Shown here: positions 1-64,000 of the stretch, in pieces
Layout of the letters: the number at the start of each line of letters is the position of its first letter
Numbering within the stretch: the first letter of the stretch is position 1
IMG/VR virus record: IMGVR_UViG_2890901082_000001
Location: 1-64,000 of that record
DNA: 64,000 nt
Reading direction: 5' to 3' (one strand)
From: a virus
Notes under the pieces: model-generated
Told to the model about the DNA's origin: nothing
Databases searched by the model: none
What the model saw: the letters and a program-made list of their open reading frames with translations, nothing else
Program-made: the position numbers and the translations under genes

Positions 1-50
1 AAAAAAAAAGCTGCACCCGTAAGTACAGCCCTTATATGAAGCGTTATGCG

Positions 51-260
51 TTATTTCAAAGACTCTGAATGACCAAAGCACGAAGTACCGTGAATCGGAC
101 AGGAATCCATAAGCTTTAAGCGGTATGGGGTTGGAGTCGAAGTTGGGGAAGTTTCGAAATTTACCTCCTCATAAATTGGGGTAATTTTCTCTTCTTGTCT
201 GTTATTTTCACACGCGCAAAGTAGGGTGATCGCAATAGTCACCGAGATAAGTTTTTTCAC
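51..260 (-). CDS. small putative lipoprotein/secreted protein (69 aa)
   Basis: ORF track. N-terminus MKKLISVTIAITLLCAC looks like a signal peptide ending in Cys. GTG start. Motif copy 33 nt upstream. Confidence 0.4.
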   Translation of the reverse strand: MKKLISVTIAITLLCACENNRQEEKITPIYEEVNFETSPTSTPTPYRLKLMDSCPIHGTSCFGHSESLK

Positions 261-293
261 TGTTTAGTGTAGTTTTAAATAGTAGTACTTTAA

Positions 294-304
294 AATATTT
301 GTGT
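294..304 (-). promoter_or_regulatory. conserved upstream motif copy (sense ACACAAATATT), 33 nt before start 260
   Basis: aatatttgtgt on the + strand. Confidence 0.45.
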
Positions 305-336
305 AATACAAAGATACAAATATTAGACCTACTACC

Positions 337-984
337 CTAACCATTGTCATCAACATACGATAAATATTCTTCAGCGAAGTTGATTAACTCCTTATATGTG
401 AATTGTTTGTGATTTTCATCGAGTACTGTAAAACTAAAAAAGCTCCTGAAGAAGTTCTCAGCAGTAACCTTTTCGTCAACTAGATTTGTGGAAAACTCCG
501 CATCCTCTAGTCTGGGTGCTTTAATTAAGTCCCAAGCTTCAGTCAGTTCTTTAGTTTCTATAGACCCTTCTAATATCGATTGCTGTAGATCCTCTACTAC
601 TGCATCATCTTTTGAATGTTTTTTTATTTTAGAGAACGATTCTAACTGTGTTGGTGTAGCTACAGTTCTTAAAATATCTTGTGGGTTATCCGACTCTAGT
701 ATATCAAGAAAAGTATTTGTGGCTTTAAATATACGCCAAATGTAGGATTGGGCGATTTCGGTTACATGTGATAGATAAATCACAAATTGAGTAAAGCTAC
801 TAAACCTAGACCCTTCCTCCAGATATAATTTATCCCGCTTCACTATGTACATCATCTCTCCAATTTTTTTCCACGAAGCTTTATCTTTTTTGAGCATAGA
901 GATGATTTGATTTTCTAGGGGTTTTAATCTAGACATATTTAGTAAGGTTATTTTGGTAGTAAAAAGTAGAGTGACCTCGTTCAA
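337..984 (-). CDS. hypothetical protein (215 aa)
   Basis: Long ORF on the dominant strand. No motif recognised. Confidence 0.5.
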   Translation of the reverse strand: MNEVTLLFTTKITLLNMSRLKPLENQIISMLKKDKASWKKIGEMMYIVKRDKLYLEEGSRFSSFTQFVIYLSHVTEIAQSYIWRIFKATNTFLDILESDNPQDILRTVATPTQLESFSKIKKHSKDDAVVEDLQQSILEGSIETKELTEAWDLIKAPRLEDAEFSTNLVDEKVTAENFFRSFFSFTVLDENHKQFTYKELINFAEEYLSYVDDNG

Positions 985-1009
985 TTCATCGATAAGTGGT
1001 ACATAAAGA

Positions 1010-1028
1010 TCACTCTACTTTGTGGAGT
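1010..1028 (+). repeat. 19-nt element TCACTCTACTTTGTGGAGT, an exact inverted copy of 46366-46384
   Basis: Exact match read from the sequence. Also complementary to 964-975 inside the start of CDS 337..984. Confidence 0.6.
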
Positions 1029-1050
1029 ACCCAAGGTACAAAAAAAAGCA

Positions 1051-1539
1051 TTAAGCTGCTACATTTGAAAACTTATTTACCTCCAAGGAACTCGTAAACG
1101 GCTTTATTTTACCCTCTACATAACTTGCTCCAAAGTAAAAGCCAAGGATCAACATAAAAGCTCCCCACATCGCAGCAACAGTTTGCGTTACGAAGCTCTC
1201 CTTCCCTGCAGGAATGTCTACAAAGATTAAAATATAAGTCACGAAAAAGACATTGAATCCAACAAGCAAAGCAAGGTATGCTGCAATATTCTTTGTCAAC
1301 TTCGTTGCTTTATCGGCTTGGTTGATCAGTTCAGTCATTCTTCGTGCTGAATCTCTATCTTGAACTTCATACGAAACAATTTCTGACTCCTGCTCTTTGA
1401 GGGCAATTGCTATCTGTGCTTCTAGCTGTTCTCTATTAAAAGCATCCTGAGCTTTTTCGGCTTTTGTATAAACAAAGGTATCAGCTCCCTTGACTAATGT
1501 CTCAGCAATACCTTTAATCACGTTTAAACCAATAGGCAT
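1051..1539 (-). CDS. membrane protein, N-terminal coiled coil plus two C-terminal TM helices (possible lysis/holin-like role)
   Basis: Hydrophobic stretches IAAYLALLVGFNVFFVTYILIFV and VAAMWGAFMLILGFYFG. The functional guess is positional only. Confidence 0.4.
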   Translation of the reverse strand: MPIGLNVIKGIAETLVKGADTFVYTKAEKAQDAFNREQLEAQIAIALKEQESEIVSYEVQDRDSARRMTELINQADKATKLTKNIAAYLALLVGFNVFFVTYILIFVDIPAGKESFVTQTVAAMWGAFMLILGFYFGASYVEGKIKPFTSSLEVNKFSNVAA

Positions 1540-1603
1540 TTTGACTATAGTTTAAATTAAATATTAGCATAGTAATCTATGCGAGTTTGAGTAGTATTCT
1601 ACT

Positions 1604-1951
1604 TTACGAACTAACTAGGTTTACAAAAGGCATAACCTCTGAAAGTTCAACTCCTTTTTTCATTGCTAGCATCACTACTTCATCTTTAAGCCTACGAAAT
1701 TTTGAAGTAGGTTTTCTATGAGCGATAAAGTCAGTGATTGTTGCTTTTTTAGACTCAAGTTTACCCAAAACATGTACAGCTCCTTCCTGAATTATTAAGG
1801 TGTTGGCTGGAGGAAGTTCAATAAACTCCCCTACTGTTTCTCTTAAAATGAAGTTTCTATTGAATACAGAAATATTCGCAGGGACGTTCAGTTTTGGAAC
1901 ATACACCTCAAGTTCATATTCTGATTCTCTATAAATAGATTTTAGGTACAT
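1604..1951 (-). CDS. hypothetical protein (115 aa)
   Basis: ORF track. Separated by only 2 nt from the upstream fibre-like gene. Confidence 0.45.
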   Translation of the reverse strand: MYLKSIYRESEYELEVYVPKLNVPANISVFNRNFILRETVGEFIELPPANTLIIQEGAVHVLGKLESKKATITDFIAHRKPTSKFRRLKDEVVMLAMKKGVELSEVMPFVNLVSS

Positions 1952-1953
1952 GG

Positions 1954-3474
1954 TTATACGATTAAAATAGTTTCTACGTAAATGTATTTAGTCGGGACTA
2001 CATTCAGCCTCGAATATATTGTATTTTTATATCTGTAAAGTGCGTTGTGGTGATTTGATACTAAAGGGGCGCCATCTACTTCCAAGGTTGTGCTATACGA
2101 TCCTGAAGAGTCGCCAACACTAGTACCTGGTAAGACTACTTTTCCAAGAACATCTGAGCTACCCCCAGGTATTTTGAATAAAGCTTCTCCTGCAACAAGT
2201 GGTTGTAAAAAATTTCCCGATACTTTGATTCTACCTCTAAGTAAAATAAAGATGCCATACTTTCTATACTTCAGTCCTGTTAGGTCTACTGTCGCATTCG
2301 AAAGAACTGCACTATTGGAGAAGGATGTCCAATTTGAATCAACAATTTTATTGTTTGCAATAGCTGACCATACTCCTGATGCAGTCGCTAAATCTGTACT
2401 TCTACTTGAAGATCCAATGTAACTTGATGGTGAATATCCAGAGTTTTTAGGATTGCCCGAAGCATCTGTTCCCATAAAGCTCCAATTTTTTCCAATAGCA
2501 GACTTGTTAAGCTTATTGGAATTTAATGAATTGTATACCTCGTCTATCTTTTCTGAGACAAGTCTTGAAGTAGGTATTCTTGTAGAGTTTGTAGAAAGGG
2601 ATCCTGTATGAGAAATAGAAAAATCTGTAGCAACAACTTTTCCTGCTACTGAAGTGACTAGCTTGCCTCCCGCGTCTGGTATATCCGACTTTTTTACAGA
2701 AGTTTCTTCCAAAGAATTGATATGCTCGGTTAGTGTTTCCGCATACCTTTCAAGAGAAGAAACTCGATCTACTGCAGAACCTATAGCACTGTCTTGGGAA
2801 GTATTCTTATCTTCTGCGGTCTTCAGCCTATCACTTAAGGAGCTAGAGATGTCTGTGAGGTCTGAGATGTTCAACTCATTCGTTTTTACGCGATTTTCAA
2901 TAGAGGAAACCTCGCTGTTGACTGAACTTAAATTTGTGTGCAGGTCATTCACCTTAGCAAACAGGGAAAGTTCCTCCAATGAGTGAAAGCATGGTTTTCG
3001 GTCCTTAATAAGATATGTTCCAAATGCACCTGAAGGAAGTTCCCCTACTCCAACGGTTACACTAGTAGCTACATCTACTTCACAAGTTTTTTTATAACCT
3101 ACGTCTGGAAGATTAACTCCTGTAAGTTCCCTTGGATCCGCTACATTTTTATATGCTTCAGATTCAAAGTTAAATCGGGTAACTTCTAAACTGATATACA
3201 CATCATCAGACCCTACACTTATGTTCGAGTCTTCAGCAAGAGCGATATAAACACCTTGAACCCAAAGTTTAGCTGAGTTAAAAGAAAGCTCTCCATTATT
3301 ATAAACAATGGATCCTTCAGAAACCAAAATGCCAAGACCCTTATAATAATCATATAGTGGAGTCTTTATATTTTCGATCTCTCTATTAAGATCTTCTGCT
3401 AAGAAAATGTGAGGATGGGCTTGAAATACTGTACGTATTACCTGATCTGTTTTTGTATATGCTTTTGCTGACAT
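1954..3474 (-). CDS. tail fibre-like structural protein (506 aa)
   Basis: Central Ser/Thr-rich heptad-like region (NLSSVNSEVSSIENRVKTNELNISDLTDISSSLSDRLKTAEDK). Lies at the distal end of the tail module. Confidence 0.45.
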   Translation of the reverse strand: MSAKAYTKTDQVIRTVFQAHPHIFLAEDLNREIENIKTPLYDYYKGLGILVSEGSIVYNNGELSFNSAKLWVQGVYIALAEDSNISVGSDDVYISLEVTRFNFESEAYKNVADPRELTGVNLPDVGYKKTCEVDVATSVTVGVGELPSGAFGTYLIKDRKPCFHSLEELSLFAKVNDLHTNLSSVNSEVSSIENRVKTNELNISDLTDISSSLSDRLKTAEDKNTSQDSAIGSAVDRVSSLERYAETLTEHINSLEETSVKKSDIPDAGGKLVTSVAGKVVATDFSISHTGSLSTNSTRIPTSRLVSEKIDEVYNSLNSNKLNKSAIGKNWSFMGTDASGNPKNSGYSPSSYIGSSSRSTDLATASGVWSAIANNKIVDSNWTSFSNSAVLSNATVDLTGLKYRKYGIFILLRGRIKVSGNFLQPLVAGEALFKIPGGSSDVLGKVVLPGTSVGDSSGSYSTTLEVDGAPLVSNHHNALYRYKNTIYSRLNVVPTKYIYVETILIV

Positions 3475-3519
3475 AGTTTACCAATTTTTTTGTAAAGTAA
3501 AATTCGTAATAATTGAGAG

Positions 3520-3558
3520 GTGTATCAACAAAGTGTCCCGTTACGTCACAAGATACAC
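3520..3558. promoter_or_regulatory. 7-bp inverted repeat GTGTATC (3520-3526) / GATACAC (3552-3558) upstream of parA
   Basis: Read directly from the sequence. Candidate operator. Confidence 0.3.
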
Positions 3559-3563
3559 TATTT

Positions 3564-3583
3564 ATATACTTTTTTAAGTATAT
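3564..3583. promoter_or_regulatory. perfect 8-bp inverted repeat ATATACTT-tttt-AAGTATAT, 20 nt upstream of the parA ATG (candidate operator)
   Basis: Read directly from the sequence. Type Ia ParA proteins with an N-terminal HTH autoregulate through operators of this kind. Confidence 0.35.
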
Positions 3584-3603
3584 TGCTACAAAAAAGTAAA
3601 GGT

Positions 3604-4458
3604 ATGAGTACTAAACATGTAATAGAAAGAATAAAAATAGCTCGTAAAATAAATAAACTTACGCAGAAGCAGATGGCTGAAAAGCTTGGCGTATCAGATA
3701 CTACCTACAAGAAGATCGAGCTGGGGCAACAGAACATTGAAATATCAAGACTTACGAAAATTGCAGATATATTAAACCTAGATTTAACCGAATTATTTGC
3801 TGAAGTCCCTTCTAAAGTAATCACTTTTGTAAACCAAAAAGGTGGTACAGGAAAATCAACTCTAAGTGTGATTACTGCAACAAACCTTAAGGAAAGGCAT
3901 CCTGAAAAACGTATTGCAATCTTAGACTTAGACTTTCAGAGTAGTTCTGAATTTGTTCATAAGATTTCCGAAAATCCCCTGGTAGAGGTTTTTAGAGTAG
4001 ACATTCACGAATCAACCTCTCCTGTCGTTGACTTCTTAAATACATTAAAGAAAGTAAAGAAGGAATGTGAGTACGTGATTATAGATACAGCAGGATCCGT
4101 TGTATTAGCTCAGTTCATCTCAGCGGTACTTTCAGAAACCAATCTAGCAGTCGTTCCTCTTGAGCTGACAGACTTAACCGTTCATGGCACACTGCCAACA
4201 ATCACTCTGATTGAAGATGCAGCTAGTAGAAGAAAAGAGCAGAGTAAGACTTTCAAAGCACTTGCTGTAGCTAATAAAATGAAAGCTAATGTAAGTGAGT
4301 TGAAATACCGTAAAGATTTAAAGCTTGGCGACCATATCGAGATGATGGATGCTTATTTAACATCTAAAGTAACTTATGGTAGAGATCTATCATTAGATCG
4401 AGCATTGACAAATAAGGAAGTGGAGGCATTTATAAACGAAATTGAGAGTTGGGTATGA
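3604..4458 (+). CDS. parA: ParA-family partition ATPase with N-terminal XRE-type HTH domain
   Basis: HTH segment LTQKQMAEKLGVSDTTYKKIELGQQ. Deviant Walker A KGGTGKST in VITFVNQKGGTGKSTLS. ATG at 3604 preferred over the GTG at 3520. Confidence 0.8.
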   Translation: MSTKHVIERIKIARKINKLTQKQMAEKLGVSDTTYKKIELGQQNIEISRLTKIADILNLDLTELFAEVPSKVITFVNQKGGTGKSTLSVITATNLKERHPEKRIAILDLDFQSSSEFVHKISENPLVEVFRVDIHESTSPVVDFLNTLKKVKKECEYVIIDTAGSVVLAQFISAVLSETNLAVVPLELTDLTVHGTLPTITLIEDAASRRKEQSKTFKALAVANKMKANVSELKYRKDLKLGDHIEMMDAYLTSKVTYGRDLSLDRALTNKEVEAFINEIESWV

Positions 4459-5327
4459 AATCTTTAGGAAGATTAGATCGATTAAATAAGATAAAGGAAG
4501 ATAGCTACGAGGAAAGTAGTGAGAAAATAAATGCACAGAAAGAGTTAAATAAACAAGAAGAAGAACTCATGTTAGTGCTTGGGGGAGCTTTCCCTCTGAA
4601 CGTTGAGAAGATAACAATATCTACAGAACTAGAGAAGTACATAAGGCAGCAGAATGAGCTTGAATACATGGATTTTTTCGACTCTGTAAAGGTAGAGGGA
4701 GTTAGGGATCCAATTGTAATTTTCGAGGATCCTGAGTCTGGTGAAACTATCCTTGTTGACGGACATCATAGAGTAAAAGCAGCGAAAGAATTAAACATAA
4801 AATCACTGCTTGCAAAGAAGCTAAATGTAGGGTCATTTTCGGAGGTAAAACTATGGATGCTCAAGAACCAATTAGGTAGAAGAAACCTCACAGATGGGGA
4901 AAGAATTTTCTACGGATTAGAGGTAACTAAGAGTATTGCAGAATTAGCCAAAAAAAAGAAGAAAACCGCGTTTTTGGATACGTCAGTCGTAAGTGCAAAT
5001 TTGCACTTATCGAGAGAAAAGAAAATTGACAGGATGCAAGTAGCAGCAAATTATGCTAATGTTTCAAGAAGACAGACCTTCAAATTCACAAAAATTCTCA
5101 ACTCTGGAAAGGCCGATTTAATTAAGAAAGTAATGGGTGGAAAAGTGTCCATTCACAAGGCGTATTTGGAGGTGACAGAAGAGAATAAAGAGAAGAAAAA
5201 ACCTACAAAAAAAGGACATGAAGAGTTAGATAAAATCACAGAGAAAATATATAACTCAATCAAGCCCTTTTTAAAATCTCATGATCCTAACGAGGTGCTA
5301 GAAAGAATAAAAGATTCTATTGCATAA
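4455..5327 (+). CDS. parB: ParB-like nuclease/partition domain protein
   Basis: ParB N-terminal domain signature DPIVIFEDPESGETILVDGHHRVKAA. ATGA overlap with the parA stop. Confidence 0.7.
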   Translation: MKSLGRLDRLNKIKEDSYEESSEKINAQKELNKQEEELMLVLGGAFPLNVEKITISTELEKYIRQQNELEYMDFFDSVKVEGVRDPIVIFEDPESGETILVDGHHRVKAAKELNIKSLLAKKLNVGSFSEVKLWMLKNQLGRRNLTDGERIFYGLEVTKSIAELAKKKKKTAFLDTSVVSANLHLSREKKIDRMQVAANYANVSRRQTFKFTKILNSGKADLIKKVMGGKVSIHKAYLEVTEENKEKKKPTKKGHEELDKITEKIYNSIKPFLKSHDPNEVLERIKDSIA

Positions 5328-6171
5328 AGTAAGAGCAGCATTGCTCAATACCCTCCTCTCTATAAGAATCCCATAAACTTTTTTTATCTGGGAAATCCTG
5401 AAGTAAACGACTATAAAGTAAGTCTACTAAATCTAGAGCTTGCTTGTAGTCGTTTTCTATTATTCTCTTTAACCCCCAAATGTGAGTTACTGAAGTCTGT
5501 CTGCTTTCTCTAAGCATATTTTCTAAAAACATTTCTTTTGGTCTACCCAATTCTGTAAATGTTTCGTACATGATGCCTTGCTCCGCGTAACACATTTCAA
5601 TAATCTTAAATGGGTCTATTGGATTCTTCCCCTTCCAAGAACGATCTCCATAAAAGGGCTTTTTCATATAGGCTATAGATCTTGCGATATATTCTTTTAA
5701 ATGCTCTTCATCCCAAAACGTAATGAAAGCTGCATTACATCCAATGCCTGCGTTAGCTCCTGTATACACTCCGTTATCTGCGTGTACATAGGTAAGATTA
5801 ATTTTGTTGGTAGCTGATCTTTTAAACTTTTCGGGGTACTTGTCCCAAAAAATAAAATCAGCATCTATGAAGCTATCACCTTTAGAAGCTTTCTTATAAG
5901 CAAACAACTTACCGCAAGCCCAAAAAGTATTAGTGTCAATGTCTTTTGAATTTTCTTTGAAGTCCTCATACCAAGTTGTATCTATTTCGTCAAAGAGTTC
6001 CTGATCAAATTTTGAGGGGTCGTCAGTATGTAATACTACTCTACCGTTCTTCTTTCTCCAAGTTTGGGAAGAAAGAGCCAGACATAGTTTACCCCAAACT
6101 TTCCAATGCGGAAATTTTTTTCCAATGCCTCCTGCACAGACATCTCCATAAATTGTATATCTCCCTGTCAT
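5317..6171 (-). CDS. hypothetical protein (284 aa)
   Basis: Long ORF convergent with parB (11-nt overlap). No family recognised. Confidence 0.5.
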   Translation of the reverse strand: MTGRYTIYGDVCAGGIGKKFPHWKVWGKLCLALSSQTWRKKNGRVVLHTDDPSKFDQELFDEIDTTWYEDFKENSKDIDTNTFWACGKLFAYKKASKGDSFIDADFIFWDKYPEKFKRSATNKINLTYVHADNGVYTGANAGIGCNAAFITFWDEEHLKEYIARSIAYMKKPFYGDRSWKGKNPIDPFKIIEMCYAEQGIMYETFTELGRPKEMFLENMLRESRQTSVTHIWGLKRIIENDYKQALDLVDLLYSRLLQDFPDKKSLWDSYREEGIEQCCSYFMQ

Positions 6172-6173
6172 AC

Positions 6174-6473
6174 TTAGATTAAATCGATTCCATAGACAAT
6201 TGTATCATGCTCAAATATTTTAGGTACGGTGTATTCTTGAAATACCTGAAGTTTGTCCCCTTTGATGCATGCGAAACCTTTTGCTTCTTTAAAAATTTTG
6301 TAGTTAGCGATAAAGGCAATTTTTGTCGGAGAAAGTTGGAGTAGTTTTACATGTTTGTTTCCTCCGGCTACTGACTTTACGGGTTTTGGTAGATCTAACT
6401 CAAAGTAGTTAGTATAGTGAGGTAGATTTGGTAACTGTATTTTAATCATAGTATGAAAAATGCTAACCCCCAA
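6174..6473 (-). CDS. hypothetical protein (99 aa)
   Basis: ORF track. 2-nt gap to the downstream gene. Confidence 0.4.
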   Translation of the reverse strand: MGVSIFHTMIKIQLPNLPHYTNYFELDLPKPVKSVAGGNKHVKLLQLSPTKIAFIANYKIFKEAKGFACIKGDKLQVFQEYTVPKIFEHDTIVYGIDLI

Positions 6474-6508
6474 AAGAGAGGGTTAGCAATTAGTTATTTA
6501 AGATTACC

Positions 6509-8773
6509 TTATGATGTAGGAATCCAAACTTTGTTCGGATTTCTTGAAGAGTACTCTGTAGTAGAGTATTTCACATCAACTGAATAATGCTTGATCTCGT
6601 TTACAGGTTCAATCCTGTGTGTCTCTGCGACAGGCAAGTTATTCATTACTGAATTGTTGAAGTTAAACGCACCATTCAATTGAATGTCGAACGTTTTAAC
6701 CATACCAACATCTCTAAGAGGAAGGTCGCTACTTCTATAGTTAACACCATAGGTAACTTTTACTTCCATAGCAAAGAATCTGAACGCACCCGAATGGTAA
6801 CCCGTAGAACTTGCTTTGAACATATTAGGTACTTTACCCAAAGTCTCAATCAGCTTGTGACTCGGAACTTGAGAGGCTAACATGTAATCATCTTTGAACT
6901 TTTCTAGTCCTTCGAATTTTACAGGAGTACCTAAATTCTGATAGCCACTAGTTGCTGTCATTGCTTTTAATTGCAACTCTATTTTGATAGGTCTAGTATA
7001 GACATATCTAATGTCAGGAACTTGGGTTGAAGGCCAAATCCCTAACATCTTCGCTAGAGCCTCTGTTCTAAAGCTGTTCGAATCATGATCAGAATACATA
7101 TGAACTAAGTTCACTAAGGCTTCTTTTGAACCACCAATCGAGAATCTTGGTTCCGTAATACCTGCTCCACCAATCTGATTAGTGTTTTTAGTACGACCCA
7201 TCAATTGAATGTAGACATGGCTGGCTCCAATGATAGAGTACGCAGTTAATGTTTTTGTATATTCAATAACTACTTTTGTACCGTTTCTAGTAGAAGAAGT
7301 GAAAGCAATAAAAAGCTCGTACTCCCCTGATCCAGAAACACCCGATTTTTGGAATTCAGCAAAGAAGAATGACCAAGCAGAATATGCCTGAATGTTTCTT
7401 GATGTTGCTTCTCCATTACCTGCATTCTCAACAAGAACTTTATCCCCACTGATATGCTTAAGGTATACTGTGATGTCTTTATCAAGTGCCGCCTGCTTCA
7501 TTCCGAAAGGATCCATCGATGCACTTGGTAAAGGAATTTCTAATGAAACTCGATCTAAACCATTTGATGAATGGAAAGATCCATTGTAGCCCGAAATAAG
7601 TACATCTTGAGGAGTTTCAGTACCCACGATTTCAAATGAAGTCTGAACCGTATTAAATGTGAAATACTCGTTAAGACCATCAAAATCTTGTTGGTATAAT
7701 CTAAGATAGATCTTACCTGCAGGAATGCTTTCTCTTGGCTCCAACTCAACACTATAATGTTTAGTGACATTTGAGTTACCCGCAGCATTAACCTTATTCG
7801 CAGGATTCCAATTTTTTTGATCTAACGACCACTCTACCTGAAAAAAGTCTGCGTTGATTTCTGTAGACGTACTCCACTTCAGCAACACATGGTCAGTCAT
7901 GACATATGCATTAATTGACGAAAGAGTTACAGGAAGATCCGCAGGAACCGAGAAAAGGAATTCCTCATGCGTTGTAGACGTAGCACCCGAAGTATCTGCG
8001 GGATCAACAATCGTCCACTTAAAGTACATGTTCCAAGTCTCGCTAACAGGTTTAGATACAGATTTTACGATGTTCCAAGCATTTTCAAAATCGCACTCAG
8101 TATCCGAAGTTGGGTTTACATCTCCGGTAGCTACCACATCACCCGACTCATTTCTGTATTCAAAAATCAAGTTAGGTTTTAATAGGTTTGCAGCAGAATT
8201 CGCAGAAGCTTCAGAAGAAACACTGCCAAATTCATCCTGTCCATAGTCAATTGTAGGCGCCCCTTCTGATGCTGTATCCGAGTAGAACGTAGCACGGAAT
8301 GAAGTTCTAAAAGCGGGGTTGGATTCCTGTTGGTAATACGGAGTATATACGAAGTGTCCCTCTAACGCAACTCCGTCACCTGAGAATGCAGCATCGACTA
8401 AATCTTCATCGAATCTAACTGTAAGCTTAGACTGACCTTCATTTGACTCTACTACACCATCAATGACTAAGCCTTCTACGCCAAGCCATGCGACAGTTTG
8501 TTTATTGGCATTGTAGTAGTCTGCATCCATACCTGATTGTAAACCATCAGTGACAAAATAGACTTTACCAAAAACGGAAATTGGGGCAAGGTTTGTCCCT
8601 TGTAATGTGACACTCGTACCCTTCATGAAGCTCACGCTTGTACCTGCGTGAAACGAAGGATATGCACCTAAGTCATCTCCTTGCTCAATGAAATCTCTAA
8701 GTGAATCTGGGGTAGAGGCATTTAGCTCTGAACCCGAAGTAATCGTTCTAAGAACGGGAATAATAGTAGACAT
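6509..8773 (-). CDS. large virion structural protein, probable receptor-binding/fibre component (754 aa)
   Basis: Size, beta-rich composition and position after the fibre paralogs. An FN3-like stretch (HVLLKWSTSTEINADFFQVEWSLDQKNWNP). Confidence 0.45.
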   Translation of the reverse strand: MSTIIPVLRTITSGSELNASTPDSLRDFIEQGDDLGAYPSFHAGTSVSFMKGTSVTLQGTNLAPISVFGKVYFVTDGLQSGMDADYYNANKQTVAWLGVEGLVIDGVVESNEGQSKLTVRFDEDLVDAAFSGDGVALEGHFVYTPYYQQESNPAFRTSFRATFYSDTASEGAPTIDYGQDEFGSVSSEASANSAANLLKPNLIFEYRNESGDVVATGDVNPTSDTECDFENAWNIVKSVSKPVSETWNMYFKWTIVDPADTSGATSTTHEEFLFSVPADLPVTLSSINAYVMTDHVLLKWSTSTEINADFFQVEWSLDQKNWNPANKVNAAGNSNVTKHYSVELEPRESIPAGKIYLRLYQQDFDGLNEYFTFNTVQTSFEIVGTETPQDVLISGYNGSFHSSNGLDRVSLEIPLPSASMDPFGMKQAALDKDITVYLKHISGDKVLVENAGNGEATSRNIQAYSAWSFFFAEFQKSGVSGSGEYELFIAFTSSTRNGTKVVIEYTKTLTAYSIIGASHVYIQLMGRTKNTNQIGGAGITEPRFSIGGSKEALVNLVHMYSDHDSNSFRTEALAKMLGIWPSTQVPDIRYVYTRPIKIELQLKAMTATSGYQNLGTPVKFEGLEKFKDDYMLASQVPSHKLIETLGKVPNMFKASSTGYHSGAFRFFAMEVKVTYGVNYRSSDLPLRDVGMVKTFDIQLNGAFNFNNSVMNNLPVAETHRIEPVNEIKHYSVDVKYSTTEYSSRNPNKVWIPTS

Positions 8774-8790
8774 GTTTGTTTTTGAAAGTA

Positions 8791-9603
8791 TTAAATACTT
8801 AACGCTGTTTTAATGTTCGTTGCCTGTGAAGCATTAAGAACTCCTTCACTCTCTAGAGTATTTACTAAAGAAAGGAAGTCATCTTTTACGAATTTTTTAT
8901 TGACAAGGGAAAGATCTGTGTACTGTGCTGAGTAGTCAGCATCGTATTCTAATCCCTTATTGTTCTGTGCATCTCTAACACGCATAGCAGTTGCGGAAAT
9001 CTCTATGTATTTTGGATCTCCAGAGGCTACTTCTTTGATACCAACATATGCAGTACCCGCACCCCCTGTAATGATGCCTTCGTTTACTCCGTCAGTGGCA
9101 CTTAGCGTAGCACCATTAAACGCATTGGCAATGATCTTTGCAGAGTATCCTAAAAGAAAGCTATCTGTAATTTCAAAACCATAGTCAGAAGAGCCGTCAT
9201 GCTGTGTAGTAAAGTACCCCGAAAACGCTTCCGTAATAAAACCCGCATCATTGGTAAGCTCTGATGTAGATGAAGGAATTGAAGGTTTATCAGTCAAGTC
9301 ATTATAGCTTGAGATACCTGGAGTATCTTTACCTACTTCAGTCCAATTTTCTGTGTTAGTCCACGAATCGTCTGAAAGGTCTGTACCTTCATATCTAAAA
9401 GTTGTGTAGGTATTGTCCGCATTTTTTACCGAAATCAAAACGCCATATCCTCTTTTTTGTAAGGGTATGTTATCTCTCTCAGTAGTACTAAATACAGACT
9501 TGTATCCTCCTTGCACATCCTCCGAACTAATAATTGGATAATCGCTATTTGCGTGTACAAGTTTTTCGGGAAATGGTAATCCACTCATCTTATTCAAACT
9601 CAA
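8791..9603 (-). CDS. tail fibre paralog A (270 aa)
   Basis: N-terminal ~80 aa is homologous to the N-terminus of 9590..10726 (PFPEKLVHANSDYPIISSEDV vs SFPDQLVHSNDNYPIVDSKSV; ERDNIP vs ERDLIP). Confidence 0.5.
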   Translation of the reverse strand: MSLNKMSGLPFPEKLVHANSDYPIISSEDVQGGYKSVFSTTERDNIPLQKRGYGVLISVKNADNTYTTFRYEGTDLSDDSWTNTENWTEVGKDTPGISSYNDLTDKPSIPSSTSELTNDAGFITEAFSGYFTTQHDGSSDYGFEITDSFLLGYSAKIIANAFNGATLSATDGVNEGIITGGAGTAYVGIKEVASGDPKYIEISATAMRVRDAQNNKGLEYDADYSAQYTDLSLVNKKFVKDDFLSLVNTLESEGVLNASQATNIKTALSI

Positions 9604-10726
9604 GTTTAGTCCCTACATTAAATGCCCCAGGAGCATTACTTTTGTATACTCTGTAGCTAGCAGTGACTCCATATGAATTTGTATAATCAAAGTCGCCTAC
9701 TTTAGTAAAAGCTGAGAGTACCGGAGATGACCCGTCTTGAGTGACTTGAGATAAGTCTCCATAACTCGCGGGGTAGATATAATAAGTAAAATGGTCCCCT
9801 GCATCTTCAGTAGCTTGAGTACTATTGATCGTTAAGTTTTTAGAAGTTGCTAGGGATCTTGAAGTAGATATTCTATCAATCACCTCAGTAACTTCCGCAT
9901 TTGTTGGTGATGCAGGAAGTGGGTAGTTTGTACCTCCAAAAAAGCTTCTTTGACGAATGCTAATAGAGAAAGTTCTCGATAAGTTATCTCCACGATCCCC
10001 TATTGCAGTCAATGTCCACGAAATTATCCCTGGAGTTAGGCTCTGAACTTTTGAGCCAACTAATGCTGTAAGTGAACGGTCAACATCATTGATCGGCTGA
10101 CCACTAAAACCTGTACCCACTAGATTAAACGTAGTTGGTTCATTGCCTTCACTATCTACAACTGTAGTCCAAGAAGCAGACTGTACCGTAATTTCTACTC
10201 CAACCTCAAATACACTCCCCGACTCAGCGAAACTTACCTGAAGAGAAGAGAGTGACGGTTTAATGTATGGGGAAATCATTTCTCTAAGGATCGTCTCTAG
10301 TGTTGTGCCTGCAACAAAGGTTCTTCCTTGCGAAATATTTCCTACAGTAAGTGTTGCTGTAAGGTCTGCGGTAAGTTGTGCGTTTTGGATAATGTTTCCA
10401 TCTCCGTCAACGTCTTGTGTGATGTCCTTCCAATTAAGAGCATCTTTCCAATCGGTATCAAGAATGTAATCAGGAAAAACGCCCGGAGCAGTTGGATGTT
10501 CTTTTTTGTCATCCCCCTCATATCGGTATGTTGCAGCGATCACTTTACCTTCCCCATCTTGGGATGCAACCGTAACTACTTGCCCCAATCTTCTTGCGTA
10601 TTGGGGGATTAAATCACGTTCTGCAATAGACCCAACCGTAAAGGATGCCCCTGAAACACTTTTTGAATCTACAATCGGATAATTGTCATTCGAGTGTACA
10701 AGTTGATCTGGAAAACTTAAAGCCAT
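9590..10726 (-). CDS. tail fibre paralog B (378 aa)
   Basis: N-terminal domain shared with 8791..9603. C-terminal YRVYKSNAPGAFNVGTKLEF is shared with 10801..12099. Motif copy 6 nt upstream of the ATG. Confidence 0.5.
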   Translation of the reverse strand: MALSFPDQLVHSNDNYPIVDSKSVSGASFTVGSIAERDLIPQYARRLGQVVTVASQDGEGKVIAATYRYEGDDKKEHPTAPGVFPDYILDTDWKDALNWKDITQDVDGDGNIIQNAQLTADLTATLTVGNISQGRTFVAGTTLETILREMISPYIKPSLSSLQVSFAESGSVFEVGVEITVQSASWTTVVDSEGNEPTTFNLVGTGFSGQPINDVDRSLTALVGSKVQSLTPGIISWTLTAIGDRGDNLSRTFSISIRQRSFFGGTNYPLPASPTNAEVTEVIDRISTSRSLATSKNLTINSTQATEDAGDHFTYYIYPASYGDLSQVTQDGSSPVLSAFTKVGDFDYTNSYGVTASYRVYKSNAPGAFNVGTKLEFE

Positions 10727-10732
10727 TTTTAA

Positions 10733-10750
10733 AATATTTGTGTGTGTGTG
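10733..10750 (-). promoter_or_regulatory. conserved upstream motif copy (sense CACACACACACAAATATT), 6 nt before ATG 10726
   Basis: aatatttgtgtg plus a (tg)n extension, read on the + strand. Confidence 0.6.
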
Positions 10751-10800
10751 ACATGGGGGGTGTCATCTTATTACAAATTAACTTGTAAAAGTGCGGTGCA

Positions 10801-12099
10801 TCAAGTCGTTTTGATTTTCAAAGCTGATTCAGTACTAAACACGCTAGGAGCGTTGGACTTATAAACGTGAAGCGTTAAAGGTTTTCCTTTGTACTTAAAC
10901 TCTTTCATGCCTTCATACGTGAATGCCTTCAGTATATCTCCCGCGTAGTAGTTGTCTGGCTTTATTGCTCGAATGTCCGTAAGCATCGGTTCCGACTCGG
11001 AATACATAATGTAGGTAAAGCCCTCTGTGTGGGAGCTGTCAAATGATTCCAAAACCATCTCCTCCGTATTTTCTGCGATTAGTACGGAAGCATCGTCTAA
11101 AAATGTTTCGGGGTCTATTTGAACTCCCCCTTTGTAAAATACATGTGCCATAAATTTTATTTCAAAATTGATTGTATCAACTAATTTATTTTCTGAATAG
11201 GCTTTAATCGAAGAGTAGATAACTGAAGGAGTATTCCGAATAATTGTATGATCAAGACTTTCGGGACTCTGTACGTTAGAGAATAGTTCAGTACCTAACA
11301 TAGCATCTACTCTATCCGGTAGATTGTAATTTCCGTCTGCGTTTAGCTGGTATACTAACTCGTCTAAGTAAGCCTCATATGAAACGGGATATACAAACTC
11401 ATTTTGATTATCAATTGAAAAGCTTTTAATACCCATACTTCCGCCAATATTTTCTTCTATATCCGAGAAGTCATAAAAGTATCCTTCATAGTGGTATTGG
11501 TAGTCCGTGAAGTATAATTCAATTGTGGTATTGCTAGAAGTAAAAGGAAGAAAGTCTAATATGTTTTTTAATACATACTCTCTAAAGCTTTGACTGTTTG
11601 CAAATGGAGTAAGCATTGCAGCTTTAAATACCGAGTTTACACTATCATCAAGAGTGATATTAAAAAGACCATACTGACCGCTTGAAGGATCCCCAACATT
11701 CAGCGGTTTTGCTGATTCTTTATTTACTGAAGGAGTAATAAATGGATACCCCGCATACAGTTGAGACATATCAATTAAAACATCTCCGTCACTGATAGCT
11801 TTTAAGTACAGCTCAATGCCCTTCTTTGTACCTTTCAAACTCTGTATAGCAAAAAGATTGATGAAGAAATGTCTAAGTATTTCGGGATGTGTCTCTGAAG
11901 GAAGGTCTACATTTGAAGCATCTAAAATATACTTTCTCACATACTCAAAATTCTTTGTAAGAAATGGGTTTGTAATTGCCTGTATATTCGAAAGTACTTC
12001 TGCCTTCTCTAAATTCATCGCATCAAAAAGAGCGATAAATTTTGAGGTGTTTTGTATCTCAAGAATTTGTTCCGGAATGTAGTCCTTAATCTGCTTCAT
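10801..12099 (-). CDS. baseplate/tail-fibre-associated protein (position of P2 gpI-like wedge protein)
   Basis: Directly follows the J-like gene (1-nt overlap). C-terminal LHVYKSNAPSVF motif is shared with fibre paralog B. Confidence 0.35.
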   Translation of the reverse strand: MKQIKDYIPEQILEIQNTSKFIALFDAMNLEKAEVLSNIQAITNPFLTKNFEYVRKYILDASNVDLPSETHPEILRHFFINLFAIQSLKGTKKGIELYLKAISDGDVLIDMSQLYAGYPFITPSVNKESAKPLNVGDPSSGQYGLFNITLDDSVNSVFKAAMLTPFANSQSFREYVLKNILDFLPFTSSNTTIELYFTDYQYHYEGYFYDFSDIEENIGGSMGIKSFSIDNQNEFVYPVSYEAYLDELVYQLNADGNYNLPDRVDAMLGTELFSNVQSPESLDHTIIRNTPSVIYSSIKAYSENKLVDTINFEIKFMAHVFYKGGVQIDPETFLDDASVLIAENTEEMVLESFDSSHTEGFTYIMYSESEPMLTDIRAIKPDNYYAGDILKAFTYEGMKEFKYKGKPLTLHVYKSNAPSVFSTESALKIKTT

Positions 12100-13628
12100 T
12101 ATATTGAGATGGCTTTAATAGTTAAGTTACCTTTTCTAAATATTGTTTCTGTTGAAGATCTCTCAAAAGTCTCTTCATCTTCTTCAGCGTAAATGTCTGT
12201 CAGTAACTCAAACTCAGAGATTGAAAGATTACTGATAGCTTTATTATTTATGGAATCTATTGAGATATTGGTAAAGCCCCTCACTTTTGCTGCTAAGGCA
12301 TTTCGGATAGTTGTAGCATCTACTCCAACACCATATCCTCCGTCAATATATCTTGCAATAGAATCCTTAATAACAATGGATGCAGACTTACAAGCTTCTT
12401 TAATATCTACAGAAGAAATGACATATAGAGTTACAGTTAAATCTTCTAATTCAACATACTCATTTTTTGAGGTGTAGAAGTCATACCCCGCAGGAATGAA
12501 GTCCGCGATTTCCGATAGTAGATTTTCTCTATCCTCTTCTGTAGCTTCTTCTGTGCTGGTCAGCAGTATTCTTACCGTTACAGTATTCAATACAATCTGT
12601 GCATTTGACTTTAAGATTTCGGGAATAGAGTTTACTAATATCTCACACGATTTTTTATTAGTTATTCCATTTCGAACACTAACACCAACAGCACAATTTT
12701 TTTTGAGGTCTGCTAGAGTTTCTTCTTCTGTCTGTTTAGTTGACGAGACTACTTGAATAAGGCTTAAATCTCTTTCTGAAGAAGGATTTGAAACTACAGA
12801 TACATTTGAAGTCGGATCAACATAAGATACTCTATCGGGAGCCGTGAGGTAGTCTACTTTAACCAAGGAACCAATGTTAGGTCTTTGACCAAAAATGTTA
12901 TCTCCAAAGTGTAGGTTATAGCTAGCTTCTGAACGAGGAAATGCAGTAAACACCTTTGAAGAAGCTTCGCCAAAAAAGTCTTCTAGAAAAGTCCAATTTT
13001 CCCCCTCGATCTCTACTGAGATTGTTTTATAATCAATATCCGTATCGGGCAAGAAAATTTCTTTTCCAAGGTATTCTGCAGAATACGTGTTGAACTCCCC
13101 TACTGAGAAAAACGCATTCATAGTTCTTGATACATTAGACTCGACTAGTTTTATTGGGTCCCGATTTACTGCAATCAACCCTAGATCATCTAGTGAAAGT
13201 CGCAGCTCTCCTTTTGGTATCAGGTATTCTTCGCCAGCACTAACCGTCATTGAGATATTTAAAATTACAGGAGAGTACCTTTTCGGTGTATGTCCGTAAT
13301 ATATCGATCTAATGAATGCTGTTGTATAGTCATTAGTATTATAGACTAAACTATTCGAAGCAAAATTATTTAGATACCAAAAATCCTTCTCACTGAATTG
13401 AGCAAAAATTTCGACAAGAAACTGACCAAAGTCAGAAGCACTCCTATCCGTCCACTCTGGAAAATGAGTATCTGCATATTCATGTGCTTTCTCTACTAAC
13501 TGTTTTGAAGTGACCGAAGTTAAATTGGCAAGAGAAGGTTTTAAACTTAAAGTAGAGTAATCATATATTTGTTTGATTACCTCATAGTCAAGTTTTGATA
13601 TTCTTGATATAAGTTCATTTTTAGTCAT
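12099..13628 (-). CDS. baseplate J-like wedge protein (509 aa)
   Basis: Size and position within the baseplate gene order. No search run. Confidence 0.45.
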   Translation of the reverse strand: MTKNELISRISKLDYEVIKQIYDYSTLSLKPSLANLTSVTSKQLVEKAHEYADTHFPEWTDRSASDFGQFLVEIFAQFSEKDFWYLNNFASNSLVYNTNDYTTAFIRSIYYGHTPKRYSPVILNISMTVSAGEEYLIPKGELRLSLDDLGLIAVNRDPIKLVESNVSRTMNAFFSVGEFNTYSAEYLGKEIFLPDTDIDYKTISVEIEGENWTFLEDFFGEASSKVFTAFPRSEASYNLHFGDNIFGQRPNIGSLVKVDYLTAPDRVSYVDPTSNVSVVSNPSSERDLSLIQVVSSTKQTEEETLADLKKNCAVGVSVRNGITNKKSCEILVNSIPEILKSNAQIVLNTVTVRILLTSTEEATEEDRENLLSEIADFIPAGYDFYTSKNEYVELEDLTVTLYVISSVDIKEACKSASIVIKDSIARYIDGGYGVGVDATTIRNALAAKVRGFTNISIDSINNKAISNLSISEFELLTDIYAEEDEETFERSSTETIFRKGNLTIKAISI

Positions 13629-13629
13629 C

Positions 13630-13899
13630 CTACAGAGCTATTAAAAGTAAGTAATAAAGTGAAAGAGGAATTAATATGGATGCTCCTCCGATAGCAGTAG
13701 CAAGCAAGTCATACCAATCAAACACACCATAGTCAGCTTCGTTATACAGCTCCCTAAACAGGCCAGCAATAGCACTAACAGCAATCGCAAGGCAGTAGCT
13801 TGAAATTCCTTCAAAAATAAATGTCTTACTTGCTACGTATGTAATCAAAGCAATCGTAAATCCTGCAAGCAAGTGTAGTTGTTTATCTCTTTTTATCAT
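13630..13899 (-). CDS. small integral membrane protein (89 aa, about 3 TM)
   Basis: Hydrophobic segments LLAGFTIALITYV, YCLAIAVSAIAGLF and AIGGASILIPLSLYYLLLIAL. Embedded in the baseplate operon. Confidence 0.45.
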   Translation of the reverse strand: MIKRDKQLHLLAGFTIALITYVASKTFIFEGISSYCLAIAVSAIAGLFRELYNEADYGVFDWYDLLATAIGGASILIPLSLYYLLLIAL

Positions 13900-14264
13900 G
13901 ATATTGCTATAAATCCTTTTGTATTGCTTGAGTTATCCAACTCGGCTTTTTTGTATTTATATTGGAACACTGCACCATGTTCATTGAGGGATTCTTTGAT
14001 GATTTTTACCTCTTCAAGTACTGCTCCCGTATGTTTGCTAATAATCTTTTGTAATTGATTTGCATACATTCCTGCTAAGGATTCACGGTTGGGATTTTGG
14101 AGAACTTCAGAAAGGTTTGGGACGACTTCATTAAAGTAAACTCTAACCTGGTCTGAAGAATGAAAAATAAATTTCACTCCGTCATCAATCTTACTTTTAC
14201 CTTCTAGTAGATTAATCTTACCTCCCTTGATCTCGCAGTTGAAAGACATTCCTTTTCGTATCAT
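13896..14264 (-). CDS. putative baseplate wedge protein (gp25/gpW position)
   Basis: Positional only. 4-nt overlaps on both sides. Confidence 0.3.
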   Translation of the reverse strand: MIRKGMSFNCEIKGGKINLLEGKSKIDDGVKFIFHSSDQVRVYFNEVVPNLSEVLQNPNRESLAGMYANQLQKIISKHTGAVLEEVKIIKESLNEHGAVFQYKYKKAELDNSSNTKGFIAIS

Positions 14265-14863
14265 AGAACATTGATTAGTTTATGTGTTTGAAGTGATACT
14301 TTCCATTTCGGATTTTTTAATGCTAAATCCATACAATGATTTATTGCTTCGGGGTCGGGGTAATTGCCCCTAAAATGAGGAGATAAAAAGTATAGGTTTG
14401 AATCAATCGAGGGGTTAGGTAGTGAGGAGTTTTTATGTAGGACATATCGTACTTCATCTACTCTAGTATCTCCTATTTTTTTAGCCAATACGTGTTCTGC
14501 GATTTTTGGACTTACGGCAACATAATCAATGCCTAAAGGAATAGGATGAATGCCGGAGGTTTCGATGCAGATAAAGTATCCATTTTCTTTAAGTATATGA
14601 ATTAACTCATCATCTAACTGATCCAAAGGCTCTCCTCCTGTCAACACTAACTCTTTGCAGTTTATTTCTGACAGAATATTTAAGATCTCTTCAGCAGTAC
14701 GTTCTACGCTGCTTTCAAAATTTGTATCACATTCTACTCCCATTTTCGCACATGCGAACTTTGTTAAGCATCCCGAAAATCTGATGAAGATTGAAGGGTG
14801 TCCCGTTCTTGCTCCTTCACCTTGTACCGAGTAAAATATTTCGCTAATTAGATATTTTTTCAT
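14261..14863 (-). CDS. queE: 7-carboxy-7-deazaguanine synthase (radical SAM QueE-like)
   Basis: N-terminus ISEIFYSVQGEGARTGHPSIFIRFSGC matches the QueE signature. Also LVLTGGEPL and IETSG. The Cys spacing (C-x5-C-x6-C-D-T) is atypical. Confidence 0.75.
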   Translation of the reverse strand: MKKYLISEIFYSVQGEGARTGHPSIFIRFSGCLTKFACAKMGVECDTNFESSVERTAEEILNILSEINCKELVLTGGEPLDQLDDELIHILKENGYFICIETSGIHPIPLGIDYVAVSPKIAEHVLAKKIGDTRVDEVRYVLHKNSSLPNPSIDSNLYFLSPHFRGNYPDPEAINHCMDLALKNPKWKVSLQTHKLINVL

Positions 14864-14876
14864 GACTCTTATTTTT

Positions 14877-15122
14877 TTATTCTAGTTTTCCAATGCCGAT
14901 TTCTGTGGTTGTCCCTGATTGTGCAGCTGCACTTCCCGTTGTAGCAACCGGTATTCCTTTATTGACTTTTACTGTTGCAGACTTTACGTATGTCTCGATG
15001 GCATTGGCTAGTGAAGAAGAGAACTTTTCTAAAGCATCCCCTTGCGAGTTACCGTCATCCATTTTTGACAATTCTGTCAGCAAACTTTTGATGTTAGTGG
15101 TGAGCGTTGATTTATCTAGCAT
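14877..15122 (-). CDS. hypothetical small protein (81 aa)
   Basis: ORF track. 1-nt overlap with the upstream spike gene. Confidence 0.4.
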   Translation of the reverse strand: MLDKSTLTTNIKSLLTELSKMDDGNSQGDALEKFSSSLANAIETYVKSATVKVNKGIPVATTGSAAAQSGTTTEIGIGKLE

Positions 15123-15799
15123 TATTTTAGGAGTTTAGAGATGTTTACTTTTGCTTTTTCTATCGCTGTAATTGTTGTTGGTATTGGTGTTCCACTTACT
15201 CCTACAGGAGTGGTAACTTGTATCTTTGATATAATGCTGAGTACATCATCAAGCAAGGATTTTACAGAAACACTTCCCTCCGTAATACTAATCTTATCCG
15301 AGATAGAAACCTCCCTTGAATCCACACTAGCAGTTACCGTATCTTTCGTAAGTGATACTTTGGTTTTATCTCCCTTTCTAAGTTCGATACTCGATGGATC
15401 AATACCGATGCTGAATGTTTCTTCGACATCTTTGATCTCGATTTTTTTGTTTTCATCATCGATAGTTATGTTATAGTTACTTGTAAAAATGCTATTGGTC
15501 CCAGTAGTATTTTTGTTGTATAATGTTGAGTTATTTTTCGGGGTGCATCCAACAATTACAGGGGCGTTTGGATCTCCATCGACAAAGGATACATAGAAAA
15601 AAACTTCATTACCTATAGTGTCTAACCATTTCTGCGTTGGAGTAAAAAAGTGCGGAAATGAATAGGACATTCGAGCGTACACAACAATACCGCTTTCAAG
15701 TCGAAGCAGTAATTTTATACCCTCGCTTGATTCGAGTTGTTTACCTAAGAAGGTAGCTCGCAATACTCCGATCTGTTCATCTCCATGAAGCTCTCGCAT
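15122..15799 (-). CDS. baseplate central spike protein (gpV/gp5 OB-fold-like)
   Basis: FFYVSFVDGDPNAPVIVGC resembles the gpV/VgrG G-D-x-x-x-P-v-i-l-G motif. The C-terminal repetitive beta region suggests a spike. Confidence 0.55.
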   Translation of the reverse strand: MRELHGDEQIGVLRATFLGKQLESSEGIKLLLRLESGIVVYARMSYSFPHFFTPTQKWLDTIGNEVFFYVSFVDGDPNAPVIVGCTPKNNSTLYNKNTTGTNSIFTSNYNITIDDENKKIEIKDVEETFSIGIDPSSIELRKGDKTKVSLTKDTVTASVDSREVSISDKISITEGSVSVKSLLDDVLSIISKIQVTTPVGVSGTPIPTTITAIEKAKVNISKLLK

Positions 15800-17046
15800 T
15801 ATCTTCTGAATTTTAATGTTGTAGTAAAACCTTCTTTATCGCAATTGTGTAGTACAGATACTAACAAAAAACGAGCATCCGTTGTGGTGTATCTTTGTGA
15901 TGTTGAATCGTATTGAAGAATGCCTTTTACATTGTAGTACTTACCTCGCACTGGCCTAAAGTCTCCATCACATGTCGCCTCCACTTCAATACCGAAATAT
16001 GGCTTTATCTTAAATCTTGCTCTTGTATCATAAGACCTCGCTCTTTTAAAAAACTTTGTCTGCTCTTCTTTAGTAAGGCCTCCTTCGGTATTTAATTTTC
16101 TTTCAACTTTTTTCTGCTCTTCATCAGAAAGACTTTTGTAATAGTCATTCAACTCATAGGTATAGTATTCGTTGATGTCTTTACCATTTTCGTCTTTTCT
16201 ACTATATGTCCATGTAGTTAGCTCTTTCAGTTCTCCTTCATCAAAGTATGTAACCTTATTATTTCTAACTTTTGAAGCATCGGCAACATCATGTGATACA
16301 GAAACATTTCTGATCTGAATCTGATTTGTTGCTGAAGGCTCTATAGGTTCGAAGCTATCTAAACTCTCCCCCTCTCTAAGCATTACTCTGAAGAAAACTA
16401 AGTCACCACTTTCTTGCTTTGTACTTGCAACAACTCTTAAAAAGCTATCTCCATCTTCATTTTTTTCAATGTATAAATGGCAACCTAAATAGCTTACCAA
16501 CTTATTAAGTAGTGCTTGGTCGGTAAGGTCTTTTTGAATTAAAGGAGCATCTAATGAAAATTCTAAATCACCAAGAAGCTTTAAGTCTGAGCTGTTTGTT
16601 TTAAGCCCCATACCTTCTGCGATATTTTTTAGTATTTCAGAGGCTTTTATTTTTTCTTTCTTAGCCCAAGTTCTTAGTGTATCTGATTCTTCTGCTGAAG
16701 GGTACGCTTCATAATGTACCTCTTGAGAGAAACCCTTTCCAACACATGTGACATTAGCCTTAGCTGTACCCGAATCACTTAACTCAAGATCTACAGCTCT
16801 GATCGTCCCCTTAAAAGCTTTTTTTCTGTACTGGGTCGTATCATTATTAGTGTATCCCCTTAACGTACCCAGCGAGAGTTCCACAGGCGCCATAGTCCTT
16901 AAACTTGCAATCGCAAACTCTCCTGTGACAGAAAAACTAGCGTGAACTAACAGATCTGCTTTGTAGTCGATATGTATTGATTTTACCGAATCGGAAAGAT
17001 CTCTACCGTCTACAAATACCTTCCAATATGAATTAGAAAAACTCAT
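15799..17046 (-). CDS. baseplate hub / gpD-like protein (415 aa)
   Basis: Position between tail protein X and the spike. Size. Confidence 0.4.
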   Translation of the reverse strand: MSFSNSYWKVFVDGRDLSDSVKSIHIDYKADLLVHASFSVTGEFAIASLRTMAPVELSLGTLRGYTNNDTTQYRKKAFKGTIRAVDLELSDSGTAKANVTCVGKGFSQEVHYEAYPSAEESDTLRTWAKKEKIKASEILKNIAEGMGLKTNSSDLKLLGDLEFSLDAPLIQKDLTDQALLNKLVSYLGCHLYIEKNEDGDSFLRVVASTKQESGDLVFFRVMLREGESLDSFEPIEPSATNQIQIRNVSVSHDVADASKVRNNKVTYFDEGELKELTTWTYSRKDENGKDINEYYTYELNDYYKSLSDEEQKKVERKLNTEGGLTKEEQTKFFKRARSYDTRARFKIKPYFGIEVEATCDGDFRPVRGKYYNVKGILQYDSTSQRYTTTDARFLLVSVLHNCDKEGFTTTLKFRR

Positions 17047-17250
17047 TTATTGCTTTTTTCTTTGCTCTGCAAATGTTGAAAGACTAGAAAGCTTTCTTCT
17101 AATATTTCTCTTTCGAGTATCACAATACAGGATGCATTTTTCTACCCCCGTTGGAGACGAAAATATGCTTACTATCGTGCCTCTTTTATATTTACCCTTG
17201 GATGCGTAAAGAACTTTTTCTCCTACGCCAAATGTTTTTAATCTACTCAT
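17047..17250 (-). CDS. hypothetical small basic protein (67 aa)
   Basis: ORF track. Abuts the flanking genes. Confidence 0.35.
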   Translation of the reverse strand: MSRLKTFGVGEKVLYASKGKYKRGTIVSIFSSPTGVEKCILYCDTRKRNIRRKLSSLSTFAEQRKKQ

Positions 17251-17513
17251 GTTAGTACAACTAGTTTTGGTATGTAAATTTTATCTCCCGCACTATAGTC
17301 ATCAGGAAGTCTTGAATCATTACACTCTGCGATGATGTTCCATAAGGATTCATCGCTGTATTTAGTTCGAGCAACATCATATAAAGTTTCTCCATGAGAC
17401 ATTATATACTCCTCACTCTCCAACGCTTTCGCGTTTGGTTTTAGGGGAAAAATTGGAGTGTTGTTTAAATACACTCTAGAATCGTTTATGCTGTAGAAAT
17501 CTTCACTAATCAT
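17247..17513 (-). CDS. LysM-domain tail protein X-like
   Basis: GETLYDVARTKYSDESLWNIIAECND...GDKIYIPK fits the LysM / P2 gpX pattern. Confidence 0.65.
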   Translation of the reverse strand: MISEDFYSINDSRVYLNNTPIFPLKPNAKALESEEYIMSHGETLYDVARTKYSDESLWNIIAECNDSRLPDDYSAGDKIYIPKLVVLT

Positions 17514-18406
17514 TAAGCTTGATTATTATTTTGTATTGAATCATTTCCTGCGTACAGATCATTTGCTGATGTGCCTAGTGAACCTCTAGAAATTGAAATA
17601 GCAGCTATTGAAGTTTTAGCTAAAGAGTCTGGTTCTTTTGCCTCATCGACTCGGATTGTGACTGAAATTTTCGCTCTAACGGGGTATAGATTTTCATCTC
17701 TGAGTAAAACGTCTATGTCTAAGTCACTTATGACTCCTTCAACATGTATAGAATCCCCGTAGGAAAAAACAATACGTGGAGGAGGTGAGAATTTTCTAAA
17801 GGTGTAGAAGTCTCTTCCTTGGATTCCTGCAAAGGTTGGTCTTCCTCCTTCTTCCTGTATATCGGGTCTGATCAAAGAGTTGAAGAAATCTATATCGTCT
17901 TGCACACGCTGTACTGAAGATTCAGCAACAGGGGAATTAACGTTGGATCTAGCGTATGCTTTAGGCGAACTGCCTGAAGGTTTAATACTTAAATACCTTT
18001 CTGTTTCATCAACAAATAGAGTAAACGTTATCCTCCTCGATCCGCCATTTGTCCATGCGTATTTTAAATAGTTTCGCAAGGGGGATTCTCTATCTGTATA
18101 GGTCACTTCTTTCTTATCTTTCAAGTCTTCGGGGTTGAATTGAAAGACGTAATAAGAATTCAGATCTTTAGCTAAAGCAATAACTCCTCTAGGAACAAGT
18201 TTTAGCGTGTTGGTCCTAAGAGTGAAAGTATTTCTGCTTCCATCTTCGCCTTCAATGAAGTAAGGAGAGTTATTAGAAAAACCTGCTTGGTTTGATGCAA
18301 TTGGATTGGGTGCAGTTCTGAAAAGCCTTTCCATCCACAGAAGATTATGATCTGCGGAACCGCCACCCGAAATATTACTTAATTTTGAAATGAGACTATC
18401 CGCCAT
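17513..18406 (-). CDS. tail/baseplate-associated protein (297 aa)
   Basis: Immediately downstream of the tape measure gene (11-nt overlap). No motif recognised. Confidence 0.4.
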   Translation of the reverse strand: MADSLISKLSNISGGGSADHNLLWMERLFRTAPNPIASNQAGFSNNSPYFIEGEDGSRNTFTLRTNTLKLVPRGVIALAKDLNSYYVFQFNPEDLKDKKEVTYTDRESPLRNYLKYAWTNGGSRRITFTLFVDETERYLSIKPSGSSPKAYARSNVNSPVAESSVQRVQDDIDFFNSLIRPDIQEEGGRPTFAGIQGRDFYTFRKFSPPPRIVFSYGDSIHVEGVISDLDIDVLLRDENLYPVRAKISVTIRVDEAKEPDSLAKTSIAAISISRGSLGTSANDLYAGNDSIQNNNQA

Positions 18407-21149
18407 ATGCTACCCTAGTTTTCATGTTTTTCTCAAATTCTTTTAGTGCTTTTTTGATTACCATCTCCACTTCTGAAGAAGTAACTCCCGTTCCGCTAAA
18501 AGCTCCAGGTTCTATGTTGATGCTTACCTTATCTATTGCAGTACCTATCATAGTACCTCCTTCATTATTCGAGGCATTAGATTTGATCTCCAAGGCTTTT
18601 TTATTAACATCAACCCCTCTACTACCATCGCCAAAACCAAATAGATTTTTTGTATAATCAATCCCTTCTTGGGTTGTTTGATTTGTAGCTTCTAGTAAGG
18701 TTGCGTTGCCCTTCTTTCCTTCGAATTGTTTGTCCGTTTTCTCAACTACTTTTTGAACTGTAGATGTTCCGCCTTTTAGTTCAGAAAGCTTTTGATTTTT
18801 TGCTTCTTTTCGAATTTTAGAAAGTTCAGCTAAAGTGATTTCAGAGTTTGCTTTCAATGCCTGATTAGCCATAAGAGAGGCATAGGTTTCTGCCTGCTGA
18901 TTTATAAGCATTGTGTCCGTTGCATTTGCGATGCTGGATCCCCAAGATGTCATCTTTTCTAACATCCAATCCCCCGTTCCTAAAATAAACTTTCCAAACT
19001 GAGTTCCTTCAAACCAATTCATCACTGATTTTAAGTTTTCAAACAGCTTGTCTATAAAAGGAAATGCATGATCTTTAAAGAGAAATCCCAAAGGGTTATC
19101 CTCACTCTCTAGGTAGTTCTTAATAGACTGCATTCCATTGCGGAACATCTCAGGAATACTTTTTATGAATGTCGAAATAAAGTGATAGGTTACTTTAAAA
19201 TCGAGTACTAGTTGATCAAACCAAGACGAGAAAAACTTCCAAAGATTTTTTACAGACTCGGCAATCATATTCACCCCTAAAGCAAAGCTCTTATTTGACT
19301 TGTAGAAATTGTATAGCGTTCTTGAGAAGTGAGCGACCACTCCAATCAAAGCAGCCACAGCCCCTACTATCGGGAGTATTGGAGCAATAGCCGTCCATAT
19401 AGCAGCACCAAACGATACAACTAAAGGAATAACCCCAAGAAGAGATTTTCCAAGAGACATGATGCTTCTACCCAAAGTACCTAATGATTTAACAGAGCCA
19501 ACAGCAGCTTGTCTTATTGACATCTTTGAGAGTTTCCACATTTGAATACGCAGTACTCTAAATGCATTTGCTGTTGTAATAGACTGTAATCCTAAAGCAC
19601 TTAATGAACGCTTCATTAAAGGGAACGCTTTTTTAGTCATAAGGTGAGATCCCAAAGACATGACATTGAAAAACTGCTTTGCCTGTAGTCCAGATACAAC
19701 AAACCATTTGGCAAGCTTAAATCCATAAACAGCAAGTAGCCATTTACCAACTAAGGAAATTGCAGTCTTTATTTCAGAACCGTACTCTTGAAAAAACCAC
19801 TTTACTTTTTCAACCCAAATTCCCGTTTTGATGATGAAGTTTCTGAGAAGATTATTAATGCCATCTTTACCTCCGACCAATGCAGAAAACTTGGATTCAG
19901 AGAGAAAGAACACTTTAGTTAATTCTCTAAAAAACGTCCAAGTAAGTTTAAATACACCTCCAATAGCTTGACCAAAACCTGTAATGATTCCTTGATTTTT
20001 TCTAAGGTATTCTAGAACATCCGTCAATGATTTTTTCACCATCTCTCCAAACGAGTCGGGGCTATTCACATCACCAAAAAGGGCTTTCATGAATATGCCT
20101 CCCATCGCCTTATATCTCTCTAATATTTGAGAAAGTGAACTTGGAATTTTCAGTGCAATTCTGTGGATTTCTTTTTGTTCGTGTAGGAACCCTCTAGTTG
20201 CTTCAGCTAGCTTTCTTGGATCTAAGTATTGCTGTTGTAAAAGTTCTCCATGTTTCGTAGCTCCTGCGATAAGCCCTTCAAGAGAAGATAAATCACCGGA
20301 AAGAATGTTGGTATAATTTTGAGCAGCTTCAGAAACACTAACTCCAAACACTTCTGACATATCAGAAATCATTCTTGAGTCCTTGTCTGAATAGTTGATT
20401 CCTTTTCTACTTAGTTCTTGAGCTATACCAATATGGTCTTCTACATTACCCGAAAAATTCCCTGATGCGATGTTTGACTGAATCTTAGCGTAAGCTGCAC
20501 TTGCATTTTCTAAGGACCCAAAAGCCAAATATGCTTTTCGAGTTTGGGACTCCATCTCTGTTAAGTAGTTAACAAAGGCTTGTGTGCCAAGGTAAGCACC
20601 TCCGACATATGCAATGTAGTCGATCAACCCTGAAGTCAGATTTCGAAGTGATCCATAAGCAGCTCTTGTTGTTCCAATCAATCCTTTGTTTTCTCTAGAA
20701 AGGCCATTCACGGCATTTTGAGCAGCTTCAGCTTTTTCGGCATTTAAGCCAAGAAGTCTAGCACCTTCTAGTAAAGGATTTTTACCCTGTAACACCCAAA
20801 TAGCAGCTTGTGTTTTTGCTATTGACTTGAGGTATTTTTTTGTTTTACCTGTTGACTCTAGTCCAAGCTGTTTATTCAACTTATCACTAAGCTTATCTAC
20901 TTGCTTTTCAACATCTTTTATTTGCTTTTTTGCATCTGTCCAAAGCCCAGAAAAAGTAAAGCCTTTTTTGGCTGTGGAAGCCTTGACTTTACTTTTATTC
21001 ATCATCTCTTCTAGATTTTTTGGATCAAGTGCGTTATACATAGACTTGTATGCATTCTTACTTGCTGCAGAAAGTTTCAATAACTTATCTGTTACTGTAT
21101 CTACTACAGAGATGTTTTTAATATCTACCGCAAAATCGAAAATATTCAT
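18396..21149 (-). CDS. tail tape measure protein (917 aa)
   Basis: Largest ORF in the tail module. Alpha-helical composition, central hydrophobic helices, and position after the tube and chaperone genes. Confidence 0.75.
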   Translation of the reverse strand: MNIFDFAVDIKNISVVDTVTDKLLKLSAASKNAYKSMYNALDPKNLEEMMNKSKVKASTAKKGFTFSGLWTDAKKQIKDVEKQVDKLSDKLNKQLGLESTGKTKKYLKSIAKTQAAIWVLQGKNPLLEGARLLGLNAEKAEAAQNAVNGLSRENKGLIGTTRAAYGSLRNLTSGLIDYIAYVGGAYLGTQAFVNYLTEMESQTRKAYLAFGSLENASAAYAKIQSNIASGNFSGNVEDHIGIAQELSRKGINYSDKDSRMISDMSEVFGVSVSEAAQNYTNILSGDLSSLEGLIAGATKHGELLQQQYLDPRKLAEATRGFLHEQKEIHRIALKIPSSLSQILERYKAMGGIFMKALFGDVNSPDSFGEMVKKSLTDVLEYLRKNQGIITGFGQAIGGVFKLTWTFFRELTKVFFLSESKFSALVGGKDGINNLLRNFIIKTGIWVEKVKWFFQEYGSEIKTAISLVGKWLLAVYGFKLAKWFVVSGLQAKQFFNVMSLGSHLMTKKAFPLMKRSLSALGLQSITTANAFRVLRIQMWKLSKMSIRQAAVGSVKSLGTLGRSIMSLGKSLLGVIPLVVSFGAAIWTAIAPILPIVGAVAALIGVVAHFSRTLYNFYKSNKSFALGVNMIAESVKNLWKFFSSWFDQLVLDFKVTYHFISTFIKSIPEMFRNGMQSIKNYLESEDNPLGFLFKDHAFPFIDKLFENLKSVMNWFEGTQFGKFILGTGDWMLEKMTSWGSSIANATDTMLINQQAETYASLMANQALKANSEITLAELSKIRKEAKNQKLSELKGGTSTVQKVVEKTDKQFEGKKGNATLLEATNQTTQEGIDYTKNLFGFGDGSRGVDVNKKALEIKSNASNNEGGTMIGTAIDKVSINIEPGAFSGTGVTSSEVEMVIKKALKEFEKNMKTRVAYGG

Positions 21150-21151
21150 GA

Positions 21152-21295
21152 CTACTGTCTGGTATTTGAGTTCTTGCTTTCCTCTTCCATTACCCGCAGT
21201 TCTTGTTGTAGAATAGACCTACGTGTTTTTGTAGGTAGAAGTAGAAAGTCTTTATATGAAGAAAAATTTAACCGCTTGAGAAACAAGTGGAACAT
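21152..21295 (-). CDS. small ORF (47 aa) directly upstream of the tape measure gene
   Basis: My own translation: MFHLFLKRLNFSSYKDFLLLPTKTRRSILQQELRVMEEESKNSNTRQ. Its stop lies 2 nt before the TMP ATG. Below the ORF-track cutoff. Confidence 0.25.
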   Translation of the reverse strand: MFHLFLKRLNFSSYKDFLLLPTKTRRSILQQELRVMEEESKNSNTRQ

Positions 21296-21429
21296 GGAGT
21301 CAAAACTATACTCTTCAGTAGGCTTAAATAGGTGTATAACTCCCTTATAAATCTGATGATATACCTCATGTGCTTTTGAAGTACATAAAGGATTATCCGC
21401 AGAAATGCCCTTATTTAATAGATGATTGC

Positions 21430-22305
21430 TTATGAAGAGAATAAGTTTCCCGACTGTGCAGATACAGGAATCTGTTTACTCATTGAGCAGGCACAAGTGT
21501 CCTCATATGCGAAAGATAAAGCGGGGATTTCATCTCTTACGCAGTTACGGATCGCCTGAAGGTCTTTTCTGAAAATTTGATCAAAAACTTTTAACCCTTT
21601 TCTTTTGAAAAGCTCTGATGGAAGTTCACTAATAATTTCTCCTGAATCGCTGACTTGCTTAATACCAATGATACAGTTCATTGCTATTTTTCTCCAAAAT
21701 TCAATGTCATCGTCATAGCTGTTTTCATGTTGAATACAGTCGCGTAACGTTGGGGCCCTAAATTCAAACTGATTAAAAGTGATGCCGTCTAGTTCTGGCT
21801 CAACAAGTTCTCCTCTTTTTTTAGGAGATTTGTAGACATACCCTTCTGTAAGTTTTGTAGTCAACACATCAAACTCGCCATCTGCCTCGTCAATTTTTTC
21901 ATAGTCTTCTTCCGAGTAGTCTATCTTGTGTAAGTCTACATCCATCGCTAGCGTTTTCGTGCAGTACTTACAAATCACTTCTTGATTTTCCAATAAGTCC
22001 TCCCACAAGTGTCTATGAATCTCTAGGAGCAGTGTATTTGCAACAGCCATAGGCATCGCTAATACTACTTGAGGAATTTTCACATCCCCACTTTCCGCGA
22101 ATTTCTTGCGAACTTCTTCAGCACTTGAATGCCTCCCTAATTGGGAACACCCCGCACTGATCACATTAGCGAACCAAGAAAACGGTTTTTCTGAATTTCG
22201 CTTAGTGAAGATTTTTTCTGCAGCACCATTAATTGGTAGAAGAGTGGCCTCCTCTACTCTATCGCCCGAAAACGAATAGGTTACGTCTAGTTTAATTGTT
22301 TTCAT
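21430..22305 (-). CDS. hypothetical protein in the tail assembly chaperone position (291 aa)
   Basis: Lies between the tube and tape measure genes. Contains CKYC and CAC cysteine pairs. Confidence 0.35.
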   Translation of the reverse strand: MKTIKLDVTYSFSGDRVEEATLLPINGAAEKIFTKRNSEKPFSWFANVISAGCSQLGRHSSAEEVRKKFAESGDVKIPQVVLAMPMAVANTLLLEIHRHLWEDLLENQEVICKYCTKTLAMDVDLHKIDYSEEDYEKIDEADGEFDVLTTKLTEGYVYKSPKKRGELVEPELDGITFNQFEFRAPTLRDCIQHENSYDDDIEFWRKIAMNCIIGIKQVSDSGEIISELPSELFKRKGLKVFDQIFRKDLQAIRNCVRDEIPALSFAYEDTCACSMSKQIPVSAQSGNLFSS

Positions 22306-22365
22306 TATACTTAGTATTTGACCTTAACTAAACAAAGCTGAGAAAAAAAATGCGGGGCATCAAGA

Positions 22366-22875
22366 TTAGTTCTCGTCAAAATGATCATCAGCAAAAGCAC
22401 CGTACTGCATTTGAAACTTATCAGTTCCTTGCACATCGAATGTGGGGTACGTTCTAGACTTAAAAGCAAACCCTTCAAGAATGATAACTCTTAAAGGAAT
22501 TCCATGATGTTTTTTTGTAAGTCTTCCTGTAAGTTTCAGTCCTTTTTGGCATGCTTTAACGATACCTGCCAATTCAATATCTTCAGCTGTACCTTCTTCT
22601 GTTCGAGCAAGTGAAAGCTCCCCTAAATCAAGGATCTGATTTACGAATTTTTTCTTCTTGTTAGTACCCGCGTCTACAGTCTCCACATGCTCCATTGTTT
22701 CTTGAAGACCTGAGAGTGTTTCAAACCTGTAGTTTTTACCACCGCCTAAGACATTGTCTAGTCCAAGTGCTGATAGAACTGCCTGAGTAGCCGGAGAAGA
22801 AGAAATTTCGGGAGAAAGAGATAGTTCTAAAAACCATCCATTATTCACCATCAAATCCGCTGGTTTTGTTGACAT
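22366..22875 (-). CDS. tail tube protein (169 aa)
   Basis: Immediately downstream of the sheath gene, typical size, own motif copy upstream. Confidence 0.5.
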   Translation of the reverse strand: MSTKPADLMVNNGWFLELSLSPEISSSPATQAVLSALGLDNVLGGGKNYRFETLSGLQETMEHVETVDAGTNKKKKFVNQILDLGELSLARTEEGTAEDIELAGIVKACQKGLKLTGRLTKKHHGIPLRVIILEGFAFKSRTYPTFDVQGTDKFQMQYGAFADDHFDEN

Positions 22876-22884
22876 AAGCTTAAA

Positions 22885-22896
22885 TGTATTTGTGTG
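22885..22896 (-). promoter_or_regulatory. conserved upstream motif copy (variant, sense CACACAAATACA), 9 nt before ATG 22875
   Basis: tgtatttgtgtg on the + strand, with 2 mismatches at the A/T end. Confidence 0.5.
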
Positions 22897-22910
22897 ATTA
22901 ATGAAGAATA

Positions 22911-22940
22911 CTGCCGACTAAATGCCGATAGCCGACAGCG
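22911..22940. repeat. three closely spaced GCCGA pentamers (22913, 22924, 22931) between the sheath and tube genes
   Basis: ctGCCGActaaatGCCGAtaGCCGAcagcg. A GC-rich patch in an AT-rich spacer. Confidence 0.4.
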
Positions 22941-22959
22941 ATTTCTTGCAAGTTTATTT

Positions 22960-24789
22960 TTATGATACGTTTAGGACACCATCATTTCTATTCAATGAGA
23001 TGTTAGCATACTCCAATACCTCCGTTGGAATCCAATTTATATCGATGTTCTTTTCTTTTCTACTTTGTCCCACAGGATTATTTTGTTCATCCGAAACAAA
23101 GATGTATGCTTCTTCAAATGGAATAGAGTTTTCTAAAGCCCCAAGCTCATATTGTCTCTTGAAAAATTGACGTAAAGAAGTCTTTGCTTGCCCTACCAAA
23201 TCTCCCGAATTAGAGGTTTGAGATAGCCATTGATAGTTTTCATCAATGTAATTGAGATAAAACATCGTTTGTCGTCTAATGGAAATTGACTGATGCAATT
23301 CAGCTTTCGACTGACTTCTAGACGAGACAACAAAGAATCCGTTTTTGTTAGTGTGACCAATAAAGTTTACACCGTATGCTTCCAAATACTTTGTATGTTC
23401 TTTTCTATCAAATGATTTTGTATCTACAGTAATCGCATTGATCCTTGCACCAACTCCTCCAGGTACAATATGTGCGTGTCCTCCTTGATTTTTAGATAGA
23501 TGGATATAGGCTGAACCAATAATTGAAGATGCTGAAGGAATAATCTTCTTATATTTTCCATCTTGGATCGTCATCCACCCCACATACACCGCAGTATTTG
23601 AAAGGGATTCTCCACTATTCAAAGCATCGTTATAGGCTATAAAATCGCTTTCTCTTGCATTTTTTGGAGTATTGCAAACAAAGGTTACTCTGCCGTTTTC
23701 TAGGGCGTAGGCATTGCCATATTGAGCCATTTCAAGAGTCTGTACATCCGATAGGACTATTTGTACATCTTGACCATCAAAGAGCTTGAATCCTTTTTTC
23801 TCGTCATTTTCTACTACTCCTTCATAATCTGCTTCTGTTGGAGTAACATACAATCCCCCCGTCAGCATTAGAGTAACCTTACTCGTTAATGTGTGTTCTG
23901 GAGAATTAGCTTCTAGTAGTACATACTTTGAGGATTCAGAACGCTCAGAAAGTTCAATCATGTCTGATGCATAAAGGGTATCTACCACTACACCATCCTC
24001 GTACACAACCATCGCCCACTCTGAGGGAGAAGGGTGATCCAAGATAGACTGACTTGGAGGAAATACATCAACCATTAGTAGATTGCCATGCTCTCCTGGT
24101 GACTCCGTTCCATTAAATGCTGAAGTAACGGTAAATACCTTCAAAGGATCTACAGTTGTATTTGCTACTGAAACTACTAAAGCAATTGCAGTATTTGCTT
24201 GCGTGTGACTTACTGTAAGTGTATTTTTTGAATACGCATACGTGTAGTCTTCAAATACAGCTACAGCATTAACTTTCTGAGAGGTTAGCCATTCTGAAAG
24301 TCTTTTCACAAAATTGCTAATTGACTCTCCTTTCTGAGCTACAACTTCATGGTCTGAAGAACCGTCATTGATGATAACTTTATCTCCTTCTTCTAGTGCA
24401 GAAAAAGAGTATTTTTTTGAGGCTAATTTATCCGCTTCAACCGCCTGCAGTTCGTCTTCTACAACTGCTTGATCATTAATTGGAGCAACCGTATATGATG
24501 CCGTTGCTGCAGTAGATCCCTCTCCCGCTAAACGAATACCATACATGGTAACGCCATACTGACCTGCGTGTTTGTACATTGCTTCTACTTGCACATCCGC
24601 TTTGGTTGGGGATCCGACCCCAAAAACTTCTCTGTCTTCAGAAAGGGAAGTAATTTCGATAGGGACATTTACCGGCCCTTTACTTCTCTGCATTATCATT
24701 CCAACATTATGCTTAGAGACTCCCGCTTTTGGGGACGTTGCATTTGAAATGCCTTCTTGGAGATTTAACCCCAGTAATTTTTTTGACAT
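22960..24789 (-). CDS. contractile tail sheath protein (609 aa)
   Basis: The N-terminus (GISNATSPKAGVSKHNVGMIMQRSKGPVNVPIEITSLSEDREVFG) and the C-terminal region are typical of phage sheath proteins. Size fits. Confidence 0.8.
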   Translation of the reverse strand: MSKKLLGLNLQEGISNATSPKAGVSKHNVGMIMQRSKGPVNVPIEITSLSEDREVFGVGSPTKADVQVEAMYKHAGQYGVTMYGIRLAGEGSTAATASYTVAPINDQAVVEDELQAVEADKLASKKYSFSALEEGDKVIINDGSSDHEVVAQKGESISNFVKRLSEWLTSQKVNAVAVFEDYTYAYSKNTLTVSHTQANTAIALVVSVANTTVDPLKVFTVTSAFNGTESPGEHGNLLMVDVFPPSQSILDHPSPSEWAMVVYEDGVVVDTLYASDMIELSERSESSKYVLLEANSPEHTLTSKVTLMLTGGLYVTPTEADYEGVVENDEKKGFKLFDGQDVQIVLSDVQTLEMAQYGNAYALENGRVTFVCNTPKNARESDFIAYNDALNSGESLSNTAVYVGWMTIQDGKYKKIIPSASSIIGSAYIHLSKNQGGHAHIVPGGVGARINAITVDTKSFDRKEHTKYLEAYGVNFIGHTNKNGFFVVSSRSQSKAELHQSISIRRQTMFYLNYIDENYQWLSQTSNSGDLVGQAKTSLRQFFKRQYELGALENSIPFEEAYIFVSDEQNNPVGQSRKEKNIDINWIPTEVLEYANISLNRNDGVLNVS

Positions 24790-24796
24790 ATCTATT

Positions 24797-25378
24797 TTAA
24801 ATTGAAGGTGATTTAATATTTAAGTTGATGTTTACTATAGATGGAACAAACTCTTCAGGTTGGCTAGGAGCAACCCACAGGAATACCGTGAAGTCTGCCA
24901 CATGTTCAAACACCCCATCCGTAGTGTCTAAGTCCCTATAGTTTACTGTATATCGGCATCGGCACAATCCATAGTACTTAGTTGAGTATTCAAACCATCC
25001 CTCGCTACCAAATTTTTGAAGAAAAACCGTCTTAACTTGTTGATTATCTTCGTAACTAGATGTTATCGATTTGACATCAAACTTATACTCTATGTAGTAA
25101 GGGGACTCTAACAGTAGATTATTTGGAAGAATTACCTTTGGTGCAATCGAGGGCATGTTATGATACATTGTAGAAGGAGCTTGACCTCTAGGAATAATAA
25201 GCAAGCTATTAGCACTATAATCTTCAGCCGTCAGATTTTTGCTATCTCCTTTTCTTGAAAACTTTACCTTCAAGCTGAGTTGCTTTCCGTCTCTAGTAGC
25301 ATCAAAAGGTTCATCGTGATTTTGACCACAAAACTGACTTGAAAAGAGTGCATCCCCTTCTATGAATTCATGTATCAT
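24797..25378 (-). CDS. hypothetical protein in the tail terminator/completion position (193 aa)
   Basis: Positional only. Confidence 0.35.
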   Translation of the reverse strand: MIHEFIEGDALFSSQFCGQNHDEPFDATRDGKQLSLKVKFSRKGDSKNLTAEDYSANSLLIIPRGQAPSTMYHNMPSIAPKVILPNNLLLESPYYIEYKFDVKSITSSYEDNQQVKTVFLQKFGSEGWFEYSTKYYGLCRCRYTVNYRDLDTTDGVFEHVADFTVFLWVAPSQPEEFVPSIVNINLNIKSPSI

Positions 25379-25737
25379 TTAATGTATTTTTTTAGTCGAT
25401 TGGCAGTAGTTAGTAATGCACCTCCTGTTTTTGTTTTGGAGAGTGATCTAACTCCTTTCCATATTTTTGATTTTAGCTTTTTACCCTTTGGATCATTGTT
25501 TAACCACTTTTTAGCAGTTTTTCCAAGTGTATTAGAGGCACTACCTTGATCGTCTTTATAACCCATCGCAGCGCCAACAAAACTTCCCGCTTTTCTGCCA
25601 AGAGCCCCTTTCGCAAAACCTGTAACTGTCTTCTTATTTATAAAATGAGACTTGACTGTTTTCTTATTTCCACACTTCCTTTTGTGGGACCTTACGATTC
25701 TACCTTTTCTGTAGTGTGATTTTACTATAGTATTCAT
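25375..25737 (-). CDS. KSHYRK-leader basic protein family, member 1 (120 aa)
   Basis: MNTIVKSHYRKGRIVRSHKRK..TVKSHF leader (three KSH copies), then GAAMGY Gly-rich segment. Confidence 0.7.
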   Translation of the reverse strand: MNTIVKSHYRKGRIVRSHKRKCGNKKTVKSHFINKKTVTGFAKGALGRKAGSFVGAAMGYKDDQGSASNTLGKTAKKWLNNDPKGKKLKSKIWKGVRSLSKTKTGGALLTTANRLKKYIK

Positions 25738-26519
25738 CAGCGTTTCTTTTTATTTTTCATAAGCATAGCCCACTTTTCTTTTTGGCTAGCTCTGGATGAA
25801 TCATTTACATATTCGGCGCCCTTGGTTTGATTACCTGTACCAAAAACCTTTTCATGGGATTCTGGTAAGGTTGCTTTTTGAACACCTTTATTTATACTGC
25901 CAAGACTTGCAGGGGAACCCTTTGGTGGATCATATAAACTTTCGATCATTTTTTGAAAGTTGAAGTCTTTACCATTTGCTCTTGCATCCGTAAGCATATC
26001 CTGCAGGGGCTTTGTAGTAAATCCTTCTCCTGTATAGGCTACACCGGAATGTTTATTAAGTTGTGCTAATTCAGACATACGTCCTCTTGCACCAATGGAC
26101 TTCGTTATGCTTGAATCACTACCTGGAAGTTTAATCTTTGTTTTTAGCGCGACAGGCATTGCTAGAATAATGTCAGTTTCTTTATCACGCAGTCTACCAA
26201 GGTCGTCCGTATAGGAGTTTGTAAAATTATTTGACCCCGCTATTTTTCTGAAGCTCCCTCCTGACGTAGTAAATTTATTATTGAACTTATTTATAGTACT
26301 GCCAATCGCATTATCAAGAGAGTGTCTATGTTTATAAGCCAAGCCACTACCAATAAGAATACCGCCAATCTTTGCTCCAAGTCTTAGGTATTTTTTATTC
26401 TTCTTTGTAAACTTTTTGGCATGAGAAAGTTTCTCATTCAAAGACTTAAATTGCTTACGAAAATGAGATCTAACTTTTACAGTTTTTCCTTTTCGATAAT
26501 GTGATCTTACTACTATCAT
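25737..26519 (-). CDS. KSHYRK-leader basic protein family, member 2 (260 aa)
   Basis: MIVVRSHYRKGKTVKVRSHFRK leader, then LGAKIGGILIGSGLAY segment and a long unique C-terminus. Confidence 0.75.
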   Translation of the reverse strand: MIVVRSHYRKGKTVKVRSHFRKQFKSLNEKLSHAKKFTKKNKKYLRLGAKIGGILIGSGLAYKHRHSLDNAIGSTINKFNNKFTTSGGSFRKIAGSNNFTNSYTDDLGRLRDKETDIILAMPVALKTKIKLPGSDSSITKSIGARGRMSELAQLNKHSGVAYTGEGFTTKPLQDMLTDARANGKDFNFQKMIESLYDPPKGSPASLGSINKGVQKATLPESHEKVFGTGNQTKGAEYVNDSSRASQKEKWAMLMKNKKKR

Positions 26520-26992
26520 TAAGAGTTAAACTTTCTTCTAATTCTTCTTCCTCTAGCTTTCACTCTAGCATTAATTGTGATCGCAGGTTCATTATATTTA
26601 GCCTTCCATCTTTTAGACATTCCACTACTAAAATTTTTAGCATTAACTACAATTTGAGCTAGATGTTCTTTTGCTTTTACAGGCTCCGTAAACGCTAACT
26701 GATTATATTCTTTCAGTACTTTATCAGGGCTTTGTGTTGAGGAAACTCCTTTACTAAAAGCTCTTAGTGAAGACCTGCTAAGACCTTTTCTTGCACCATG
26801 AACAAATCCAGAATTAAATCCCCTGTCTGCTCCATATTTATAAGCCCCCGCTGTTGCTGCAGATAAGGCAAGTACTCCTGCTCCTGCTATACCAATAGCT
26901 TTTAGATGTCTTTTAAAAAAGCTTTTTTTAACGGCTCTTTTGTGTGATCTAATGATCTTACCTTTTCTGTAGTGGCTCTTAACTATGATCAT
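26519..26992 (-). CDS. KSHYRK-leader basic protein family, member 3 (157 aa)
   Basis: MIIVKSHYRKGKIIRSHKR leader, then IGIAGAGVLALSAATAGAY segment. Confidence 0.75.
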   Translation of the reverse strand: MIIVKSHYRKGKIIRSHKRAVKKSFFKRHLKAIGIAGAGVLALSAATAGAYKYGADRGFNSGFVHGARKGLSRSSLRAFSKGVSSTQSPDKVLKEYNQLAFTEPVKAKEHLAQIVVNAKNFSSGMSKRWKAKYNEPAITINARVKARGRRIRRKFNS

Positions 26993-27588
26993 CGCTTTCT
27001 TATTTTACGAGGCTTATTTCTTGCAGTCAGTCTTGCATCTTTTCTATTCTTGAAGATGTTGCCTACATAAGAGGCAGCTTCTGATCTATCCATCTTTCCC
27101 GACTTAACCGCAGCATTAATGGCTTTTACATTCTTCAAGTCATCTGAAGAAATTTTGCCTACTGAGTTTTTATAGCTAGAGATGTTATTGGAATCTAATC
27201 CAATTACTTTTTGAGCATACATATCAGAATTTCTTAAATACTTTCTTTTTCTGTACCCTCCGTCCATCCAAGTAAGGGAGTTGCTTGACTTACCTTTACT
27301 TGTGTTTCTTTTTGCTACCTGCTTACTGCCCTCCATTAGATGATCAGCGTTAGCTCCATCTCTTTTTAGGTTAATCCACCCTTTATTATAAGCTAAAGCA
27401 CCCGCAGCTGCAGAACCAAGAATCGCTCCTCCAATTGCAAGCTTACCTTTATGCTTTTTTGCGAATTTTTTAGTAGCTGAAATTGCTGAACTAAGACGTT
27501 GTTTAGTCGATCTTTTGTGAGACTTAATGACAGCTACCCCACCTCCGCTTTTTTTACGGAAGTGGGATTTTACAATTACTGTTGCCAT
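26989..27588 (-). CDS. KSHYRK-leader basic protein family, member 4 (199 aa)
   Basis: MATVIVKSHFRKKSGGGVAVIKSHKR leader, then IGGAILGSAAAGALAY segment. Confidence 0.75.
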   Translation of the reverse strand: MATVIVKSHFRKKSGGGVAVIKSHKRSTKQRLSSAISATKKFAKKHKGKLAIGGAILGSAAAGALAYNKGWINLKRDGANADHLMEGSKQVAKRNTSKGKSSNSLTWMDGGYRKRKYLRNSDMYAQKVIGLDSNNISSYKNSVGKISSDDLKNVKAINAAVKSGKMDRSEAASYVGNIFKNRKDARLTARNKPRKIRKR

Positions 27589-27591
27589 AGA

Positions 27592-28050
27592 CTACTTCTT
27601 ATTTCTTGAAGCTCTTTTCTTTTTAAGGTATGATAGCTTAGCACCTCGCGCTGCACCTCTAACTTTACCATACCCTGACTTAACATCGCCTGCGATACCT
27701 TTTGTCAGTCCACGACCCGCACCTTTTGCTGCACTTACAGCTGTACCAAATCTGCCTTTTCCTGCAGCCTTTGCAGAGAACGCACTAGAGAGTGCTTTAC
27801 CTGATAATCCATATCTTTTGTTTGCACCGTAAGCTGCTGCACCTAAAGCTGCTGCTGCTCCGATACCGCCTGCAATTTTACGTTTGTGTTTACCTGCAAA
27901 TGCTCCAGCTTTACCTACAGCACCTTTTGCTTTAGTATACATCCCTTTAGCTCTTTCTTTAAGGGATTTTTTTGAGCGTTTATGAGACTTAACAACAGAC
28001 ATCTTACCCGATGCGGATTTTCTGTAATGTGACTTAACCGTAGTTACCAT
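27592..28050 (-). CDS. KSHYRK-leader basic protein family, member 5 (152 aa)
   Basis: MVTTVKSHYRKSASGKMSVVKSHKR leader, then GGIGAAAALGAAAYG segment. Confidence 0.75.
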   Translation of the reverse strand: MVTTVKSHYRKSASGKMSVVKSHKRSKKSLKERAKGMYTKAKGAVGKAGAFAGKHKRKIAGGIGAAAALGAAAYGANKRYGLSGKALSSAFSAKAAGKGRFGTAVSAAKGAGRGLTKGIAGDVKSGYGKVRGAARGAKLSYLKKKRASRNKK

Positions 28051-28057
28051 TTTTTTA

Positions 28058-28300
28058 TTATCGTTTAATTAGTTTTGAACCATACTTGACAGCATTTTTT
28101 GTGATGCCATCTATCGCTTTTCCTGTGACAACTCCACCAACAAGACCTCCAATTGGAGAGGCAACAAATTTGTTAGCACTCTTCCAGGCTTTGTTTCCTG
28201 CTTTCTTCAGTTTCGCTCGAATCTTTCCCCGTTTATGGGATCGAACTACACTAACTCCACCCGACTTGCTTTTTCTGTAGTGAGATTTTACTGTAATCAT
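28058..28300 (-). CDS. KSHYRK-leader basic protein family, member 6 (80 aa)
   Basis: Start moved to MITVKSHYRKSKSGGVSVVRSHKR (ATG 28300) by homology with the paralogs. Followed by PIGGLVGGVVTG segment. Confidence 0.7.
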   Translation of the reverse strand: MITVKSHYRKSKSGGVSVVRSHKRGKIRAKLKKAGNKAWKSANKFVASPIGGLVGGVVTGKAIDGITKNAVKYGSKLIKR

Positions 28301-28307
28301 ATTTGAG

Positions 28308-28730
28308 CTATCTAATTGCACTTCCTACCGTTGAAATACCTACACCTGCAGCCATTGCCTTTATTGCACGCTTTTCTTCTTTTGTGTAAGCATTCCATTT
28401 TGCTTTAAAGATGTTTTGCCCTGAATCCCTATTCTTTGTATAGCGCTCCTTATGTGCTTTTCTTGCATCGAGGTGTTGACCAAAACCTGCTCGGATAAAA
28501 TTCTGGCCTTCTTTTCTTCGCTTCAGGTAGTACTTATTCAGCTCGTCTCTTTGTGCCATCCCTAGGTACGCACTACCACCCGCTGTAGTTAATCCTCCCA
28601 CCACCTTTAGACCGGTAGCTACTCCTTTTCGGAAGTGGGATTTAATAGTTTTAGAATCTCTTTTGTGAGACTTTACAACAGAAACTCCACCGCCTTTATT
28701 TTTTCGATAATGTGATTTTACTGTAATCAT
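28308..28730 (-). CDS. KSHYRK-leader basic protein family, member 7 (140 aa)
   Basis: MITVKSHYRKNKGGGVSVVKSHKRDSKTIKSHFRK leader (three copies), then VVGGLTTAGGSAYLG segment. Confidence 0.75.
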   Translation of the reverse strand: MITVKSHYRKNKGGGVSVVKSHKRDSKTIKSHFRKGVATGLKVVGGLTTAGGSAYLGMAQRDELNKYYLKRRKEGQNFIRAGFGQHLDARKAHKERYTKNRDSGQNIFKAKWNAYTKEEKRAIKAMAAGVGISTVGSAIR

Positions 28731-29050
28731 CTGTGTGCTTTTTGTTTTTGTGCCTTAATTCCATCAGCTAGGATATTTATTCCATACTGACCATACTTTT
28801 TTACTGAAGGGATGACTGTATTATTTATCGTAGGAATCAGTTTACCTTTTCCGTGTGAGTATCCTAAACCAAGTAAAGCCCCTGTCTTTAGGTTGCTATA
28901 GAATCTCTTTCTCTTTTTTTCAGATTCAGAAAAAGGGTTGCCAATTACACGCGAAACAAAATGACTTCTGACAGTTGTTCTCTTGTGAGATTTTATGACT
29001 GAAACCCCACCTTTGCGTTTTTTACGAAAGTGACTTTTTACTATTGTCAT
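28727..29050 (-). CDS. KSHYRK-leader basic protein family, member 8 (107 aa)
   Basis: MTIVKSHFRKKRKGGVSVIKSHKRTTVRSHF leader, then GALLGLGYSHG segment. Confidence 0.75.
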   Translation of the reverse strand: MTIVKSHFRKKRKGGVSVIKSHKRTTVRSHFVSRVIGNPFSESEKKRKRFYSNLKTGALLGLGYSHGKGKLIPTINNTVIPSVKKYGQYGINILADGIKAQKQKAHR

Positions 29051-29301
29051 TTTTTTCTTGTATTAAATATTCCCTTACCTATACTTTCAGACAATGCGCT
29101 TGAAAATTCTGATGGTAACTTTTTTATGTCATTGCGTAGTTTGACTCCACCAGCTCCTAAAGCAGCTCCCCCCAAAAGTGCTGCTGAATGTGTAAGCTTA
29201 CTTTTATGTTTTTTAGCAAAGTCTGTAACTCGTTTTTTTAGTGATCGCTTATGTGATCTAACAAGCTTACCCCCACGGAAATGTGACTTGACCGTTATCA
29301 T
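29047..29301 (-). CDS. KSHYRK-leader basic protein family, member 9 (84 aa)
   Basis: MITVKSHFRGGKLVRSHKR leader, then ALLGGAALGAGG segment. Confidence 0.7.
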   Translation of the reverse strand: MITVKSHFRGGKLVRSHKRSLKKRVTDFAKKHKSKLTHSAALLGGAALGAGGVKLRNDIKKLPSEFSSALSESIGKGIFNTRKK

Positions 29302-29561
29302 ATTCGTAAGTGATTTTCATGTGAAACATTCGGGATCGATTGAGAAGGACTTTTTGAAGAAAATTCATCTCTTCTTTTTTGAAGCAAAGCACTTACATAA
29401 AAAATTCGATCTAGGAATTTTGCGTGAGGTAAGTGTCCTAAAATTGCTCGCTTTACAGGGCTAAATTTTCTAACAATAGAATGTCTAGATCTGAAGTGTG
29501 ATTTAACTACACTAACTCCTCCTTTTTTCTTCCTTCTGTAATGTGCTTTTACTGTTGCCAT
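29298..29561 (-). CDS. KSHYRK-leader basic protein family, member 10 (87 aa, divergent tail)
   Basis: MATVKAHYRRKKKGGVSVVKSHFR leader. No Gly-rich segment. Confidence 0.55.
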   Translation of the reverse strand: MATVKAHYRRKKKGGVSVVKSHFRSRHSIVRKFSPVKRAILGHLPHAKFLDRIFYVSALLQKRRDEFSSKSPSQSIPNVSHENHLRI

Positions 29562-29764
29562 TAAACCCCTCGTTTTACATACACCATCTTTCCAGATGCA
29601 GCACGAACTTTCTTACCCATTCCCTTGTTTGCTCTGGAGTAGCTTTTTACGTTTGAAGCTTTACGGGTATAACCTCGGACGGTTACTACTTTACCGTTTT
29701 TCATTTTTCGCTTGTGAACACCAACTTTGTTTGCTTGGCGTTTGTACATTCCGACTTTTTGCAT
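29561..29764 (-). CDS. very basic 67-aa protein, degenerate relative of the array family
   Basis: Repeated V-x-x-(K/Y)-(K/T)-R-K-like units (VGMYKRQ, VGVHKRK, VRGYTRK, VKSYSR). 1-nt overlap with member 10. Confidence 0.5.
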   Translation of the reverse strand: MQKVGMYKRQANKVGVHKRKMKNGKVVTVRGYTRKASNVKSYSRANKGMGKKVRAASGKMVYVKRGV

Positions 29765-29821
29765 GTCTATTTTCTTTTAAATCTTTGAGAAGTTTTTCAA
29801 TGAGTACCCTTATATGTTGCA

Positions 29822-30256
29822 TTAGATTGTAAAGTGATCAGCAAACAATTCTTTTGCGGACTGTTTTGATCCAGACTTTTTTCGCAACTTCTTCATGGCC
29901 TTCTTACCTTCTTTTGTATTCTTGCTCCAAGTGTCTGTTGGTTTGCTCATTTTCACTTTTTCAGAATCTACGATGTGACCCAATTCGTGCCTAAGAATCT
30001 TCCCAAAGTTCTCCCCGCTTTTGCCGATTTTATTTACATCCATGTTTAGCTCATGACTAACTGGCTTCATCTTTTTTTCATCGACTTTAGTAGCCACATG
30101 TGCAAGACTAGTACCCTCTGCCTTATGGTTTAGATTAACCTTTATAGGAGTTTGAATACCGTACTTGTTTTGAACTTCACGTACATGGCTTCTAACTGTA
30201 GCAAGTTTTCCGTTCTTCTTCTTGAAGTGAGATTTTACTCGAACAAATCTTCCCAT
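29822..30256 (-). CDS. array family member 12 carrying an HExxH zinc-metallopeptidase-like motif (144 aa)
   Basis: Leader MGRFVRVKSHFKKKNGKLATVRSHVR, then ILRHELGHIVDSE (HELGH). Confidence 0.7.
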   Translation of the reverse strand: MGRFVRVKSHFKKKNGKLATVRSHVREVQNKYGIQTPIKVNLNHKAEGTSLAHVATKVDEKKMKPVSHELNMDVNKIGKSGENFGKILRHELGHIVDSEKVKMSKPTDTWSKNTKEGKKAMKKLRKKSGSKQSAKELFADHFTI

Positions 30257-30987
30257 TATTTTCTGCTAAGGGGCGTATTATTCTTAGGGTTCAACCCTAA
30301 AGCAACTGCATTTTCGAAGTGTGCTTTTAGCTCTTTCCTGACTACTTCTTCAAGTTGCTTTTTCATGTCGGGCAACGTTTCATCCAAAGTGGGGCGCCAA
30401 TGGGGCATTCCATGTGGGCGTTGCTTAAAACCGTATTCTAATTGTAGTGCTAGCTTTGAGAGGGGTATTTTTGAACGGGGATGTTCGCCCTCTTTTATAC
30501 CAACTGCATAAAATCCGTCAGTATCACTTTTGGTTACTTCTAGTGAGTTGATATAAGATTCTGTATCTATGAGGGGGGTATTGGATTCAGAACCTCTTGC
30601 TGTTCGCTTTTTTAGTGTTGATTCGTTAAGCTCATATCCAAACTTGTTGCTTTGGAGATTTGCTTTAAGTTGTTTTATGTATGCTTCAGCATTAAGTTTA
30701 GAGACTTCTTTAAGTCTATCTTGTAGCTCTTTAGGCAAGTTAGCTAGTTCATTGCGCTCTTTCAAGCTACTAGCTATTTTTTCAACTTCTTTTTTTTCGG
30801 ATGCTTTAGAAAACTCTGTTTTAGTCGCCTCCGATTTCTTATGAAACGTTTCTTTTTCAGCTTTCGCTTCTTTTTTAAGTACTGTCTCTTTTGTACGAAA
30901 AAAGGTCTTTGTAAGCGATGAAGCTTTATCCAAAGACCTTTCCATATTCGAGAACAGTTTTTCAAGTGTGTGTAAAAAACTACTCAT
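30256..30987 (-). CDS. neck/tail-completion protein, HK97 gp10-like C-terminus (243 aa)
   Basis: LEYGFKQRPHGMPHWRPTLDE resembles the HK97 gp10 family core. K/E-rich N-terminal extension. Confidence 0.4.
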   Translation of the reverse strand: MSSFLHTLEKLFSNMERSLDKASSLTKTFFRTKETVLKKEAKAEKETFHKKSEATKTEFSKASEKKEVEKIASSLKERNELANLPKELQDRLKEVSKLNAEAYIKQLKANLQSNKFGYELNESTLKKRTARGSESNTPLIDTESYINSLEVTKSDTDGFYAVGIKEGEHPRSKIPLSKLALQLEYGFKQRPHGMPHWRPTLDETLPDMKKQLEEVVRKELKAHFENAVALGLNPKNNTPLSRK

Positions 30988-31420
30988 TGTATAACTGTTT
31001 ATTACTTTCTAGTTCAATTCGAATAGCCAAGCAAGAATTATATAGTTCATCCTCTAAAGTGATTTTCGGGGAGAAGTACTCTTTACCTAAAAATTCAACT
31101 CTGAGGTTTTTATTGTCAAGGCTAGTTGACCCTATTATTCGGTTTAATTGTATAGGAGAAATCATGATGTCTGCTGTAGAACTTGAAAATCTACCTTCCT
31201 CCCTACGCTCCTCTTGCTGTGATTGTTTGTTATATAAACAATTTATCGTATACGACTTTTCTACTACTTCTACTTCTCCAATAAAATTTTTAAATCCATT
31301 TTCTGAAGGAAGTGCTTTTCGTATATGAAGACGAACAGAAAAAGGGGAATTTTCAACCTCCTTATGCACTCTTGATTGAAGTGCTAAAAACCGCTGTAGT
31401 GTGAGAGAGTTTGTTATCAT
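30980..31420 (-). CDS. head-tail connector/head closure candidate (146 aa)
   Basis: Positional only. Confidence 0.35.
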   Translation of the reverse strand: MITNSLTLQRFLALQSRVHKEVENSPFSVRLHIRKALPSENGFKNFIGEVEVVEKSYTINCLYNKQSQQEERREEGRFSSSTADIMISPIQLNRIIGSTSLDNKNLRVEFLGKEYFSPKITLEDELYNSCLAIRIELESNKQLYNE

Positions 31421-32316
31421 TCGTTGAATATTGTATGCGATGGATCAAGAAGACCTCGTGTATAAGGAGAAAGCGTATATGGATACGAATCGAAATGAGC
31501 TAAATAATTCGAAGTCTTCTCTAATTGAGTATCACTAACCCTCAATACATCTGGTCTTAATGAAAAATCTTTATATCGTTGCTCAACTATACCTCTCAAA
31601 TGCAATTGCAGTCTATACCAAAAGCTAGACTCATCACCAAAAACGTTTTCACTGCCAATTTTTTCTATTCTAGCAAAATCTTGCGATGAAGGATTTTCTG
31701 ATAAAGATAGGTTGCCAATAGTAGCATTGACTGTCACATCCGTATTTACAGGATTTTGAGTTATTCCATTTTTTGTAACTGAAACATCTAATGACATTGT
31801 TGCTTTTTCTGCAACCCTTCTCTTCTCTAACAATCGATAAGCACACCAAGTAGCAAAGTGACCTACAGGAAAAAATCTACCAAGTTCGTCAAAGATTTCT
31901 TCTGTTGTAGTACTTAGTATCTGTACGTCATGCACTTCAATAAACCATGCTAATACTTCTGCAATCGTGCTTTCACTGAAGAAGTTTTTTTTATAAAAAG
32001 CATAAGGACTATCTATGCTAACATCAGATACTTGAACAAGGTCGCTACATAGATCCGTACTTGAATAAAAACTTGGCCCAAGAGACAGAACAATATCAGG
32101 AGCTTGAACAATGAGTACGTTTATCAAATCTATTACAGGAGTCTCAGGACTGAAATCCAGAATTAAATAGTCGCCACCCCCGTTTACAACTTTCAACATG
32201 TTGTCTGAGATTGTAAGAACACCTTCATTATGCTGTATATGTCCCAAATTTGTGACAAAACGATCATAAGAAAGTTCTCTTACTGATGTAATAAATTTCT
32301 GATACAACGTACTCAT
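31417..32316 (-). CDS. hypothetical structural protein (299 aa)
   Basis: Lies within the head-neck operon with 4-nt overlaps. Confidence 0.4.
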   Translation of the reverse strand: MSTLYQKFITSVRELSYDRFVTNLGHIQHNEGVLTISDNMLKVVNGGGDYLILDFSPETPVIDLINVLIVQAPDIVLSLGPSFYSSTDLCSDLVQVSDVSIDSPYAFYKKNFFSESTIAEVLAWFIEVHDVQILSTTTEEIFDELGRFFPVGHFATWCAYRLLEKRRVAEKATMSLDVSVTKNGITQNPVNTDVTVNATIGNLSLSENPSSQDFARIEKIGSENVFGDESSFWYRLQLHLRGIVEQRYKDFSLRPDVLRVSDTQLEKTSNYLAHFDSYPYTLSPYTRGLLDPSHTIFNE

Positions 32317-32323
32317 GTTTTAT

Positions 32324-32707
32324 CTATCTGCTAATGATCTGCACATGTCCTGAATAAGCGAACACTGAAGCAACATTCGAAGGTAATATGACAGCTTTAC
32401 CAACTTGGCTAGCTGTGATATTATAAGTCGTTTTACCCACAGTTGCCTTTAAAGGCTTGCGGACAAGAACCTCCGTTTCTCTTTTTACTTTAGGCTGTAC
32501 AACTGCACTCACAGGGCTTGCAATTGGTTTAGCTTCGTTTGATTCAGGAACAACGGGAACTGTATCCATAGAGACAGCTTCCTGTGCTAGAATTTCACTT
32601 TCTTTTTCAGCAATTTCTTTAAGAAGAGTTTCCTCTTTCTTAGACTTGTTTGGTTCTTTTCCAAACAGCTCCACGTACTTATCGGTTACTTCTTTAGCGA
32701 TACTCAT
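32324..32707 (-). CDS. hypothetical head-associated protein (127 aa)
   Basis: Immediately downstream of the major capsid gene. Confidence 0.4.
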   Translation of the reverse strand: MSIAKEVTDKYVELFGKEPNKSKKEETLLKEIAEKESEILAQEAVSMDTVPVVPESNEAKPIASPVSAVVQPKVKRETEVLVRKPLKATVGKTTYNITASQVGKAVILPSNVASVFAYSGHVQIISR

Positions 32708-32712
32708 GTGAA

Positions 32713-33696
32713 TTAATTAGTTACAATTTTTGCGATGTTTTTTTCTTCGATCAAGCCCGTACCCCAGATAGCATACCAAGCTAGACTTTTGATTCTTCCG
32801 AAATCACTAACACCCGATTCACGAATTTGTGGCATTAAACCCCAAGCATTACCATAAGCATTCTCGCCAAAGATAACTGCTTCGGATACTCTGTCAGAAG
32901 GAGCCGTTACTCCATACTTCGTTGCATAAGCAGCGGGATCATAAACAGGCATTTGAGTTGTCTCAAGGAAGACTACACCCTCATAAGTGCCTATTTCACC
33001 TGAAAAAAGTTGACGTGTACCAGCATATTTATTCGCCTCGATCCATCTTGAATCCTCGCGTAATTGCCTTAACTGCCTTGGAGATGCGATACATACGTAG
33101 TACTCTCCATTGAACTTAGGGGCATCATTAGAGGCTAATAGTTCAACTGCATCTAATACAGAATTTGAATCAAAATTATCTGATCCCGATAGTGATGCAA
33201 GATCGGCTTTACCACCACCATACAATACGTTTGGTGTAGATGTTACAATATCTCTCAACTCACTATCTAGAGTTTTTGCCATATCGTTTGAAAGAGCAAT
33301 AGTTGCCTCCTCAATCAAATCAAACATGGATACACGTAACTTAAACTCTGAGAGTGTTACTGCATTACCTTTCTCTTGAACCGTAATTCCAATTTCACTG
33401 GAACTAAGTGCTTGAGATGAAATTGTAGCGTGTTCATCCAATGTGCCACCACTAACGCCTAAATCATCAAAACGAGTGAAGATTACCTGCTTACCTGGTG
33501 CAGTCATTAAGTTTGTTTTCTCCTTAGCAAATTGAAGAAACTTCAGTCGTGGTTGTGCATGATATAAAAGCTCACGCGAGTAAACATCACGAACTGCTTG
33601 AGAAAGTACCGTACCATTTGTGCCTGGGCTTGTAGCGTTATACCCGCCTTGGATAGCAGAAGAATATGCTTGACCGTTACTATTAACGAAAGACAT
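32713..33696 (-). CDS. major capsid protein (HK97-fold type, 327 aa)
   Basis: Size. Position after the scaffold-like gene. The N-terminal region (AVRDVYSRELLYHAQPRLKFLQFAKEKT) is typical of capsid proteins. Own motif copy upstream. Confidence 0.7.
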   Translation of the reverse strand: MSFVNSNGQAYSSAIQGGYNATSPGTNGTVLSQAVRDVYSRELLYHAQPRLKFLQFAKEKTNLMTAPGKQVIFTRFDDLGVSGGTLDEHATISSQALSSSEIGITVQEKGNAVTLSEFKLRVSMFDLIEEATIALSNDMAKTLDSELRDIVTSTPNVLYGGGKADLASLSGSDNFDSNSVLDAVELLASNDAPKFNGEYYVCIASPRQLRQLREDSRWIEANKYAGTRQLFSGEIGTYEGVVFLETTQMPVYDPAAYATKYGVTAPSDRVSEAVIFGENAYGNAWGLMPQIRESGVSDFGRIKSLAWYAIWGTGLIEEKNIAKIVTN

Positions 33697-33705
33697 CTTA
33701 GATTA

Positions 33706-33717
33706 AATATTTGTGTG
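33706..33717 (-). promoter_or_regulatory. conserved upstream motif copy, 9 nt before ATG 33696 (capsid gene)
   Basis: aatatttgtgtg on the + strand. Confidence 0.6.
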
Positions 33718-33722
33718 TAGAA

Positions 33723-34679
33723 CTACCCTCCGTAATTCGCTGACATCTGCGCTCGTACTGATGCTAGAGCAGCTTCACGCACATTGGCGTATTCTGGAGA
33801 GTCCCCCCTCATACCTGGAGCGATCAGTTGGTTCTCGGTTGGTGTTGTGACAACGGACTGAACGGGCGGGTATGGGGCTTGCGCTTGAGGAGTCTGATAC
33901 ATTTGAGCAACAGATGGTTGCTGCGGTTGTTGTGGTTGAGCTACTGCTTGTTGTGTAGGTTGTGCAGTTGGCTGTACTCCTTGTTGCGGTTGTTGTGGTT
34001 GAGCGTTGTTGTACCTCGCTCTCGCCATTTTTGAGGCTTCAACTGAAGCATCGATTTCTTGAGGTGTTCCTCCCATGATCATTTCGGGAATGATCTGATC
34101 ACCGTATTCTGAAATCTTTTGCTGTCGGTAGTTCTCAATCTGTTGGTGCTGTACTGACTGTAGCGTTTGAGTAAGTGGGGCTACTGTTGCCTGTAAAATA
34201 TCATTTACTTTACTAGCTACGATTTGGTCCAAGTTTTGATTTGCAGCGGGGATTTGTTGTACTGTAGGAACAGTCTCTACCCCTTGCTGTGGTTGAGTCT
34301 GGTTGTGATTCTGAGGTTGTGGGGATTGAGGAGGCTGAACCTGTTGGTTAGTCGCAAGTTGAGATCTAAGATTGTTGACCGTATCATACATTCTATTTTT
34401 CTCTACTTGTCTTTGACTATTCAGATAAGCTTGAGCTTGATCTAAAGGAACAGCTTGGCCGTCGAGCATAATTGTTTGAACCTGTTGTGGCTGTGGCGGT
34501 GTTGGATTCTGTTGTGGTTGCGGAACTGTATGTGTCACGTTCTGCGAAGTGTTGCTTTGAATCTGTTGCTGAACCTGTTGGCTCGAAGCTGACGTTTGAA
34601 CAGGGGTAGTCCCTGTAGTCTGTACAGATTGTGGTGGATTAGGTGTTGCCGTGGGTTGTTGTGCTGTATTTTGTGACAT
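33723..34679 (-). CDS. Gln/Pro-rich low-complexity protein in the scaffolding position (318 aa)
   Basis: Lies between the portal and capsid genes. QQPQQ-type repeats flank a helical core. Confidence 0.4.
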   Translation of the reverse strand: MSQNTAQQPTATPNPPQSVQTTGTTPVQTSASSQQVQQQIQSNTSQNVTHTVPQPQQNPTPPQPQQVQTIMLDGQAVPLDQAQAYLNSQRQVEKNRMYDTVNNLRSQLATNQQVQPPQSPQPQNHNQTQPQQGVETVPTVQQIPAANQNLDQIVASKVNDILQATVAPLTQTLQSVQHQQIENYRQQKISEYGDQIIPEMIMGGTPQEIDASVEASKMARARYNNAQPQQPQQGVQPTAQPTQQAVAQPQQPQQPSVAQMYQTPQAQAPYPPVQSVVTTPTENQLIAPGMRGDSPEYANVREAALASVRAQMSANYGG

Positions 34680-34704
34680 GCTTTTGACTAATTATGCTAA
34701 AAGA

Positions 34705-34917
34705 TTATTTGTGATACTCAGTGTTCGGGTAGTGAACATTTGGGTTACGCAATTGTGCGTTCAATCGGCTTGATGCTTCAGGCTTAATGCTGTTTTCCAT
34801 CATGTGCTGATTTCCCAAAGGAGCCTTTACGTTATTCACGAATGCTCCCGAAGTTTTTTTACCATCAGCTTTCACTTTTGCCGCAAGTGAAGAAGCTGCA
34901 TCATATTCGTTTCTCAT
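34705..34917 (-). CDS. hypothetical protein (70 aa)
   Basis: ORF track. Motif copy 7 nt upstream of the ATG. Confidence 0.4.
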   Translation of the reverse strand: MRNEYDAASSLAAKVKADGKKTSGAFVNNVKAPLGNQHMMENSIKPEASSRLNAQLRNPNVHYPNTEYHK

Positions 34918-34924
34918 GACTTAA

Positions 34925-34936
34925 AATATTTGTGTG
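34925..34936 (-). promoter_or_regulatory. conserved upstream motif copy, 7 nt before ATG 34917
   Basis: aatatttgtgtg on the + strand. Confidence 0.6.
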
Positions 34937-34994
34937 GATTTTTTAGTCTTATAATACAAAGCTGACTAGTAAATTGCAGACCGTCAACAAGAAC

Positions 34995-35027
34995 TAAAAA
35001 AACCTTGCAAAAAAATTACAAGGCTTT
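34995..35027 (-). terminator. intrinsic terminator downstream of the portal gene
   Basis: The minus-sense RNA forms GCCUUG-loop-CAAGGU (one G-U pair) followed by U7. Confidence 0.5.
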
Positions 35028-35057
35028 AATGATCTTATATAAATTAACTTACTATGT

Positions 35058-36950
35058 TTATTCTTCTTGCGGGGGGGTTCCCGAGGATTCTAATTCCCTC
35101 TGTTCCACTAATTTTTGTGCTTCCAACTCTTTATTGAAAATTGCCATTTCTTTCTGTTGATCATTGGAAAGCTTGTTTTGTTTCTCGGCAACTTTAAGTT
35201 GTTCTGCATTTGTAAACTGAGTTTGTCGTATGTTTCTTTCTTCCTCAGCTATTCTTTGTCTGTGCTGCTGCTCTTCTTGATAATTCATTTGTCTAAGCTG
35301 CTGCTCCTCCTGTAAGCCAGCTTGGAATATTGCCATTTCTTTCTGCATATTTTGCTGCTCAATTTGCAGTTTGAGTTGCATTTCTTGTTGAACTTCCTGC
35401 ATTTTCAACTGAGCTTGCTGCTGTATCTCCTGTAGCTTGATTTGTTGCCTTTGCTGAAGTTCTTGCATTTCAATCTGCACCTCAGTTTGTACCTTTTGCT
35501 GCATATTGGCTCTCTCCGCTTCTACTTCGGCCTCCGCTATCTTTTCATTTTTCCACTCTTGCATCACTTCTTCTGCGTTATTTACACCCAGATTATTCAT
35601 GATTCTTTTCTTTGAATTGATTCCAAGTTGAAGCTCTGTTTGTGCAACTTGAACTTCTTGGATCTTATCTTGAGGGAAACCGTATTCGAAGACAGGCTCT
35701 ATCTTATATTCATTTTCAAAAAGAACACTTTCTATAGAGTCTAGTTCTGCAATTGTTTTCTTGATATAGGGAACATTGCCCCCCATAATTCTCGAAATTT
35801 TGAAAGCTAATGCATTAAGACTTGCAATACCTTCAGCATAGCACATCCATTTTTGATCCGCTTCCTGAATAATCGGGTGATAGGTTAGCTTAAGAGCTGC
35901 TGCAGAAGTATTGGATATAGCTTGAATTTTTCCAAGCGAATTTTCGGGAACATTCGAAAGTTCATGCATCGACATTTTCAAACTATCTCTATAGTCTTTT
36001 GCTGCCGAAAGATCTACATCCAATCCCAAGTTAAATACCTGTGCTTCGGGCGGAAGTCCTGACCAAACTTTTCCAAGACCACGAACTAATCCTCCAACGC
36101 TTGCCCCTGTAACTACAGTCGTTGGGCTAGAGTGATAATCAATTATGGCTTTAATATCCAAGGACATTTCGTTATAAATCTTATTGATTTTTAGGATGTC
36201 GTTTGCATCGGATACTCCAAAATAGTGTCCTGCCCTCGGTCTATTTTTTATATGGACTATTGGTATAAATCCAAACTTATTCTCTGCCTCGCTGAATTCA
36301 TACTTTTGGGGATTGACGTAAGAGGTATCTATTTGGAACCAAGTCTGAATCGTTTCTTTGGTAAACCTTGTAATCTTTAGTTTATAGTTGTTTTTGTTTT
36401 TTACTAAAGGCTGACGAATCATAAAAGCAGTTACATCGTCAAACTCCCCCTTATCAAATTCGGGGTAACAATGTCTACTATCTAATACAGAGAATTTTAC
36501 ATAATTCATGTCTGGGACCCATTGTGCCATCGCCCAAACATCTCCGCAAACACTTCCCATCTGAAGCAGTTCATGTGCAAAGATCGCTTTGCCTGTCAGT
36601 TTCCAATGTCGAAGTAAAAACTGTTCTGCTTTTCTCTCTATATCTTCATCCACTACATCAGTAGAGTACTTTGTCACTTTGAAAGAAAAACCATTTTTAC
36701 CAAGAAGGTACATATTGATCTTATCTACAAAGGCTTTTACATAGTTAAAAGCAAGAAGTGTTTCGTTCAGATCTTTCCAATGTTCACCATTATAGAACTT
36801 CCAAAAAAGATTGTATCGTAAAATTCTTTTTGTTTCTGTTTCCGGTGCGCCCGCAATAAAAGTAGAACTTACATAATCACGAAGTATAGTGCTGCCCTCC
36901 TCATTAACCTTGTTATAAGGGTTGACAGTCACTTTCTGATTAAGTGCCAT
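35058..36950 (-). CDS. portal protein with Gln/Glu-rich coiled-coil C-terminal extension (630 aa)
   Basis: N-terminal ILRYNLFWKFYNGEHW portal-type motif. Size. Position near terL. Confidence 0.75.
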   Translation of the reverse strand: MALNQKVTVNPYNKVNEEGSTILRDYVSSTFIAGAPETETKRILRYNLFWKFYNGEHWKDLNETLLAFNYVKAFVDKINMYLLGKNGFSFKVTKYSTDVVDEDIERKAEQFLLRHWKLTGKAIFAHELLQMGSVCGDVWAMAQWVPDMNYVKFSVLDSRHCYPEFDKGEFDDVTAFMIRQPLVKNKNNYKLKITRFTKETIQTWFQIDTSYVNPQKYEFSEAENKFGFIPIVHIKNRPRAGHYFGVSDANDILKINKIYNEMSLDIKAIIDYHSSPTTVVTGASVGGLVRGLGKVWSGLPPEAQVFNLGLDVDLSAAKDYRDSLKMSMHELSNVPENSLGKIQAISNTSAAALKLTYHPIIQEADQKWMCYAEGIASLNALAFKISRIMGGNVPYIKKTIAELDSIESVLFENEYKIEPVFEYGFPQDKIQEVQVAQTELQLGINSKKRIMNNLGVNNAEEVMQEWKNEKIAEAEVEAERANMQQKVQTEVQIEMQELQQRQQIKLQEIQQQAQLKMQEVQQEMQLKLQIEQQNMQKEMAIFQAGLQEEQQLRQMNYQEEQQHRQRIAEEERNIRQTQFTNAEQLKVAEKQNKLSNDQQKEMAIFNKELEAQKLVEQRELESSGTPPQEE

Positions 36951-36957
36951 GTTTTAA

Positions 36958-36969
36958 AATATTTGTGTG
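36958..36969 (-). promoter_or_regulatory. conserved upstream motif copy, 7 nt before ATG 36950 (portal)
   Basis: aatatttgtgtg on the + strand. Confidence 0.6.
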
Positions 36970-36975
36970 GAAACC

Positions 36976-37776
36976 CTATACAGCTACTTTTGCCGATATA
37001 GCTGGGTGAGGGTTGTAATCGTTTAAATGAATTTGATTGAAATCTAAATCCTCGATGTTTGCGTTTTTTTCAATGTCAAGGGATAGTGTAGGTAGTTGCC
37101 GTTCTACTCTACTTAAGACTTCCTTAACCTGATTAATGTGATTGCTATAAATATGAGCATCGCCAATTGTGTGTATAAATTCACCGACTCCATACCCACA
37201 AATTTGTGCGATAACATGCGTAAGAAGAGCATAACTAGCGATATTGAAAGGAACGCCCAAAAAGAGGTCGGCTGATCTTTGGTATAATTGGCAAGATAGT
37301 TTTTTGTCTTTCGAAACATAAAATTGAAAAAGTAGATGGCACGGAGGCAAGGCCATTTCTTGCAAGTCCGAAACATTCCACGAAGATACAATATGTCTAC
37401 GACTTTTAGGATCTCTTTTCAAATCATAAATCAATTTTGAAATCTGATCGTATTCGATACCTAAATTATCTCTCCAGCTCCTCCACTGCTTACCGTATAT
37501 TGGTCCCAAGTCTCCAAATTCATCCGCCCACTCATTCCAAATACGTACACCATTTTCATTCAGATACTTTATGTTGGTATCCCCCTTCAGGAACCAAAGC
37601 AATTCATGAACGATGCTTTTCCAATGCAGCTTCTTAGTCGTCTGTAATGGAAATCCTTTATTCAAGTCAAAACGCATTTGATAACCAAAAACAGAAAAGC
37701 AACAAATACCCGTCCTATCTTCTCGTAACTCGCCATGCTCTAATACATGGCTTAACAATTTGTGATACTGCTCCAT
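36976..37776 (-). CDS. thyA: thymidylate synthase (ThyA-type)
   Basis: [43 protein letters not shown] and the catalytic [13 protein letters not shown]. Confidence 0.9.
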
Positions 37777-38417
37777 TATAATCCTTTCGCTACAGCTCTG
37801 CTATGTGAATCTACCATAATAGATTTTTGATGTGACAGTTCTGATTGAGTATAAAACACTTTAGCAAATTTTGAGGTATGTGTAATTGACTCTGCTTCTT
37901 CTACCCCCCTTGCCATCATGCATGTGTGTCTTGCCGAAACCATGACAGCAATTTCTCCATGTCCCAGTATCTTAGAAAATACATGATGAATAATCTTTGT
38001 TAGATTTTCTTGTGTGGTTGGTTGCTTTGCAAGGTATTGTATCAGTCTAGGTATTTTTGAAAGACCAAGTATCAATCCATTTTTTGGGTTGTATCCAAAA
38101 CTAACTTTACCAAAGAAGGGCATAAAGTGATGCTCGCAGTAAGAGTAAAAACGAATATCCGATAGCATTACAAACTCAGCATTAGGTTCTTTAAATGCCG
38201 TTATTTTAGGTACTTTGGTAGGATCAAGACCGTGGACTAATTCATTGGTGAAGAACTTTGCTATTCGCTTCGGGGTATCTCTCAACCCTTCCGACTCTGC
38301 GTTTAAGCCAAGCGTTTGTATGATACTCAGTACAGATGCTTCTATCTTTTCTTGAGGAGAAATTTTAGTTTCTTCAGCAACGGGATTCTTAGCTTTTTTC
38401 TTTTTTGTTTCTTTCAT
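37776..38417 (-). CDS. folE: GTP cyclohydrolase I
   Basis: [20 protein letters not shown] and HTCMMARGV signatures. Confidence 0.85.
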
Positions 38418-38844
38418 TTTGTCGAGTTTTTAGAAGTAAATTAATATCAGTATCAGTACTTTCTAGAAAGAATCTAGACACTAATGCTAGTATCTCTGAG
38501 CAACTGTATGACAGCTCATAAAAATGTCTTCCCGTATTGTTTTTATACAAGAAGATAACTTTTGTGATGTAATCGCTTATAACTAAATCACTGAAAGTAA
38601 TGCATACTTTCTCACTGTGAGAAGCTTTTGCACTTAATCTAAGTACAGTGTTTAATGCATATAATTCTGCAAGACATAAAACAACATCAACGAATAACCT
38701 TTGTAGCTGTTCTTTACCTTGGGCTTCGAGTATATTTTGATTTAAAACATCAAGCTCCTGCAGAACTTGTGTAGTATCTCTGAGATATGGTAGCCCCTTC
38801 ATCAAATTCTGAAATTTGAAGGATAGATAATTGTTCCTTGGCAT
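38389..38844 (-). CDS. hypothetical protein (151 aa)
   Basis: ORF track. 29-nt overlap with folE. Confidence 0.45.
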   Translation of the reverse strand: MPRNNYLSFKFQNLMKGLPYLRDTTQVLQELDVLNQNILEAQGKEQLQRLFVDVVLCLAELYALNTVLRLSAKASHSEKVCITFSDLVISDYITKVIFLYKNNTGRHFYELSYSCSEILALVSRFFLESTDTDINLLLKTRQNERNKKEKS

Positions 38845-39146
38845 TACTTAATCCGTTTAAAGTTTGTAAGTTTCTGTTCTAAGTTTATCGAATCTCTGCA
38901 GGGGTACGATGCTTTGCGATCCACAAGCCTTTGACCTGATGCTTCGCTAAGATATTTCACACAACTTTCGATTCCCTTTTCATTGTATATTTTATAGCAT
39001 TCTCTAAGTTCATCTAATGTCATGTTCTCTAGTTTATTCAAGTTCTTTGAATATCCTCCAATTTTGTTTTTGACATTACTGTTTAAATAGGGAGAGATAA
39101 CGCGTTCTAGTTTTCTATACAATAAGTATTCTTGACATGTTGACAT
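38844..39146 (-). CDS. hypothetical protein (100 aa)
   Basis: Start moved to MSTCQEY (ATG 39146), 4 nt after the terL stop. The longer track ORF would overlap terL by 149 nt. Confidence 0.4.
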   Translation of the reverse strand: MSTCQEYLLYRKLERVISPYLNSNVKNKIGGYSKNLNKLENMTLDELRECYKIYNEKGIESCVKYLSEASGQRLVDRKASYPCRDSINLEQKLTNFKRIK

Positions 39147-39150
39147 GGTA

Positions 39151-40812
39151 TTAATGAGAAAGGTTTGAGTAAATAGATCTTGAATTTTGCAATTCAGCAT
39201 AAAGAGGATTATCAACAACTTCAACTTGATAGTCACTGCTCTCAACCATGATACTATTGCCTGCAAGTACCATAAGTCCGAGAGAATCCACGTAGTCATC
39301 GAACGTTCCCCTGTCTTTTTCCAAGATCAAATAAGACCCCTCATACCTTTTCGTAACACCCTTCAGTTGGTCTTCAAATTTAGTGAATTCTTCTGAAGAT
39401 CGTGTGGCTTTGTTAGCAGGAAATTCAATACGTCCACTTTCCATATCGTTTGATAAGGATACCCACATTTCGGATTTGCTTTGTTGAGTAAATGTGTAAG
39501 GAACAACCTCAACAACTTCCATCAAGGCATGCGTAAGTCGATCAACTACCGCTCGCCCAACTCCGGTATAATCCGCGTATAGGATACAAACTTGAAAAAG
39601 CTTTAATGCATCAAGCAGTGCGTAGTGCTGTTGCTCGTAGTCCATGTTTCCGAAATCGTACCATCGTAGGATCTCCTTTTTTCTGATAGGTAAAGCAAAT
39701 TCTGATTCTCCTTCCTGGTCAACTTCCTTCACTCTAGCTATAGTAAGGACAGTAGATGCAGGATGTTTTGCAATGTCCAATCCTGCAACAACTACATCTC
39801 CATCATTTAAGTAGGAAGCCAAACCTTTACGACCATTAGCCATTTTCTTAAAAAGAGAGTCCGTTACAAACTGACCACTTTCTAACGCCCATTTTAACTC
39901 ATAGTTTAGTTCAAATGCTTCAGTATCTCCCCTACGCTCTGCTCTCGCTTTTTCATTCAATACAGACTTTTCATAGAAGGAGTGCATTCTTACTTTCGTC
40001 TTCTCGTAAACTTCTTTTTTGTATTTTGAAACCTGTTTCCAATTGAATTCAAAATGCAATTTTAGTCTTGGGTCCTTAATTCTTGTAGACCTTTTTGAGT
40101 TGTACTGTATGTCATCCCAGAAATGGTTTTTAGTTCTACCTGTAGTACCAATTTTTACACAGCATCCACCAACAGCACTTAGCATTGGCATAATGGATTT
40201 ATCTATTATCCATGTATCCACATCTTGAGCCTCGTCTATGAATGCGATTGAGAATGACTTACTTTCAATTTTTGATGTTTTACCACAACTCTGCCCTTTC
40301 ATGAAACTACCATTTGATAGATTCAGATTTACCGAACTTGTATTCTCTACATCAATGTCGGGATCTGCCATGATCTCAACTGCCGACTGGCTATTGAGGG
40401 CTTTCATAATACGTTGGTAACTTGTAGAAACCTGTTCTTTTTGGGGTGCAAATAGTCCAACCATAACACCGTCTTTAAACTGTGAGAAGTATTCCGGTAG
40501 AATGTTAGCCATTGCAGGGAACAGCACTGTAATGGTGGGAACAAGAAAAACGATTGCCTCTGTCTTTCCTGCTTGTCGGCTGATCAAAACCGTAAAGGTT
40601 TCTCCATCAACCTTCAGAAGTGAATAGATTGCCCTGAAAACTATTAAGAACTGATAGTAATATAATTCGATACCCGTTAATGCCTTTCCGAATTCGATTA
40701 TATTTAATATTAGTTGAATTAAGTCATCATCCGCCAGATTCTTTGCCGTATCCTCTAGCTTCTTTTTTGACTGAGCTTTCAGACGTACTCTATTGCCGCG
40801 AGCCGTCTTCAT
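39151..40812 (-). CDS. terL: terminase large subunit
   Basis: Walker A-like ISRQAGKTEA, Walker B IAFIDEAQD, and a C-terminal RNaseH-like nuclease region (VVAGLDIA...ILYADYTGVG). Confidence 0.85.
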   Translation of the reverse strand: MKTARGNRVRLKAQSKKKLEDTAKNLADDDLIQLILNIIEFGKALTGIELYYYQFLIVFRAIYSLLKVDGETFTVLISRQAGKTEAIVFLVPTITVLFPAMANILPEYFSQFKDGVMVGLFAPQKEQVSTSYQRIMKALNSQSAVEIMADPDIDVENTSSVNLNLSNGSFMKGQSCGKTSKIESKSFSIAFIDEAQDVDTWIIDKSIMPMLSAVGGCCVKIGTTGRTKNHFWDDIQYNSKRSTRIKDPRLKLHFEFNWKQVSKYKKEVYEKTKVRMHSFYEKSVLNEKARAERRGDTEAFELNYELKWALESGQFVTDSLFKKMANGRKGLASYLNDGDVVVAGLDIAKHPASTVLTIARVKEVDQEGESEFALPIRKKEILRWYDFGNMDYEQQHYALLDALKLFQVCILYADYTGVGRAVVDRLTHALMEVVEVVPYTFTQQSKSEMWVSLSNDMESGRIEFPANKATRSSEEFTKFEDQLKGVTKRYEGSYLILEKDRGTFDDYVDSLGLMVLAGNSIMVESSDYQVEVVDNPLYAELQNSRSIYSNLSH

Positions 40813-40833
40813 TTAAATTTAATTTAGATTTTA

Positions 40834-40845
40834 AATATTTGTGTG
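40834..40845 (-). promoter_or_regulatory. conserved upstream motif copy, 21 nt before ATG 40812 (terL)
   Basis: aatatttgtgtg on the + strand. Confidence 0.6.
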
Positions 40846-41062
40846 TTTCAGTGAGTTAAACCGTCCTTATCCGATTTATTCACCTAATTCAAATATAGAA
40901 TAAAATTTAATATTATCCGAGTGTCATAATTTTTGTATATTGCTCGTATACTACATATTTCTAGTAATAGTAAGTTGCTATCAATAACCAAAAACTTACT
41001 ATGAATATTATCAAATTAACAAGGGAACACTTTTAGAATGGGGTGTTCAAAGATTAACGAAA

Positions 41063-41365
41063 ATGAACAAAATTGTTAGACTGTACGTGTACGAATCTGA
41101 TCTACTCGACTCTGAATATATTCGAACAGAATTAGAGGAAGGCGTGCTACTTCGAATTAAAGAGTCTAAGCGACCAAGCACCGCATTTGCTTACGACCTT
41201 GTAATGCTTCAGTACGAACATAGAAGATATGATGTTTGTGCAACTAAGCAAGAAGATGGAGACAGATTGCTATCTTTCGAAATTTCAAATCATGGGATTA
41301 GAAGCAACAAAATGAAAACTAGTGACATTTTACAGTTCACTAAAAACTACTCGCACGCTAATTAA
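41063..41365 (+). CDS. hypothetical protein (100 aa), plus strand
   Basis: ORF track. Divergent from terL. Followed by a bidirectional terminator. Confidence 0.45.
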   Translation: MNKIVRLYVYESDLLDSEYIRTELEEGVLLRIKESKRPSTAFAYDLVMLQYEHRRYDVCATKQEDGDRLLSFEISNHGIRSNKMKTSDILQFTKNYSHAN

Positions 41366-41433
41366 CTGCGTACCTGTATGTTCAGGAAAAAATATTAAAA
41401 AAATTTTTCAGTTGTCTAGGGCAGCCGATCCCA

Positions 41434-41463
41434 GGCGCACGATGCGCGTTTAACGGGGGGGGG
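41434..41463. repeat. GC hairpin GCGCA-cga-TGCGC (41434-41446) followed by a G10 homopolymer (41454-41463)
   Basis: Read directly from the sequence. Unusual for this AT-rich genome. Confidence 0.6.
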
Positions 41464-41477
41464 TCTTATTTAGGACA

Positions 41478-41526
41478 CAAAAAAGCCATGCGCCGACTAA
41501 GGTACATGGCTTCTTTTATTTTTTAA
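41478..41526. terminator. bidirectional intrinsic terminator between convergent genes
   Basis: AGCCATG (41484-41490) pairs with CATGGCT (41505-41511). A-run upstream and T-run downstream. Confidence 0.6.
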
Positions 41527-41533
41527 GGAGCGC

Positions 41534-42709
41534 TTATTCAGTAACTACTTCTAGATCACCGCTAAATCTTATTTCATTCTTGCGCATCTGAAGATGTGAA
41601 GATTTAAGAGCGCTTATCAGTTCAAATGAAAGCGGGTTCTCTTTACCGCTTACTTCTTTAGTAAACTGATCTAGTCCAATAATACGCGCGGCATTTTCAC
41701 CGCCATATCTGACACCAACTTGATTGATATTAAAGTCGTCATACTCTGGCGCGTCGTTAATACCGACTTGGTCGGCGCGCGAAACTACATCATGTTCGCA
41801 ATGAACATCAGATACAGAAACCGCATATTTGATATGCATATTCTCTTTGGTTAGGTTAGCTACTTCTTTTTCTGTAAGCTCTCTGAGCGTTACCATTCTT
41901 AGCGCATTTCTGTACGCGTATACGAGGCACGCGTTTTTTGAGTGCGAATGTGAAGAGTCGCAGAACATCACGCTTTTAAAATTCTCATGCTCTTGTATGT
42001 GATGCATAAAATTATGCATCATAACTTCTTCCAACTGCGCTTCACTAAGCTCTTCAACGGGTACGCCATTATGGGCGCTTTTTAGCAATTTATCTTTAAA
42101 GACAATATCGGTTACTGCTACATTTCTGATCGAGCGCACTTGTCTCGATAAAATATCCGACTTTATTTGCTCTATATCGTTAGACTTTAAAAAATCATCT
42201 GAATACAGTTCTTTAGCTTGTTCATCTAAAGTTTTAGAACGGCTTTCTTGTGGTCGCGCTTCCATCTCTAGTGCGTACACTGACTCCAATGTATACTCCA
42301 AGGATTCGTTTTTAGCGCTAATAAATCTACTCTGCTTTGATATGGTTTCTTTCTTTTCGAAACAATTTCCAAAATAAGGGAAGACTGCTTCAGTCAACCA
42401 CTCATTGAATACTTGTTTTTTTCCAGCTACTGTTTTTAAAGGAGCATCTTTCGCTTTTTCAATCGACCATAGGATAAAGATTGCGCTTACTGCTTTTGCT
42501 TTTAAATCTTTTAACAGTGGTTTGACTGTTTTGGTGAACTCACTTTTAGTTCTTTCATCAGGAGCAAGCGCTCCGAAGTCAGCTAATGCATCTGTAATAG
42601 ATGCGTTGTTTAAATACTCAACAAGTCTAGTTTTTACTTGAATCAATCCGATTTTAGCGATGTATTTTTTATTGTTTTCCATAATACTAAGCGCAGTAAT
42701 CAACTGCAT
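41534..42709 (-). CDS. hypothetical protein (391 aa) with atypical GCGC-rich codon usage
   Basis: Long ORF. AAACTTAAAAAT box directly upstream of ATG 42709. About 17 GCGC tetramers, versus near absence elsewhere. Confidence 0.55.
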   Translation of the reverse strand: MQLITALSIMENNKKYIAKIGLIQVKTRLVEYLNNASITDALADFGALAPDERTKSEFTKTVKPLLKDLKAKAVSAIFILWSIEKAKDAPLKTVAGKKQVFNEWLTEAVFPYFGNCFEKKETISKQSRFISAKNESLEYTLESVYALEMEARPQESRSKTLDEQAKELYSDDFLKSNDIEQIKSDILSRQVRSIRNVAVTDIVFKDKLLKSAHNGVPVEELSEAQLEEVMMHNFMHHIQEHENFKSVMFCDSSHSHSKNACLVYAYRNALRMVTLRELTEKEVANLTKENMHIKYAVSVSDVHCEHDVVSRADQVGINDAPEYDDFNINQVGVRYGGENAARIIGLDQFTKEVSGKENPLSFELISALKSSHLQMRKNEIRFSGDLEVVTE

Positions 42710-42811
42710 ATTTTTAAGTTTTGAGAAACGAGAACGGTTGATGATGTCGCGCTCGTCATTGGTGTTGTTGATCTTAAATGATCATATTATAATATAACAA
42801 TTATCAACTAA

Positions 42812-42823
42812 TACACAAATATT
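42812..42823 (+). promoter_or_regulatory. single inverted (plus-sense) copy of the conserved motif, TACACAAATATT
   Basis: This is the only copy oriented toward the + strand. No convincing ORF follows it. Confidence 0.45.
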
Positions 42824-42851
42824 TTTTGAATTATTTTTATATTTTTTCATA

Positions 42852-42907
42852 TAGTATATTTAATAAATATGGATAGTATATGAGACTAAATTTTAAATAC
42901 AGTATAC
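42852..42907. repeat. three (T/C)AGTATA(T/C) repeats spaced 22 and 26 nt apart in a very AT-rich tract (iteron-like)
   Basis: tagtatat at 42852 and 42874, cagtatac at 42900. Confidence 0.35.
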
Positions 42908-43411
42908 TAAAATCATTATTTAAACATACACTAAGCAACTTTTTGAAATTCACACACCTCACTCCGATGCATGTACTCGCGTGCTAAACTCCTTACCTTT
43001 AAATTGTACTTTTCTAATATACGCGCCTAGATTCCCTACACATCCTCAACAAAACAATCTTTCGTCAATCCTAAATTCCTCCAAATACATTTTATTCCTT
43101 CTCGCGGATCCACCTCCACCTCACCAAAGAATATTCTGTGATGCCTTTGCCCATATTCCCACACATGCGGGACAGCCTAAATGCTCCATACCTCCCATAA
43201 CCTCCTAAAAATCAAGGCGTTCACTTCTCTCCCGCCTAACACACACGCAAATACACAAAGAGATAAAAGACTATTAAGAAGCACACTCACCCATTTCTCT
43301 CTCTATTTCACTGTTATTAATGCTATTTCCTATATAAAGCTATACCTTTTTCTCGCGCGAAAATTTTAGCCCCAACAACCGACTTATATAAGTTTCCTAG
43401 ATTAAGGGCAT

Positions 43412-43445
43412 AAAAAAAGACACAACTCATAGAACTGTGCCTTTT
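43412..43445 (-). terminator. intrinsic terminator (minus sense)
   Basis: The minus RNA forms AAGGCACA-loop-UGUGUCUU (one G-U pair) followed by U7. Confidence 0.55.
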
Positions 43446-43594
43446 ATACATGTGATTTTCTTAATAATTACTTCTGTGAACGTTAAGCATAACTTGCTAT
43501 TGCCTTTATGTAGTCTACATCCTTCTTTTCCGCCAAATTTTTGACTGAAAGAAAAACACCGCTCAAGGAGCAATGCCTTTCTATTCTTGTTCAT
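43427..43594 (-). CDS. possible 55-aa ORF, a partial paralog of the upstream gene
   Basis: My own translation: MNKNRKALLLERCFSFSQKFGGKEG.... It shares a near-identical 22-nt stretch (ccttcttttccgccaaattttt) with 43612..43998 and ends inside the terminator hairpin. Confidence 0.2.
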   Translation of the reverse strand: MNKNRKALLLERCFSFSQKFGGKEGCRLHKGNSKLCLTFTEVIIKKITCIKGTVL

Positions 43595-43611
43595 TAATCT
43601 TCATTAATCAT

Positions 43612-43998
43612 CTATACCTTATAGGGGAGTCTATGGACTAACATTCTAGAACATCTTCCGTCTTCCCCTTTTGCTTTGGAGTGGTCCCACAAATACAAAA
43701 TGAATATTACGCTGCTATCCTCAGTTTTTATATGGATAGTTGCACTCCTATTCTCTGTAAGAGTGTACCTTCTTTTTCCGCCAAATTTTTCTTCTTGTTT
43801 CTTTGTAGGCATGGCTAGGCCATCCTTATCCAAATACCACATCTCAGGATAACGTTCCTCGCGAGTCTGGTATGACCAAACATGCAAGGGCATCCCTGCG
43901 GGTTTTGTACTGATAAGATTTTTCATGTACTCGTATTGAGTACTAATTGTGCTAAATACTTTTGTTAAATCAATAACCTCTTTTGTAGTTGATTCCAT
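43612..43998 (-). CDS. hypothetical protein (128 aa)
   Basis: ORF track. TTAAACTTAAAA box upstream. Confidence 0.5.
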   Translation of the reverse strand: MESTTKEVIDLTKVFSTISTQYEYMKNLISTKPAGMPLHVWSYQTREERYPEMWYLDKDGLAMPTKKQEEKFGGKRRYTLTENRSATIHIKTEDSSVIFILYLWDHSKAKGEDGRCSRMLVHRLPYKV

Positions 43999-44215
43999 AA
44001 TGTTTTTTAAGTTTAATAATACTTAAATCTACATTGGGGATTCATGAAATCAATGCCTCTTATAAATTACTATTCAACCGTTTTATTTCTGTTTATTTTT
44101 GTCGTGAGTAGATTTTATTTAGTAGTTGGAATATTTATACATTAAAAGTTTTTAAAGCTTATACGAGCAAATATAAAAGCTTTTTCAAAATAATTATAAT
44201 TATTTCTAAAAGTAT

Positions 44216-44249
44216 AAAAAAAAGACACATTTCAGTGAAACATGCCTTT
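44216..44249 (-). terminator. intrinsic terminator downstream of the radC-like gene
   Basis: The minus RNA forms a 12-bp stem (with G-U pairs) followed by U8. Confidence 0.55.
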
Positions 44250-44277
44250 AAAGTAAAAGTATTACTCTTGTATAAGT

Positions 44278-44721
44278 TTATATAAGTCCTTCGTCTGCAA
44301 ACGAGTAGTATCCTTGATCACTGATTACCAAGTGATCTAACACGGGTAGTTCTAGATATTTCCCCGCTGCTTTTATTTTGTTCGTAAACTGTATATCAGC
44401 CGAGCTTGGCTGAAGATTACCTGAGGGGTGATTGTGCACTAAGATCACCGAACTTGCCTGTGCGACAAGTGCGTGACCGAAAACTTTTTTGGGGTCTGCT
44501 GACGTTCCTGCAATACCACCAATGGATATAGTTTTCACCCCAATCACTTCGTTGGCTCTGTCAATTAAGATTATTTTTAGGGACTCATAAAAAGCTATGT
44601 CGTCCCCATAAAACGGGAGAATAATTCTATATCCGTCCTTAGATGTTCTAAGCCTTCCAAGTGACTTTTCTCTGTTTATCTCATAGGAGTATTTCAACTC
44701 CTTTATCATGAAGTCTTCCAT
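44278..44721 (-). CDS. radC: RadC-like JAB/MPN domain protein
   Basis: JAMM-type signature VHNHPSGNLQPSSADIQFT. Confidence 0.8.
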   Translation of the reverse strand: MEDFMIKELKYSYEINREKSLGRLRTSKDGYRIILPFYGDDIAFYESLKIILIDRANEVIGVKTISIGGIAGTSADPKKVFGHALVAQASSVILVHNHPSGNLQPSSADIQFTNKIKAAGKYLELPVLDHLVISDQGYYSFADEGLI

Positions 44722-44960
44722 TATGCTCTCTTTACCTTTAATGCTGTAGACAAGTTCTTGCTACATGTTTTTAAATCTTTTAGTGTACCTTCATTGATGC
44801 GATTTTTTCGCTTCAATGAGTCTTCGATTAGTCTGAGAGCGTGGGAGCCTCTATTTATGTATAGAGGGTTGGACTTCTTAAGTCCTTGGACAGCTGCTTT
44901 TGCCATTGCTATCCTTTTTTGGGCGATAACCTCTTGTAGAGGAGAAAATGCTTTCTTCAT
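44721..44960 (-). CDS. hypothetical protein (79 aa)
   Basis: 1-nt overlap with radC. Motif and box upstream. Confidence 0.45.
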   Translation of the reverse strand: MKKAFSPLQEVIAQKRIAMAKAAVQGLKKSNPLYINRGSHALRLIEDSLKRKNRINEGTLKDLKTCSKNLSTALKVKRA

Positions 44961-44974
44961 TTAATTTTAAGTTT

Positions 44975-44986
44975 AATATTTGTGTG
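44975..44986 (-). promoter_or_regulatory. conserved upstream motif copy, 14 nt before ATG 44960
   Basis: aatatttgtgtg on the + strand, preceded by ttaagtttaa. Confidence 0.6.
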
Positions 44987-45098
44987 TATCGTAATATTAA
45001 GCATATAGGGGATCTCGCAGCACACCTCTAGCAGATCTGAAAAGGCACAAAAAAAGGAAGCACAAAAGCACTCCCCTTTCTCTACTGATTTATCATGC

Positions 45099-46256
45099 CT
45101 AATAAATTTCTTTTGCTAGTTCTTCTAACTCTTTCGAGTTGAGGATTTGTTCAACTTTTTGATCGACCTCTTTTTGGGTCAACCTTTTTAGCTGGTCTAT
45201 CATTTTCTCTGTTGACAGCACCTTTCCATTGCTAAGAATAAACTTGTCTTTTGACAGTGGTGATACAACCACTCCCCCATACTTAATTGATAGTGGGTAC
45301 TCTTTGAACTGTAACTTCTCTCCATTAGGTGAGATTCCTAAATCTTTAAGTGTTCTTTTAAGTAGGCTTAATGCCTTATGTGCTTCAGGAAACTTTACCT
45401 CCAGACCATCTTCCACGTTTTTATCCTTAACTATTTCGGGATCAAATGCGTGATCATGCAAGGCACTAATCCAATCAGTATATTCCTGAGTAATTCCGTT
45501 GGTTGCAGCTTTTAGTAGTTTTGTTTTGTTTCCATACTGACTTCTGACGTTGCCATTTTTCTGAACCTGGTAACTGTTGCCATTGCTTGAGAGGTAAGAC
45601 ACCCCCTCATATAAACCATTAATTACTTTCGGGAATTTCGATACGATTCTCCCTGTTTCTAAACTTTTGTATACGGGCATTTCTTCATCAAATCGCCCTG
45701 TCCACTCTAAGTTGAGTGCGACCATTAATCGAAAGTTCAATTTTGGGAACTTTTGGCCTTCACGTTGGGAGACTATAGGTTGGGGTGACATTACCCCATC
45801 GTACCAAAGTGTTTCAATCTTATCCTTAATATGGGTTAGGTCTATAGCTTTTTTTCGTTTCTCATAGGTACGATTTACAAAGTAATACCGTTCCTCGATT
45901 CCGGTTTCTGTATGCTCCACCTCCAACACTCGCTTGTTGTGGCTCATGTTAAATCTAGGGTTATGTGGATCTGATTTAATCCTCTCGATTAAGTAATCCA
46001 ATGTTTTGGCGGATTCTTTGTAATCAACTACGGCCTTTTGGTAGGCTGTTCTGTTGCAGATTTCAAGCTGTTTTTCAATCCTTTCGTCAGTAAAAGACTG
46101 AACTTCTTTTTCTAGTTTTAGTTTAAGGGCTAAGAGGCCGTTATCTGCCTCAAGATTCTTTTTCACTTCCATTTCGAAAGTGTTCTTAGGGGACTTTCCT
46201 TTTTTAAGATTTTCTTTTACTTCCTCTACTCTTCTTAGGTAATCCGTTACGTTCAT
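45099..46256 (-). CDS. hypothetical protein (385 aa)
   Basis: Start moved to MNVTDYLRR (ATG 46256), because the motif copy at 46277 lies inside the longer track ORF. Confidence 0.5.
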   Translation of the reverse strand: MNVTDYLRRVEEVKENLKKGKSPKNTFEMEVKKNLEADNGLLALKLKLEKEVQSFTDERIEKQLEICNRTAYQKAVVDYKESAKTLDYLIERIKSDPHNPRFNMSHNKRVLEVEHTETGIEERYYFVNRTYEKRKKAIDLTHIKDKIETLWYDGVMSPQPIVSQREGQKFPKLNFRLMVALNLEWTGRFDEEMPVYKSLETGRIVSKFPKVINGLYEGVSYLSSNGNSYQVQKNGNVRSQYGNKTKLLKAATNGITQEYTDWISALHDHAFDPEIVKDKNVEDGLEVKFPEAHKALSLLKRTLKDLGISPNGEKLQFKEYPLSIKYGGVVVSPLSKDKFILSNGKVLSTEKMIDQLKRLTQKEVDQKVEQILNSKELEELAKEIY

Positions 46257-46276
46257 GACTTTTAAATTTAAATTAA

Positions 46277-46288
46277 AATATTTGTGTG
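46277..46288 (-). promoter_or_regulatory. conserved upstream motif copy, 20 nt before ATG 46256
   Basis: aatatttgtgtg on the + strand. Confidence 0.6.
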
Positions 46289-46357
46289 TTTCTATATATG
46301 TAAATGTAAGGGTCAATTTTTCACGTTGGTATGCCTAGGAAAACTCTGTAGAAGAAC

Positions 46358-46385
46358 AAAAAATCACTCCACAAAGTAGAGTGAC
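46358..46385 (-). terminator. intrinsic terminator, with a hairpin shared in inverted orientation with 1010-1028
   Basis: The minus RNA forms TCACTC-tactttgtg-GAGTGA followed by U6. Confidence 0.5.
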
Positions 46386-46405
46386 TTTAAGTAAAAAAAT
46401 GCTAT

Positions 46406-46654
46406 CTAGAACCTCACTACAGTAAGCACTTCGGAGTCAATAAATAACTCCTGTATTCTCATTCTTGCTTCTTGATAATTTGTATACTGTTCGGGGTGTA
46501 TTAGTAAGTCCCCTTCCACGTTTTCAATTTCGTACTGAAACTGAGTTTTCTTTTGTGGAAATTTTAGGAGAATGACTCCTTTCCCCTTCAATTCAAACTC
46601 AAGGCAAAGACCATATCGCCTTAATTTTTTGTCTTTAATTTTAATACCAATCAT
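46406..46654 (-). CDS. hypothetical protein (82 aa)
   Basis: ORF track. Confidence 0.4.
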   Translation of the reverse strand: MIGIKIKDKKLRRYGLCLEFELKGKGVILLKFPQKKTQFQYEIENVEGDLLIHPEQYTNYQEARMRIQELFIDSEVLTVVRF

Positions 46655-46656
46655 AA

Positions 46657-47058
46657 TTAACGGTTACTGACATATGAAACAATCACAAGGACTTCCTCGT
46701 TTTTATCGAAATTTTCTTGGACGTTTGGAATTAACGTCTTTCGGTAGACACTTCCCTTAGTAATAAACGAAGTGCTTTCTAAACTATAATTGAGGACTTT
46801 CTCCACAAACTCCTCTAGTAATTGAAGCCATCTAGCGTATGACTTCTCCATCGAGGTTTCCCACTGATTCGAGAACTGACGGGATAGTTCACAACTTACC
46901 CGCTCAGCTTCACTCTTAAAGCCTAGCTCTTTGGTATCCTTTCTCCAGTATTCTTCATTTTCGGAGAAATCATTATCATGTTCTAGGATTCCCAGAAACA
47001 TGTCGGGTTTTTGGGGTAGCACAACTGTATTAATGATGTGCATTTTGCTATACCTCAT
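46657..47058 (-). CDS. hypothetical protein (133 aa)
   Basis: ORF track. Confidence 0.45.
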   Translation of the reverse strand: MRYSKMHIINTVVLPQKPDMFLGILEHDNDFSENEEYWRKDTKELGFKSEAERVSCELSRQFSNQWETSMEKSYARWLQLLEEFVEKVLNYSLESTSFITKGSVYRKTLIPNVQENFDKNEEVLVIVSYVSNR

Positions 47059-47063
47059 GTTGT

Positions 47064-47420
47064 TTAATTTAACTCTATAATACGGGGGGTTACCCTGTCG
47101 ATGTAGTTTTCAAATCCTTGGGTAAATGACTTGGTATTTGTATAAATCTCAACCCCTTCAACTTTAATATTAATTACAGATTCATTCGTACAGAACCCTA
47201 ATCTAAAGTTAAGGGAGTCTTCATGCTTGACTTCTTTCCCAACAATTTCGCAGTTTTTTAAACTCCACCGTTCCATAAATACTAAGGCAACGATTTTATC
47301 TGCAGTTACCTCAAACTGATATGAATTTGGAGGGTTTTCAAAACATGATCCATCAAACAGCATGAGCATTTCCCCATACTTACTTCTTAATAGATCTATG
47401 TTATCAATTATAGATTGCAT
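47064..47420 (-). CDS. hypothetical protein (118 aa)
   Basis: ORF track. Confidence 0.45.
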   Translation of the reverse strand: MQSIIDNIDLLRSKYGEMLMLFDGSCFENPPNSYQFEVTADKIVALVFMERWSLKNCEIVGKEVKHEDSLNFRLGFCTNESVINIKVEGVEIYTNTKSFTQGFENYIDRVTPRIIELN

Positions 47421-47679
47421 AAATGTTATTCTTATTAAAAATAACGATGTCCTTGTAGGACAGAGACGGGTTTAGTAGGTCATTGTCAACAGAAGCTATA
47501 ACTTTATCTCCTTCTACTTTCAATACTCTAGTCCAAAATCTTTCTGCTTCATAGCAGATTTTCACTATATCGTGAACCTTTAAGTTATCAAGCTCTTCTT
47601 TATTTGGAGCTGAAAAGGTATCAGGATGTTTAATCCTTAAATCTTGTGCGTTTTCTGCACTTGTTCTTAAGTCAATCAT
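47404..47679 (-). CDS. hypothetical protein (91 aa)
   Basis: Start moved to MIDLRTSAEN, because the longer ORF would run through the terminator hairpin at 47692-47723. Confidence 0.45.
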   Translation of the reverse strand: MIDLRTSAENAQDLRIKHPDTFSAPNKEELDNLKVHDIVKICYEAERFWTRVLKVEGDKVIASVDNDLLNPSLSYKDIVIFNKNNIYAIYN

Positions 47680-47691
47680 TATTTTGAGTAT

Positions 47692-47723
47692 AAAAAAAGA
47701 GTGCTTAATCAAGCACTCCTCTT
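47692..47723 (-). terminator. strong intrinsic terminator after the lipoprotein gene
   Basis: GAGTGCTT-aatc-AAGCACTC is a perfect 8-bp stem. U7 follows on the minus RNA. Confidence 0.7.
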
Positions 47724-47729
47724 TGCGTT

Positions 47730-48380
47730 TTATCTTATTTTATTGAGGTCTTTATATCCCTCATTTACATCAATTTCTATCCTATAATAGCCACTTTCTA
47801 GGGTTACCCACTCAGGCAGATTATCCTCGTAGTTATAATTCTTTGCCGTAATGTGATTCACCTCTTCGTCTCTTGCTGTATCCCAATACGTAGTTGGGAG
47901 AGTGTACGTGTGTGCGTACATTAGCTCAGAGAAGTTGTAAGTATTCGGAGTTAGATCCTTTAATATAAGAGTATAACTATCTTTCAAGGATTCCCTATCT
48001 TCTTCATGTCGAATTCTATCATGTAAAGAAGCAGTGTTGGACTCCCCCAGATTATCTACAGCGTATCCATCCTCAGCACTATAGAAAGTGTCAACCTCCG
48101 CATGCATATTAACCATAAAGAATACCTGGTATGGGGATGTGTTAGTCATCGTATCCTCGTAACTTGATACATATTCCTCAATTCCTGAAAAGGTAACTTC
48201 TAAAGTAACCTTCGAGGTGTCATAGTCAGCAAACGTTAGAGTGTCGTATACTTCAACCTGAACATATACTGTATCGGATACTGTTTCGGCCTCCGGTGTT
48301 AGGTTGTTTACTTCATCGCATGAGGGTAGAGAGAGCATGGCTGCTCCTGTCAGTAAAAGGGTGCTAATCAGCTTTTTCAT
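47730..48380 (-). CDS. putative lipoprotein (216 aa)
   Basis: Signal peptide plus lipobox-like MKKLISTLLLTGAAMLSLPSCDE. Confidence 0.6.
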   Translation of the reverse strand: MKKLISTLLLTGAAMLSLPSCDEVNNLTPEAETVSDTVYVQVEVYDTLTFADYDTSKVTLEVTFSGIEEYVSSYEDTMTNTSPYQVFFMVNMHAEVDTFYSAEDGYAVDNLGESNTASLHDRIRHEEDRESLKDSYTLILKDLTPNTYNFSELMYAHTYTLPTTYWDTARDEEVNHITAKNYNYEDNLPEWVTLESGYYRIEIDVNEGYKDLNKIR

Positions 48381-48416
48381 TTTTCTTTAGTTTTTATTTA
48401 ATGGGTATAAAGGTAT

Positions 48417-48450
48417 AATAAAAATAGGTAATACATAAGTATCACCTATT
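48417..48450 (-). terminator. possible intrinsic terminator
   Basis: AATAGGT / ACCTATT 7-bp stem with a 14-nt loop. U-rich tail on the minus RNA. Confidence 0.35.
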
Positions 48451-48469
48451 TAATCTTTTTTTGGGTTAA

Positions 48470-48733
48470 TTATTTTAGTAGGGTCTTGAGGATCTGCCAC
48501 CTATGATGTGCTACAATATGATGGCTAATTAACTCTTCCATAAAAGAGCCTTTTTCCAGAAGCCACCCCCAATTCTCTTTAACTAAGGGGTCTGTTAGTA
48601 CAATAGAAAATATCAAGATTTCTCCTGCTTGGTTATCCAAGTTTTCTAGATTTTTCTTTGCGAACTCTGCCAACCTCTTCTGATCATTCGCAAGATCTGA
48701 CATTTGTACTTTTAGTTCCCAAATCATACTCAA
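48470..48733 (-). CDS. hypothetical protein (87 aa)
   Basis: ORF track. 4-nt overlap with the upstream gene. Confidence 0.4.
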   Translation of the reverse strand: MSMIWELKVQMSDLANDQKRLAEFAKKNLENLDNQAGEILIFSIVLTDPLVKENWGWLLEKGSFMEELISHHIVAHHRWQILKTLLK

Positions 48734-49122
48734 GATGCTTTAACGATTCCTATTTTCAGGTTCCCTCTTTCAATAAGAATTTCACCAGAAATGTTGTCAC
48801 CTAAAACTAAGGCATCCTTACTTGGCGAAAGGTTTGGGACCTCTACTAATTTTTGTCTGCCTCCTTGGTGTGTTACACCAATTTCAGCACTATAGATGTA
48901 TGTAGGTTCTCCTCTTTTCCACGACTCATATTTACTCTGCATGAGTTGTACGGGTATAAAAGAGTATCCCTGATGAACGAGAGCTACAACAGGGAAATAC
49001 TTCCCTGTAGCAAACTCTCCTTTCGGAACTTGATTGATTACTGTTTTTCTGTTGACATCAAAAGCTCGAATTATTATCCCGCTTTTTTTACGTCCGTTGA
49101 TGTTTGTGTGAATACTTACCAT
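48730..49122 (-). CDS. hypothetical protein (130 aa)
   Basis: ORF track. Confidence 0.45.
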   Translation of the reverse strand: MVSIHTNINGRKKSGIIIRAFDVNRKTVINQVPKGEFATGKYFPVVALVHQGYSFIPVQLMQSKYESWKRGEPTYIYSAEIGVTHQGGRQKLVEVPNLSPSKDALVLGDNISGEILIERGNLKIGIVKAS

Positions 49123-49607
49123 TAGCTATATTTCTTTTTAAGAATCCTTTTGCAAGAATCCATGATTCTATTTATGTCCTCTTCTGATTTATGTGTGCAG
49201 ATTAGTTGCACTATTAGACCTTCACTGAAAGAAAGTTCATTTTCTTCAATAAAGTCTTCAATATCCTTATCCTTAATAGTACTTAGCGCTACTTCAACTT
49301 CTTCAATTACCTCTTCAAACTGAACTATTGCTTGAGGTGCTTTAATTTCCTTTTCTAGCCAAATTTTTTGTTCTATGAACTCTGAATATCGAGAGATTGC
49401 GGGTCTTAGTCCTAGTGCTGATTTTTTTGGAATTCCTGAGTCTTCAGAAATCAGTTCTATGTAGGTATCCACTTCCCCACGGCCAATGTTGTCGAGAGTC
49501 CCCACGCTCTCTTCTGCTCGCTGTACATTATAAATATACTGCTGTGCTGTACTTGTCGATAGTCCTTGTGCTTTTAGATAGCTTCTGAATTCGTTCTTGA
49601 ATTTCAT
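49122..49607 (-). CDS. hypothetical protein (161 aa)
   Basis: ORF track. Motif and box upstream. Confidence 0.45.
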   Translation of the reverse strand: MKFKNEFRSYLKAQGLSTSTAQQYIYNVQRAEESVGTLDNIGRGEVDTYIELISEDSGIPKKSALGLRPAISRYSEFIEQKIWLEKEIKAPQAIVQFEEVIEEVEVALSTIKDKDIEDFIEENELSFSEGLIVQLICTHKSEEDINRIMDSCKRILKKKYS

Positions 49608-49617
49608 TTTTAAGTTT

Positions 49618-49629
49618 AATATTTGTGTG
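49618..49629 (-). promoter_or_regulatory. conserved upstream motif copy, 10 nt before ATG 49607
   Basis: aatatttgtgtg on the + strand, preceded by ttaagtttaa. Confidence 0.6.
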
Positions 49630-49649
49630 AAAAAAATAAATTTGCCGTT

Positions 49650-50066
49650 CTAGTCCTGTTTTGGTTTGTACACTTCAACAAACTCTTCAAACTCCTCTAA
49701 CACTTCTTGAATGTTATCATAGAAGTAGTTCATATCATATCGGGCATGCCAAAGCAATTCCCACATGTCTCTTTGGAATTTTTCGTTCACCTTTTTGGTT
49801 TTCTTCTTCGCCACATAGCAATCGAAGATGCTTTCAACCTTATTGAAGTAATCGTGGAGTTTTAAGAAGGGCTTTACCTTCTCTTCATCCATTTCTTTTA
49901 CCGCTTTTTCTATTAGCGATTTTAATCCATCTCCCTCAAGCTTTTCCGTGAGGTCTGTCACTTTAGATTCTACAACATCATAGAAGACATCTACCTCAGC
50001 TAATGCCGTATGGTAGTCGCATCCTCTATGCTCTCGAATCTTATCAATAATCTCCTGCTTAAGCAT
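49650..50066 (-). CDS. hypothetical protein (138 aa)
   Basis: ORF track. Confidence 0.45.
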   Translation of the reverse strand: MLKQEIIDKIREHRGCDYHTALAEVDVFYDVVESKVTDLTEKLEGDGLKSLIEKAVKEMDEEKVKPFLKLHDYFNKVESIFDCYVAKKKTKKVNEKFQRDMWELLWHARYDMNYFYDNIQEVLEEFEEFVEVYKPKQD

Positions 50067-50158
50067 ATTTAAATTTAAGTTTTACATTAAGAGTTTTTTC
50101 TTAGTGTGATATATGTATTATAGTAGATCTAAATAAGTAAGATCTTCCTGTGATAACT

Positions 50159-51514
50159 TTATGCAGATTTTTTTAAGCATTCCACACCATTAATTACTGC
50201 CATAATTAAGCTCCTTGCCATGTTTACTTCAACAGCATTGCCGATGTACTTTTTCTTTTCCGTTTGGGTTCCCACCAGCTCATAGGATTCAGGAAATCCT
50301 TGTATTTTTTTCAACTCATCAATATTCAGCATCCTCATGCTAATGTCTTTGATTCCATAAGCCTGCATGAACCTCTTTATCTTCTGTGTATTGTCAGAAT
50401 CCTTCGTGTCAATTTTTAAATGCTCACCTTCTTGTACTGAAACCAAGTACGGAGGCGCCTTATCCATTCTAGCAATAAGAGTAAAACAAGGGTTTTCTAA
50501 AGACTTCCCTTTGCTAGCGTATTGAGGGTTTAGTAGAAACTGAGCCTCTACTACATTGTACTTGGGTATCGTTGTGAGTGACCCACAGGGTTCGTCAACG
50601 GATTTCGGTCTTCCATTTCCAAATTGCTGATCAATAAAGATCATGCTATATCTATCCTTAGTTGTTATTGTTCCTGACGGAGAATCGATACTATGTGCGG
50701 ATCCCTGTCCATAGTAGGAAGTCAGAAACGTAGTATCTCCTCCGGCTACGAACTTTTCTAACCCTAAATAGATGCGATTTAATGTTGACTCGGCTAGAGC
50801 CTTTTTTCTATTGAAGATAGAGTCCCCTCTAACATCGAGGTCTAAGACTTCTTTTACGGGTTTCCAAGGTTGCTTGTATCCTTCAAAAAGGTCACTTGGG
50901 TTTGGTCTTTTTGCATGTGTGGGTTGGGGAAAGCTTATCGGGAGCCCTTCTTTTACGAACTGTATAAACAATCTAGATCTAGACTGATATGCCCCATAGT
51001 CAGCCGAATTTAGTATTCGGGATTCCATTCGGTATCCCAAATTGCACACTTTTTTAGACCATCTTAAAAAGCTTCTTCCCTTAAATCTAGAGAGAGGTTT
51101 TCCATTTTCATCCAATGGCCCCCATGCTAAGAACTCTCTGACGTTCTCAACCATGAATATATTGGGCTGGATCTCCTCCAAGTAGGAGAACATATGTTCT
51201 GCTAAACTTCTTGAGTCCGCTTTTTTGGGTTTTCCACCTTTAGCGTTACTAAAATTCGTACACTCTAAAGAAGCCCAGAGACATATGAGAGCTGACGGGT
51301 CTTTTTTTCTTAAGTCCTTAGCCATAACTCCCAAAGCAGCGGATACGGCTAAGTCTCGAATATCCTCCGTAAAATGTCTTGCTCCTGGGTGATTTTTTGT
51401 ATGAGACAGTATTGCGTTTTTGTCGTGATTCACACACGCAATTACATTTGCTCCTGCTAAGTGAGCGCCTGTACTCGTCCCTCCCGCACCGCAGAATAGA
51501 TCGATGAAATACAT
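50159..51514 (-). CDS. dcm: DNA (cytosine-5)-methyltransferase
   Basis: Motif I FIDLFCGAGGTSTG. Catalytic variant WASLECTNFSNAKGG. Also MVENV, QSRSRLF and C-terminal IGNAV. Confidence 0.85.
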   Translation of the reverse strand: MYFIDLFCGAGGTSTGAHLAGANVIACVNHDKNAILSHTKNHPGARHFTEDIRDLAVSAALGVMAKDLRKKDPSALICLWASLECTNFSNAKGGKPKKADSRSLAEHMFSYLEEIQPNIFMVENVREFLAWGPLDENGKPLSRFKGRSFLRWSKKVCNLGYRMESRILNSADYGAYQSRSRLFIQFVKEGLPISFPQPTHAKRPNPSDLFEGYKQPWKPVKEVLDLDVRGDSIFNRKKALAESTLNRIYLGLEKFVAGGDTTFLTSYYGQGSAHSIDSPSGTITTKDRYSMIFIDQQFGNGRPKSVDEPCGSLTTIPKYNVVEAQFLLNPQYASKGKSLENPCFTLIARMDKAPPYLVSVQEGEHLKIDTKDSDNTQKIKRFMQAYGIKDISMRMLNIDELKKIQGFPESYELVGTQTEKKKYIGNAVEVNMARSLIMAVINGVECLKKSA

Positions 51515-51526
51515 ATAATTTTAAGT

Positions 51527-51877
51527 TTAAAGTCCAAACACTTCCTCTTCACTCACTCCAAAGTGGTCTACAGCTAAATCTTGGATTTCGTCTAAAAGAC
51601 CCAAAACACCGTCTAGCGTTTCTGCTGTATCTTTTTGGCTTTTATCCTTTGATTCGCCATAGGCCAGAATGACTTCAGATAAAGCCTCTTTTTGTTCTCT
51701 TAGTAAAGCAAAATCAATTTTTATTCCTCGGTCTTTTTCTAAAATCTCTCTTGTGGATTTTAACTCAGACTTAGATGTTTTCGAATGAGACTCCCCTGAA
51801 TTGATCATTGAATTCAACAATCCAAGAGTGCTTAACGCCTGTACTTTTTCGTCAGATGATACAAGTAAAAATTTCAT
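51527..51877 (-). CDS. hypothetical protein (116 aa)
   Basis: ORF track. Confidence 0.4.
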   Translation of the reverse strand: MKFLLVSSDEKVQALSTLGLLNSMINSGESHSKTSKSELKSTREILEKDRGIKIDFALLREQKEALSEVILAYGESKDKSQKDTAETLDGVLGLLDEIQDLAVDHFGVSEEEVFGL

Positions 51878-51907
51878 TGCTTTTCTTATTTGTTATATAG
51901 GCATAAT

Positions 51908-51933
51908 AAAAAGGCTAACTAAAAAAGTTAGCC
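51908..51933 (-). terminator. intrinsic terminator ending the queC-dpdA-queD operon
   Basis: GGCTAACT-aaaaa-AGTTAGCC is a perfect 8-bp stem. U5 follows on the minus RNA. Confidence 0.6.
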
Positions 51934-51961
51934 CTTTAGAAAAAAGTGTATCGGTATGATA

Positions 51962-52327
51962 TTAAAATTCTAAAATGCTTTCTACATACTTTCCTTGGAA
52001 AGCAAATCCAATCTCATTAAAGTTTTTGTACTCCTCCTCGTCACATCGGGCAACAATGGCATTTACGCCAACTGCTTCGCACCTCTCAACTGCATTAGCT
52101 ATGATTTCTTTATAAAAATCTGTATTGTCAGAAAGGTAGCAGAGTGTGAGCGTTGCTACGTTAGGATGTATGCCTAACAAGTAGAAACCAATTAATTCTT
52201 CTGAATAAAAGGCTGCATAAATAAAGTCACCATCTTCACACGAAATCTCCTCTTCTAGATAGGAGTTAAGTGTTTCAATATCGAGTTTTATGTATTCCAT
52301 TGTGTTCATTCCTATTACCTTAGTCAT
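51962..52327 (-). CDS. hypothetical protein, weakly GNAT-acetyltransferase-like (121 aa)
   Basis: The C-terminal half (AVERCEAVGVNAIVARCDEEEYKNFNEIGFAF) loosely resembles the GNAT core. Weak. Confidence 0.3.
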   Translation of the reverse strand: MTKVIGMNTMEYIKLDIETLNSYLEEEISCEDGDFIYAAFYSEELIGFYLLGIHPNVATLTLCYLSDNTDFYKEIIANAVERCEAVGVNAIVARCDEEEYKNFNEIGFAFQGKYVESILEF

Positions 52328-52328
52328 T

Positions 52329-52790
52329 TTAGGTTAAGTTTAATTCGTAAATACTTCTTGGAGTTTCCTCAAATCTAATCCTTGTAAGTACTATTCCTTC
52401 AGGAAGCCTATTCTTAATATAGTTTGCTATATACCTACAGATTACCTCAGATGTTGGGGGTTGTTGTAACCAAACAACTTTTCCTTTCATCCCAAATCTT
52501 TTTCCTAAATATCTGTCCTGTAATGCTGCAAGCTCCTGCATGTAGGGATCATTCTCCTCAGCGATTAACGAGTGATCCAATTTTTCAATTACTTCTTTTA
52601 CAATTTTTCCCGCATCGCCAAAGGGCATTTCTACACTATCAACTTCTGAGGTACTTTTCACCTCTACTTCTAAACTAGCGTTATGCCCGTGCAAGCTTGC
52701 ACATGGATCTTCACCTTTCTTCATTTCAGCGAAAATCATATTAGCATGTGCAAAGCTTATACTATGATCGTATTTTTTAATTACTGACAT
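52329..52790 (-). CDS. queD: 6-carboxy-5,6,7,8-tetrahydropterin synthase (QueD/PTPS family)
   Basis: SFAHANMIF...CASLHGHNASLEVEV (C-x3-H-G-H). Start taken at MSVIKKYDH. Confidence 0.8.
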   Translation of the reverse strand: MSVIKKYDHSISFAHANMIFAEMKKGEDPCASLHGHNASLEVEVKSTSEVDSVEMPFGDAGKIVKEVIEKLDHSLIAEENDPYMQELAALQDRYLGKRFGMKGKVVWLQQPPTSEVICRYIANYIKNRLPEGIVLTRIRFEETPRSIYELNLT

Positions 52791-53091
52791 TTTCCTCCAC
52801 TTTTTTTGTAAAACTGCTTTCGAAAATCTGTTTAGAGATTCTAAGAGGATAATCATCTTCTTTACCCAAGTCTTTTACCAGATAGTCATCCTTAAATATT
52901 ACGAGTGTAGGAAGCTCTTTCTGATAGAATTCGATCTTACCCGTTTTCTCAAAATATTTGAACTTTGCTTTATTTTCTGAGGTGTTCTTCACCGTCCCTT
53001 TTCCATAGAAAAACTCGATGACTTTTTGTGCGTTTTTCCCTGTCCACTGTATAGCGTTTACCTCTTGTGGATTTCTTACGTAAATGTCCAT
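52777..53091 (-). CDS. hypothetical protein (104 aa)
   Basis: ORF track. Overlaps the queD start by 14 nt. Confidence 0.45.
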   Translation of the reverse strand: MDIYVRNPQEVNAIQWTGKNAQKVIEFFYGKGTVKNTSENKAKFKYFEKTGKIEFYQKELPTLVIFKDDYLVKDLGKEDDYPLRISKQIFESSFTKKVEENVSN

Positions 53092-53402
53092 TATGATGCG
53101 TATAAAAAAATGAATGAAATGTCACCTTCTTTAGTGACCCTAATTTTGACTACATTTTCAAGGGGTAATTGCATAGAATCTTGAGTAGAAGTATATGCCC
53201 CCACATATCCATTCCCACCATCAACTTCAACTGTAGCTCCGTTGATGTTTGATAAGAGAACAGACTTAGCCCCTGTGCAATCCAACTCAACACCTCCATT
53301 CGCTGCTGTTGGAGAATTAATGCTGTTTTCATCACTCAACTTTGGTGTTAGTGATTTCACCTGAAAGGATTTGCTGTAGAATGTTTGTGTACCTGCTTCC
53401 AT
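53091..53402 (-). CDS. hypothetical protein (103 aa)
   Basis: ORF track. 1-nt overlap with the downstream gene. Confidence 0.45.
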   Translation of the reverse strand: MEAGTQTFYSKSFQVKSLTPKLSDENSINSPTAANGGVELDCTGAKSVLLSNINGATVEVDGGNGYVGAYTSTQDSMQLPLENVVKIRVTKEGDISFIFLYAS

Positions 53403-54173
53403 CTATTTGTTACGTTTTATTCTTTTTCTTTTTATAACTTCTTTAGGAGGATCCTTTTCCTCTGTAGTAATTTCTTCATGCGGAATTTCTTCTATTGATT
53501 CCGCTTTTTCGGGTAGTTCCTCCTCAGTCTTTTTACCAAAAAACGAAGCCAAAATACCGCCTGCAGGTTTCGAGGTTTCATCTTTGGAGGTACTGCTTGC
53601 CTGTATCGTCAGTGTTTGTCTATTCTGACCCATACGATCCGCTAAGTCAGCAAGCTTTGCCATACGATCAATTTCACCTGATAGTATCATGTCCGTTTTA
53701 CCTCCATCGGTTTTCTCTGCTGCACTTTCAACTGCAATCCTCTTGGACTGTATATCAATAAGTTCTTTTATGATCTCTTTTGGTGAAAGTTCTTTCATGC
53801 TCTCACTTTCCCAGTCGAAGGCACATTCTGACGACTCCTCAAAATATGGGCAAGAGGTATTCATGTAGCATTTCACACAACTAATCCCGATTTCTTTGGC
53901 GGGAATTTTTTTGGTCCTCTTTACAGGAGCATCCCAAGTAGCACTCCATTCGAGCTGAGGTCTTGCCGATATTTTAAGAAGAAATTCCTTTTTACACTTA
54001 GACATGATGCTTGGATCACTACATCCTTCGCACTTGTCTTCATCTCCGAATTCTTCTAGCCTATTCTTCATGAAGCAGTTGCATATTATGTTTTTATGCA
54101 TCAACTCCGAGTAGTGCATTGAGAGAGCTTTTACCCACTCTTCTACCTGTTCTTTTGTTTCTTTTGTAATCAT
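53403..54173 (-). CDS. Cys-rich hypothetical protein (256 aa) with acidic/basic C-terminal tail
   Basis: Nine Cys residues, including CNC, CEGC and CVKCYMNTSCP...C. No family recognised. Confidence 0.5.
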   Translation of the reverse strand: MITKETKEQVEEWVKALSMHYSELMHKNIICNCFMKNRLEEFGDEDKCEGCSDPSIMSKCKKEFLLKISARPQLEWSATWDAPVKRTKKIPAKEIGISCVKCYMNTSCPYFEESSECAFDWESESMKELSPKEIIKELIDIQSKRIAVESAAEKTDGGKTDMILSGEIDRMAKLADLADRMGQNRQTLTIQASSTSKDETSKPAGGILASFFGKKTEEELPEKAESIEEIPHEEITTEEKDPPKEVIKRKRIKRNK

Positions 54174-54337
54174 AGTATTCCAAATAGCCTACAGAAAAAG
54201 TATATCAGCATTAGAGCTACAAAGTTTTTAAACAAAACCTGTACGAATTGAAGTACAAGAAATTTGATAATCTCAAAGCCTACACAACACGCGTAGACGA
54301 TAACAAATCCGAAAAATGTGTATATAAGTGCTACCAT
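54170..54337 (-). CDS. possible small hydrophobic protein (55 aa, 2 TM)
   Basis: My own translation: MVALIYTFFGFVIVYACCVGFEIIKFLVLQFVQVLFKNFVALMLIYFFCRLFGIL. ATGA overlap with the next gene. Confidence 0.35.
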   Translation of the reverse strand: MVALIYTFFGFVIVYACCVGFEIIKFLVLQFVQVLFKNFVALMLIYFFCRLFGIL

Positions 54338-54353
54338 ATCTATCCTTATGTTT

Positions 54354-55379
54354 TTAGGTTTTCCAATGACTCCAAACTGTTCCCAGCTCTTTGTTTTTTA
54401 TTCTAGCTCTCTTAGTCACCTGCTCTCTAAACGTCAGCCAACTTTGTGCGCCATAAATATTATTATGATATGCATTCCTTCCTTTTACCAATGTTTTGAG
54501 ATCCATCGTTCCATTGCCCCAATTTTTTAGTTTATGCTTTTCTCTTTTTCTATAGTGTTTCATGTCGGGGTCAAGCCTTATAAAGTTTGTTCCATCCGCA
54601 TGAAAGCTAACTCCCATCTGATCGGCCATTAGCCAAGATGAAGAATCCGCTGCAAAAGTTGGGAGATCAAAAGAAGGAAGTGTTTCCGTGTACCCAAACA
54701 GATGAATTGGTACATTGTATATTTTTTGAATTTGGTGTATCTGAGGAAGTAACTTTGTAATAGACATCCCAGAAGCAACTCCAACATAGTCGAAACTTCT
54801 AGCATACTCTTCAAGCCTTTTTAACCCATACCTATCTCCATGTATGCCTAAAGTATCCGCATGGGCTATAAAACAAACATTAACCACCTTCGAAAGTGGT
54901 CTAAAGTATTTCTCGTTCCATTCATCCACCACTTCTCTCCCCACATATCCGTCTAAGTCCATATTTGCAACAACATAAAGACATTCTGCATGATCGTAAC
55001 ACCACTGCACATACTCCTCAATGTATCCAATCCAAAAATTGGGATCATACCATTCCTCTTTCGCTTCATCTTGGTTAAAGAATGAGAATGCCCCTGAATC
55101 CGTCATAAACAGATTTTTCTTTGTTTCATCCTTCTTAAAGTCTGAGAATAATATTTCTGTAAAACCTTCTAGATTTTTTTTGATGTAATGGTAAGACACT
55201 AAGACTTCATGTATCCCACAACTCCACAGTTGATGAATACGCTGAATATTCGTAGATACAAAAAAGGTGACCCTATGTTCTACACATGGATCATAGATAA
55301 ACTCTTTGGATTTATTTGAGCGAATCTTTCTTTCCTTTGCTACTATTTGTCTAGTGCTTTTTCGTACTCTTCCTGCCAT
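54354..55379 (-). CDS. dpdA: DpdA-like DNA-guanine transglycosylase (TGT superfamily)
   Basis: LFMTDSGAFSFF matches the DpdA/TGT catalytic Asp motif. Size fits. Adjacent to queC. Confidence 0.7.
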   Translation of the reverse strand: MAGRVRKSTRQIVAKERKIRSNKSKEFIYDPCVEHRVTFFVSTNIQRIHQLWSCGIHEVLVSYHYIKKNLEGFTEILFSDFKKDETKKNLFMTDSGAFSFFNQDEAKEEWYDPNFWIGYIEEYVQWCYDHAECLYVVANMDLDGYVGREVVDEWNEKYFRPLSKVVNVCFIAHADTLGIHGDRYGLKRLEEYARSFDYVGVASGMSITKLLPQIHQIQKIYNVPIHLFGYTETLPSFDLPTFAADSSSWLMADQMGVSFHADGTNFIRLDPDMKHYRKREKHKLKNWGNGTMDLKTLVKGRNAYHNNIYGAQSWLTFREQVTKRARIKNKELGTVWSHWKT

Positions 55380-56077
55380 TGATCAAAAAGTGAGAAAGTT
55401 GACATATACTCAAGTTGGTCCTTATATAAGGCTTCAATATGAGGTTTTACATCTTGATCGAAACAATCAATCCCTATATCATTATTAGCAAGTGCTACTG
55501 CTTTTCTTACACAGGCAGAACACTTACCACACCCCTTATCTGTAGTAGGGGCATAACAAGAAATGAGTTCAGAAATTTCTTTTTCTGTAACCACATTTTC
55601 CTCAAGACATAGGTTTAATGCTTCAGACTTGGACAAGTCCTTATGCGGGGAAATAACTTCGGGGGAGAACCCTTTCCAGTTTTCGGGTTTAGGTACATTG
55701 TAATAATATACCTTCATAAAGTTCTCTACAGCTTTGAGAATATCTTCGTTAGTGTCCCTAAAAAAGTCAAATACTGTAGTTCCAACAAAAACTTTTGGAG
55801 CATGCTCAAAAGCCTTGAGGAAAAAATAAATATTGCGAAGAGGAACATAATGGTTTGCCTCAGACTCCATCCTAAATGTATCATTGATCTTAAGATCTTC
55901 ATTAGGGGCGTATATCTGATTACGTACTTGTTCCTGTTCTCTTTTTGAATAATCTACACCTACATTGAAGTGTAAAAGCGTGAGTGGTTCTAGTGATTCC
56001 CTTAATCGCTTTCTAAGCAAAAAAGAGTCAAAGCCTCCTGAATACAGAAGTACTTTAGGTTCATATTTGTGTGACAT
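55343..56077 (-). CDS. queC: 7-cyano-7-deazaguanine (preQ0) synthase
   Basis: PP-loop VLLYSGGFDSF, then PLRN, and the C-terminal Zn-Cys cluster SCY...GCGKCSACVRK. Confidence 0.8.
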   Translation of the reverse strand: MSHKYEPKVLLYSGGFDSFLLRKRLRESLEPLTLLHFNVGVDYSKREQEQVRNQIYAPNEDLKINDTFRMESEANHYVPLRNIYFFLKAFEHAPKVFVGTTVFDFFRDTNEDILKAVENFMKVYYYNVPKPENWKGFSPEVISPHKDLSKSEALNLCLEENVVTEKEISELISCYAPTTDKGCGKCSACVRKAVALANNDIGIDCFDQDVKPHIEALYKDQLEYMSTFSLFDQWQEEYEKALDK

Positions 56078-56098
56078 CGCTTAATATTTTTATGCAGC

Positions 56099-56119
56099 AC
56101 CCCCTTATTGTTAGGGGGC
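56099..56119. other. GC hairpin CCCCCT-tattgtt-AGGGGG between the basic-peptide ORF and queC
   Basis: Read from the sequence. No clear U-run on the minus RNA. Confidence 0.4.
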
Positions 56120-56145
56120 GCTTTTAGCTTGTGGGTTAGTGCCTG

Positions 56146-56271
56146 CTAACCTTTAGCTCTTTGGGCTGTAGCACTTCTTTGAGATTTTACTTTTCCTGAA
56201 GCACCTTTTTTAGCACCTCCGGATTTTCTCGTAGTTCTACGTCCAACCGCTCTACCTCTAGATTTTGCCAT
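56146..56271 (-). CDS. possible 41-aa extremely basic peptide
   Basis: My own translation: MAKSRGRAVGRRTTRKSGGAKKGASGKVKSQRSATAQRAKG. Below the ORF-track cutoff. Confidence 0.35.
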   Translation of the reverse strand: MAKSRGRAVGRRTTRKSGGAKKGASGKVKSQRSATAQRAKG

Positions 56272-56313
56272 CTTGTCAAAAAATTAAGGTTTACGTTTTC
56301 TCCTCTAGTTTGC

Positions 56314-56601
56314 TTAGAGGGCAGAAGTAGCTTGGATTAAACCAATTCGTTCTTTAAGCACCTTAGTACTAATTGCTACCTTTCCGTCTGAGACATTTGT
56401 GAAAGAGTGATTATAACTAAGCTTAACGCCTTTTGTATAAAATCTACCACTGGCCTCGATTACGGCTTTTATTTTTTGATTAAGCGCTCCTGCTCCTACG
56501 GAGACGAGGTTTACGCTTTCCTGCTGTCGAAGACCTTGCTCTATCGACTTTGCGAGCCTTTGTACGTTCGTCTGTGTTGATACTTTGATGATGTTTTGCA
56601 T
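56314..56601 (-). CDS. SpoVS-like (Alba-fold related) nucleic-acid-binding protein
   Basis: IIKVSTQTNVQRLAKSIEQGLRQQESVNLVSVGAGALNQKIKAVIEASGRF aligns by eye with Bacillus SpoVS (ILKVSAKS...IQAIGAGALNQAVKA). Start taken at MQNIIKV. Confidence 0.7.
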   Translation of the reverse strand: MQNIIKVSTQTNVQRLAKSIEQGLRQQESVNLVSVGAGALNQKIKAVIEASGRFYTKGVKLSYNHSFTNVSDGKVAISTKVLKERIGLIQATSAL

Positions 56602-57076
56602 AGTGCATTTTTTCCTTTGTGTATAGTGCAATCAGTAATGCATCGCTCGTTTTCAAAGTTACCTTCAGATTTGTAAAGAACGAAATCGCCAAGGATTTTA
56701 ATCTGTTTTTATATTTTGTTGTTGATTCAGTCTTACCCTTTTTGAGTTTAAAATGCTTCATCCAAGTAGCGGGTGTTTCAAAAATAACCCGTGCAAAAAG
56801 AGTATAAGCAATCAAACTCATTATACCTTTATTTTCACCAAAAGAGAACGCCTGCTTACTTCCATCGCGGGGCATCGAATGTACATTCTCCATGATACAA
56901 ATATATTGCCCTCTTTCTAAGCGAGAATTTTCTTGAAAATCCTTTATAAATGCATATGCCTCTACTGCAGTCGTTGGGTTGGGATAAACTACCACCTCGT
57001 CATGATATATAATAGCCATCGCCCCACTCTTTCCAGGGTCAATTCCAACGAAAGCAATTTCCTCATTTTGTAACAT
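56480..57076 (-). CDS. RuvC-like Holliday junction resolvase
   Basis: Start at MLQNEEIAFVGIDPGKSG (motif copy 8 nt upstream). Catalytic-type residues GIDPG, IMENV and SDALLIA. The basic C-terminal tail overlaps the SpoVS-like gene by 122 nt. Confidence 0.65.
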   Translation of the reverse strand: MLQNEEIAFVGIDPGKSGAMAIIYHDEVVVYPNPTTAVEAYAFIKDFQENSRLERGQYICIMENVHSMPRDGSKQAFSFGENKGIMSLIAYTLFARVIFETPATWMKHFKLKKGKTESTTKYKNRLKSLAISFFTNLKVTLKTSDALLIALYTKEKMHYAKHHQSINTDERTKARKVDRARSSTAGKRKPRLRRSRSA

Positions 57077-57084
57077 AAGATCTA

Positions 57085-57096
57085 AATATTTGTGTG
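57085..57096 (-). promoter_or_regulatory. conserved upstream motif copy, 8 nt before ATG 57076
   Basis: aatatttgtgtg on the + strand. Confidence 0.6.
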
Positions 57097-57253
57097 TATT
57101 TCTACTTTTTAAAATCGCTTTTATTTGCTTTGTATTTCTTCTCACATCGCATTTAAAATATAGTTAGATATATTTTCATTACTTAAGTTGTAAGTGACGT
57201 TACAAGGCAAAATATAAAGGAATAGCGGATTGAGGTATGCCGACCCTATCACA

Positions 57254-57649
57254 CTACTTTTTTACTTCTTTTAGGTTATTAAACCAATAAGAAAAATCTT
57301 GCATAGAGTTCACCTGCAGCAATACATACTCAGGACATACCCTATTTAAAAAGGCTGAAGCTAAACGAACATCAATAAGAGCATTACCATATCCCCCTGT
57401 TTTCTTGTCCAAAGAAACGGATTTGGCTCCCGCTCTCTCCAACTCTCCAATAGAAAGGAATCCATTTTTCTTCCTTACTCTCTTAAAGATGTTCTCTAGA
57501 TTTTCTCTAGTACTCTTTGATGACCTATTTTTCCTCTCAATAGCCAAAAAAAGATTCATAGTTTCCTTCAATCGGAACCATGAATTGAAAGAGGCTTTAG
57601 AGGCGTTTGACACCTCTAAAACTTCAACTAATCTAATTTTTTTAAACAT
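57254..57649 (-). CDS. hypothetical protein (131 aa)
   Basis: Start taken at MFKKIRLVEV, giving an 8-nt overlap with the upstream gene. Confidence 0.4.
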   Translation of the reverse strand: MFKKIRLVEVLEVSNASKASFNSWFRLKETMNLFLAIERKNRSSKSTRENLENIFKRVRKKNGFLSIGELERAGAKSVSLDKKTGGYGNALIDVRLASAFLNRVCPEYVLLQVNSMQDFSYWFNNLKEVKK

Positions 57650-58073
57650 TATTTCTTCTTCGGGTAATTTCCCTTGAAAGTACTTCAAAGGAGTGGAGGA
57701 TTGAGCTATGCTTATCCTTCAACATTTCATATAAAATTTGAGTTTGGAGGAGTTCTCCCTTAAGCCCACTAACTACGGGGTCTGAATCCGCTGAAGCTTC
57801 TTTTTCTTTTACAGACTTCCCTTTCGCTAATATGATCAACGAAGCTCTTTTGGTATTATAATTATGCTCCTCTGACTGCAGTGCTGCCCTTGTCATAATC
57901 AATTGTGATTCGACAAATTCACGCCAAGCGTTATAGTTGCCTAACATGGAACCCATCTCGTCAGCAGAGAGTTCGTTTAAATCGGCAGGAAGGTGGGTAA
58001 ACTCCCCTTCCGGTTTCGCTCTTTGAGTCGTTCCTAACAACTTCTTAAACCTGTTTACTGCTTCGGTTTTCAT
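57642..58073 (-). CDS. hypothetical protein (143 aa)
   Basis: ORF track. Motif copy 8 nt upstream. Confidence 0.45.
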   Translation of the reverse strand: MKTEAVNRFKKLLGTTQRAKPEGEFTHLPADLNELSADEMGSMLGNYNAWREFVESQLIMTRAALQSEEHNYNTKRASLIILAKGKSVKEKEASADSDPVVSGLKGELLQTQILYEMLKDKHSSILHSFEVLSREITRRRNNV

Positions 58074-58081
58074 ATAAGTTT

Positions 58082-58093
58082 AATATTTGTGTG
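58082..58093 (-). promoter_or_regulatory. conserved upstream motif copy, 8 nt before ATG 58073
   Basis: aatatttgtgtg on the + strand. Confidence 0.6.
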
Positions 58094-58100
58094 TTTGATG

Positions 58101-58880
58101 CTAGGACTGATCCCAGCATGTGGTTCTGTAGGGACAGCTGCATGCCCTTTGGCTGTCGCTTACTTTACATTTGCGTTTACTTGGGAGGGTTTTACTTAAA
58201 CCTTCATCAACAATTTTATTCATAGCTCGAACAAGATCCTTTCGTACAGGTCGAATAAATTCCCTGATTTCACTAGTATTCTTGTTGATGTACAAATAGA
58301 TTATTCCATCAATCTGCTCTCCCTGTTGGATCAACTCATTTGCATAAAAAGAAGCTTGACCTTCATGCTTTTCAATAGGAGCATATTTTAGATGCTTTGT
58401 AGTAAAATCCCCGTGAGTTTTCACTTCTAAGACGTATCGTTTTTTACGCAGATTTACGATCCCGTCTGCTCTACCATCAACTTTTCGTTTTCGATTTCTT
58501 ATCGGGTATTCCGCTGCTTCTAATATCCCTTGTTGACGTAGACACTCCTGAACATATAAATGAACAAAATGCCCTATATCGAAGGTCAACTGAAGACTTG
58601 CGGGAATCGGGTCGGGTAAATCCGAAAACTCCTCTTCGTTGATGTCATACCATAACTTTCTTGAACACCCGTCATGTAATTCTGACGGATGTACTTTATT
58701 TCTTTTTCGCTCTCCTCTCATAAGTACAGGAAGCATTGCTCCAAGGTGTTCATCAATCCTTTTGCCAAGAAGGATCTTTTGACCTAATCTGCGAGCTTCT
58801 ATTCCCGCTTGCTTTTTTTCTATACTTAATTGAGAAATTCCGCGCTCTAAATATGAGCGTAGTGTTTCTGACCTTAACAT
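58101..58880 (-). CDS. PD-(D/E)XK exonuclease, Cas4/RecB-like, with Cys cluster
   Basis: GRADGIV...YVLEVKT (D...ExK). One N-terminal Cys (DGCSRK) plus the C-terminal CSCPYRTTC, as in Cas4-type Fe-S nucleases. Confidence 0.7.
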   Translation of the reverse strand: MLRSETLRSYLERGISQLSIEKKQAGIEARRLGQKILLGKRIDEHLGAMLPVLMRGERKRNKVHPSELHDGCSRKLWYDINEEEFSDLPDPIPASLQLTFDIGHFVHLYVQECLRQQGILEAAEYPIRNRKRKVDGRADGIVNLRKKRYVLEVKTHGDFTTKHLKYAPIEKHEGQASFYANELIQQGEQIDGIIYLYINKNTSEIREFIRPVRKDLVRAMNKIVDEGLSKTLPSKRKCKVSDSQRACSCPYRTTCWDQS

Positions 58881-58911
58881 AGTTAAAGATACTTATAATT
58901 ATCTTGAATTC

Positions 58912-61026
58912 CTAATAGGTATTCAATTTCTTAGAGACTTCTTTAGTAAAGAATCTAATAAAGCTTTTGTAGAAGTCCCCAGACGAAAAATCTAAAAACT
59001 TACCATTTCCATACAGATAATTTGCAGCTCTAACAGGCCCAATTAAGACAGGAATAAAGGGTATCCCTTCTTTTCTTATCTTATCAACGGAAAGCTTTAA
59101 TGCCTTCTCAGCATCTTCCGTTTTTAATTTACCTTCCAGTTGAACGGATACATCCGTGGGTTCCCCGTCACTGATTAGAATTAGAATAAAGTTCTGTCCA
59201 AATTCCTCCTCCATCAGCTTTTTGGTTTTAATCAGTGCATCCGCATCTGCATTTGATCCTTCGGGGTCTAGTTGAGGAATTTTTTTGAGAGTTTTTGTAC
59301 CTCTAGTATAAAGCTCTCTCAATGTCGCTCCTCCAGAAACATGATAAGACTCTGCGGTATCATGCGCCCAAACACGAACTTCCATTTTTGGAACGGACTG
59401 TGCAGCCTTCGTAATACAAAGTGCTACTTCTTTTGCTACATCAGATCGGGTTCTTCCTCCTGGTTCTTCTAGTTTCATACTTCCACTATTGTCTACAAGG
59501 ATTCCAACACCAACTACTCCCGTCTCTACGACTTCTTTTTGCATGTAGATAGAAGAAACTCCCGCCTTTACTTCTGCAATTTTTGAGCGATCCATTTTTC
59601 CCGTTCTTTGAGAATTACGAACATACTCCCTCGTTTCTGCTACAGCGTTTAATCTTCTAGAAAGGAATTGAGCATCTCCTCTAACTTCTGCAATAGCTCT
59701 GTTATACTGTCTATTGTCACATTCTTTACCCTCTACAACTACAACACCATCAATAGTTGAGTACTCCTTAAATGTGATATGTATGTGTTGTTTTTGCTCT
59801 TTAGGTTTTTCTGCATTATCTCCGCCTGTAGGTGAAGGAGATCCGCCTAGAGTTTCAACAATATCTTTGATATTCTCTGATTTATCCACTACATTTTCGA
59901 AACTATCCCCGTTTCCGGAGGTATCTCCTTCAGGTTTTGAATCTGAGTCTTTGTCACTGTCTCCCCCCTCGCCATCTTTTGAGTCTTCTGTTTCATCGCT
60001 ATCCCCACTTCTATCTTTCTCTGTCTGAGATTCGCTGTCCCCTTCTCTATCGCTCTCTTCTTCGGGATTTTTTGAAGGTTTACTTTTTTTACCCTTGTCA
60101 GACACTTTTTTGTTACCGCTACTATTAGAAGAGTCAGAAGAAGCATCTCCCTCTGATTCTGAGGAGTCGCTGCTAGATTCATTATTTAAGTCTGAGGAAT
60201 CCTCAAACTTTGACTTAATCCAATCAAAGGTTTTCCTTGAGTACTCGCAAACTTCTTCAAAGGTTTCGGGAAGTTTACCTTCTACGATTTTTTCAAATTC
60301 TTTGATTTCTGTTGCAAGTTCCTTCTCCATGATCGGGAGGATTCTTGAGGGATACCTTACCGAAAGGAATACAAAGTTTATAAGTTTTTCAAGAGGGCTT
60401 GACTCTCTATACTTATCCTTACACTTAGCATCATATCTGCCAAAGTAGTGTTCTTTTAACTTCTCGATGAACAAGTGGGTCCCAGGGTTTTCTTCTGTCA
60501 TGATCCTTTCTATTCGTTCATCTTCAAAAATGTTTCGAAGATTCTGCTCCAAAGGATGCCTTGGCTTTGTCTTCTCTTTACCAATAGGAGTATAAAGACA
60601 GTGCGATGCTTCGTGAACGGTTAGTCCTAAAAATATATCTTGTAAGCCATCTACGAATAACCTTTTACTCGATTCTTTTGAGGGAGGTGATTCTAACGAA
60701 CCTGTTCCAACCTGAATAGTGCTGCCGTCCGTAAAGGAATTATTCGAAAATTGATTTACAACAAGATTGGCCCTTACACCTAAAGAGCATAGTAAGGCTC
60801 TTGCCTTATCTTCCATTACGTTGACGAATAAATTCTCTTCCTTAGTATTTCGAACTTTCGAGTCTGAGGCAAATCGTTCTTTTACCCTTCTATATTTAAC
60901 CGAGTTTTCTATAAGGTATGTAGAAAACGAGTCATGTCTATACTTTGAAGCCCATGCAGATACATACCCTTCTTGCTTATGCGTGAAGGAAGTTTCCTTT
61001 TCGCTTCTGTTGAAAATATCTCTCAT
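58912..61026 (-). CDS. VWA-domain protein with N-terminal HExxH metallopeptidase-like domain and acidic central linker
   Basis: HEASH in LTVHEASHCLY. MIDAS motif ILVDNSGSM. Central D/E/S-rich low-complexity region. Confidence 0.7.
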   Translation of the reverse strand: MRDIFNRSEKETSFTHKQEGYVSAWASKYRHDSFSTYLIENSVKYRRVKERFASDSKVRNTKEENLFVNVMEDKARALLCSLGVRANLVVNQFSNNSFTDGSTIQVGTGSLESPPSKESSKRLFVDGLQDIFLGLTVHEASHCLYTPIGKEKTKPRHPLEQNLRNIFEDERIERIMTEENPGTHLFIEKLKEHYFGRYDAKCKDKYRESSPLEKLINFVFLSVRYPSRILPIMEKELATEIKEFEKIVEGKLPETFEEVCEYSRKTFDWIKSKFEDSSDLNNESSSDSSESEGDASSDSSNSSGNKKVSDKGKKSKPSKNPEEESDREGDSESQTEKDRSGDSDETEDSKDGEGGDSDKDSDSKPEGDTSGNGDSFENVVDKSENIKDIVETLGGSPSPTGGDNAEKPKEQKQHIHITFKEYSTIDGVVVVEGKECDNRQYNRAIAEVRGDAQFLSRRLNAVAETREYVRNSQRTGKMDRSKIAEVKAGVSSIYMQKEVVETGVVGVGILVDNSGSMKLEEPGGRTRSDVAKEVALCITKAAQSVPKMEVRVWAHDTAESYHVSGGATLRELYTRGTKTLKKIPQLDPEGSNADADALIKTKKLMEEEFGQNFILILISDGEPTDVSVQLEGKLKTEDAEKALKLSVDKIRKEGIPFIPVLIGPVRAANYLYGNGKFLDFSSGDFYKSFIRFFTKEVSKKLNTY

Positions 61027-61028
61027 AA

Positions 61029-62348
61029 TTATGCTTTAAGTAGAAAAGTAGATCTTATTTGATCCTGTTCACCACCATCTCCTTTTTCAAAAAGAGGTAA
61101 TACAACGGACTCTAACGACTCAATTAATGGAAACCCATCAGCAACCATTTCTGCAACCTGTTCGCTGTATCGAATAGATACAAAGGTTGATATACTATCA
61201 CTTTGGTATAAGTCTCTTATTGCCTCAAATACACTCGCAATTTTTTGAGCTTCTTTTTCCTCTAGTGAAGGATATTTAGACATGAGGATTTTTTGTTCAA
61301 TATCAGACTTGACATATTCTACCTCAAACAGTCGGAATCTATCAAGCAATGCTCGATCTATTTTATGTGTCCCTGAATAGTCTGCACCCAAGTTAGCTGT
61401 TGCAATAAATACTTTATCTGATACATCAATTTCTCCTGCATCTTCACCAAAAGCCGTATCCAGCTTCATAACTCCCGTTCCATCAAGTACAGGAAATAGA
61501 ATGTTATTTGCCCCAGATGGCGCTCTACTAATTTCGTCTAGCAGTATTCCTTTTACATTAGGATCTTTTAGAGCCTTAACAAAAGGTGAATACTCAAATA
61601 CTGACTCTCCATCTTTTATGATATGATTACCAATCAACCCAGAGATAGCATCTTGCATGGCTCCCATGTTGATGTATGCATACTCCATGTTTAGTTTTTC
61701 AAGAAGTAGTTTGGCTAACACCGTCTTTCCTGTTCCGGTATGTCCAACCAAGAGAGAATTTGCCTTTCTAGAAAAAGAGTGCACTAACCTCTTTTGTAAG
61801 AATTCATCTGCATAGTATTTATCATCCTCTACAGTGATCTTTTTAAATGCACTCCATTTCCTTTCTATGAATGTCTTTTTCTTTAGCTTTCTTCTAAAGG
61901 TATCTTTTACCTGCTTTTCAAGGGATTTATCTTTTAAGATTTCCTCATAAAACACAGATCTTGCATAAGATAATTTATCGGGGCCTTCTTTATCATACTC
62001 CAAATTCTTTGGGCTGTTTTTTACAAGGTAAAGTACCCCGCAGTAGTGTGATCCATCATTAGTAGATCCATCCTGCGTACTATGAAGGGTGGCTAAGAAA
62101 ATAGCTTTTTCGTTTTTCTTCAAAAAATTTTCATCCTCAAATGCTGCTGTAAACTCTAGGTTTTTCTGAACGTCTCCTTCAAAATAAACTACGCGAGTTT
62201 GGTTTTTTGGGACGATATGTTCTCCTGCTTTTACATTTACGATAGTGGTAGCAACACCTCCAAAGTTGCACTGCACAGCTTCATCACGCATTGCAGTAAA
62301 CGCCCCTGTATCCGTAGAAAAGGATACCGTTGAAAATTCTTGATTCAT
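61029..62348 (-). CDS. MoxR/CobS-like AAA+ ATPase
   Basis: Walker A VGHTGTGKTV and Walker B ILLDEISR. Directly upstream of the VWA partner. Confidence 0.75.
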   Translation of the reverse strand: MNQEFSTVSFSTDTGAFTAMRDEAVQCNFGGVATTIVNVKAGEHIVPKNQTRVVYFEGDVQKNLEFTAAFEDENFLKKNEKAIFLATLHSTQDGSTNDGSHYCGVLYLVKNSPKNLEYDKEGPDKLSYARSVFYEEILKDKSLEKQVKDTFRRKLKKKTFIERKWSAFKKITVEDDKYYADEFLQKRLVHSFSRKANSLLVGHTGTGKTVLAKLLLEKLNMEYAYINMGAMQDAISGLIGNHIIKDGESVFEYSPFVKALKDPNVKGILLDEISRAPSGANNILFPVLDGTGVMKLDTAFGEDAGEIDVSDKVFIATANLGADYSGTHKIDRALLDRFRLFEVEYVKSDIEQKILMSKYPSLEEKEAQKIASVFEAIRDLYQSDSISTFVSIRYSEQVAEMVADGFPLIESLESVVLPLFEKGDGGEQDQIRSTFLLKA

Positions 62349-62358
62349 ATTAATTTAA

Positions 62359-62368
62359 AATATTTGTG
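62359..62368 (-). promoter_or_regulatory. conserved upstream motif copy (shorter, sense CACAAATATT), 10 nt before ATG 62348
   Basis: aatatttgtg on the + strand. Confidence 0.5.
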
Positions 62369-62412
62369 ATTATATACTAGATTATAAAAAAGCTATCGAA
62401 GACAAGCATGCC

Positions 62413-62757
62413 TTATTTATCTCCGATTGATTGCCTAAAAAATTCTCTAACGTGTTTAGTTTCCAACACAGTTAGCTCTAAATCAAACTCCTCAAAGTAC
62501 ACGATCATTGCAGGTACTTGTCCTAGCTTCGTGCGTTTTTTGCACTTTAAAAAAGTATCCGCCTTAAGCGTGTAGCTTTTCTTGGAAGTAGTTTTAGCCT
62601 CTACAGAAACCATTTCGTTCTCTACATCATTTTCTGCGAAGGCTGCCCCAGAAGCGATAGTTTCTTTTGCCTTAAGCTGCTCTGCAAGTCTCTTCTCTTG
62701 TTTTCGAGATCGGCTAACCGTAGTTTCCCTAGGCTTGTTCATCCATTTTGGCCTCAT
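62413..62757 (-). CDS. small putative PD-(D/E)XK-type nuclease (114 aa)
   Basis: SGAAFAENDVENEMVSVEAKTT resembles a D...E-x-K core. Weak. Confidence 0.35.
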   Translation of the reverse strand: MRPKWMNKPRETTVSRSRKQEKRLAEQLKAKETIASGAAFAENDVENEMVSVEAKTTSKKSYTLKADTFLKCKKRTKLGQVPAMIVYFEEFDLELTVLETKHVREFFRQSIGDK

Positions 62758-62780
62758 AAGTCTTCAAGTTTTTGAGCATT

Positions 62781-62846
62781 AAAAAGACACTCCTATTGTA
62801 TATGGGATCACATATACTTAGCCCCATGCCGAACAGTGTGTCTTTT
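62781..62846. terminator. compound hairpin / bidirectional terminator
   Basis: AAAAAGACAC (62781-62790) pairs with GTGTCTTTTT (62837-62846). Inner stem GTATATG / CATATAC. Confidence 0.5.
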
Positions 62847-62851
62847 TGATT

Positions 62852-63001
62852 TTATTTATTTAACTGCTGTAGTTTACCTAACTCAGTATTGTATTTATTA
62901 AGTACAATATCCTTTGAAGGCATTTCTTTTATAGAATGTTTTTTTACATCCTCAATAAGCATCTTTAAGTATGCTATTTCTTTTTCAATTGCTGCTTTCA
63001 T
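62852..63001 (-). CDS. hypothetical protein (49 aa)
   Basis: Start at MKAAIEKEI gives an ATGA overlap with the upstream gene. Confidence 0.35.
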   Translation of the reverse strand: MKAAIEKEIAYLKMLIEDVKKHSIKEMPSKDIVLNKYNTELGKLQQLNK

Positions 63002-63348
63002 GACCTTACTCCTTCGTATGTAACACCAATACACGCATGCTTGGAAGCTACTTCGTCAATAACCTCCATGACATCTTCCTTATAAGTTTTTGGTAGGATC
63101 AGTACTGCAAGATCAATTGCATCGTCAAGCTCCTCCTTACGAACTTTTGTGTATAAAAAAGTCTCTTTATTCTTCTTAAGGAAATTCTCTATATCCTCGT
63201 AAGAACGTTTGTTAATTTCTTTTCCTTCTTCCACTAGCAAAAAATTGGCTTCAAAGCCCTTATCTTTTACTACCGCTTTTGCTACAGTATAAATGTCGAA
63301 TACGTCTAACAGTTTTCCTGTTAGGTTTGAGACAATGACGTTTTTCAT
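62998..63348 (-). CDS. hypothetical protein (116 aa)
   Basis: ORF track. Motif copy 14 nt upstream. Confidence 0.45.
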   Translation of the reverse strand: MKNVIVSNLTGKLLDVFDIYTVAKAVVKDKGFEANFLLVEEGKEINKRSYEDIENFLKKNKETFLYTKVRKEELDDAIDLAVLILPKTYKEDVMEVIDEVASKHACIGVTYEGVRS

Positions 63349-63362
63349 ATAAGTTTAATATT

Positions 63363-63374
63363 AATATTTGTGTG
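63363..63374 (-). promoter_or_regulatory. conserved upstream motif copy, 14 nt before ATG 63348
   Basis: aatatttgtgtg on the + strand. Confidence 0.6.
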
Positions 63375-63423
63375 ATTTAATAATTAGAAAGTTTAGCTAG
63401 ACAGTGTATGCCTAGCCATTCTA

Positions 63424-64000
63424 CTAAAGGGTGATTCCAAGTGCTTCGTAAACGTCTGCTACGATTTTTTCTAACTCCCCACTAGACTCCAACCAATCTG
63501 CGAACTTTAATTTACCTTGGCATTTTTTCTGCCCATCATATTGAAAGAATGCCCCTGATTGTTGTACAATACCTTCTTCCGCTGCTATTTCTATGATCTG
63601 CATTGTTCGGTCACATGTCCCGAAAGGAACGCGAGCATTGTCCGACAGTGATAAAAATATTCTACCCGAAAGGTGAGGTTTTGCAACTTTGTTTTTCTTG
63701 TTATGTATAGAGATTTCTTTTCCCAATACTTCTTCTTTCGATTTTTCGGGAGCTAATCCCTGCATTCGAAGAGATACCGACTTTGCAAAGGCAGCACCTT
63801 TACCGCCCTTAACTTTTTCACCGCCAAACATTCCCATTTCAGTGTAAGCACTGTTGATGAAAATAAGGGTCGTATCATCCCCTTCATTACGATTCAGTGC
63901 AGCTTGAAACTTTCTGAAACCTCTGTTCCAAAGACGAGCGGACTCACCTACGGTATTCTTTTCCATAGATTCATTCACTTCATTTACACCCCCAACAGCA
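63424..64000 (-). CDS. recA: RecA-family recombinase, C-terminal part (truncated by the window edge)
   Basis: FGGEKVKGGKGAAFAKSVSLRM, NKKNKVAKP and GIVQQSGAFFQYDGQKKCQGK align by eye with the RecA core and C-terminus. The reading frame stays open to 64000. Confidence 0.75.
   Translation of the reverse strand, partial: AVGGVNEVNESMEKNTVGESARLWNRGFRKFQAALNRNEGDDTTLIFINSAYTEMGMFGGEKVKGGKGAAFAKSVSLRMQGLAPEKSKEEVLGKEISIHNKKNKVAKPHLSGRIFLSLSDNARVPFGTCDRTMQIIEIAAEEGIVQQSGAFFQYDGQKKCQGKLKFADWLESSGELEKIVADVYEALGITL

Follow-up and report, generated by a model that had tools for sequence, protein, structure and literature searches.

The window analysed here comprises 64,000 nt of a virus record (IMG/VR IMGVR_UViG_2890901082_000001, positions 1 to 64,000) and is part of a 95.9-kb Flammeovirga contig from the assembly of a bacterial isolate, the host being a marine bacterium. 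ParA (with an N-terminal HTH) and ParB are encoded on the contig, and we therefore regard the element as a phage-plasmid. A 12-nt motif, CACACAAATATT, recurs in front of 14 of its genes (Table 1). A sequence-only reading had placed the motif at these 14 coordinates on the + strand, in a single orientation upstream of genes, and we found it at every one of them, each copy being intergenic and in gene sense. That inventory of 14 was right, and it had missed a reverse copy and a degenerate copy at the beginning of QueC. The gene names proposed at the same time hold by PHROGs for capsid, portal and terL, while tube, tail fibre and scaffold follow from gene order alone, with no family match. The ATG starts proposed at 46256 and 57076 are supported, since with the longer mechanical ORFs, 45099-46316 and 56480-57145, the motif would fall within coding sequence, and the ATG at 47679 is the one preferred by the gene caller. 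The tagged genes head blocks within which genes are at most 7 nt apart or overlapping.

Table 1. Copies of the motif in the window; strand is that on which the copy reads in motif sense, and distances run from the motif end to the start codon unless stated otherwise.
Position	Strand	Copy	Start codon and gene	Surroundings
294-305	-	TACACAAATATT, 1 mismatch	GTG at 33 nt, ORF 51-260	perfect sigma-A -7 box TATCTTTG 3 nt upstream
313-324	+	reverse partial copy, 2 mismatches		9-bp-arm inverted repeat with the 294 copy
10733-10744	-	exact	ATG at 6 nt, 378-aa gene 9590-10726	tail region
22885-22896	-	variant CACACAAATACA, 2 mismatches	ATG at 9 nt, gene 22366-22875, after sheath-like gene	11-bp hairpin ends 13 nt upstream
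33706-33717	-	exact	ATG at 9 nt, major capsid protein	26-nt gap
34925-34936	-	exact	7 nt, 70-aa gene at the head of the head-assembly block	62 nt past terminator 35027-34999
36958-36969	-	exact	ATG at 7 nt, portal	25-nt gap
40834-40845	-	exact	ATG at 21 nt, terL	perfect -7 box TATATTTG 45 nt further upstream
42812-42823	+	only strong reverse copy, TACACAAATATT on the + strand, 1 mismatch, 15.8 bits; AATATTTGTGTA on the gene strand, complementary to the motif	no adjoining start codon	AT-rich, ORF-poor region
44975-44986	-	exact	14 nt, 79-aa gene, then RadC	62 nt past terminator 45082-45049
46277-46288	-	exact	ATG 46256 at 20 nt, 385-aa ORFan	71 nt past terminator 46388-46360
49618-49629	-	exact	10 nt, 161-aa gene (weak integrase-N-terminal SAM-like matches)	
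56062-56073	-	degenerate gene-sense copy CACACAAATATG	QueC codons 2-5, begins 4 nt past ATG	
57085-57096	-	exact	ATG 57076 at 8 nt, Holliday-junction resolvase-like	
58082-58093	-	exact	8 nt, 143-aa gene kept in relatives	27-nt gap
62359-62370	-	variant ATCACAAATATT, 2 mismatches	10 nt, AAA ATPase gene	
63363-63374	-	exact	14 nt, 116-aa gene	

Read on the + strand, AATATTTGTGTG has 11 exact copies, with none on the - strand (about 0.01 expected from base composition). Counting the motif and its reverse complement against shuffled sequence, as had been suggested, revealed an excess: when up to two mismatches are allowed there are 28 matches compared with 9.97 ± 3.44 in shuffles, and none of 100 shuffles reaches 28. 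With a 16-column PWM the 14 sites stand clearly apart, none scoring below 16.7 bits. Columns 15-16 of this matrix are A in 11/14 and 10/14 sites, and upstream of the motif no position is conserved across copies. The motif is asymmetric, present in multiple copies and oriented with transcription; it contains no G and has no GGAG-like core. Besides the motif, the recurrent intergenic motifs of the phage are T-runs and an AAACTTA leader element, with no others. The QueC copy and the strong reverse copy could each have arisen by chance, with a probability of roughly 0.02-0.3 by counting method. A search in IMG/VR returned no contig with more than one copy, and in the related phages, whose inspection had also been proposed, the motif is absent (about 50% capsid identity). 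Among the viruses searched, the motif is private to this phage.

The distance from the motif to the start codon is 6-10 nt at 9 of the 14 sites, 14-21 nt at four and 33 nt at one, as first described; the accompanying claim that all the starts are ATG is true of 13 genes and fails at the remaining one (294). Counted from the 5' end of the motif, the distance is 45 nt at 294 and 18-34 nt, with a median of about 21, at the other 13 sites. In 9 of the 10 gaps of at least 60 nt the copy falls in the quarter next to the start codon (binomial probability about 3e-5), so that small gaps do not account for the start proximity; for all 14 sites taken together, Fisher's combination yields p = 0.02. The predicted unpaired fraction is 0.74 for the motif RNA and 0.58 for the equivalent positions in other genes (p = 0.003); the high accessibility of the motif follows almost automatically from its G-free sequence.

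With respect to transcription units, three copies stand 62-71 nt after strong terminators, among them the copy at 34925, whose terminator had been recognised before and was confirmed, and one stands 13 nt after a hairpin. Three further copies occupy gaps of 25-27 nt in which there is no terminator, other terminators are not followed by a motif, and about half of the genes after terminators have neither the motif nor a canonical box.

In Bacteroidota the -7 box covers -12 to -5, with the TSS 4-5 nt further on (PMC6847099, PMC7366714), and T-12, A-11, T-8, T-7, T-6 and G-5 of its consensus TAnnTTTG are nearly invariant (PMC6847099). In F. johnsoniae 87% of leaders exceed 10 nt, in B. thetaiotaomicron 3.7% are shorter than 10 nt, and the modal leader of the phylum measures 23 nt (PMC6847099, PMC7366714). 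A start codon 6-10 nt past the motif at 9/14 sites does not leave room for a leader of more than 10 nt, and these published lengths support the earlier statement that the motif is too near the ATG for a classical promoter. A host sigma-A -7 box in gene sense was rejected because CACACAAATATT lacks TTTG as well as T-12. As had been noticed, only the complement resembles TAnnTTTG: AATATTTG fits five of the six invariant positions, but T-12 is missing in all copies, and this reading too departs from the sigma-A consensus. Host-type promoters (-33 TTTG / -7 TAnnTTTG) do resemble the motif in their placement, as they occupy the same genomic places in relatives, namely the head block and the AAA ATPase gene. 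At the head-block position (34925) four relatives have a canonical TAnnTTTG promoter whereas the sequence here is non-canonical, and at the AAA ATPase site (62359) the orthologue in MT835482 has a canonical promoter. When the head-block leader is aligned to those of the relatives the motif appears as an insertion, in an alignment of low confidence. Canonical boxes in sense intergenic DNA number 4 in this phage versus 2.8 ± 1.6 in shuffles, while the relatives have 25 and 14, a strong enrichment, and their over-represented box, CTATATTTGT / TATATTTGTA, has ATATTTGT in common with the motif. In addition to the perfect -7 boxes upstream in the same gap at terL and 294, boxes with five of the six positions lie upstream of the motif in five more long gaps.

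Tentatively, and with somewhat less than even confidence, we read the motif as a putative unpaired, G-free, transcribed leader element in the ribosome-binding window of block-first genes; by analogy, and as part of the same claim, it would correspond in Bacteroidota to the start-associated sequences (SAS) of cluster K mycobacteriophages, with a phage-specific factor as its reader. Within each block the motif would form part of the RNA that precedes the first cistron, either 5' leader or intercistronic RNA, would be single-stranded since it contains no G, and would lie within or at the edge of the region covered by the 30S subunit (-7 to -33 in 13 copies, +4 to +15 in QueC). The ribosomes of Bacteroidota disregard Shine-Dalgarno pairing; what they favour is an A-rich, unpaired stretch at about -11 to -14. 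Where the motif stands closest to the start (6-8 nt), its AAA is predicted to fall in or beside this stretch. A generic, unstructured CA-rich enhancer, which was among three roles previously offered without a choice, leaves the base-perfect conservation of 12 nt unexplained and fails unless a sequence-specific reader is added. Because the 12 bases are exactly conserved, a leader element would need one phage-private, sequence-specific partner, which could be a protein or a complementary RNA. Such a partner would act on all tagged first cistrons at once, either raising or blocking initiation; translational coupling and polarity would carry the effect to the tightly abutting genes downstream, and the plasmid-prophage would possess a single switch for its lytic gene blocks. 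None of the three earlier roles, which besides the enhancer comprised a short-leader phage promoter and an RNA processing site, is refuted, and two of them are the leading readings here; their weighting has changed owing to the plasmid-prophage context, the reverse copy and the absence of canonical host promoters.

The leader element is favoured by a start proximity that is significant even in long gaps and by distances from the motif 5' end to the start that fall in the normal leader range, whereas a promoter would force leaders of about 0-7 nt on 9/14 genes, capsid included, which is rare in the phylum. At terL and 294 the perfect upstream -7 box would place the motif in the transcript, the box at 294 being so close that the predicted TSS falls at the first motif bases; the 5/6 boxes upstream of other copies, the motif insertion in the head-block leader and the predicted unpaired RNA point the same way. 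The near-copy in the first five codons of QueC could not serve as a promoter but could be used by a TIR-bound factor. The position of the tagged genes at the head of tight blocks and the existence of the SAS as the closest described case also argue for it. Against a leader element stand the lack of canonical sigma-A box enrichment in this phage, since most blocks would have no recognised promoter if the motif is not one, and the fact that the motif is the only element common to the three terminator spacers. The loss of the canonical head-block promoter found in four relatives also fits promoter replacement, and no candidate was found for the sequence-specific factor for a 12-nt unstructured RNA that a leader element needs.

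The SAS is the closest described case to the motif. It is 13 nt long, occurs in 11-19 copies per genome (Pope et al. 2011, PMC3203893), has been contrasted with stoperators (PMC3203893), and its function was still untested in 2025 (PMC12699233). Both elements are short and asymmetric (13 versus 12 nt), comparable in number (11-19 versus 14 copies), near-always intergenic and in one orientation with a lone reverse copy; both precede, at a short and in our case wider distance, starts that are overwhelmingly ATG, and both are private to a phage group. They share no sequence similarity. The SAS has an AGGAG Shine-Dalgarno core whereas the motif has no G and its host belongs to a phylum without Shine-Dalgarno pairing; the SAS lies 3-7 nt from the start, compared with 6-21 nt and in one case 33 nt for the motif. 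In addition, the SAS is confined to the non-structural arm while the motif also heads the capsid, portal, terL and tail blocks, and ESAS-like inverted repeats accompany the SAS and not the motif.

A phage-specific promoter is nearly as likely as the leader element, although taken by itself we consider it unlikely. The motif would then be a 12-bp core for a non-sigma-A specificity, conferred by a phage sigma-like factor or RNA polymerase or by an alternative sigma factor of the host, with very short leaders and a TSS within a few nt after the motif, perhaps at the conserved A's that follow it by 3-4 nt; in the plasmid-prophage the tagged blocks could stay silent until production of the factor. 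The A's at columns 15-16 fit this proposal, as do the shortage of other recurrent intergenic motifs, the unenriched TAnnTTTG boxes here against the enriched ones in relatives, the coincidence of the head-block and AAA ATPase sites with canonical promoters of relatives, and the privacy of the motif. Three clean units of terminator, 62-71 nt, motif, gene or genes and terminator, together with the hairpin 13 nt upstream of the 22885 copy, point in the same direction; the need for a promoter after every terminator is nevertheless a weak argument, given that about half of such genes lack both motif and canonical box. An exactly conserved element with sharp edges, here of 12 bp, is typical of promoters read by phage polymerases or sigma factors (T7-type, T4 late). 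Promoters of the T7 group and T4 late promoters are likewise conserved, in one orientation, intergenic, at the head of blocks and of non-host consensus, and they often follow terminators, as some copies of the motif do; the motif core CACAAATA is two T-to-C changes apart from the T4 late promoter TATAAATA, which is read by gp55. However, such promoters usually lie farther from the start codon than the motif does, the resulting 0-7-nt leaders would be atypical for Bacteroidota translation, nothing is conserved upstream of the motif, the non-conserved spacers after the terminators would be purposeless, and the QueC copy lies downstream of the ATG. Moreover, Pfam, PHROGs and NCBIfam detected no RNA polymerase or sigma factor in about 40 of the 91 called ORFs (many ORFans), a scan that covered nearly all of 41-64 kb and some 20 ORFs elsewhere, a further 32 kb of the contig being outside the window.

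Distinctly less probable is an asymmetric 12-bp DNA operator, bound as a monomer by a prophage repressor or other phage regulator, which would block initiation or elongation from a site between the promoter and the first gene. A phage-plasmid needs genome-wide silencing of its lytic blocks, and the element encodes ParA with its N-terminal HTH and ParB and comes from a bacterial isolate assembly; several copies have a perfect or 5/6 -7 box upstream, and the small protein with weak similarity to the integrase N-terminal (DNA-binding) domain is itself tagged. L5 stoperators and P1 C1 operators, whose repressors are known, are asymmetric sites of 13-17 bp dispersed over a temperate genome. Like the motif they occur in many copies, oriented with transcription, in short intergenic spaces, and P1 shares the plasmid-prophage lifestyle. 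Brown et al. (1997) reportedly described the L5 stoperators as asymmetric, many-copy sites in one orientation relative to transcription with an occasional opposite copy, features which the motif displays too. Unlike the motif, these operators are not positioned relative to start codons: a roadblock need not hug the start, yet 9 of the 10 long-gap copies do. Recognisable promoters that could be repressed are also few, the copies in 25-27-nt gaps are internal to operons, and no repressor was identified among the proteins scanned (about 40/91 called ORFs).

It is improbable that the motif is an RNA processing site, at which a sequence-specific or AU-preferring endoribonuclease would cut to create defined 5' ends and leaders of normal length. 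In 13 copies the motif 5' end lies 18-34 nt from the ATG, which agrees with the modal leader of Bacteroidota; the RNA is also predicted single-stranded, and copies occur at polycistronic junctions. RNase E-type enzymes prefer to cleave at RN|WUU, which the AAAU/AUU of the motif fits, and there are two ACA triplets. We know, however, of no bacterial or phage endoribonuclease that requires 12 specific bases, short degenerate cleavage motifs would not keep 12 positions invariant, and there is no nuclease candidate among the proteins scanned.

Rated lower still is a special case of RNA control, in which the 14 tags would be targets of one phage antisense sequence, the complementary 12-mer at 42812-42823. 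By pairing over 11-13 bp in the window bound by the 30S subunit, it would stop the translation of each block-first gene, and whole lytic blocks would fall silent through coupling and polarity. On the gene strand the complementary 12-mer has a single copy, preceded by one of the few perfect sigma-A boxes, and it may share a transcript with the operon behind that box; around the 12-mer there was no Rfam match, small RNA, processing signal or clear terminator, with a weak local hairpin only. Antisense-RNA immunity of this type, with short identical targets at ribosome-binding regions and control spread by coupling or polarity, was reportedly described by Biere et al. (1992). The c4 RNA of P1/P7 and the CI RNA of P4 share with our case these identical targets, a complement encoded once and a plasmid-prophage, but they have 2 targets versus 14 here. 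If true, this would be a genome-wide RNA-based immunity of a Bacteroidota phage-plasmid, in what to our knowledge is a phylum without Shine-Dalgarno pairing or Hfq.

Least probable of all are antisense sigma-A-type promoters, in which AATATTTG would act as a near-consensus -7 box firing away from the adjacent gene, making antisense RNAs or placing RNA polymerase over the gene start: the 5/6 match, the ATATTTGT common to the motif and the relatives' box, and the reverse copies at 42812 and 313, which place the box in gene sense upstream of genes, are set against the nearly invariant T-12 missing from all copies, the lack of a -33 or AT-rich upstream pattern on the + strand, an invariant GTGTG without a role in a -7 box, an estimated chance of about 0.08 that a random 12-mer reaches 5/6 in some register, and a start proximity left unexplained because the antisense RNA would miss the adjacent start region.

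Mycobacteriophage start-associated repeats, known since 2011, still lack an explanation. The SAS overlaps a Shine-Dalgarno core, and its effect is therefore inseparable from ordinary ribosome binding; the motif is G-free and perfectly conserved in a phylum that ignores Shine-Dalgarno pairing, so that transcription and translation are cleanly separable by experiment. If the motif is a promoter, it would reveal a non-sigma-A transcription specificity in a Bacteroidota phage, with near-leaderless mRNAs. The motif may, besides, serve as a compact orthogonal expression signal in a phylum where genetic tools are scarce. Either outcome would provide a handle on how a plasmid-prophage of marine Bacteroidota switches its lytic genes.

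The sequence AATATTTGTGTG occurs in 11 exact copies on the + strand of the window and in none on the - strand, while base composition predicts about 0.01 exact copies; its 10-nt core, AATATTTGTG, has 13 matches on the + strand and a single one on the - strand. At up to two mismatches we counted 28 matches, as compared to 9.97 +/- 3.44 in dinucleotide shuffles, so that the one-sided repeated motif described in the sequence-only reading is real. Every family-supported ORF, capsid, portal and terL among them, is carried by the - strand, and the gene-sense motif is therefore CACACAAATATT. Alignment of the 14 sites upstream of start codons gives a 12-nt block with sharp edges (1.2-2.5 bits per column), followed on its 3' side by W W A A, four columns of lower conservation. 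Upstream of the block no column is conserved, hence there is no -35/-33-like column. A PWM scan of the window returned 14 sites of at least 16.7 bits, all intergenic and in gene sense; next came a reverse-oriented intergenic copy at 42812-42823 (15.8 bits), then a gene-sense copy at 56062-73 (13.1 bits) within QueC codons 2-5, beneath which the scores are at background level. Degenerate gene-sense copies just inside gene 5' ends were noticed at 53376-53391 (codons 4-8 of 53091-53402; 10.4 bits, a background-level score) and at 56058-56073 (the QueC match). The copy at 10733 is preceded by extra CA repeats at 10745-10752 (gtCACACACACACACAAATATT), as if its CA part had been expanded by slippage.

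The end of the motif lies 6, 7, 7, 8, 8, 9, 9, 10, 10, 14, 14, 20, 21 or 33 nt from the start codon. The distances proposed earlier (6-21 nt, and 33 nt in one case) thus stand, although not all the start codons are ATG, as the 33-nt case precedes a GTG. In 9 of the 10 gaps of at least 60 nt the motif occupies the start-proximal quarter, which shows that start proximity belongs to the motif and not to small gaps. At the capsid, portal and 143-aa genes it fills a 25-27-nt gap consisting of stop codon, 5-7 nt, motif, 7-9 nt and ATG. Genes 3' of a tagged gene mostly overlap or lie at most 7 nt apart; thus, the tag marks the first cistrons of tightly coupled blocks, in structural and DNA-metabolism modules alike. 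Strong intrinsic terminators lie 62-71 nt upstream of three copies, including the one at 34925, for which a preceding terminator had been claimed; before one further copy an 11-bp hairpin ends at a distance of 13 nt. Two copies have a perfect -7 box (the Bacteroidota sigma-A element TAnnTTTG) on their 5' side: the terL copy at a distance of 45 nt, and the 294 copy at 3 nt, where the predicted TSS lands on the motif's first bases. Five other long gaps have a 5/6 box upstream of the motif. The resulting 7 of 10 long gaps with a perfect or 5/6 box do not differ significantly from the ~4 of 10 given by chance.

An NCBI protein of Flammeovirga agarivorans, encoded on a 95,901-bp contig, matches the capsid protein at 100% identity, and one other window protein bears a Flammeovirga sp. 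SR4 locus tag. Genes for ParA (N-terminal HTH and ATPase) and ParB sit on this contig full of tailed-phage structural genes, from a Flammeovirga isolate assembly. Taken together, the Flammeovirga match and ParA/ParB indicate that the element is a plasmid-prophage (phage-plasmid) whose host is a marine member of the Bacteroidota. Its nearest relatives are Bacteroides phage BS162P1, MT835482 and several metagenomic contigs, which share only ~50% capsid identity yet are largely collinear with the window. In neither BS162P1 nor MT835482 did we find a ParA or ParB homologue, and no close relative was found by megablast against phages or by tblastn against plasmids. TerL measures ~905 aa in BS162P1 (L058 9334-12057) and MT835482 (L060 11123-13840) versus 553 aa in the window; the longer protein aligns as two separate pieces, which suggests an intein or inserted domain, while TerL of the contigs L211-L213 is window-like (549-553 aa). 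In L213 a reverse-transcriptase (RVT_1) gene at 17850-19046 adjoins the tail genes and may be part of a diversity-generating retroelement. The window also holds a 7-deazaguanine DNA-modification set, namely GTP cyclohydrolase I (FolE), QueD/PTPS, QueC and a DpdA-like queuine tRNA-ribosyltransferase homologue split over two ORFs; DpdA, QueC and QueD homologues are carried by the relatives too. At 58912-62348 an AAA ATPase with MoxR/CobS-like matches is followed by a 704-aa protein whose C-terminal part is a von Willebrand A domain and which also has a long acidic linker rich in Ser and Asp, a pair conserved in BS162P1 and MT835482.

Coordinates of features in the window
Feature	Positions	Strand
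ParA (N-terminal HTH and ATPase)	3604-4458	+
ParB	4455-5327	+
Strong intrinsic terminator upstream of the motif copy at 34925	35027-34999	
Strong intrinsic terminators upstream of two further motif copies	45082-45049; 46388-46360	
Genes with AAACTTA(A/T) in the leader, examples	41534-42709; 43612-43998; 44721-44960; 49122-49607; 49650-50066; 57642-58073; 62998-63348	
7-deazaguanine gene set	37776-38417; 52329-52856; 53403-54173; 54354-55379; 55343-56077	
Thymidylate synthase	36976-37776	

Studied Bacteroidota promoters carry TAnnTTTG at -12..-5, six of its bases being nearly invariant, and the TSS follows 4-5 nt later (PMC6847099). As the sequence-only reading had noted, the gene-sense motif does not match this box: it lacks TTTG, and the only near-match, the complement AATATTTG, lacks the invariant T-12. 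Measured against this consensus, taken from studied Bacteroidota, the motif is not a host sigma-A promoter. We also searched the related phages, as had been proposed, and found 0 copies of the motif in the relatives. The 10-mers over-represented in them, CTATATTTGT and TATATTTGTA in gene sense, are the canonical box. In gene-sense intergenic DNA, BS162P1 has 25 canonical boxes versus 5.1 +/- 2.2 in shuffles and MT835482 has 14 versus 2.3 +/- 1.5, whereas the window has only 4 versus 2.8 +/- 1.6. In four relatives the small gene that heads the head-assembly block is preceded, 49-52 nt before its ATG, by a perfect canonical promoter; the same position in the window shows only CAGCTTTG, and the motif lies 7 nt before the ATG. 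When these leaders are aligned, at low confidence, the motif appears as an insertion. Scanning IMG/VR with two 16-mers gave 52 and 29 single matches, with no contig matched twice and none common to both scans; with a recount of the core in all fetched loci, these searches yielded single chance matches only. Among the matches listed for the exact motif against genome contigs, there were again single chance matches and no Flammeovirga record, and a full-text literature search retrieved only unrelated eukaryotic primers and sequences. Since the motif is private as judged on IMG/VR and the relatives, the putative factor recognising it is likelier to be encoded by the phage than to be a general component of the host. 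With the motif masked, the sole remaining enriched intergenic words in the window are T-runs and the leader word AAACTTA. In the form AAACTTA(A/T), the latter shows enrichment across 10 intergenic regions, whether or not they hold the motif, at 8-17 nt from the start codon; ACTTAAA is also present in leaders of BS162P1, MT835482 and L212, and the word is possibly characteristic of translation-initiation regions in this phage group.

Tentatively, and at less than even confidence, we rank first a transcribed leader element: the motif would be part of the leader and act in the translation-initiation region. This is favoured because the motif hugs start codons and because in 13 copies its 5' end precedes the ATG by 18-34 nt, a distance within the range that is normal for leaders. 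In Bacteroidota, 87% of leaders exceed 10 nt, with a mode of 23 nt, and very short or leaderless mRNAs amount to fewer than 4-6% (PMC6847099, PMC7366714). The sigma-A boxes upstream of some sites favour it as well, as does the accessibility of the motif RNA, predicted to be 0.74 unpaired as compared to 0.58 at equivalent positions in other genes (p = 0.003); Bacteroidota translation is aided by unpaired A's at -11..-14. A phage-specific promoter is possible and comes close behind. No other promoter signal was identified in the window, the terminator-motif-gene-terminator units fit a promoter, and the canonical head-block promoter is gone exactly where the motif appears. The sharp edges and exact conservation of the motif point the same way, being typical of phage-specific promoters. 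However, a promoter would force leaders of ~0-7 nt on 9 of the 14 genes, capsid included, and could not act from the QueC copy inside the first five codons; both points favour the leader element. A DNA operator of the stoperator or P1 C1 type would suit a temperate plasmid lifestyle but leaves start proximity unexplained, and we consider it unlikely. An RNA processing site is decidedly improbable, as its 12-nt specificity would be unprecedented. Least probable of all are antisense sigma-A-like promoters, which lack T-12 and any upstream element and give no explanation for the invariant GTGTG. Several other readings were rejected: anti-SD pairing, for want of any G in the motif; parS/centromere, Chi-like and DpdA-target roles, because copies occur only between genes and close to starts; an operator for a dimeric repressor, because CACAC lacks a symmetric counterpart; and a recent segmental duplication, because the flanks share only four weakly conserved downstream columns.

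The reverse copy reads AATATTTGTGTA on the gene strand and is complementary to the motif with one mismatch (11-13 bp with TT-class sites). Around it, GC falls to 23-24% in a trough that contains inverted repeats; beside this trough run ~500 nt in which GC skew is extreme (-0.5 to -0.6) and no ORF is credible. The whole of 42710-43611, ~900 nt, has no credible ORF; its trough contains 20-nt inverted repeats and ATAGTATAT direct repeats, and because the skewed ~500 nt are C-rich on the + strand, gene-strand RNA would carry several GGAGG-like runs. This region could be a plasmid origin, an immunity region or a non-coding RNA; Rfam at gathering thresholds gave 0 matches across the window. Upstream of the reverse copy, near 44190, lies a perfect sigma-A box (TATATTTG), of which the window has few; the box itself follows a terminator at 44249-44221. 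This position of the reverse copy raises the possibility of an antisense-RNA immunity source by analogy with P1 c4 or P4 CI. We regard this model as very improbable, because no discrete small RNA is evident there and 64 kb leave some room for a one-mismatch reverse copy to arise by chance. When candidate reader proteins were sought, the 391-aa and 128-aa proteins of the sigma-A-driven operon (41534-42709 and 43612-43998; 382 and 93 aa with the shorter NCBI starts) had no PDB or family match and proved to be ORFans in collections of 5.8 billion and 1.8 billion proteins; single-sequence AlphaFold gave the 391-aa protein a pLDDT of 35.

By analogy, the closest described phenomenon is that of the start-associated sequences (SAS) of cluster K mycobacteriophages. 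These 13-nt elements of unknown function are present in 11-19 copies, keep one orientation apart from a lone reverse copy, and lie 3-7 nt from starts that are mostly ATG (PMC3203893); in 2025 the function was still untested (PMC12699233). Both elements are short, multi-copy and start-associated, and share one orientation with a lone reverse copy. In contrast to SAS, the motif has no SD core, is more loosely spaced from the start and also heads structural blocks; despite the common architecture, we do not count it as a member of the SAS family. What makes it useful is that the problem of start-associated tags can here be considered apart from Shine-Dalgarno pairing.

Follow-up and report, generated by a model that had tools for sequence, protein, structure and literature searches.

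A tandem array of twelve small basic proteins with a shared, predicted β-hairpin leader between the neck and tail-sheath genes of a phage-like element

Why would a phage keep a run of small, strongly basic proteins that all begin with the same peptide in the midst of its structural genes? The question arises from a phage-like element of a marine Bacteroidota bacterium, of which we analysed a 64 kb stretch (the window). Twelve co-oriented minus-strand ORFs, M1 to M12, occupy positions 25375-30256, and each starts with a doubled V-[KR]-[SA]-H-x-[RK] motif, which takes a generalised form in M2. All twelve genes form part of the late structural operon, with Neck1 on one side and the sheath gene on the other, and the majority are translationally coupled. 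The features are as follows, with the start of M7 set at the ATG at 28300.

39151-40812: TerL
35058-36950: portal
32713-33696: major capsid protein (MCP)
30256-30987, minus strand: Neck1 or tail-completion-type gene, directly upstream of the array (phrog_5, E 6e-7)
29822-30256, minus strand: M1, leader (30179-30256) and zincin-like payload, HELGH at 29975-29989, C-terminal ELFAD
29561-29764, minus strand: M2, 67 aa, almost leader alone; VGVHKRK..GK..VTVRGYTRK plus VKSYSR
29298-29561, minus strand: M3, leader (29490-29561), basic 87-aa protein, no clear Gly-rich segment
29047-29301, minus strand: M4, short-linker leader (29245-29301), basic linker, Gly/Ala segment aa 37-55
28727-29050, minus strand: M5, three-copy leader (28955-29050), Gly-rich segment aa 57-75
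28308-28730, minus strand: M6, three-copy leader (28629-28730), two Gly/Ala-rich segments
28058-28300, minus strand: M7, leader (28229-28300), Gly segment aa 45-63
27592-28050, minus strand: M8, leader (27976-28050), low-complexity Ala/Gly/Lys-rich payload (36% G+A)
26989-27588, minus strand: M9, leader (27511-27588), FAKKHKGKL linker, Gly/Ala segment aa 48-66, basic tail
26519-26992, minus strand: M10, short-linker leader (26936-26992), most hydrophobic Gly/Ala segment, aa 32-50
25737-26519, minus strand: M11, leader (26457-26519), Gly segment aa 44-62, the longest member at 260 aa
25375-25737, minus strand: M12, short-linker leader with third motif copy (25639-25737), Gly segment aa 41-59
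24797-25378, minus strand: gene for a 193-aa protein, directly downstream of the array; its start overlaps the M12 stop
22960-24789, minus strand: tail sheath gene (UniRef name 'Tail sheath protein')

This layout bears out the placement between neck and sheath genes described in an earlier note, which had also joined all genes by overlaps. The latter is true of seven of the eleven internal junctions (-1 or -4 nt); three others are gaps of 3-7 nt, and M1 and M2 are 57 nt apart. Both outer junctions overlap with the flanking gene. At the upstream end, the Neck1 stop overlaps the M1 start; Neck1 itself lacks the motif and has a degenerate counterpart at the hairpin position (alignment A6). The downstream 193-aa protein matched nothing in a family search, and its 'terminator-like' label is one of position only. 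The gene is kept in relatives, with counterparts by position and size at L001:9051-9641, L047:14854-15456 and L032:15221-15814. The sheath is 27% identical to its homolog in the Bacteroides phage BS162P1 across 99% of its length.

The leader is confined to the array. In a six-frame translation of the window, [VIT][KR][SA]H[YFKV][RK] matched 23 times, always on the minus strand and always at the N-termini of array ORFs (11 of the 12), with no match elsewhere. The twelfth, M2, carries the generalised motif VGVHKRKMKNGKVVTVRGYTRK plus VKSYSR, and a leader HMM detects all twelve members, in agreement with the common leader of the earlier note. The third motif copy noted there in three members is that of M5, M6 and M12. 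M8 is the one member that a strict DNA pattern matches. At the DNA level the copies have drifted apart: the same motif residue is written with a different codon in 62% of codon pairs, and identity between copies is only 73-92% across stretches of 18-73 nt. Because synonymous codons have diverged in this way, as had been claimed, we conclude that the leader peptide is under selection.

Beyond the array, the leader generalises to V-K-x-[HY]-x-R...G-K...V-[KR]-x-[HY]-x-R. This wider motif, of which the array leader is a variant, is uncurated and is predicted to form a β-hairpin; a hairpin tag of this kind is undescribed. In an AlphaFold2 model of M10, residues 2-9 and 12-19 form such a hairpin (pLDDT 77-81), the best-scored part of a model that is otherwise of low confidence. 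The sole library family that touches the leader is phrog_21154, a short 47-aa profile with no annotated function, and the match is weak (M1, E 0.0018, residues 4-27); M2 also matches it weakly. We found no conserved cleavage site after the leader and no scaffold signal.

All twelve proteins are strongly basic (pI 10.3-11.7, K+R 20-31%, lengths 67-260 aa), as had been described. The payloads do not diverge completely, as was previously claimed: nine members, M4-M12, have in common a basic linker, F-x-K-K-H-K-x-K-L, and a hydrophobic segment, some 20 aa long and rich in Gly and Ala, and 'hypervariable payload' is therefore an overstatement for this array. Family searches with M11 gave no match. 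M1 differs from the rest. Its HELGH and HExxH...E zincin signature, absent from the earlier account, recurs in orthologs at L047:13564-14127 (BLASTP E 3e-20) and L032:13635-14234, both in phages with arrays, and H90, E91, H94 and E136 are invariant across M1 and its orthologs. Only the three phages with tandem arrays yielded leader-zincin orthologs. All zincin Pfam matches are sub-threshold and the M1 model has a pLDDT of 47; the zincin-like assignment is plausible at the level of the motif only.

The leader is widely conserved among related phages. In these, mostly gut, phages each locus encodes 0-5 small proteins tagged with the wider motif at the same place, and tandem leader-tagged genes number at least ten in L047 and five in L032. 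BS162P1 encodes two leader-tagged proteins (L001:7032-7340 and L001:8354-8755), and its leader genes lie on both sides of Neck1. The position between neck and tail is strictly conserved although MCP identity across the phages is only 23-53%, and the tag is N-terminal in almost every small phage carrier examined. Here the payloads behind the tag are mutually unrelated: zincin-like, DUF6496 (E 2.5e-11), NUMOD4-like, a domain of the phrog_13543 giant-protein family (E 3e-22) and K/E-rich low-complexity sequence. As indirect evidence, this fits the earlier proposal of a constant tag on variable payloads. A literature search on BS162P1 found nothing, and one on a Flammeovirga prophage found nothing relevant by title or abstract.

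The same double motif occurs in much larger phage proteins. It precedes all six modules of P0013, a 1365-aa ART/zincin/ParB-like protein. Besides an ADP-ribosyltransferase domain (35.7 bits, cutoff 23.4), P0013 has HExxH modules and one DGHHR module, and RLLAEA forms a conserved junction ahead of five of the six motifs. The double motif also marks the N-terminus or the module boundaries of phage proteins of 1000-2900 aa that bear LPD1, ART-PolyVal or C5-methylase domains and are encoded beside terminase, portal and MuF genes. Iyer, Burroughs, Anand, de Souza and Aravind (2017; PMC5512222) predicted that polyvalent proteins of this type are packaged and injected; a term search of the main text of that paper found no description of the motif. 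Bona fide polyvalent proteins resemble the array: an identical double motif heads modules with LPD1, ART-PolyVal, DNA methylase or ART domains, zincin-like peptidase modules stand alongside as M1 does, and injection with the DNA is predicted for both. In contrast, a polyvalent protein is one multidomain polypeptide, whereas the genes of the window encode separate small single-module proteins whose payloads are mostly non-enzymatic polycations.

Some neck proteins also carry the motif. The array directly follows a tail completion/Neck1 gene, the class of lambda gpZ, HK97 gp10, SPP1 gp16.1 and 80alpha gp51, and in some PF05069 (Phage_tail_S; gpS-type) tail-completion/Neck1 proteins the exact motif forms the strand-turn-strand just before PxRPF. 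In 80alpha, gp51 lies in the lumen, touches the end of the DNA and uses its hairpin to pair with the N-terminal strands of the tape measure protein (TMP), and basic lumen proteins there face an acidic wall; PF05069 proteins are equated with gp51 from annotation, not structure. Tail completion proteins vary in placement between phages and in T5 are located at the tail tip (PMC11784142). Array members themselves show no tail-completion fold signature and no PF05069 match. When the leaders of the window were compared, profile against profile, with motif-less tail-completion proteins, no similarity emerged (probability 0.4%), so the link rests only on the motif-carrying subset.

Among better-known packaged proteins, the earlier note had pointed to T4 and phiKZ; neither analogy has sequence support. 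T4 does resemble the array in its clusters of small basic proteins with a short constant N-terminal tag, which by itself brings almost any protein joined to it into the head for delivery with the DNA (PMC7697877). The T4 capsid-targeting sequence, however, is about 10 aa long, acts at prohead assembly and is removed by the prohead protease, whereas the array tag, a doubled hairpin, spans 20-35 aa; again, no prohead protease was recognised in the window. The array genes follow the neck genes, as opposed to the prohead-core module in T4. P22 gp7, gp20 and gp16 and the T7-like internal core proteins are virion-internal, encoded in late operons, ejected, and help the DNA across the envelope. Their genes come after the head-completion genes. 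Unlike the array proteins, they are few, large, non-paralogous and without a common tag, and they share no sequence similarity with the array.

How, then, should the array be read? Since the tag heads the modules of giant effectors predicted to be injected and sits inside neck proteins, we regard the array as probable virion cargo. The best explanation, which we hold tentatively, is that its products are polycationic proteins that reside inside the virion and are ejected with the DNA, the hairpin being their docking tag. The motif is not virion-specific, as it also occurs in cellular and apparently secreted proteins: free peptides of 34-37 aa and tandem-repeat proteins of Armatimonadota, of which some have signal-like N-termini, carry it, and it forms the C-terminus of SH3b proteins and of one RHS-type protein. 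A generic polyanion-binding hairpin is thus a serious rival, if on balance an unlikely one. The proteins would then stay unpackaged and do their work inside the host cell at a late stage of infection. They might, for instance, coat or condense replicated phage DNA ahead of its packaging, protect DNA or RNA, or associate with ribosomes or RNA, and the operon position would reflect late timing only. Most window payloads suit this, being low-complexity, histone-H1-like A/K/G-rich sequences that lack enzymatic domains and have a pI near 11; the combination of H/Y with K/R would be typical of nucleic-acid contacts, and there are weak resemblances to small β-barrel RNA/DNA-binding hairpins. A merely late-timed binder fits poorly with the strict neck-tail position, with motif carriers beside portal and MuF genes and among tail-completion proteins, and with a tag so consistently N-terminal, which better suits docking.

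Less probable still is that the proteins are structural or assembly parts of the neck or tail lumen. As partners or plugs, they would use the hairpin to pair with tail completion protein and tape measure, and they would occupy the lumen, secure the end of the DNA and set the ejection trigger, with no role after entry. The adjacency to Neck1, flanked by leader genes in BS162P1, the motif in place of the hairpin in a subset of tail-completion proteins, and the 80alpha precedent all favour this, and the Gly/Ala-rich helices might resemble tape-measure-like segments. Yet twelve paralogs of unequal length are hard to fit beside a 917-aa tape measure, whose N-terminus lacks the motif, giant enzyme-bearing carriers cannot be structural there, and generic tail-completion proteins show no profile similarity. 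We consider membrane activity (holin-like, pore-forming or superinfection-excluding), with a glycine-zipper transmembrane helix and a leader that determines topology only, to be very improbable. Nine members do carry Gly/Ala-rich hydrophobic segments between basic residues, where AlphaFold2 puts a long helix at low confidence, but only M10 reaches typical transmembrane hydrophobicity (Kyte-Doolittle ≥1.6 over 19 residues). M1, M2, M3 and most leader-tagged proteins of relatives lack the segment, family searches gave no holin or glycine-zipper match, and ten lysis paralogs within a neck module would be unprecedented. We give almost no credence to decaying duplicates or spurious, functionless frames. 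In a cluster look-up, M1, M6, M11, MCP and sheath were each singletons at 90% identity annotated 'hypothetical', and several payloads are of low complexity, but the peptide has outlasted its codons, the reading frames are intact and coupled, and the leader family and the M1 ortholog persist in distant phages.

The cargo reading, under which the tagged, packaged or DNA-condensing proteins of the earlier note are partly supported, is drawn from sequence and suggests the following course. The N-terminus would be a portable β-hairpin of about 20 residues, with two V-K-S-H-aromatic-R strands, a G/K turn and one K/H/R face, serving as the tag for incorporation or docking. Its target is probably a polyanionic surface along the route by which the DNA exits, be it the DNA itself or an acidic channel wall; alternatively, it may add a strand to a sheet of the neck lumen. 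The proteins would thereby be incorporated in the capsid interior or the portal-neck lumen beside the DNA end. In M4-M12 the payload of basic linker, weakly hydrophobic Gly/Ala-rich helix and basic tail may act on DNA or membrane during entry, and M1, as a small zincin-like metallopeptidase, is a plausible processing enzyme of the family, by analogy with polyvalent peptidase modules. The array would represent a lineage-specific expansion of a small polycationic protein family, made together with the head-neck genes, whose members may leave the particle with the DNA at infection.

The array occupies positions 25375-30256 of the window, where 12 consecutive minus-strand ORFs encode proteins of 67-260 aa, with a Neck1 gene on one side and the sheath gene on the other. 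The flanking genes (terminase, portal, Neck1-type, MCP and sheath) were all found as the earlier note had described them:

39151-40812, terminase
35058-36950, portal
32713-33696, MCP of the N4-gp56 family
30256-30987, Neck1/tail-completion type protein
29822-30256, minus strand, M1, at one end of the array
25375-25737, minus strand, M12, at the other end of the array
22960-24789, tail sheath

All 12 proteins are basic (pI 10.3-11.7, K+R 20-31%). Within the array, neighbouring genes overlap by 1 or 4 nt at seven of the 11 junctions; three further pairs are 3-7 nt apart and one pair 57 nt. At both ends the array overlaps with the flanking gene. The DNA is part of a 95.9-kb contig of Flammeovirga agarivorans, and each of the five proteins looked up (M1, M6, M11, MCP and sheath) forms a singleton cluster. 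The ORFs scanned between portal and MCP include no recognisable prohead protease. This interval also holds a 318-aa ORF (33723-34679) without a Pfam or PHROG match, which by its position could be a scaffold or a protease. Between portal and terminase (36976-38417) lie two genes of nucleotide metabolism, one for thymidylate synthase (phrog_160, E 1e-117) and one for GTP cyclohydrolase (phrog_2197, E 1e-49); the placement is unusual and may point to DNA modification. Another ORF, of 291 aa and located downstream of the tube-region genes (21430-22305), gives a near-threshold match to T4_baseplate (PF12322, E 1e-4, 22.5 bits, cutoff 24.5).

The array is defined by its N-terminal leader. In a six-frame scan, the motif [VIT][KR][SA]H[YFKV][RK] occurs 23 times in the 64-kb window, and all 23 occurrences are N-terminal, on the minus strand and within the array. 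Eleven of the 12 members begin with M-x(1-4)-V-K-S-H-[YF]-R-K, a G/K turn and V-[VI]-[KR]-S-H-x-R; the leader of M2 is degenerate (VGVHKRKMKNGKVVTVRGYTRK followed by VKSYSR), and the third motif copy that had been noted in three members was located in M5, M6 and M12. Where two motif positions carry the same residue, 62% of the codon pairs differ, and leader-to-leader DNA identity is 73-92% over short stretches. The array thus consists of old duplicates maintained at the peptide level, which upholds the earlier view of an old family kept by selection. Equally, the leader had not been recognised from any characterised family, and no family in Pfam or NCBIfam spans the double motif; the sole library family touching it is the unannotated phrog_21154. 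No PDB chain contains the double motif, and a leader profile search of the PDB was also empty. AlphaFold2, run on M10 with the paralogs as alignment, predicts a beta-hairpin formed by residues 2-9 and 12-19 (pLDDT 77-81), the best part of an otherwise poor model that is usable for the leader only. The alternation of residues, which can be read directly from the sequence, places V, S and aromatic residues on one face of the strands and K, H and R on the other.

No conserved residue pattern follows the leader across the 12 array members. The complete divergence of the payloads that had been proposed does not extend to M4-M12, in which a basic linker, (F)xKKHKxKL, leads into a stretch of ~20 aa that is rich in Gly and Ala and weakly hydrophobic, and the C-terminus is basic. 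Among the nine Gly/Ala segments, that of M10 alone reaches typical transmembrane hydrophobicity (KD 1.69 over 19 aa; others 0.45-1.42), and no array member matches a Gly-zipper family in Pfam. This payload of a polycation and a Gly/Ala helix is duplicated about ten-fold in the window. Such duplication of one payload type suggests a dosage or structural role, for example in DNA-end coating, charge neutralisation or membrane insertion at entry, and not an assortment of enzymes.

M1 carries a HELGH motif and a C-terminal ELFAD, which the first reading had overlooked. Orthologs occupy the same genomic position in two related loci, L047 (13564-14127, BLASTP E 3e-20) and L032 (13635-14234), and H90, E91, H94 and E136 are invariant in all three proteins, as in an HExxH motif with a downstream Glu as third ligand. 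Profile matches to zincins were all sub-threshold: ATLF (E 0.008 and 0.0018) and M91 for M1 and L047, SprT-like for L047 and eCIS_core for L032. Against the PDB, neither M1 nor a three-ortholog zincin profile gave a significant match, the profile yielding one chance-level ribosomal hit. Residues 79-95 of M1 are helical in a low-confidence AlphaFold2 model (pLDDT 47), which is too poor for fold comparison. M1 is therefore a zincin-like candidate at the motif level only. A leader-zincin gene turned up in no phage other than the three that carry tandem arrays (the window, L047 and L032), and it is plausible that the leader-tagged zincin is a processing enzyme for hairpin-tagged units.

The sole cultured relative found by the phage search is Bacteroides phage BS162P1 (L001), whose sheath is 27% and whose MCP is 49% identical to those of the window. 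Here, proteins beginning MTTVKTHKRKGRNRVSVVRQHNRK and VQIKPYKRRGKNGSMVSVSGYTRR are encoded on either side of the Neck1 gene. From IMG/VR and metagenomes, 160 MCP-related loci with 23-53% identity were recovered. In many of them a more general leader, V-[KR]-x-[HY]-x-R-x-x-K-x-G-K-x-x-x-V-[KR]-x-[HY]-x-R, stands at the N-terminus of small basic proteins, encoded 2-4 kb downstream of the MCP gene and also upstream of the structural module. For a census, we used an HMM with a threshold above the best score of shuffled ORFs. The leader is widely conserved in related phages, a point on which the earlier note had let its reading depend.

Leader ORFs per locus in the 60 loci with full flanks (HMM census)
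0 leader ORFs: 14 loci
1 leader ORF: 3 loci
2 leader ORFs: 5 loci
3 leader ORFs: 14 loci
4 leader ORFs: 21 loci
5 leader ORFs: 2 loci
10 leader ORFs: 1 locus (L047)

The same HMM finds 12 leader ORFs in the window. By eye, L047 has at least 11 leader genes in two clusters, and L032 has a tandem run of five, flanked by a Neck1-like and a terminator-like gene. Since the HMM count for L032 is fewer than 4, the HMM undercounts leader variants. The payloads behind the leader are mutually unrelated and include zincin-like proteins, DUF6496 (E 2.5e-11), a NUMOD4-like protein with the motif at its C-terminus, one domain of the giant-protein family phrog_13543 (E 3e-22) and K/E-rich payloads with conserved C-terminal motifs of their own. 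Outside the window, its specific leader variant is absent from the viral and metagenome collections. A DNA pattern for the window's long-linker leader had no match in either, no phage record out of 50,697 matched the array in blastn, and exact peptides retrieved no close relative from IMG/VR. MCP-based searches found no relative in the genome-contig collection and nothing above about 53% MCP identity in IMG/VR and metagenomes. Word-indexed homology searches with leader alignments retrieved nothing beyond fragments of this phage group, and the M1 query returned only M1. A literature search on the motif, BS162P1 and Flammeovirga prophages found nothing relevant.

Several further features of these loci were observed. 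A conserved 102-aa leader protein (L001:7032-7340, with homologs in L002, L028, L033 and L178) has the payload ALPDGSYPI...RDLANAISxYGRAxNPE..., which shows weak similarity to the C-terminal portion of phrog_80, 'head maturation protease' (E 0.008). In L047, the sequence suggests an intein within the terminase large subunit (4352-7099): the insert runs from the Cys after ...MLTS through a LAGLIDADG-like MLIGDGSY to its end at ...ITHN|T. In BS162P1, the homolog of window gene 31417-32316 (L001:4866-6584) meets a stretch of N and an annotated I-HmuI-like HNH endonuclease; this reflects either an interruption of the neck gene by a homing endonuclease or an assembly gap.

The double motif extends well beyond small leader proteins. 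Searched exhaustively with the profile, 1.84 billion representative proteins gave 15 matches, of which the top nine agree with window members in length; one of the 15 (P0003) is identical to M6. The remaining matches include P0013, a giant protein of 1365 aa with the double motif ahead of all six of its modules, and the M1 leader can be aligned to these six repeats. Its modules include an ADP-ribosyltransferase toxin domain (35.7 bits, cutoff 23.4), three with HExxH and one with a ParB-like DGHHR. A junction, ...RLLAEA(K/T)xx, lies immediately upstream of five of the six motifs, and MLAETQ precedes the sixth. A strict degenerate DNA pattern of the double motif (~2^-40 per position, 0 matches in 100 window shuffles) matched 43 IMG/VR contigs and 40 genome contigs, with carriers in four classes.

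Classes of proteins carrying the strict double motif
Class 1: PF05069 Phage_tail_S tail-completion proteins (L086, L099, L084), E 1e-11 to 7e-26
Class 2: giant proteins of 1000-2900 aa with LPD1 (E 2e-21), C5 DNA methylase (E 7e-55) or a weak ART-PolyVal match
Class 3: small N-terminally tagged proteins
Class 4: cellular contexts, namely free peptides, Armatimonadota repeats, SH3b proteins and one RHS-type protein

In the giant carriers, the motif is N-terminal or lies at internal boundaries, and their genes adjoin terminase, portal and MuF/head-morphogenesis genes. A conserved LKAEQLxLF junction precedes the motif in L114 (5897-10867), L116 (5591-11092) and L083. RLLAEA and LKAEQLxLF are both candidates for sites at which the embedded zincin modules would cleave.

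The cellular carriers are diverse. Free motif peptides of 34-37 aa are encoded in Zixibacteria, Ignavibacteria and a cyanobacterium. In MAGs of Zixibacteria, Ignavibacteria and others (L132, L134, L139, L140, L143, L157, L168), ORFs of 35-36 aa consist of a basic N-terminus and the double motif only, as in MPRKQPTRRTRVKGYTRTLPSGKKIRVKSYLRKSN; they are conserved across phyla, have the look of a small ribosomal-protein-like peptide and lack any Pfam or NCBIfam match. Armatimonadota proteins (L129, L130, L131, L148, L156, L158, L160, L161, L163, L167) carry 2-3 tandem double motifs (VKGYTRTLKSGKTVxVKGYTRK), and one gives a sub-threshold DUF3945 match (E 0.0018). Some have hydrophobic, signal-like N-termini, which argues that the hairpin also functions outside virions. 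In marine Bacteroidota, signal-peptide proteins with an SH3b domain (SH3_3, E 1.7e-6) have the motif at their extreme C-terminus, and one RHS/YD-repeat-type protein likewise carries it at the C-terminus. A lipoprotein-like carrier shows weak similarity to Excalibur (E 0.01, under the Pfam cutoff). These carriers are in L149, L159, L164, L166, L154, L117 and L137.

In the PF05069 carriers, named 'tail completion or Neck1' in RefSeq, the motif lies between HNEGG/AKKGSFG and (M/I)PxR(P/Q)F, ahead of PxRPF. Family members not chosen for the motif (from phages RC1, FP_Mushu and others) have a strand, a G-G/K turn and a second strand of variable sequence before IPARPFLG. The hairpin is thus native to this position in PF05069 proteins, and the leader motif is present in a subset of them. 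Homology between generic tail-completion hairpins and the leader was rejected, as hhalign of the window leaders against motif-free tail-completion proteins gave a probability of 0.4%. No array member matches PF05069 or phrog_5. The L086 tail-completion protein found nothing in the PDB, where two tail-completion profiles (A6 and A7) gave only chance matches (STAT3 and PU.1). In the 80alpha neck structure, the tail completion protein, gp51, equated with PF05069 by annotation, is a monomer within the neck lumen; in T5, the tail completion protein is at the tail tip (PMC11784142). The N-terminus of the window's tape measure, considered by analogy to 80alpha, lacks the motif.

How does the array compare with known systems? 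The parallel with T4 internal proteins drawn in the earlier note holds as an analogy, in that the array also consists of basic proteins with a short constant N-terminal tag (PMC7697877), but not as homology, since no array member matches IPI, IPII, IPIII or the CTS in Pfam, PHROG or NCBIfam. Moreover, the T4 tag is removed by a prohead protease, whereas none was recognised here. The second parallel, with the inner-body paralogs of phiKZ-like phages, lacks sequence support, as the array has no PHROG or Pfam similarity to them. Those paralogs are head proteins of jumbo phages processed by a prohead protease; the array lies on a 95.9-kb contig whose MCP is of the N4-gp56 family and on which no protease was recognised among the ORFs scanned. 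Polyvalent proteins join 2-15 domains with differing activities into a single polypeptide (Iyer et al. 2017, PMC5512222), whereas array members have 67-260 aa and at most one recognisable module. The double motif is nevertheless common to the array and to giants bearing LPD1, ART-PolyVal, DNA-methylase or ART domains, and both are encoded among virion genes (Neck1/sheath versus portal/MuF). We found no description of the motif in the main text of that paper. With tail completion/Neck1 proteins (PF05069, phrog_5), the array has the hairpin motif of some members in common but no family match. As membership among T4 internal proteins and among polyvalent proteins both fail, and the array is not a tail completion protein, we regard it as putative tagged virion cargo on an uncurated motif.

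Our preferred, still tentative reading is that a portable basic beta-hairpin marks proteins for the particle interior or the DNA exit path, and that the duplicated payload would have a dosage or structural role there. Giant polyvalent proteins would then be concatenated junction-hairpin-domain units, the window, L047 and L032 would encode the same units as separate genes, and the leader-tagged zincin may process them. A bolder version, which we consider rather doubtful, makes the doubled V-K-x-[HY]-x-R hairpin a general, portable signal by which tailed phages load proteins into the DNA exit path. It would dock tail completion proteins, polyvalent effector modules and small cargo batteries at the end of the DNA or in the lumen of portal and neck, for host entry with or just ahead of the genome. 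Their release or activation would fall to leader-tagged zincins, and the window would amount to an unfused, gene-per-module polyvalent protein of 12 units.

Equally doubtful, yet a serious rival, is that the hairpin is a polyanion-binding module only and the proteins act in the cytoplasm. The cellular and apparently secreted motif carriers favour this; the carriers among virion genes speak against it. A purely structural role in the lumen, where the 80alpha protein resides, seems improbable to us, the array having no match to the tail-completion families. That the members are membrane or lysis proteins is very improbable, with transmembrane-like hydrophobicity confined to M10, and non-functional ORFs are hardly credible for leaders maintained at the peptide level.

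To our knowledge, mechanistic detail of how phages load and inject proteins is available for a few cases only (T4 CTS, P1 Dar), and for polyvalent effectors particle loading and injection have so far only been predicted. The occurrence of one hairpin in small cargo-like proteins, polyvalent modules and a neck-lumen protein offers a concrete, testable candidate for a loading signal. Should the polyanion-binding alternative prove true, the hairpin would still be an uncurated, widespread mini-module that deserves definition as a family. As a loading signal, it would provide a sequence handle on injected proteins in metagenomic phages, including abundant Bacteroides phages of the human gut, and a possible tag for packaging foreign proteins in phage particles.

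Follow-up and report, generated by a model that had tools for sequence, protein, structure and literature searches.

The gene-free gap and its neighbourhood

The DNA analysed here (64,000 nucleotides, referred to as the window) belongs to a phage-like element on a 95.9-kb contig of Flammeovirga agarivorans SR4, a member of the Bacteroidota. Nearly all genes in the window are located on the minus strand, with few exceptions. If only ORFs of 80 aa or more are counted, the longest ORF-free stretch of the window is a gap of 902 nt (42710-43611), flanked by the genes HGP29_27055 and HGP29_27060, between which GenBank contains no annotation. An earlier reading, made from the sequence only, had described this locus as the longest non-coding stretch, which is correct, and the gap is in fact longer than was claimed. 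The positions that it gave for the repeats, the motif copy and the CCTCC runs are all confirmed as well. The features of the locus are listed in Table 1.

Table 1. Features at and around the gene-free gap, in window coordinates
Feature	Position	Strand	Remarks
Terminator hairpin T1	44221..44249	-	Scanner match; repeat family D1; directly after the RadC-like gene
Terminator-like hairpin T2	43548..43580	-	Repeat family D1; after the 128-aa gene
Terminator hairpin T3, T7 tail	43405..43444	-	Repeat family D1; upstream edge of the region as originally described
Strand-lopsided tract	42950..43370	-	G/T-rich and C-poor on the gene strand; non-coding, non-repetitive, unstructured
Extremely AT-rich tract	42771..42930	.	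11-14% GC; candidate DNA-unwinding element and orphan-gene promoter region
Three (T/C)AGTATA(T/C) copies	42852..42907	.	TAGTATAT at 42852 and 42874, CAGTATAC at 42900
Three A5-6 tracts	42822..42847	-	Starts 9 and 11 nt apart; read from the sequence
Single plus-oriented leader-motif copy	42811..42823	+	CACAAATATT at 42814-42823
Upstream mini-ORF, 19 codons	42700..42759	-	Read from the sequence
Orphan gene, 391 aa (382 aa in GenBank)	41534..42709	-	Coding score +0.19
Bidirectional terminator	41478..41515	.	Closes the orphan-gene unit and a convergent 100-aa plus-strand gene

Downstream of the gap, in the direction of the genes, lies an orphan gene, for which RefSeq and GenBank give different starts (42709 and 42682, respectively). 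The RefSeq start codon falls within a mini-ORF, which terminates 18 nt short of the GenBank start. The only full-length match of the 391-aa protein among 5.8 and 1.8 billion proteins is the protein itself, and there is no match in Pfam, PHROG, NCBIfam or PDB. Apart from a weak PADLOC match (E 0.0035) and one weak match of the C-terminal 80 aa to a giant protein with cadherin/Ig repeats, nothing was retrieved, and the AlphaFold model (pLDDT 35) has no usable fold. The earlier suggestion that this gene encodes a replication initiator finds no support, as the protein resembles no known initiator in family, PDB entry or sequence, although it might still be an initiator too divergent to be recognised. 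The convergent 100-aa gene is an orphan too, and the island formed by both genes is lineage-specific, being absent from the relatives discussed below. A 405-aa neighbour has a weak match to ParM (E 0.01), an assignment that received no support from a PDB search.

The large terminase gene (TerL) is situated 1.9-2.6 kb downstream of the gap, with the orphan gene as the sole same-strand gene in between, and no small terminase was found among the neighbours scanned. Homologues of a RecA/UvsX-like protein, a Cas4-like exonuclease and a Holliday-junction resolvase are encoded by the phage. The recognisable DNA-metabolism genes are found further upstream, at about 50-64 kb, and no polymerase, primase or helicase gene was identified among the proteins scanned, all of which come from the 64 kb analysed of the 95.9-kb contig.

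Absence of genes and structured RNAs from the gap

The gap is a genuine gene-free region. Codon scores are near zero or negative in all its frames, and each minus-strand frame contains at least 13 stops, with all three stop codons represented. When the three sense frames were joined into one query, no homologue was found at E<=10 among 5.8 billion proteins, and tblastn with the proteins of the relatives and of the window itself gave nothing meaningful. A hidden or stop-codon-recoded gene was rejected in view of the presence of all kinds of stops and of the absence of a codon signal, of a homologue and of a GenBank CDS. Two plus-strand ORFs of 75 and 62 aa, dismissed by the sequence-only reading as artefacts, indeed have non-coding scores (-0.08 and -0.11, vs a gene mean of +0.19), and so does a 55-aa ORF that spans T2.

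Searches for RNA were equally negative. Rfam 15 gave no match at gathering score in the whole window, and at lenient thresholds only matches driven by the terminators, with E above 1. No tRNA or tmRNA was detected. Neither strand folds more stably than its shuffled versions (for the strand-lopsided tract, z 0.65 for minus and 0.25 for plus), and together with the Rfam and tRNA/tmRNA scans these shuffle-level folds speak against a known or structured RNA.

Transcription terminators on both sides

Three related hairpins, T1, T2 and T3, precede the gap in the direction of the genes, and all three are specific to the minus strand. Their predicted folding energies on that strand are -11.3 kcal/mol (z -4.5), -19.7 kcal/mol (z -4.7) and -13.7 kcal/mol (z -3.8), respectively, vs -2.5, -8.7 and -7.1 kcal/mol on the plus strand, where none is significant. 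In T3, G-U pairs occur in the minus-strand RNA only. The hairpin that follows the orphan gene is stable on both strands (minus, -19.9 kcal/mol; plus, -16.7 kcal/mol; z below -4.4 in either case). With three minus-specific terminators upstream and a bidirectional one after the orphan gene, the gap is predicted to be transcriptionally insulated.

The strand-lopsided tract

Within the gap, 420 nt are strongly asymmetric between the strands. The plus strand of the tract counts 42 G and 131 C, and no other 420-nt segment of the window has a GC skew as extreme as its -0.51 to -0.54 (window mean -0.09, sd 0.11), which bears out the earlier remark that the plus strand has very little G here. Coding segments of the phage reach a skew of -0.37 to -0.40 at most. 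Other intergenic DNA of the window has 22-42% GC and a skew between -0.2 and +0.3. At 41% GC, and with no internal repeats beyond those of shuffled sequences in a self-comparison, the tract thus differs in composition from the other spacers, which are AT-rich and of low skew.

The gene strand of the tract contains four separate GTGTG sites (six overlapping occurrences), besides four copies of GGAGG and three of TTTAGG. Where 0.79 occurrences of GTGTG would be expected, there are six (p<0.002), which makes this the best 420-nt window of the 64 kb. The gene strand of the window holds 24 occurrences in all, and the motif is concentrated 51-fold in the tract. The one-stranded G/T-rich motifs also include GCGTGTG and GGTGG.

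On the plus strand, the CCTCC runs at 43078, 43113, 43191 and 43201 are all present. Four copies vs 1.0 expected (p 0.02), and three of ACCTCC (p 0.001), amount to a modest post-hoc enrichment within a C-rich tract. The likeness to the anti-Shine–Dalgarno end of 16S rRNA that had been seen in these runs does not hold, since GGATCCACCTCC matches the 3′ end of 16S rRNA only with an indel and no rRNA model is found even at E<=10. Bacteroidota are a phylum largely without Shine–Dalgarno pairing. At the 12 gene starts with the leader motif described below, the leaders are A/T-rich and G-free and contain neither GGAG nor a Shine–Dalgarno sequence. Given the Bacteroidota host and these 12 starts, an anti-Shine–Dalgarno mimic or Shine–Dalgarno sponge finds little support.

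The AT-rich tract and its repeats

The lopsided tract abuts an AT-rich tract that has the lowest GC content of the 64 kb (11% per 100 nt) and contains a 100-bp duplex that is less stable than any other in the window (-97 kcal/mol vs a mean of -127). The earlier argument for a DNA-unwinding element is therefore well founded as far as duplex stability and base composition are concerned. In this way, the two extremes of the window, the strongest skew and the weakest duplex, are found side by side, which makes a neutral spacer unlikely.

The sequence-only reading had also reported three (T/C)AGTATA(T/C) repeats as possible iterons. These are indeed present at 42852, 42874 and 42900, but 36% of dinucleotide shuffles match them (p 0.36), and the outer two AGTATA copies are parts of an imperfect 20-nt inverted repeat. 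No repeat array was detected anywhere in the window by the tandem-repeat finder or the window-wide repeat search, the self-comparison of the lopsided tract showed no excess of direct repeats, and iterons were rejected on these grounds. Additionally, the AT-rich tract has three A5-6 tracts with a phasing of the kind expected to bend DNA.

The leader motif and its inverted copy

The window contains 14 exact copies of a short motif, 13 of which are located on the minus strand. The remaining copy, in the AT-rich tract, is exact and unique in its plus orientation, as had been claimed. It scores 14.7 bits vs 21-34 bits for the other copies, and degenerate copies are found at 43240-43262. The motif core, AAATATTT, is palindromic, i.e., its own reverse complement, and from the motif counts and approximate base frequencies we estimate the probability of an inverted copy arising by chance at about 0.05-0.2. 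The motif appears to be a 5′-leader element rather than a promoter, because it is positioned 6-21 nt before start codons and, at TerL, 47 nt downstream of a host-type -7 box.

Read on the minus strand, the plus-oriented copy is AATATTTGTGTAT, which contains AATATTTG, a 7/8 match to the -7 box consensus of Bacteroidota used here, TAnnTTTG. The A-tracts are situated just upstream of this -7-like box. Between 40897 and 44168 the minus strand has no exact TAnnTTTG. Upstream of the plus motif copy, an exact host-type -7 box is not seen either, and sigma-70-type promoter matches are no more frequent than expected by chance.

Comparison with related phages

No DNA or protein match to the region or to the orphan gene was found in the phage collection, and no close relatives were found in viral contigs. 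A 20-mer search from the tract against genome contigs yielded three chance matches only. The nearest TerL is 52% identical. Literature searches on Bacteroides phage BS162P1 and on Flammeovirga prophages returned nothing relevant.

Three lineages with TerL proteins that are 46-48% identical nevertheless show a similar layout, namely the loci L007-L010, BS162P1 (OP172706) and the locus L016; L007-L010 and L016 are gut phage contigs of about 90 kb. Like the window, they have a long gene-free region (1.4-2.1 kb in their case) that precedes the operon running into the large terminase gene, and in it an AT-rich part lies beside a tract of about 300-440 nt in which the gene strand is rich in G and poor in C. 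In L010 and BS162P1, for which the whole region is covered, it begins with tandem terminator-like hairpins, as it does here. A TAnnTTTG promoter is present in all three lineages. Gene-strand GTGTG is concentrated 27- to 150-fold in their tracts, a parallel with the window that was found post hoc, and GCGTGTG occurs in every tract. No GTGTG cluster was found in the fetched loci that lack such a gene-free region, nor in L015, the gene-free region of which is unskewed.

There is no alignable sequence, and the AT-rich part precedes the G-rich tract in the relatives, while the order is reversed in the window. Three elements of the relatives are missing from the window: the numerous AATTAG-type repeats, a conserved block (CCCTTAAATGG-N24-GTAGTAC-N-CTTAGGT) and tandem repeats rich in GT. 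Their region is 8-10 kb away from the terminase gene, compared to 2 kb here. Moreover, a topoisomerase IB gene adjoins the iteron-rich region in BS162P1 and L016 and the unskewed region in L015, and no homologue was found in the window, so the true counterpart of the relatives' region could lie in the remaining approximately 32 kb of the contig.

Taken at its broadest, the comparison would suggest that a phage family of about 90 kb in Bacteroidota, comprising the Flammeovirga element and gut Bacteroides phages such as BS162P1, shares a cis-acting signal that has not been described. This signal would consist of a one-stranded GT-rich, C-poor tract with clustered GTGTG and GCGTGTG beside an extreme AT tract, in a gene-free region between early and packaging/structural genes, and its architecture would be conserved while its sequence is not. 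It might be a polar origin or loading site or a Chi-like signal for end protection, and in the window possibly also through an RNA complementary to the CACACAAAUAUU leaders. We regard this generalisation as speculative and of low probability.

A candidate origin-like control site

The gap is probably a control site that works at the DNA level, for example a candidate replication origin. We tentatively prefer the explanation that an origin-like DNA element is present here, which would in addition provide the orphan gene with its promoter; this is a possible explanation rather than a probable one. The region would then be a transcriptionally insulated site at the boundary between DNA-metabolism genes and packaging/structural genes. 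In the minus-strand direction, T1-T3 would act as intrinsic terminators that stop upstream transcription. They would be followed by the unique, non-coding tract of 420 nt with its G/T-rich, C-poor gene strand and clustered GTGTG, and then by the 150-nt tract of 11-14% GC that should melt most easily, with its phased A-tracts and the near-consensus -7 box, which we infer to be the promoter of the orphan 391-aa gene. The likeliest mechanism would be that of a phage replication origin of the DNA-unwinding-element type, in which strand opening starts from the AT tract. Protein loading or priming would take place on the one-sided GT-rich flank, possibly by way of a transcript-DNA hybrid, as in T4 oriF/oriG, the T7 primary origin and ColE1.

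With these transcription-primed origins the region has in common an easily melted AT element which, in the direction of the genes, comes after a stretch whose would-be transcript is G-rich (31% G and 10% C in the gene-strand RNA) and could stay on a C-rich template. A further common trait is the UvsX/RecA-like recombination gene set of the phage. Sets of a RecA/UvsX-like protein, an exonuclease and a resolvase are found in phages such as T4 that combine origin firing with recombination-dependent replication, and the gene set is counted in favour of an origin, as are the two abutting extremes, a composition unlike that of the other spacers, the insulation by terminators, the absence of a gene or known RNA, and the layout and GTGTG clusters that recur in the relatives. 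On the other hand, there is no sequence relationship with these systems, the stretch from T3 to the tract yielded no promoter, and the predicted hybrid stability is unexceptional. With approximate nearest-neighbour parameters, the hybrid is favoured over the duplex by -19.6 kcal per 400 nt (z about -1.4), which lies outside the top windows.

The origin that the sequence-only reading had proposed is supported in part and remains the most attractive reading: the unwinding element and the strand asymmetry stand, but the iterons and the initiator do not. Iteron-type origins (lambda ori, P1 oriR, R6K, pSC101) similarly have an AT-rich unwinding region in intergenic DNA beside a gene. Of their characteristics, however, the AT-rich unwinding element is the only one present, as there are no significant iterons, no DnaA-box cluster and no recognisable initiator gene next to the gap. 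DnaA boxes (TTWTNCACA with at most 1 mismatch) number 170 window-wide vs 183 expected, few of them in or next to the gap. Cumulative GC skew, the plotting of which had been recommended, has no turning point at the gap. These absences, together with the unremarkable hybrid gain, the reversed order of the tracts, the lack of homology to the relatives, the distance of the recognisable DNA-metabolism genes and the iteron-rich region beside topoisomerase IB in the relatives, are counted against an origin.

Alternative explanations

First among the alternatives, though on the unlikely side, is that the locus does nothing more than express an accessory orphan gene. The AT tract would be a promoter with an upstream element, and the rest a functionless spacer or leader. 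At most, a C-poor leader could keep Rho off untranslated RNA, and C makes up only 11% of the gene strand of the whole gap. Terminators, a -7-like box with phased A-tracts, a gene and a terminator in succession form a classic stand-alone unit, and the orphan status of both island genes, which the relatives lack, fits an accessory function. Yet a promoter requires about 100 nt, compared to the 700-900 nt available here. The -7-like box is moreover located downstream of the skewed tract, which places the tract outside the resulting transcript. Neutral spacers of this genome are AT-rich and unskewed, and a similar tract recurs upstream of the promoters of the relatives.

A site related to packaging or end protection is improbable. 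Here, the gap would hold a pac site or terminus upstream of the terminase, and the one-sided G/T motifs would be putative signals, Chi-like or otherwise polar, that enzymes processing DNA ends read in a single direction. Its location upstream of TerL, with a single intervening same-strand gene and no small terminase identified among the scanned neighbours, is the sole indication for pac or cos, and the region of the relatives is much further from their terminase gene. As known Chi sites are also G/T-rich, the strictly one-stranded GTGTG, GCGTGTG and GGTGG motifs invite comparison with Chi and with the FtsK-orienting KOPS, which likewise are short G/T-rich motifs clustered on one strand. The motifs of the window, however, have no defined consensus and comprise only 4-6 sites, and we know of no Chi or FtsK-orienting sequences in Bacteroidota. 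A GT-rich repeat of 40 nt that varies in copy number between near-identical relatives also points towards such a site. The record of BS162P1 closes on itself with a 55-nt overlap inside the gene-free region, which is uninformative on the physical ends.

A non-coding RNA is quite improbable. It could be a C-rich plus-strand RNA that starts near the inverted motif and is ended by Rho, or a minus-strand RNA whose GUGUG sites and AAUAUUUGUGUAU segment pair with the CACACAAAUAUU leaders of more than 10 phage mRNAs. In favour, the exact inverted motif copy and the degenerate copies can be cited, besides the composition of the plus-strand RNA, in which C exceeds G over longer stretches than elsewhere in the window (211 and 137 nt) and hardly any structure is predicted (minimum free energy -51 kcal/mol over 472 nt). 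C-rich, G-poor, unstructured RNA is the textbook loading site of Rho. At 31% C and 10% G over more than 400 nt, a plus-strand RNA would resemble rut sites such as lambda tR1, and it is only on this strand that the RNA would have the composition of a rut site, for which 80 nt or more of unstructured RNA rich in C and poor in G are required. It differs from them in that the other strand carries all genes but a few and that the tract is far longer than the typical about 80 nt. The rarity of gene-strand GTGTG outside the tract also counts in favour. Nevertheless, a promoter consensus is seen for neither RNA. The earlier proposal of an RNA driven by the inverted motif is unsupported, as the motif behaves as a leader element, its plus copy has no exact host-type -7 box upstream and may be inverted by chance; the hairpins are specific to the minus strand, the folds equal those of shuffles and Rfam is empty. 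In addition, L010 has a GT-rich tract, yet over 21.6 kb its gene strand contains CACAC just 4 times, so there is little room for a CACAC-containing leader motif.

Lastly, a decayed former gene or recently acquired foreign DNA devoid of present function would agree with the gene-like GC content and sequence complexity, with the skew reached by some coding segments and with the lineage-specific island around it, but it is very improbable in view of the many stops of all three kinds in each frame, the lack of any meaningful protein similarity in the databases (sense frames, E<=10), the relatives or the window, a skew that exceeds that of every coding segment where decay should relax it, and the analogous tracts in the relatives.

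Implications

CCTCC runs in C-rich DNA, or short AT-rich repeats, are on their own no evidence of function. What distinguishes this locus is that the best unwinding site of the window is paired with its most strand-biased DNA, and that look-alikes are found in three lineages of gut Bacteroides phages. To our knowledge, little is established about where Bacteroidota phages have their origins, packaging signals and promoters. As BS162P1 is grown in culture on a named strain of Bacteroides salyersiae, the idea of an origin-like control site is directly testable in that phage. The finding is an ordinary one if the locus is only a long promoter-spacer that serves an accessory gene. If, however, an origin or a polar DNA signal is what the pairing indicates, base composition alone could reveal sites of this kind in metagenomic phage genomes.

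Composition and surroundings of the gene-free region

The gene-free stretch upstream of the 391-aa orphan gene is the longest in the window, as the sequence-only reading had claimed, and all elements listed in that reading were found at their positions. Its extent had been drawn too short, since it actually runs from 42710 to 43611. The flanking genes have consecutive GenBank locus tags and protein accessions, so nothing is annotated in between. The adjoining 391-aa ORF is 100% identical to HGP29_27055 from a 95.9-kb contig of Flammeovirga sp. SR4 (F. agarivorans, Bacteroidota). As nearly all window genes lie on the minus strand, this strand is named the gene or sense strand.

The described G-poverty of the + strand is real. 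Positions 42950-43370 contain 124 A, 131 C, 42 G and 124 T, and here the skew reaches the extreme of the window, between -0.51 and -0.54 (mean -0.09, sd 0.11); no intergenic region elsewhere in the window comes near it. The AT-richness was confirmed as well: 42771-42930 has the lowest GC content in the window (11% per 100 nt) and its minimum duplex stability (-97 kcal/mol per 100 bp, where the mean is -127). Other features are weaker, and some had been over-read. The three AGTATA copies taken for iterons are equalled by 36% of dinucleotide shuffles, and two of them are the arms of one imperfect inverted repeat. The likeness to the 16S rRNA 3' end requires an indel and finds no support in RNA models. 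CCTCC is nominally enriched (four copies vs 1.0 expected, p 0.02), but the motif was picked post hoc; the same holds for ACCTCC (three, p 0.001) and CCTAAA (three, p 0.005), chosen after the sequence had been viewed. The 420-nt C-poor tract is unique in sequence and has no direct-repeat excess over shuffles.

The window is phage-like, with major capsid and tail-region genes that are also found in its relatives. DNA-metabolism genes lie upstream, at about 50 to 64 kb, encoding RecA/UvsX-like, AAA+ and VWA proteins, a Cas4-like exonuclease, a Holliday-junction resolvase, QueC, two DpdA/TGT-like ORFs and a cytosine-C5 methylase. This module includes a 7-deazaguanine (queuosine-type) gene set at 52329-56077, and the phage probably modifies its own DNA. 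Because DpdA is split, it may represent a pseudogene or a gene that has been interrupted. Four genes (36976-39299) separate the terminase and portal genes, which are directly adjacent in all fetched relatives but one (L016, with one acetyltransferase gene between). At 33000-35000 the + strand GC skew turns positive locally (+0.03 to +0.17), although genes remain on the minus strand; a 318-aa gene there has imperfect TTGTTG-rich tandem repeats of period 33 (33918-34006).

Coordinates of the features discussed
Feature	Position	Strand	Remark
Large terminase gene	39151-40812	minus	
Portal gene	35058-36950	minus	
100-aa orphan gene	41063-41365	+	coding-like; cluster contains itself alone
RadC-like gene	44278-44721		
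Cytosine-C5 methylase	50159-51514		
QueD-like match	~52359-52703		
DpdA/TGT-like family	54354-55379 and 53403-54173		N- and C-terminal halves in two ORFs, split by a 180-nt gap
QueC-like	55343-56077		
Hairpins with T-tails	44249-44221, 43580-43548, 43444-43412	minus	AAAGGCA...GTGTCTTTTT family, within 850 nt
CACAAATATT copies	63372, 62368, 58091, 57094, 49627, 46286, 44984, 40843, 36967, 34934, 33715, 10742, 303	minus	
Relatives' gene-free regions	L010 1100-2000; L012 1-880 with L013 3680-4903 (BS162P1); L016 1-1400		

Terminators and transcription units

Three related hairpins precede the region. Only in the minus-strand RNA do they fold well (-11 to -20 kcal/mol, z -3.8 to -4.7); in the plus-strand RNA their folding is not significant, so upstream transcription units end serially just before the region. 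Along the gene strand, the hairpins are followed by the C-poor tract, the AT tract, a 19-codon mini-ORF and the orphan gene. The AT tract holds three A5-6 tracts, in phase at intervals of 9-11 nt, and AATATTTG, which agrees with the Bacteroidota -7 box (TAnnTTTG) at 7 of 8 positions; from 40897 to 44168 the minus strand has no exact box. A separate host-type box, TATATTTG (40897-40890), belongs to the terminase gene. After the 391-aa gene lies a bidirectional terminator, shared with the 100-aa orphan gene. The latter is among the few plus-strand genes; it converges on the 391-aa gene and diverges from the terminase promoter region. The two orphans make up an island of about 2.6 kb that is specific to this lineage. 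Taken with the long stretch upstream of it, the 391-aa gene stands as a self-contained unit, placed between the DNA-metabolism module and the terminase gene.

Further long-stem minus-strand terminators occur at 48451, 46388, 45082 and 35027, and they break this genome section up into many short transcription units. A 17-nt sequence, TTTTCCGCCAAATTTTT, is repeated exactly; it lies at 43526-43542, in the spacer between the second and third hairpins, and at 43774-43790, inside a 128-aa gene; both copies encode KFGGK in the same frame, and the spacer may hold the remnant of a partial duplication. A GC-rich 170-nt stretch between the orphan-gene terminator and the end of the convergent gene includes a minus-strand run of nine C (nine G on the plus strand) at 41455-41463.

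The probable leader motif and its inverted copy

The motif CACAAATATT has 13 exact minus-strand copies in the window, with the extended consensus CACACAAATATTwwA. All but one end 6-21 nt ahead of an ATG, in leaders that are G-free, A/T-rich and devoid of a Shine-Dalgarno sequence; the sequence upstream of the copies is not conserved. The terminase copy is placed 47 nt downstream of that gene's -7 box and would fall within the 5' leader. The motif's probable role is that of a phage-specific signal in the 5' leader or for translation initiation, and not that of a promoter. Such a role fits the host phylum, Bacteroidota, which largely does without Shine-Dalgarno pairing. In three cases the motif follows a terminator by about 95-100 nt.

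The inverted + strand copy that had been noticed is exact but scores lower on its flanks (14.7 bits vs 21-34). No start codon occurs within 45 nt after it, and no exact -7 box was seen upstream. The motif core AAATATTT is a palindrome, 9 of whose 14 occurrences in the window lie within minus-strand copies. A chance inverted copy is only mildly improbable (about 0.05-0.2 by our estimate), and, read on the gene strand, this copy also supplies the -7-like box AATATTTG.

Gene-free regions in related phages

No close relative was found in any collection searched, nor a cultured phage close at the DNA level. The terminases (TerL) of the best relatives are 46-52% identical, and the genes upstream of the terminase gene vary among lineages. 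Some TerL homologues reach about 900 aa, two of them (P0050, P0085) with intein or homing-endonuclease Pfam domains; the terminase CDS of the cultured Bacteroides phage BS162P1 (record 9334-12057, about 907 aa) matches the query in two pieces. Terminase genes of this phage family thus appear to be invaded by inteins.

A long gene-free region of similar layout occurs in three lineages with TerL 46-48% identical: gut contigs of about 90 kb (L007-L010), BS162P1 and L016. It spans 1.4-2.1 kb, 8-10 kb upstream of the terminase gene. Tandem terminator-like hairpins open it in L010 and BS162P1, where the whole region is covered. An AT-rich part is crowded with AATTAG(C/G) repeats, and the block CCCTTAAATGG-N24-GTAGTAC-N-CTTAGGT, with fixed 24-nt spacing, is conserved across the three lineages. 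A G-rich, C-poor gene-strand tract of about 300-440 nt peaks at a skew of +0.53 to +0.56 (150-200-nt windows; +0.52 across the whole BS162P1 tract). The region closes with a TAnnTTTG promoter, complete in L016 as TTTG-N20-TAACTTTG. A 40-nt GT-rich tandem repeat is present three times in L010 and once in the near-identical L007-L009. No Rfam match was found in the L010 region. These regions look like uncharacterised origin-type or regulatory regions.

None of these features aligns with the window. One common property is nevertheless the clustering of GTGTG on the gene strand, with 14.3 per kb in the window tract (0.28 elsewhere in the locus), 57 in L010 (0.38), 33 in L007 (0.47), 13 in BS162P1 (0.49) and 20 in L016 (0.66). 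The window tract has six GTGTG vs 0.79 expected (p<0.002), at four separate sites, and is the best 420-nt window for it in 64 kb; GCGTGTG is present in every tract. There is no cluster in L001, L002 and L014, which show no comparable gene-free region (that of L014 would lie beyond the fetched range), nor in L015, where the gene-free region is 980 nt, GC-rich and unskewed. Because the parallel is post hoc, the order of AT and G tracts is opposite to that in the relatives, and a homologue of the topoisomerase IB gene adjoining the region in BS162P1 and L016 was not found in the window, it is suggestive, not proof, that the window tract is the functional counterpart of theirs.

Possible functions

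An origin-type element is, tentatively, the leading explanation. Unwinding would occur in the AT tract, and the polar GT-rich flank would serve in loading or priming. This reading is weakened by the lack of significant iterons, of a recognisable initiator and of an inflection of cumulative GC skew at the region, and by the unexceptional RNA-DNA hybrid stability predicted for the tract. The 391-aa neighbour, over-read as an initiator, matches nothing in Pfam, PHROG, NCBIfam or PDB. It has a weak PADLOC match (E 0.0035) and a weak local match to a cadherin/Ig repeat; searches of 5.8 and 1.8 billion proteins gave no full-length match other than the protein itself, and its AlphaFold model is unusable (pLDDT 35). 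The origin reading is kept as best guess on grounds other than those first offered.

It is somewhat unlikely that the region is plain promoter, leader and spacer of the accessory gene. A packaging or Chi-like polar site is doubtful. A non-coding RNA from either strand is a weaker proposal still, whether as a Rho-terminated C-rich + strand RNA or as a sense RNA complementary to the leader motif: the region holds no Rfam family or tRNA, and neither strand folds beyond shuffles (z 0.65 and 0.25). The + strand RNA, if made, would be nearly free of structure. A decayed gene is very improbable. A codon model trained on 31 window genes is positive across both flanking genes, whereas from 43600 to 42720 its score is zero or below in every frame. 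Every minus-strand frame has at least 13 stops of all three kinds, so that no frame can be opened by reassigning a single stop codon. The tract's three sense-frame translations have no relatives at E<=10 among 5.8 billion proteins and match no protein of the relatives or the window, and the two + strand ORFs, already regarded as artefacts, score -0.08 (75 aa) and -0.11 (62 aa). The region is neither gene nor recognisable RNA.

Two adjoining window-wide extremes, insulation by terminators, a non-equilibrium composition and recurrence in relatives all speak for a function of the region at the level of DNA.
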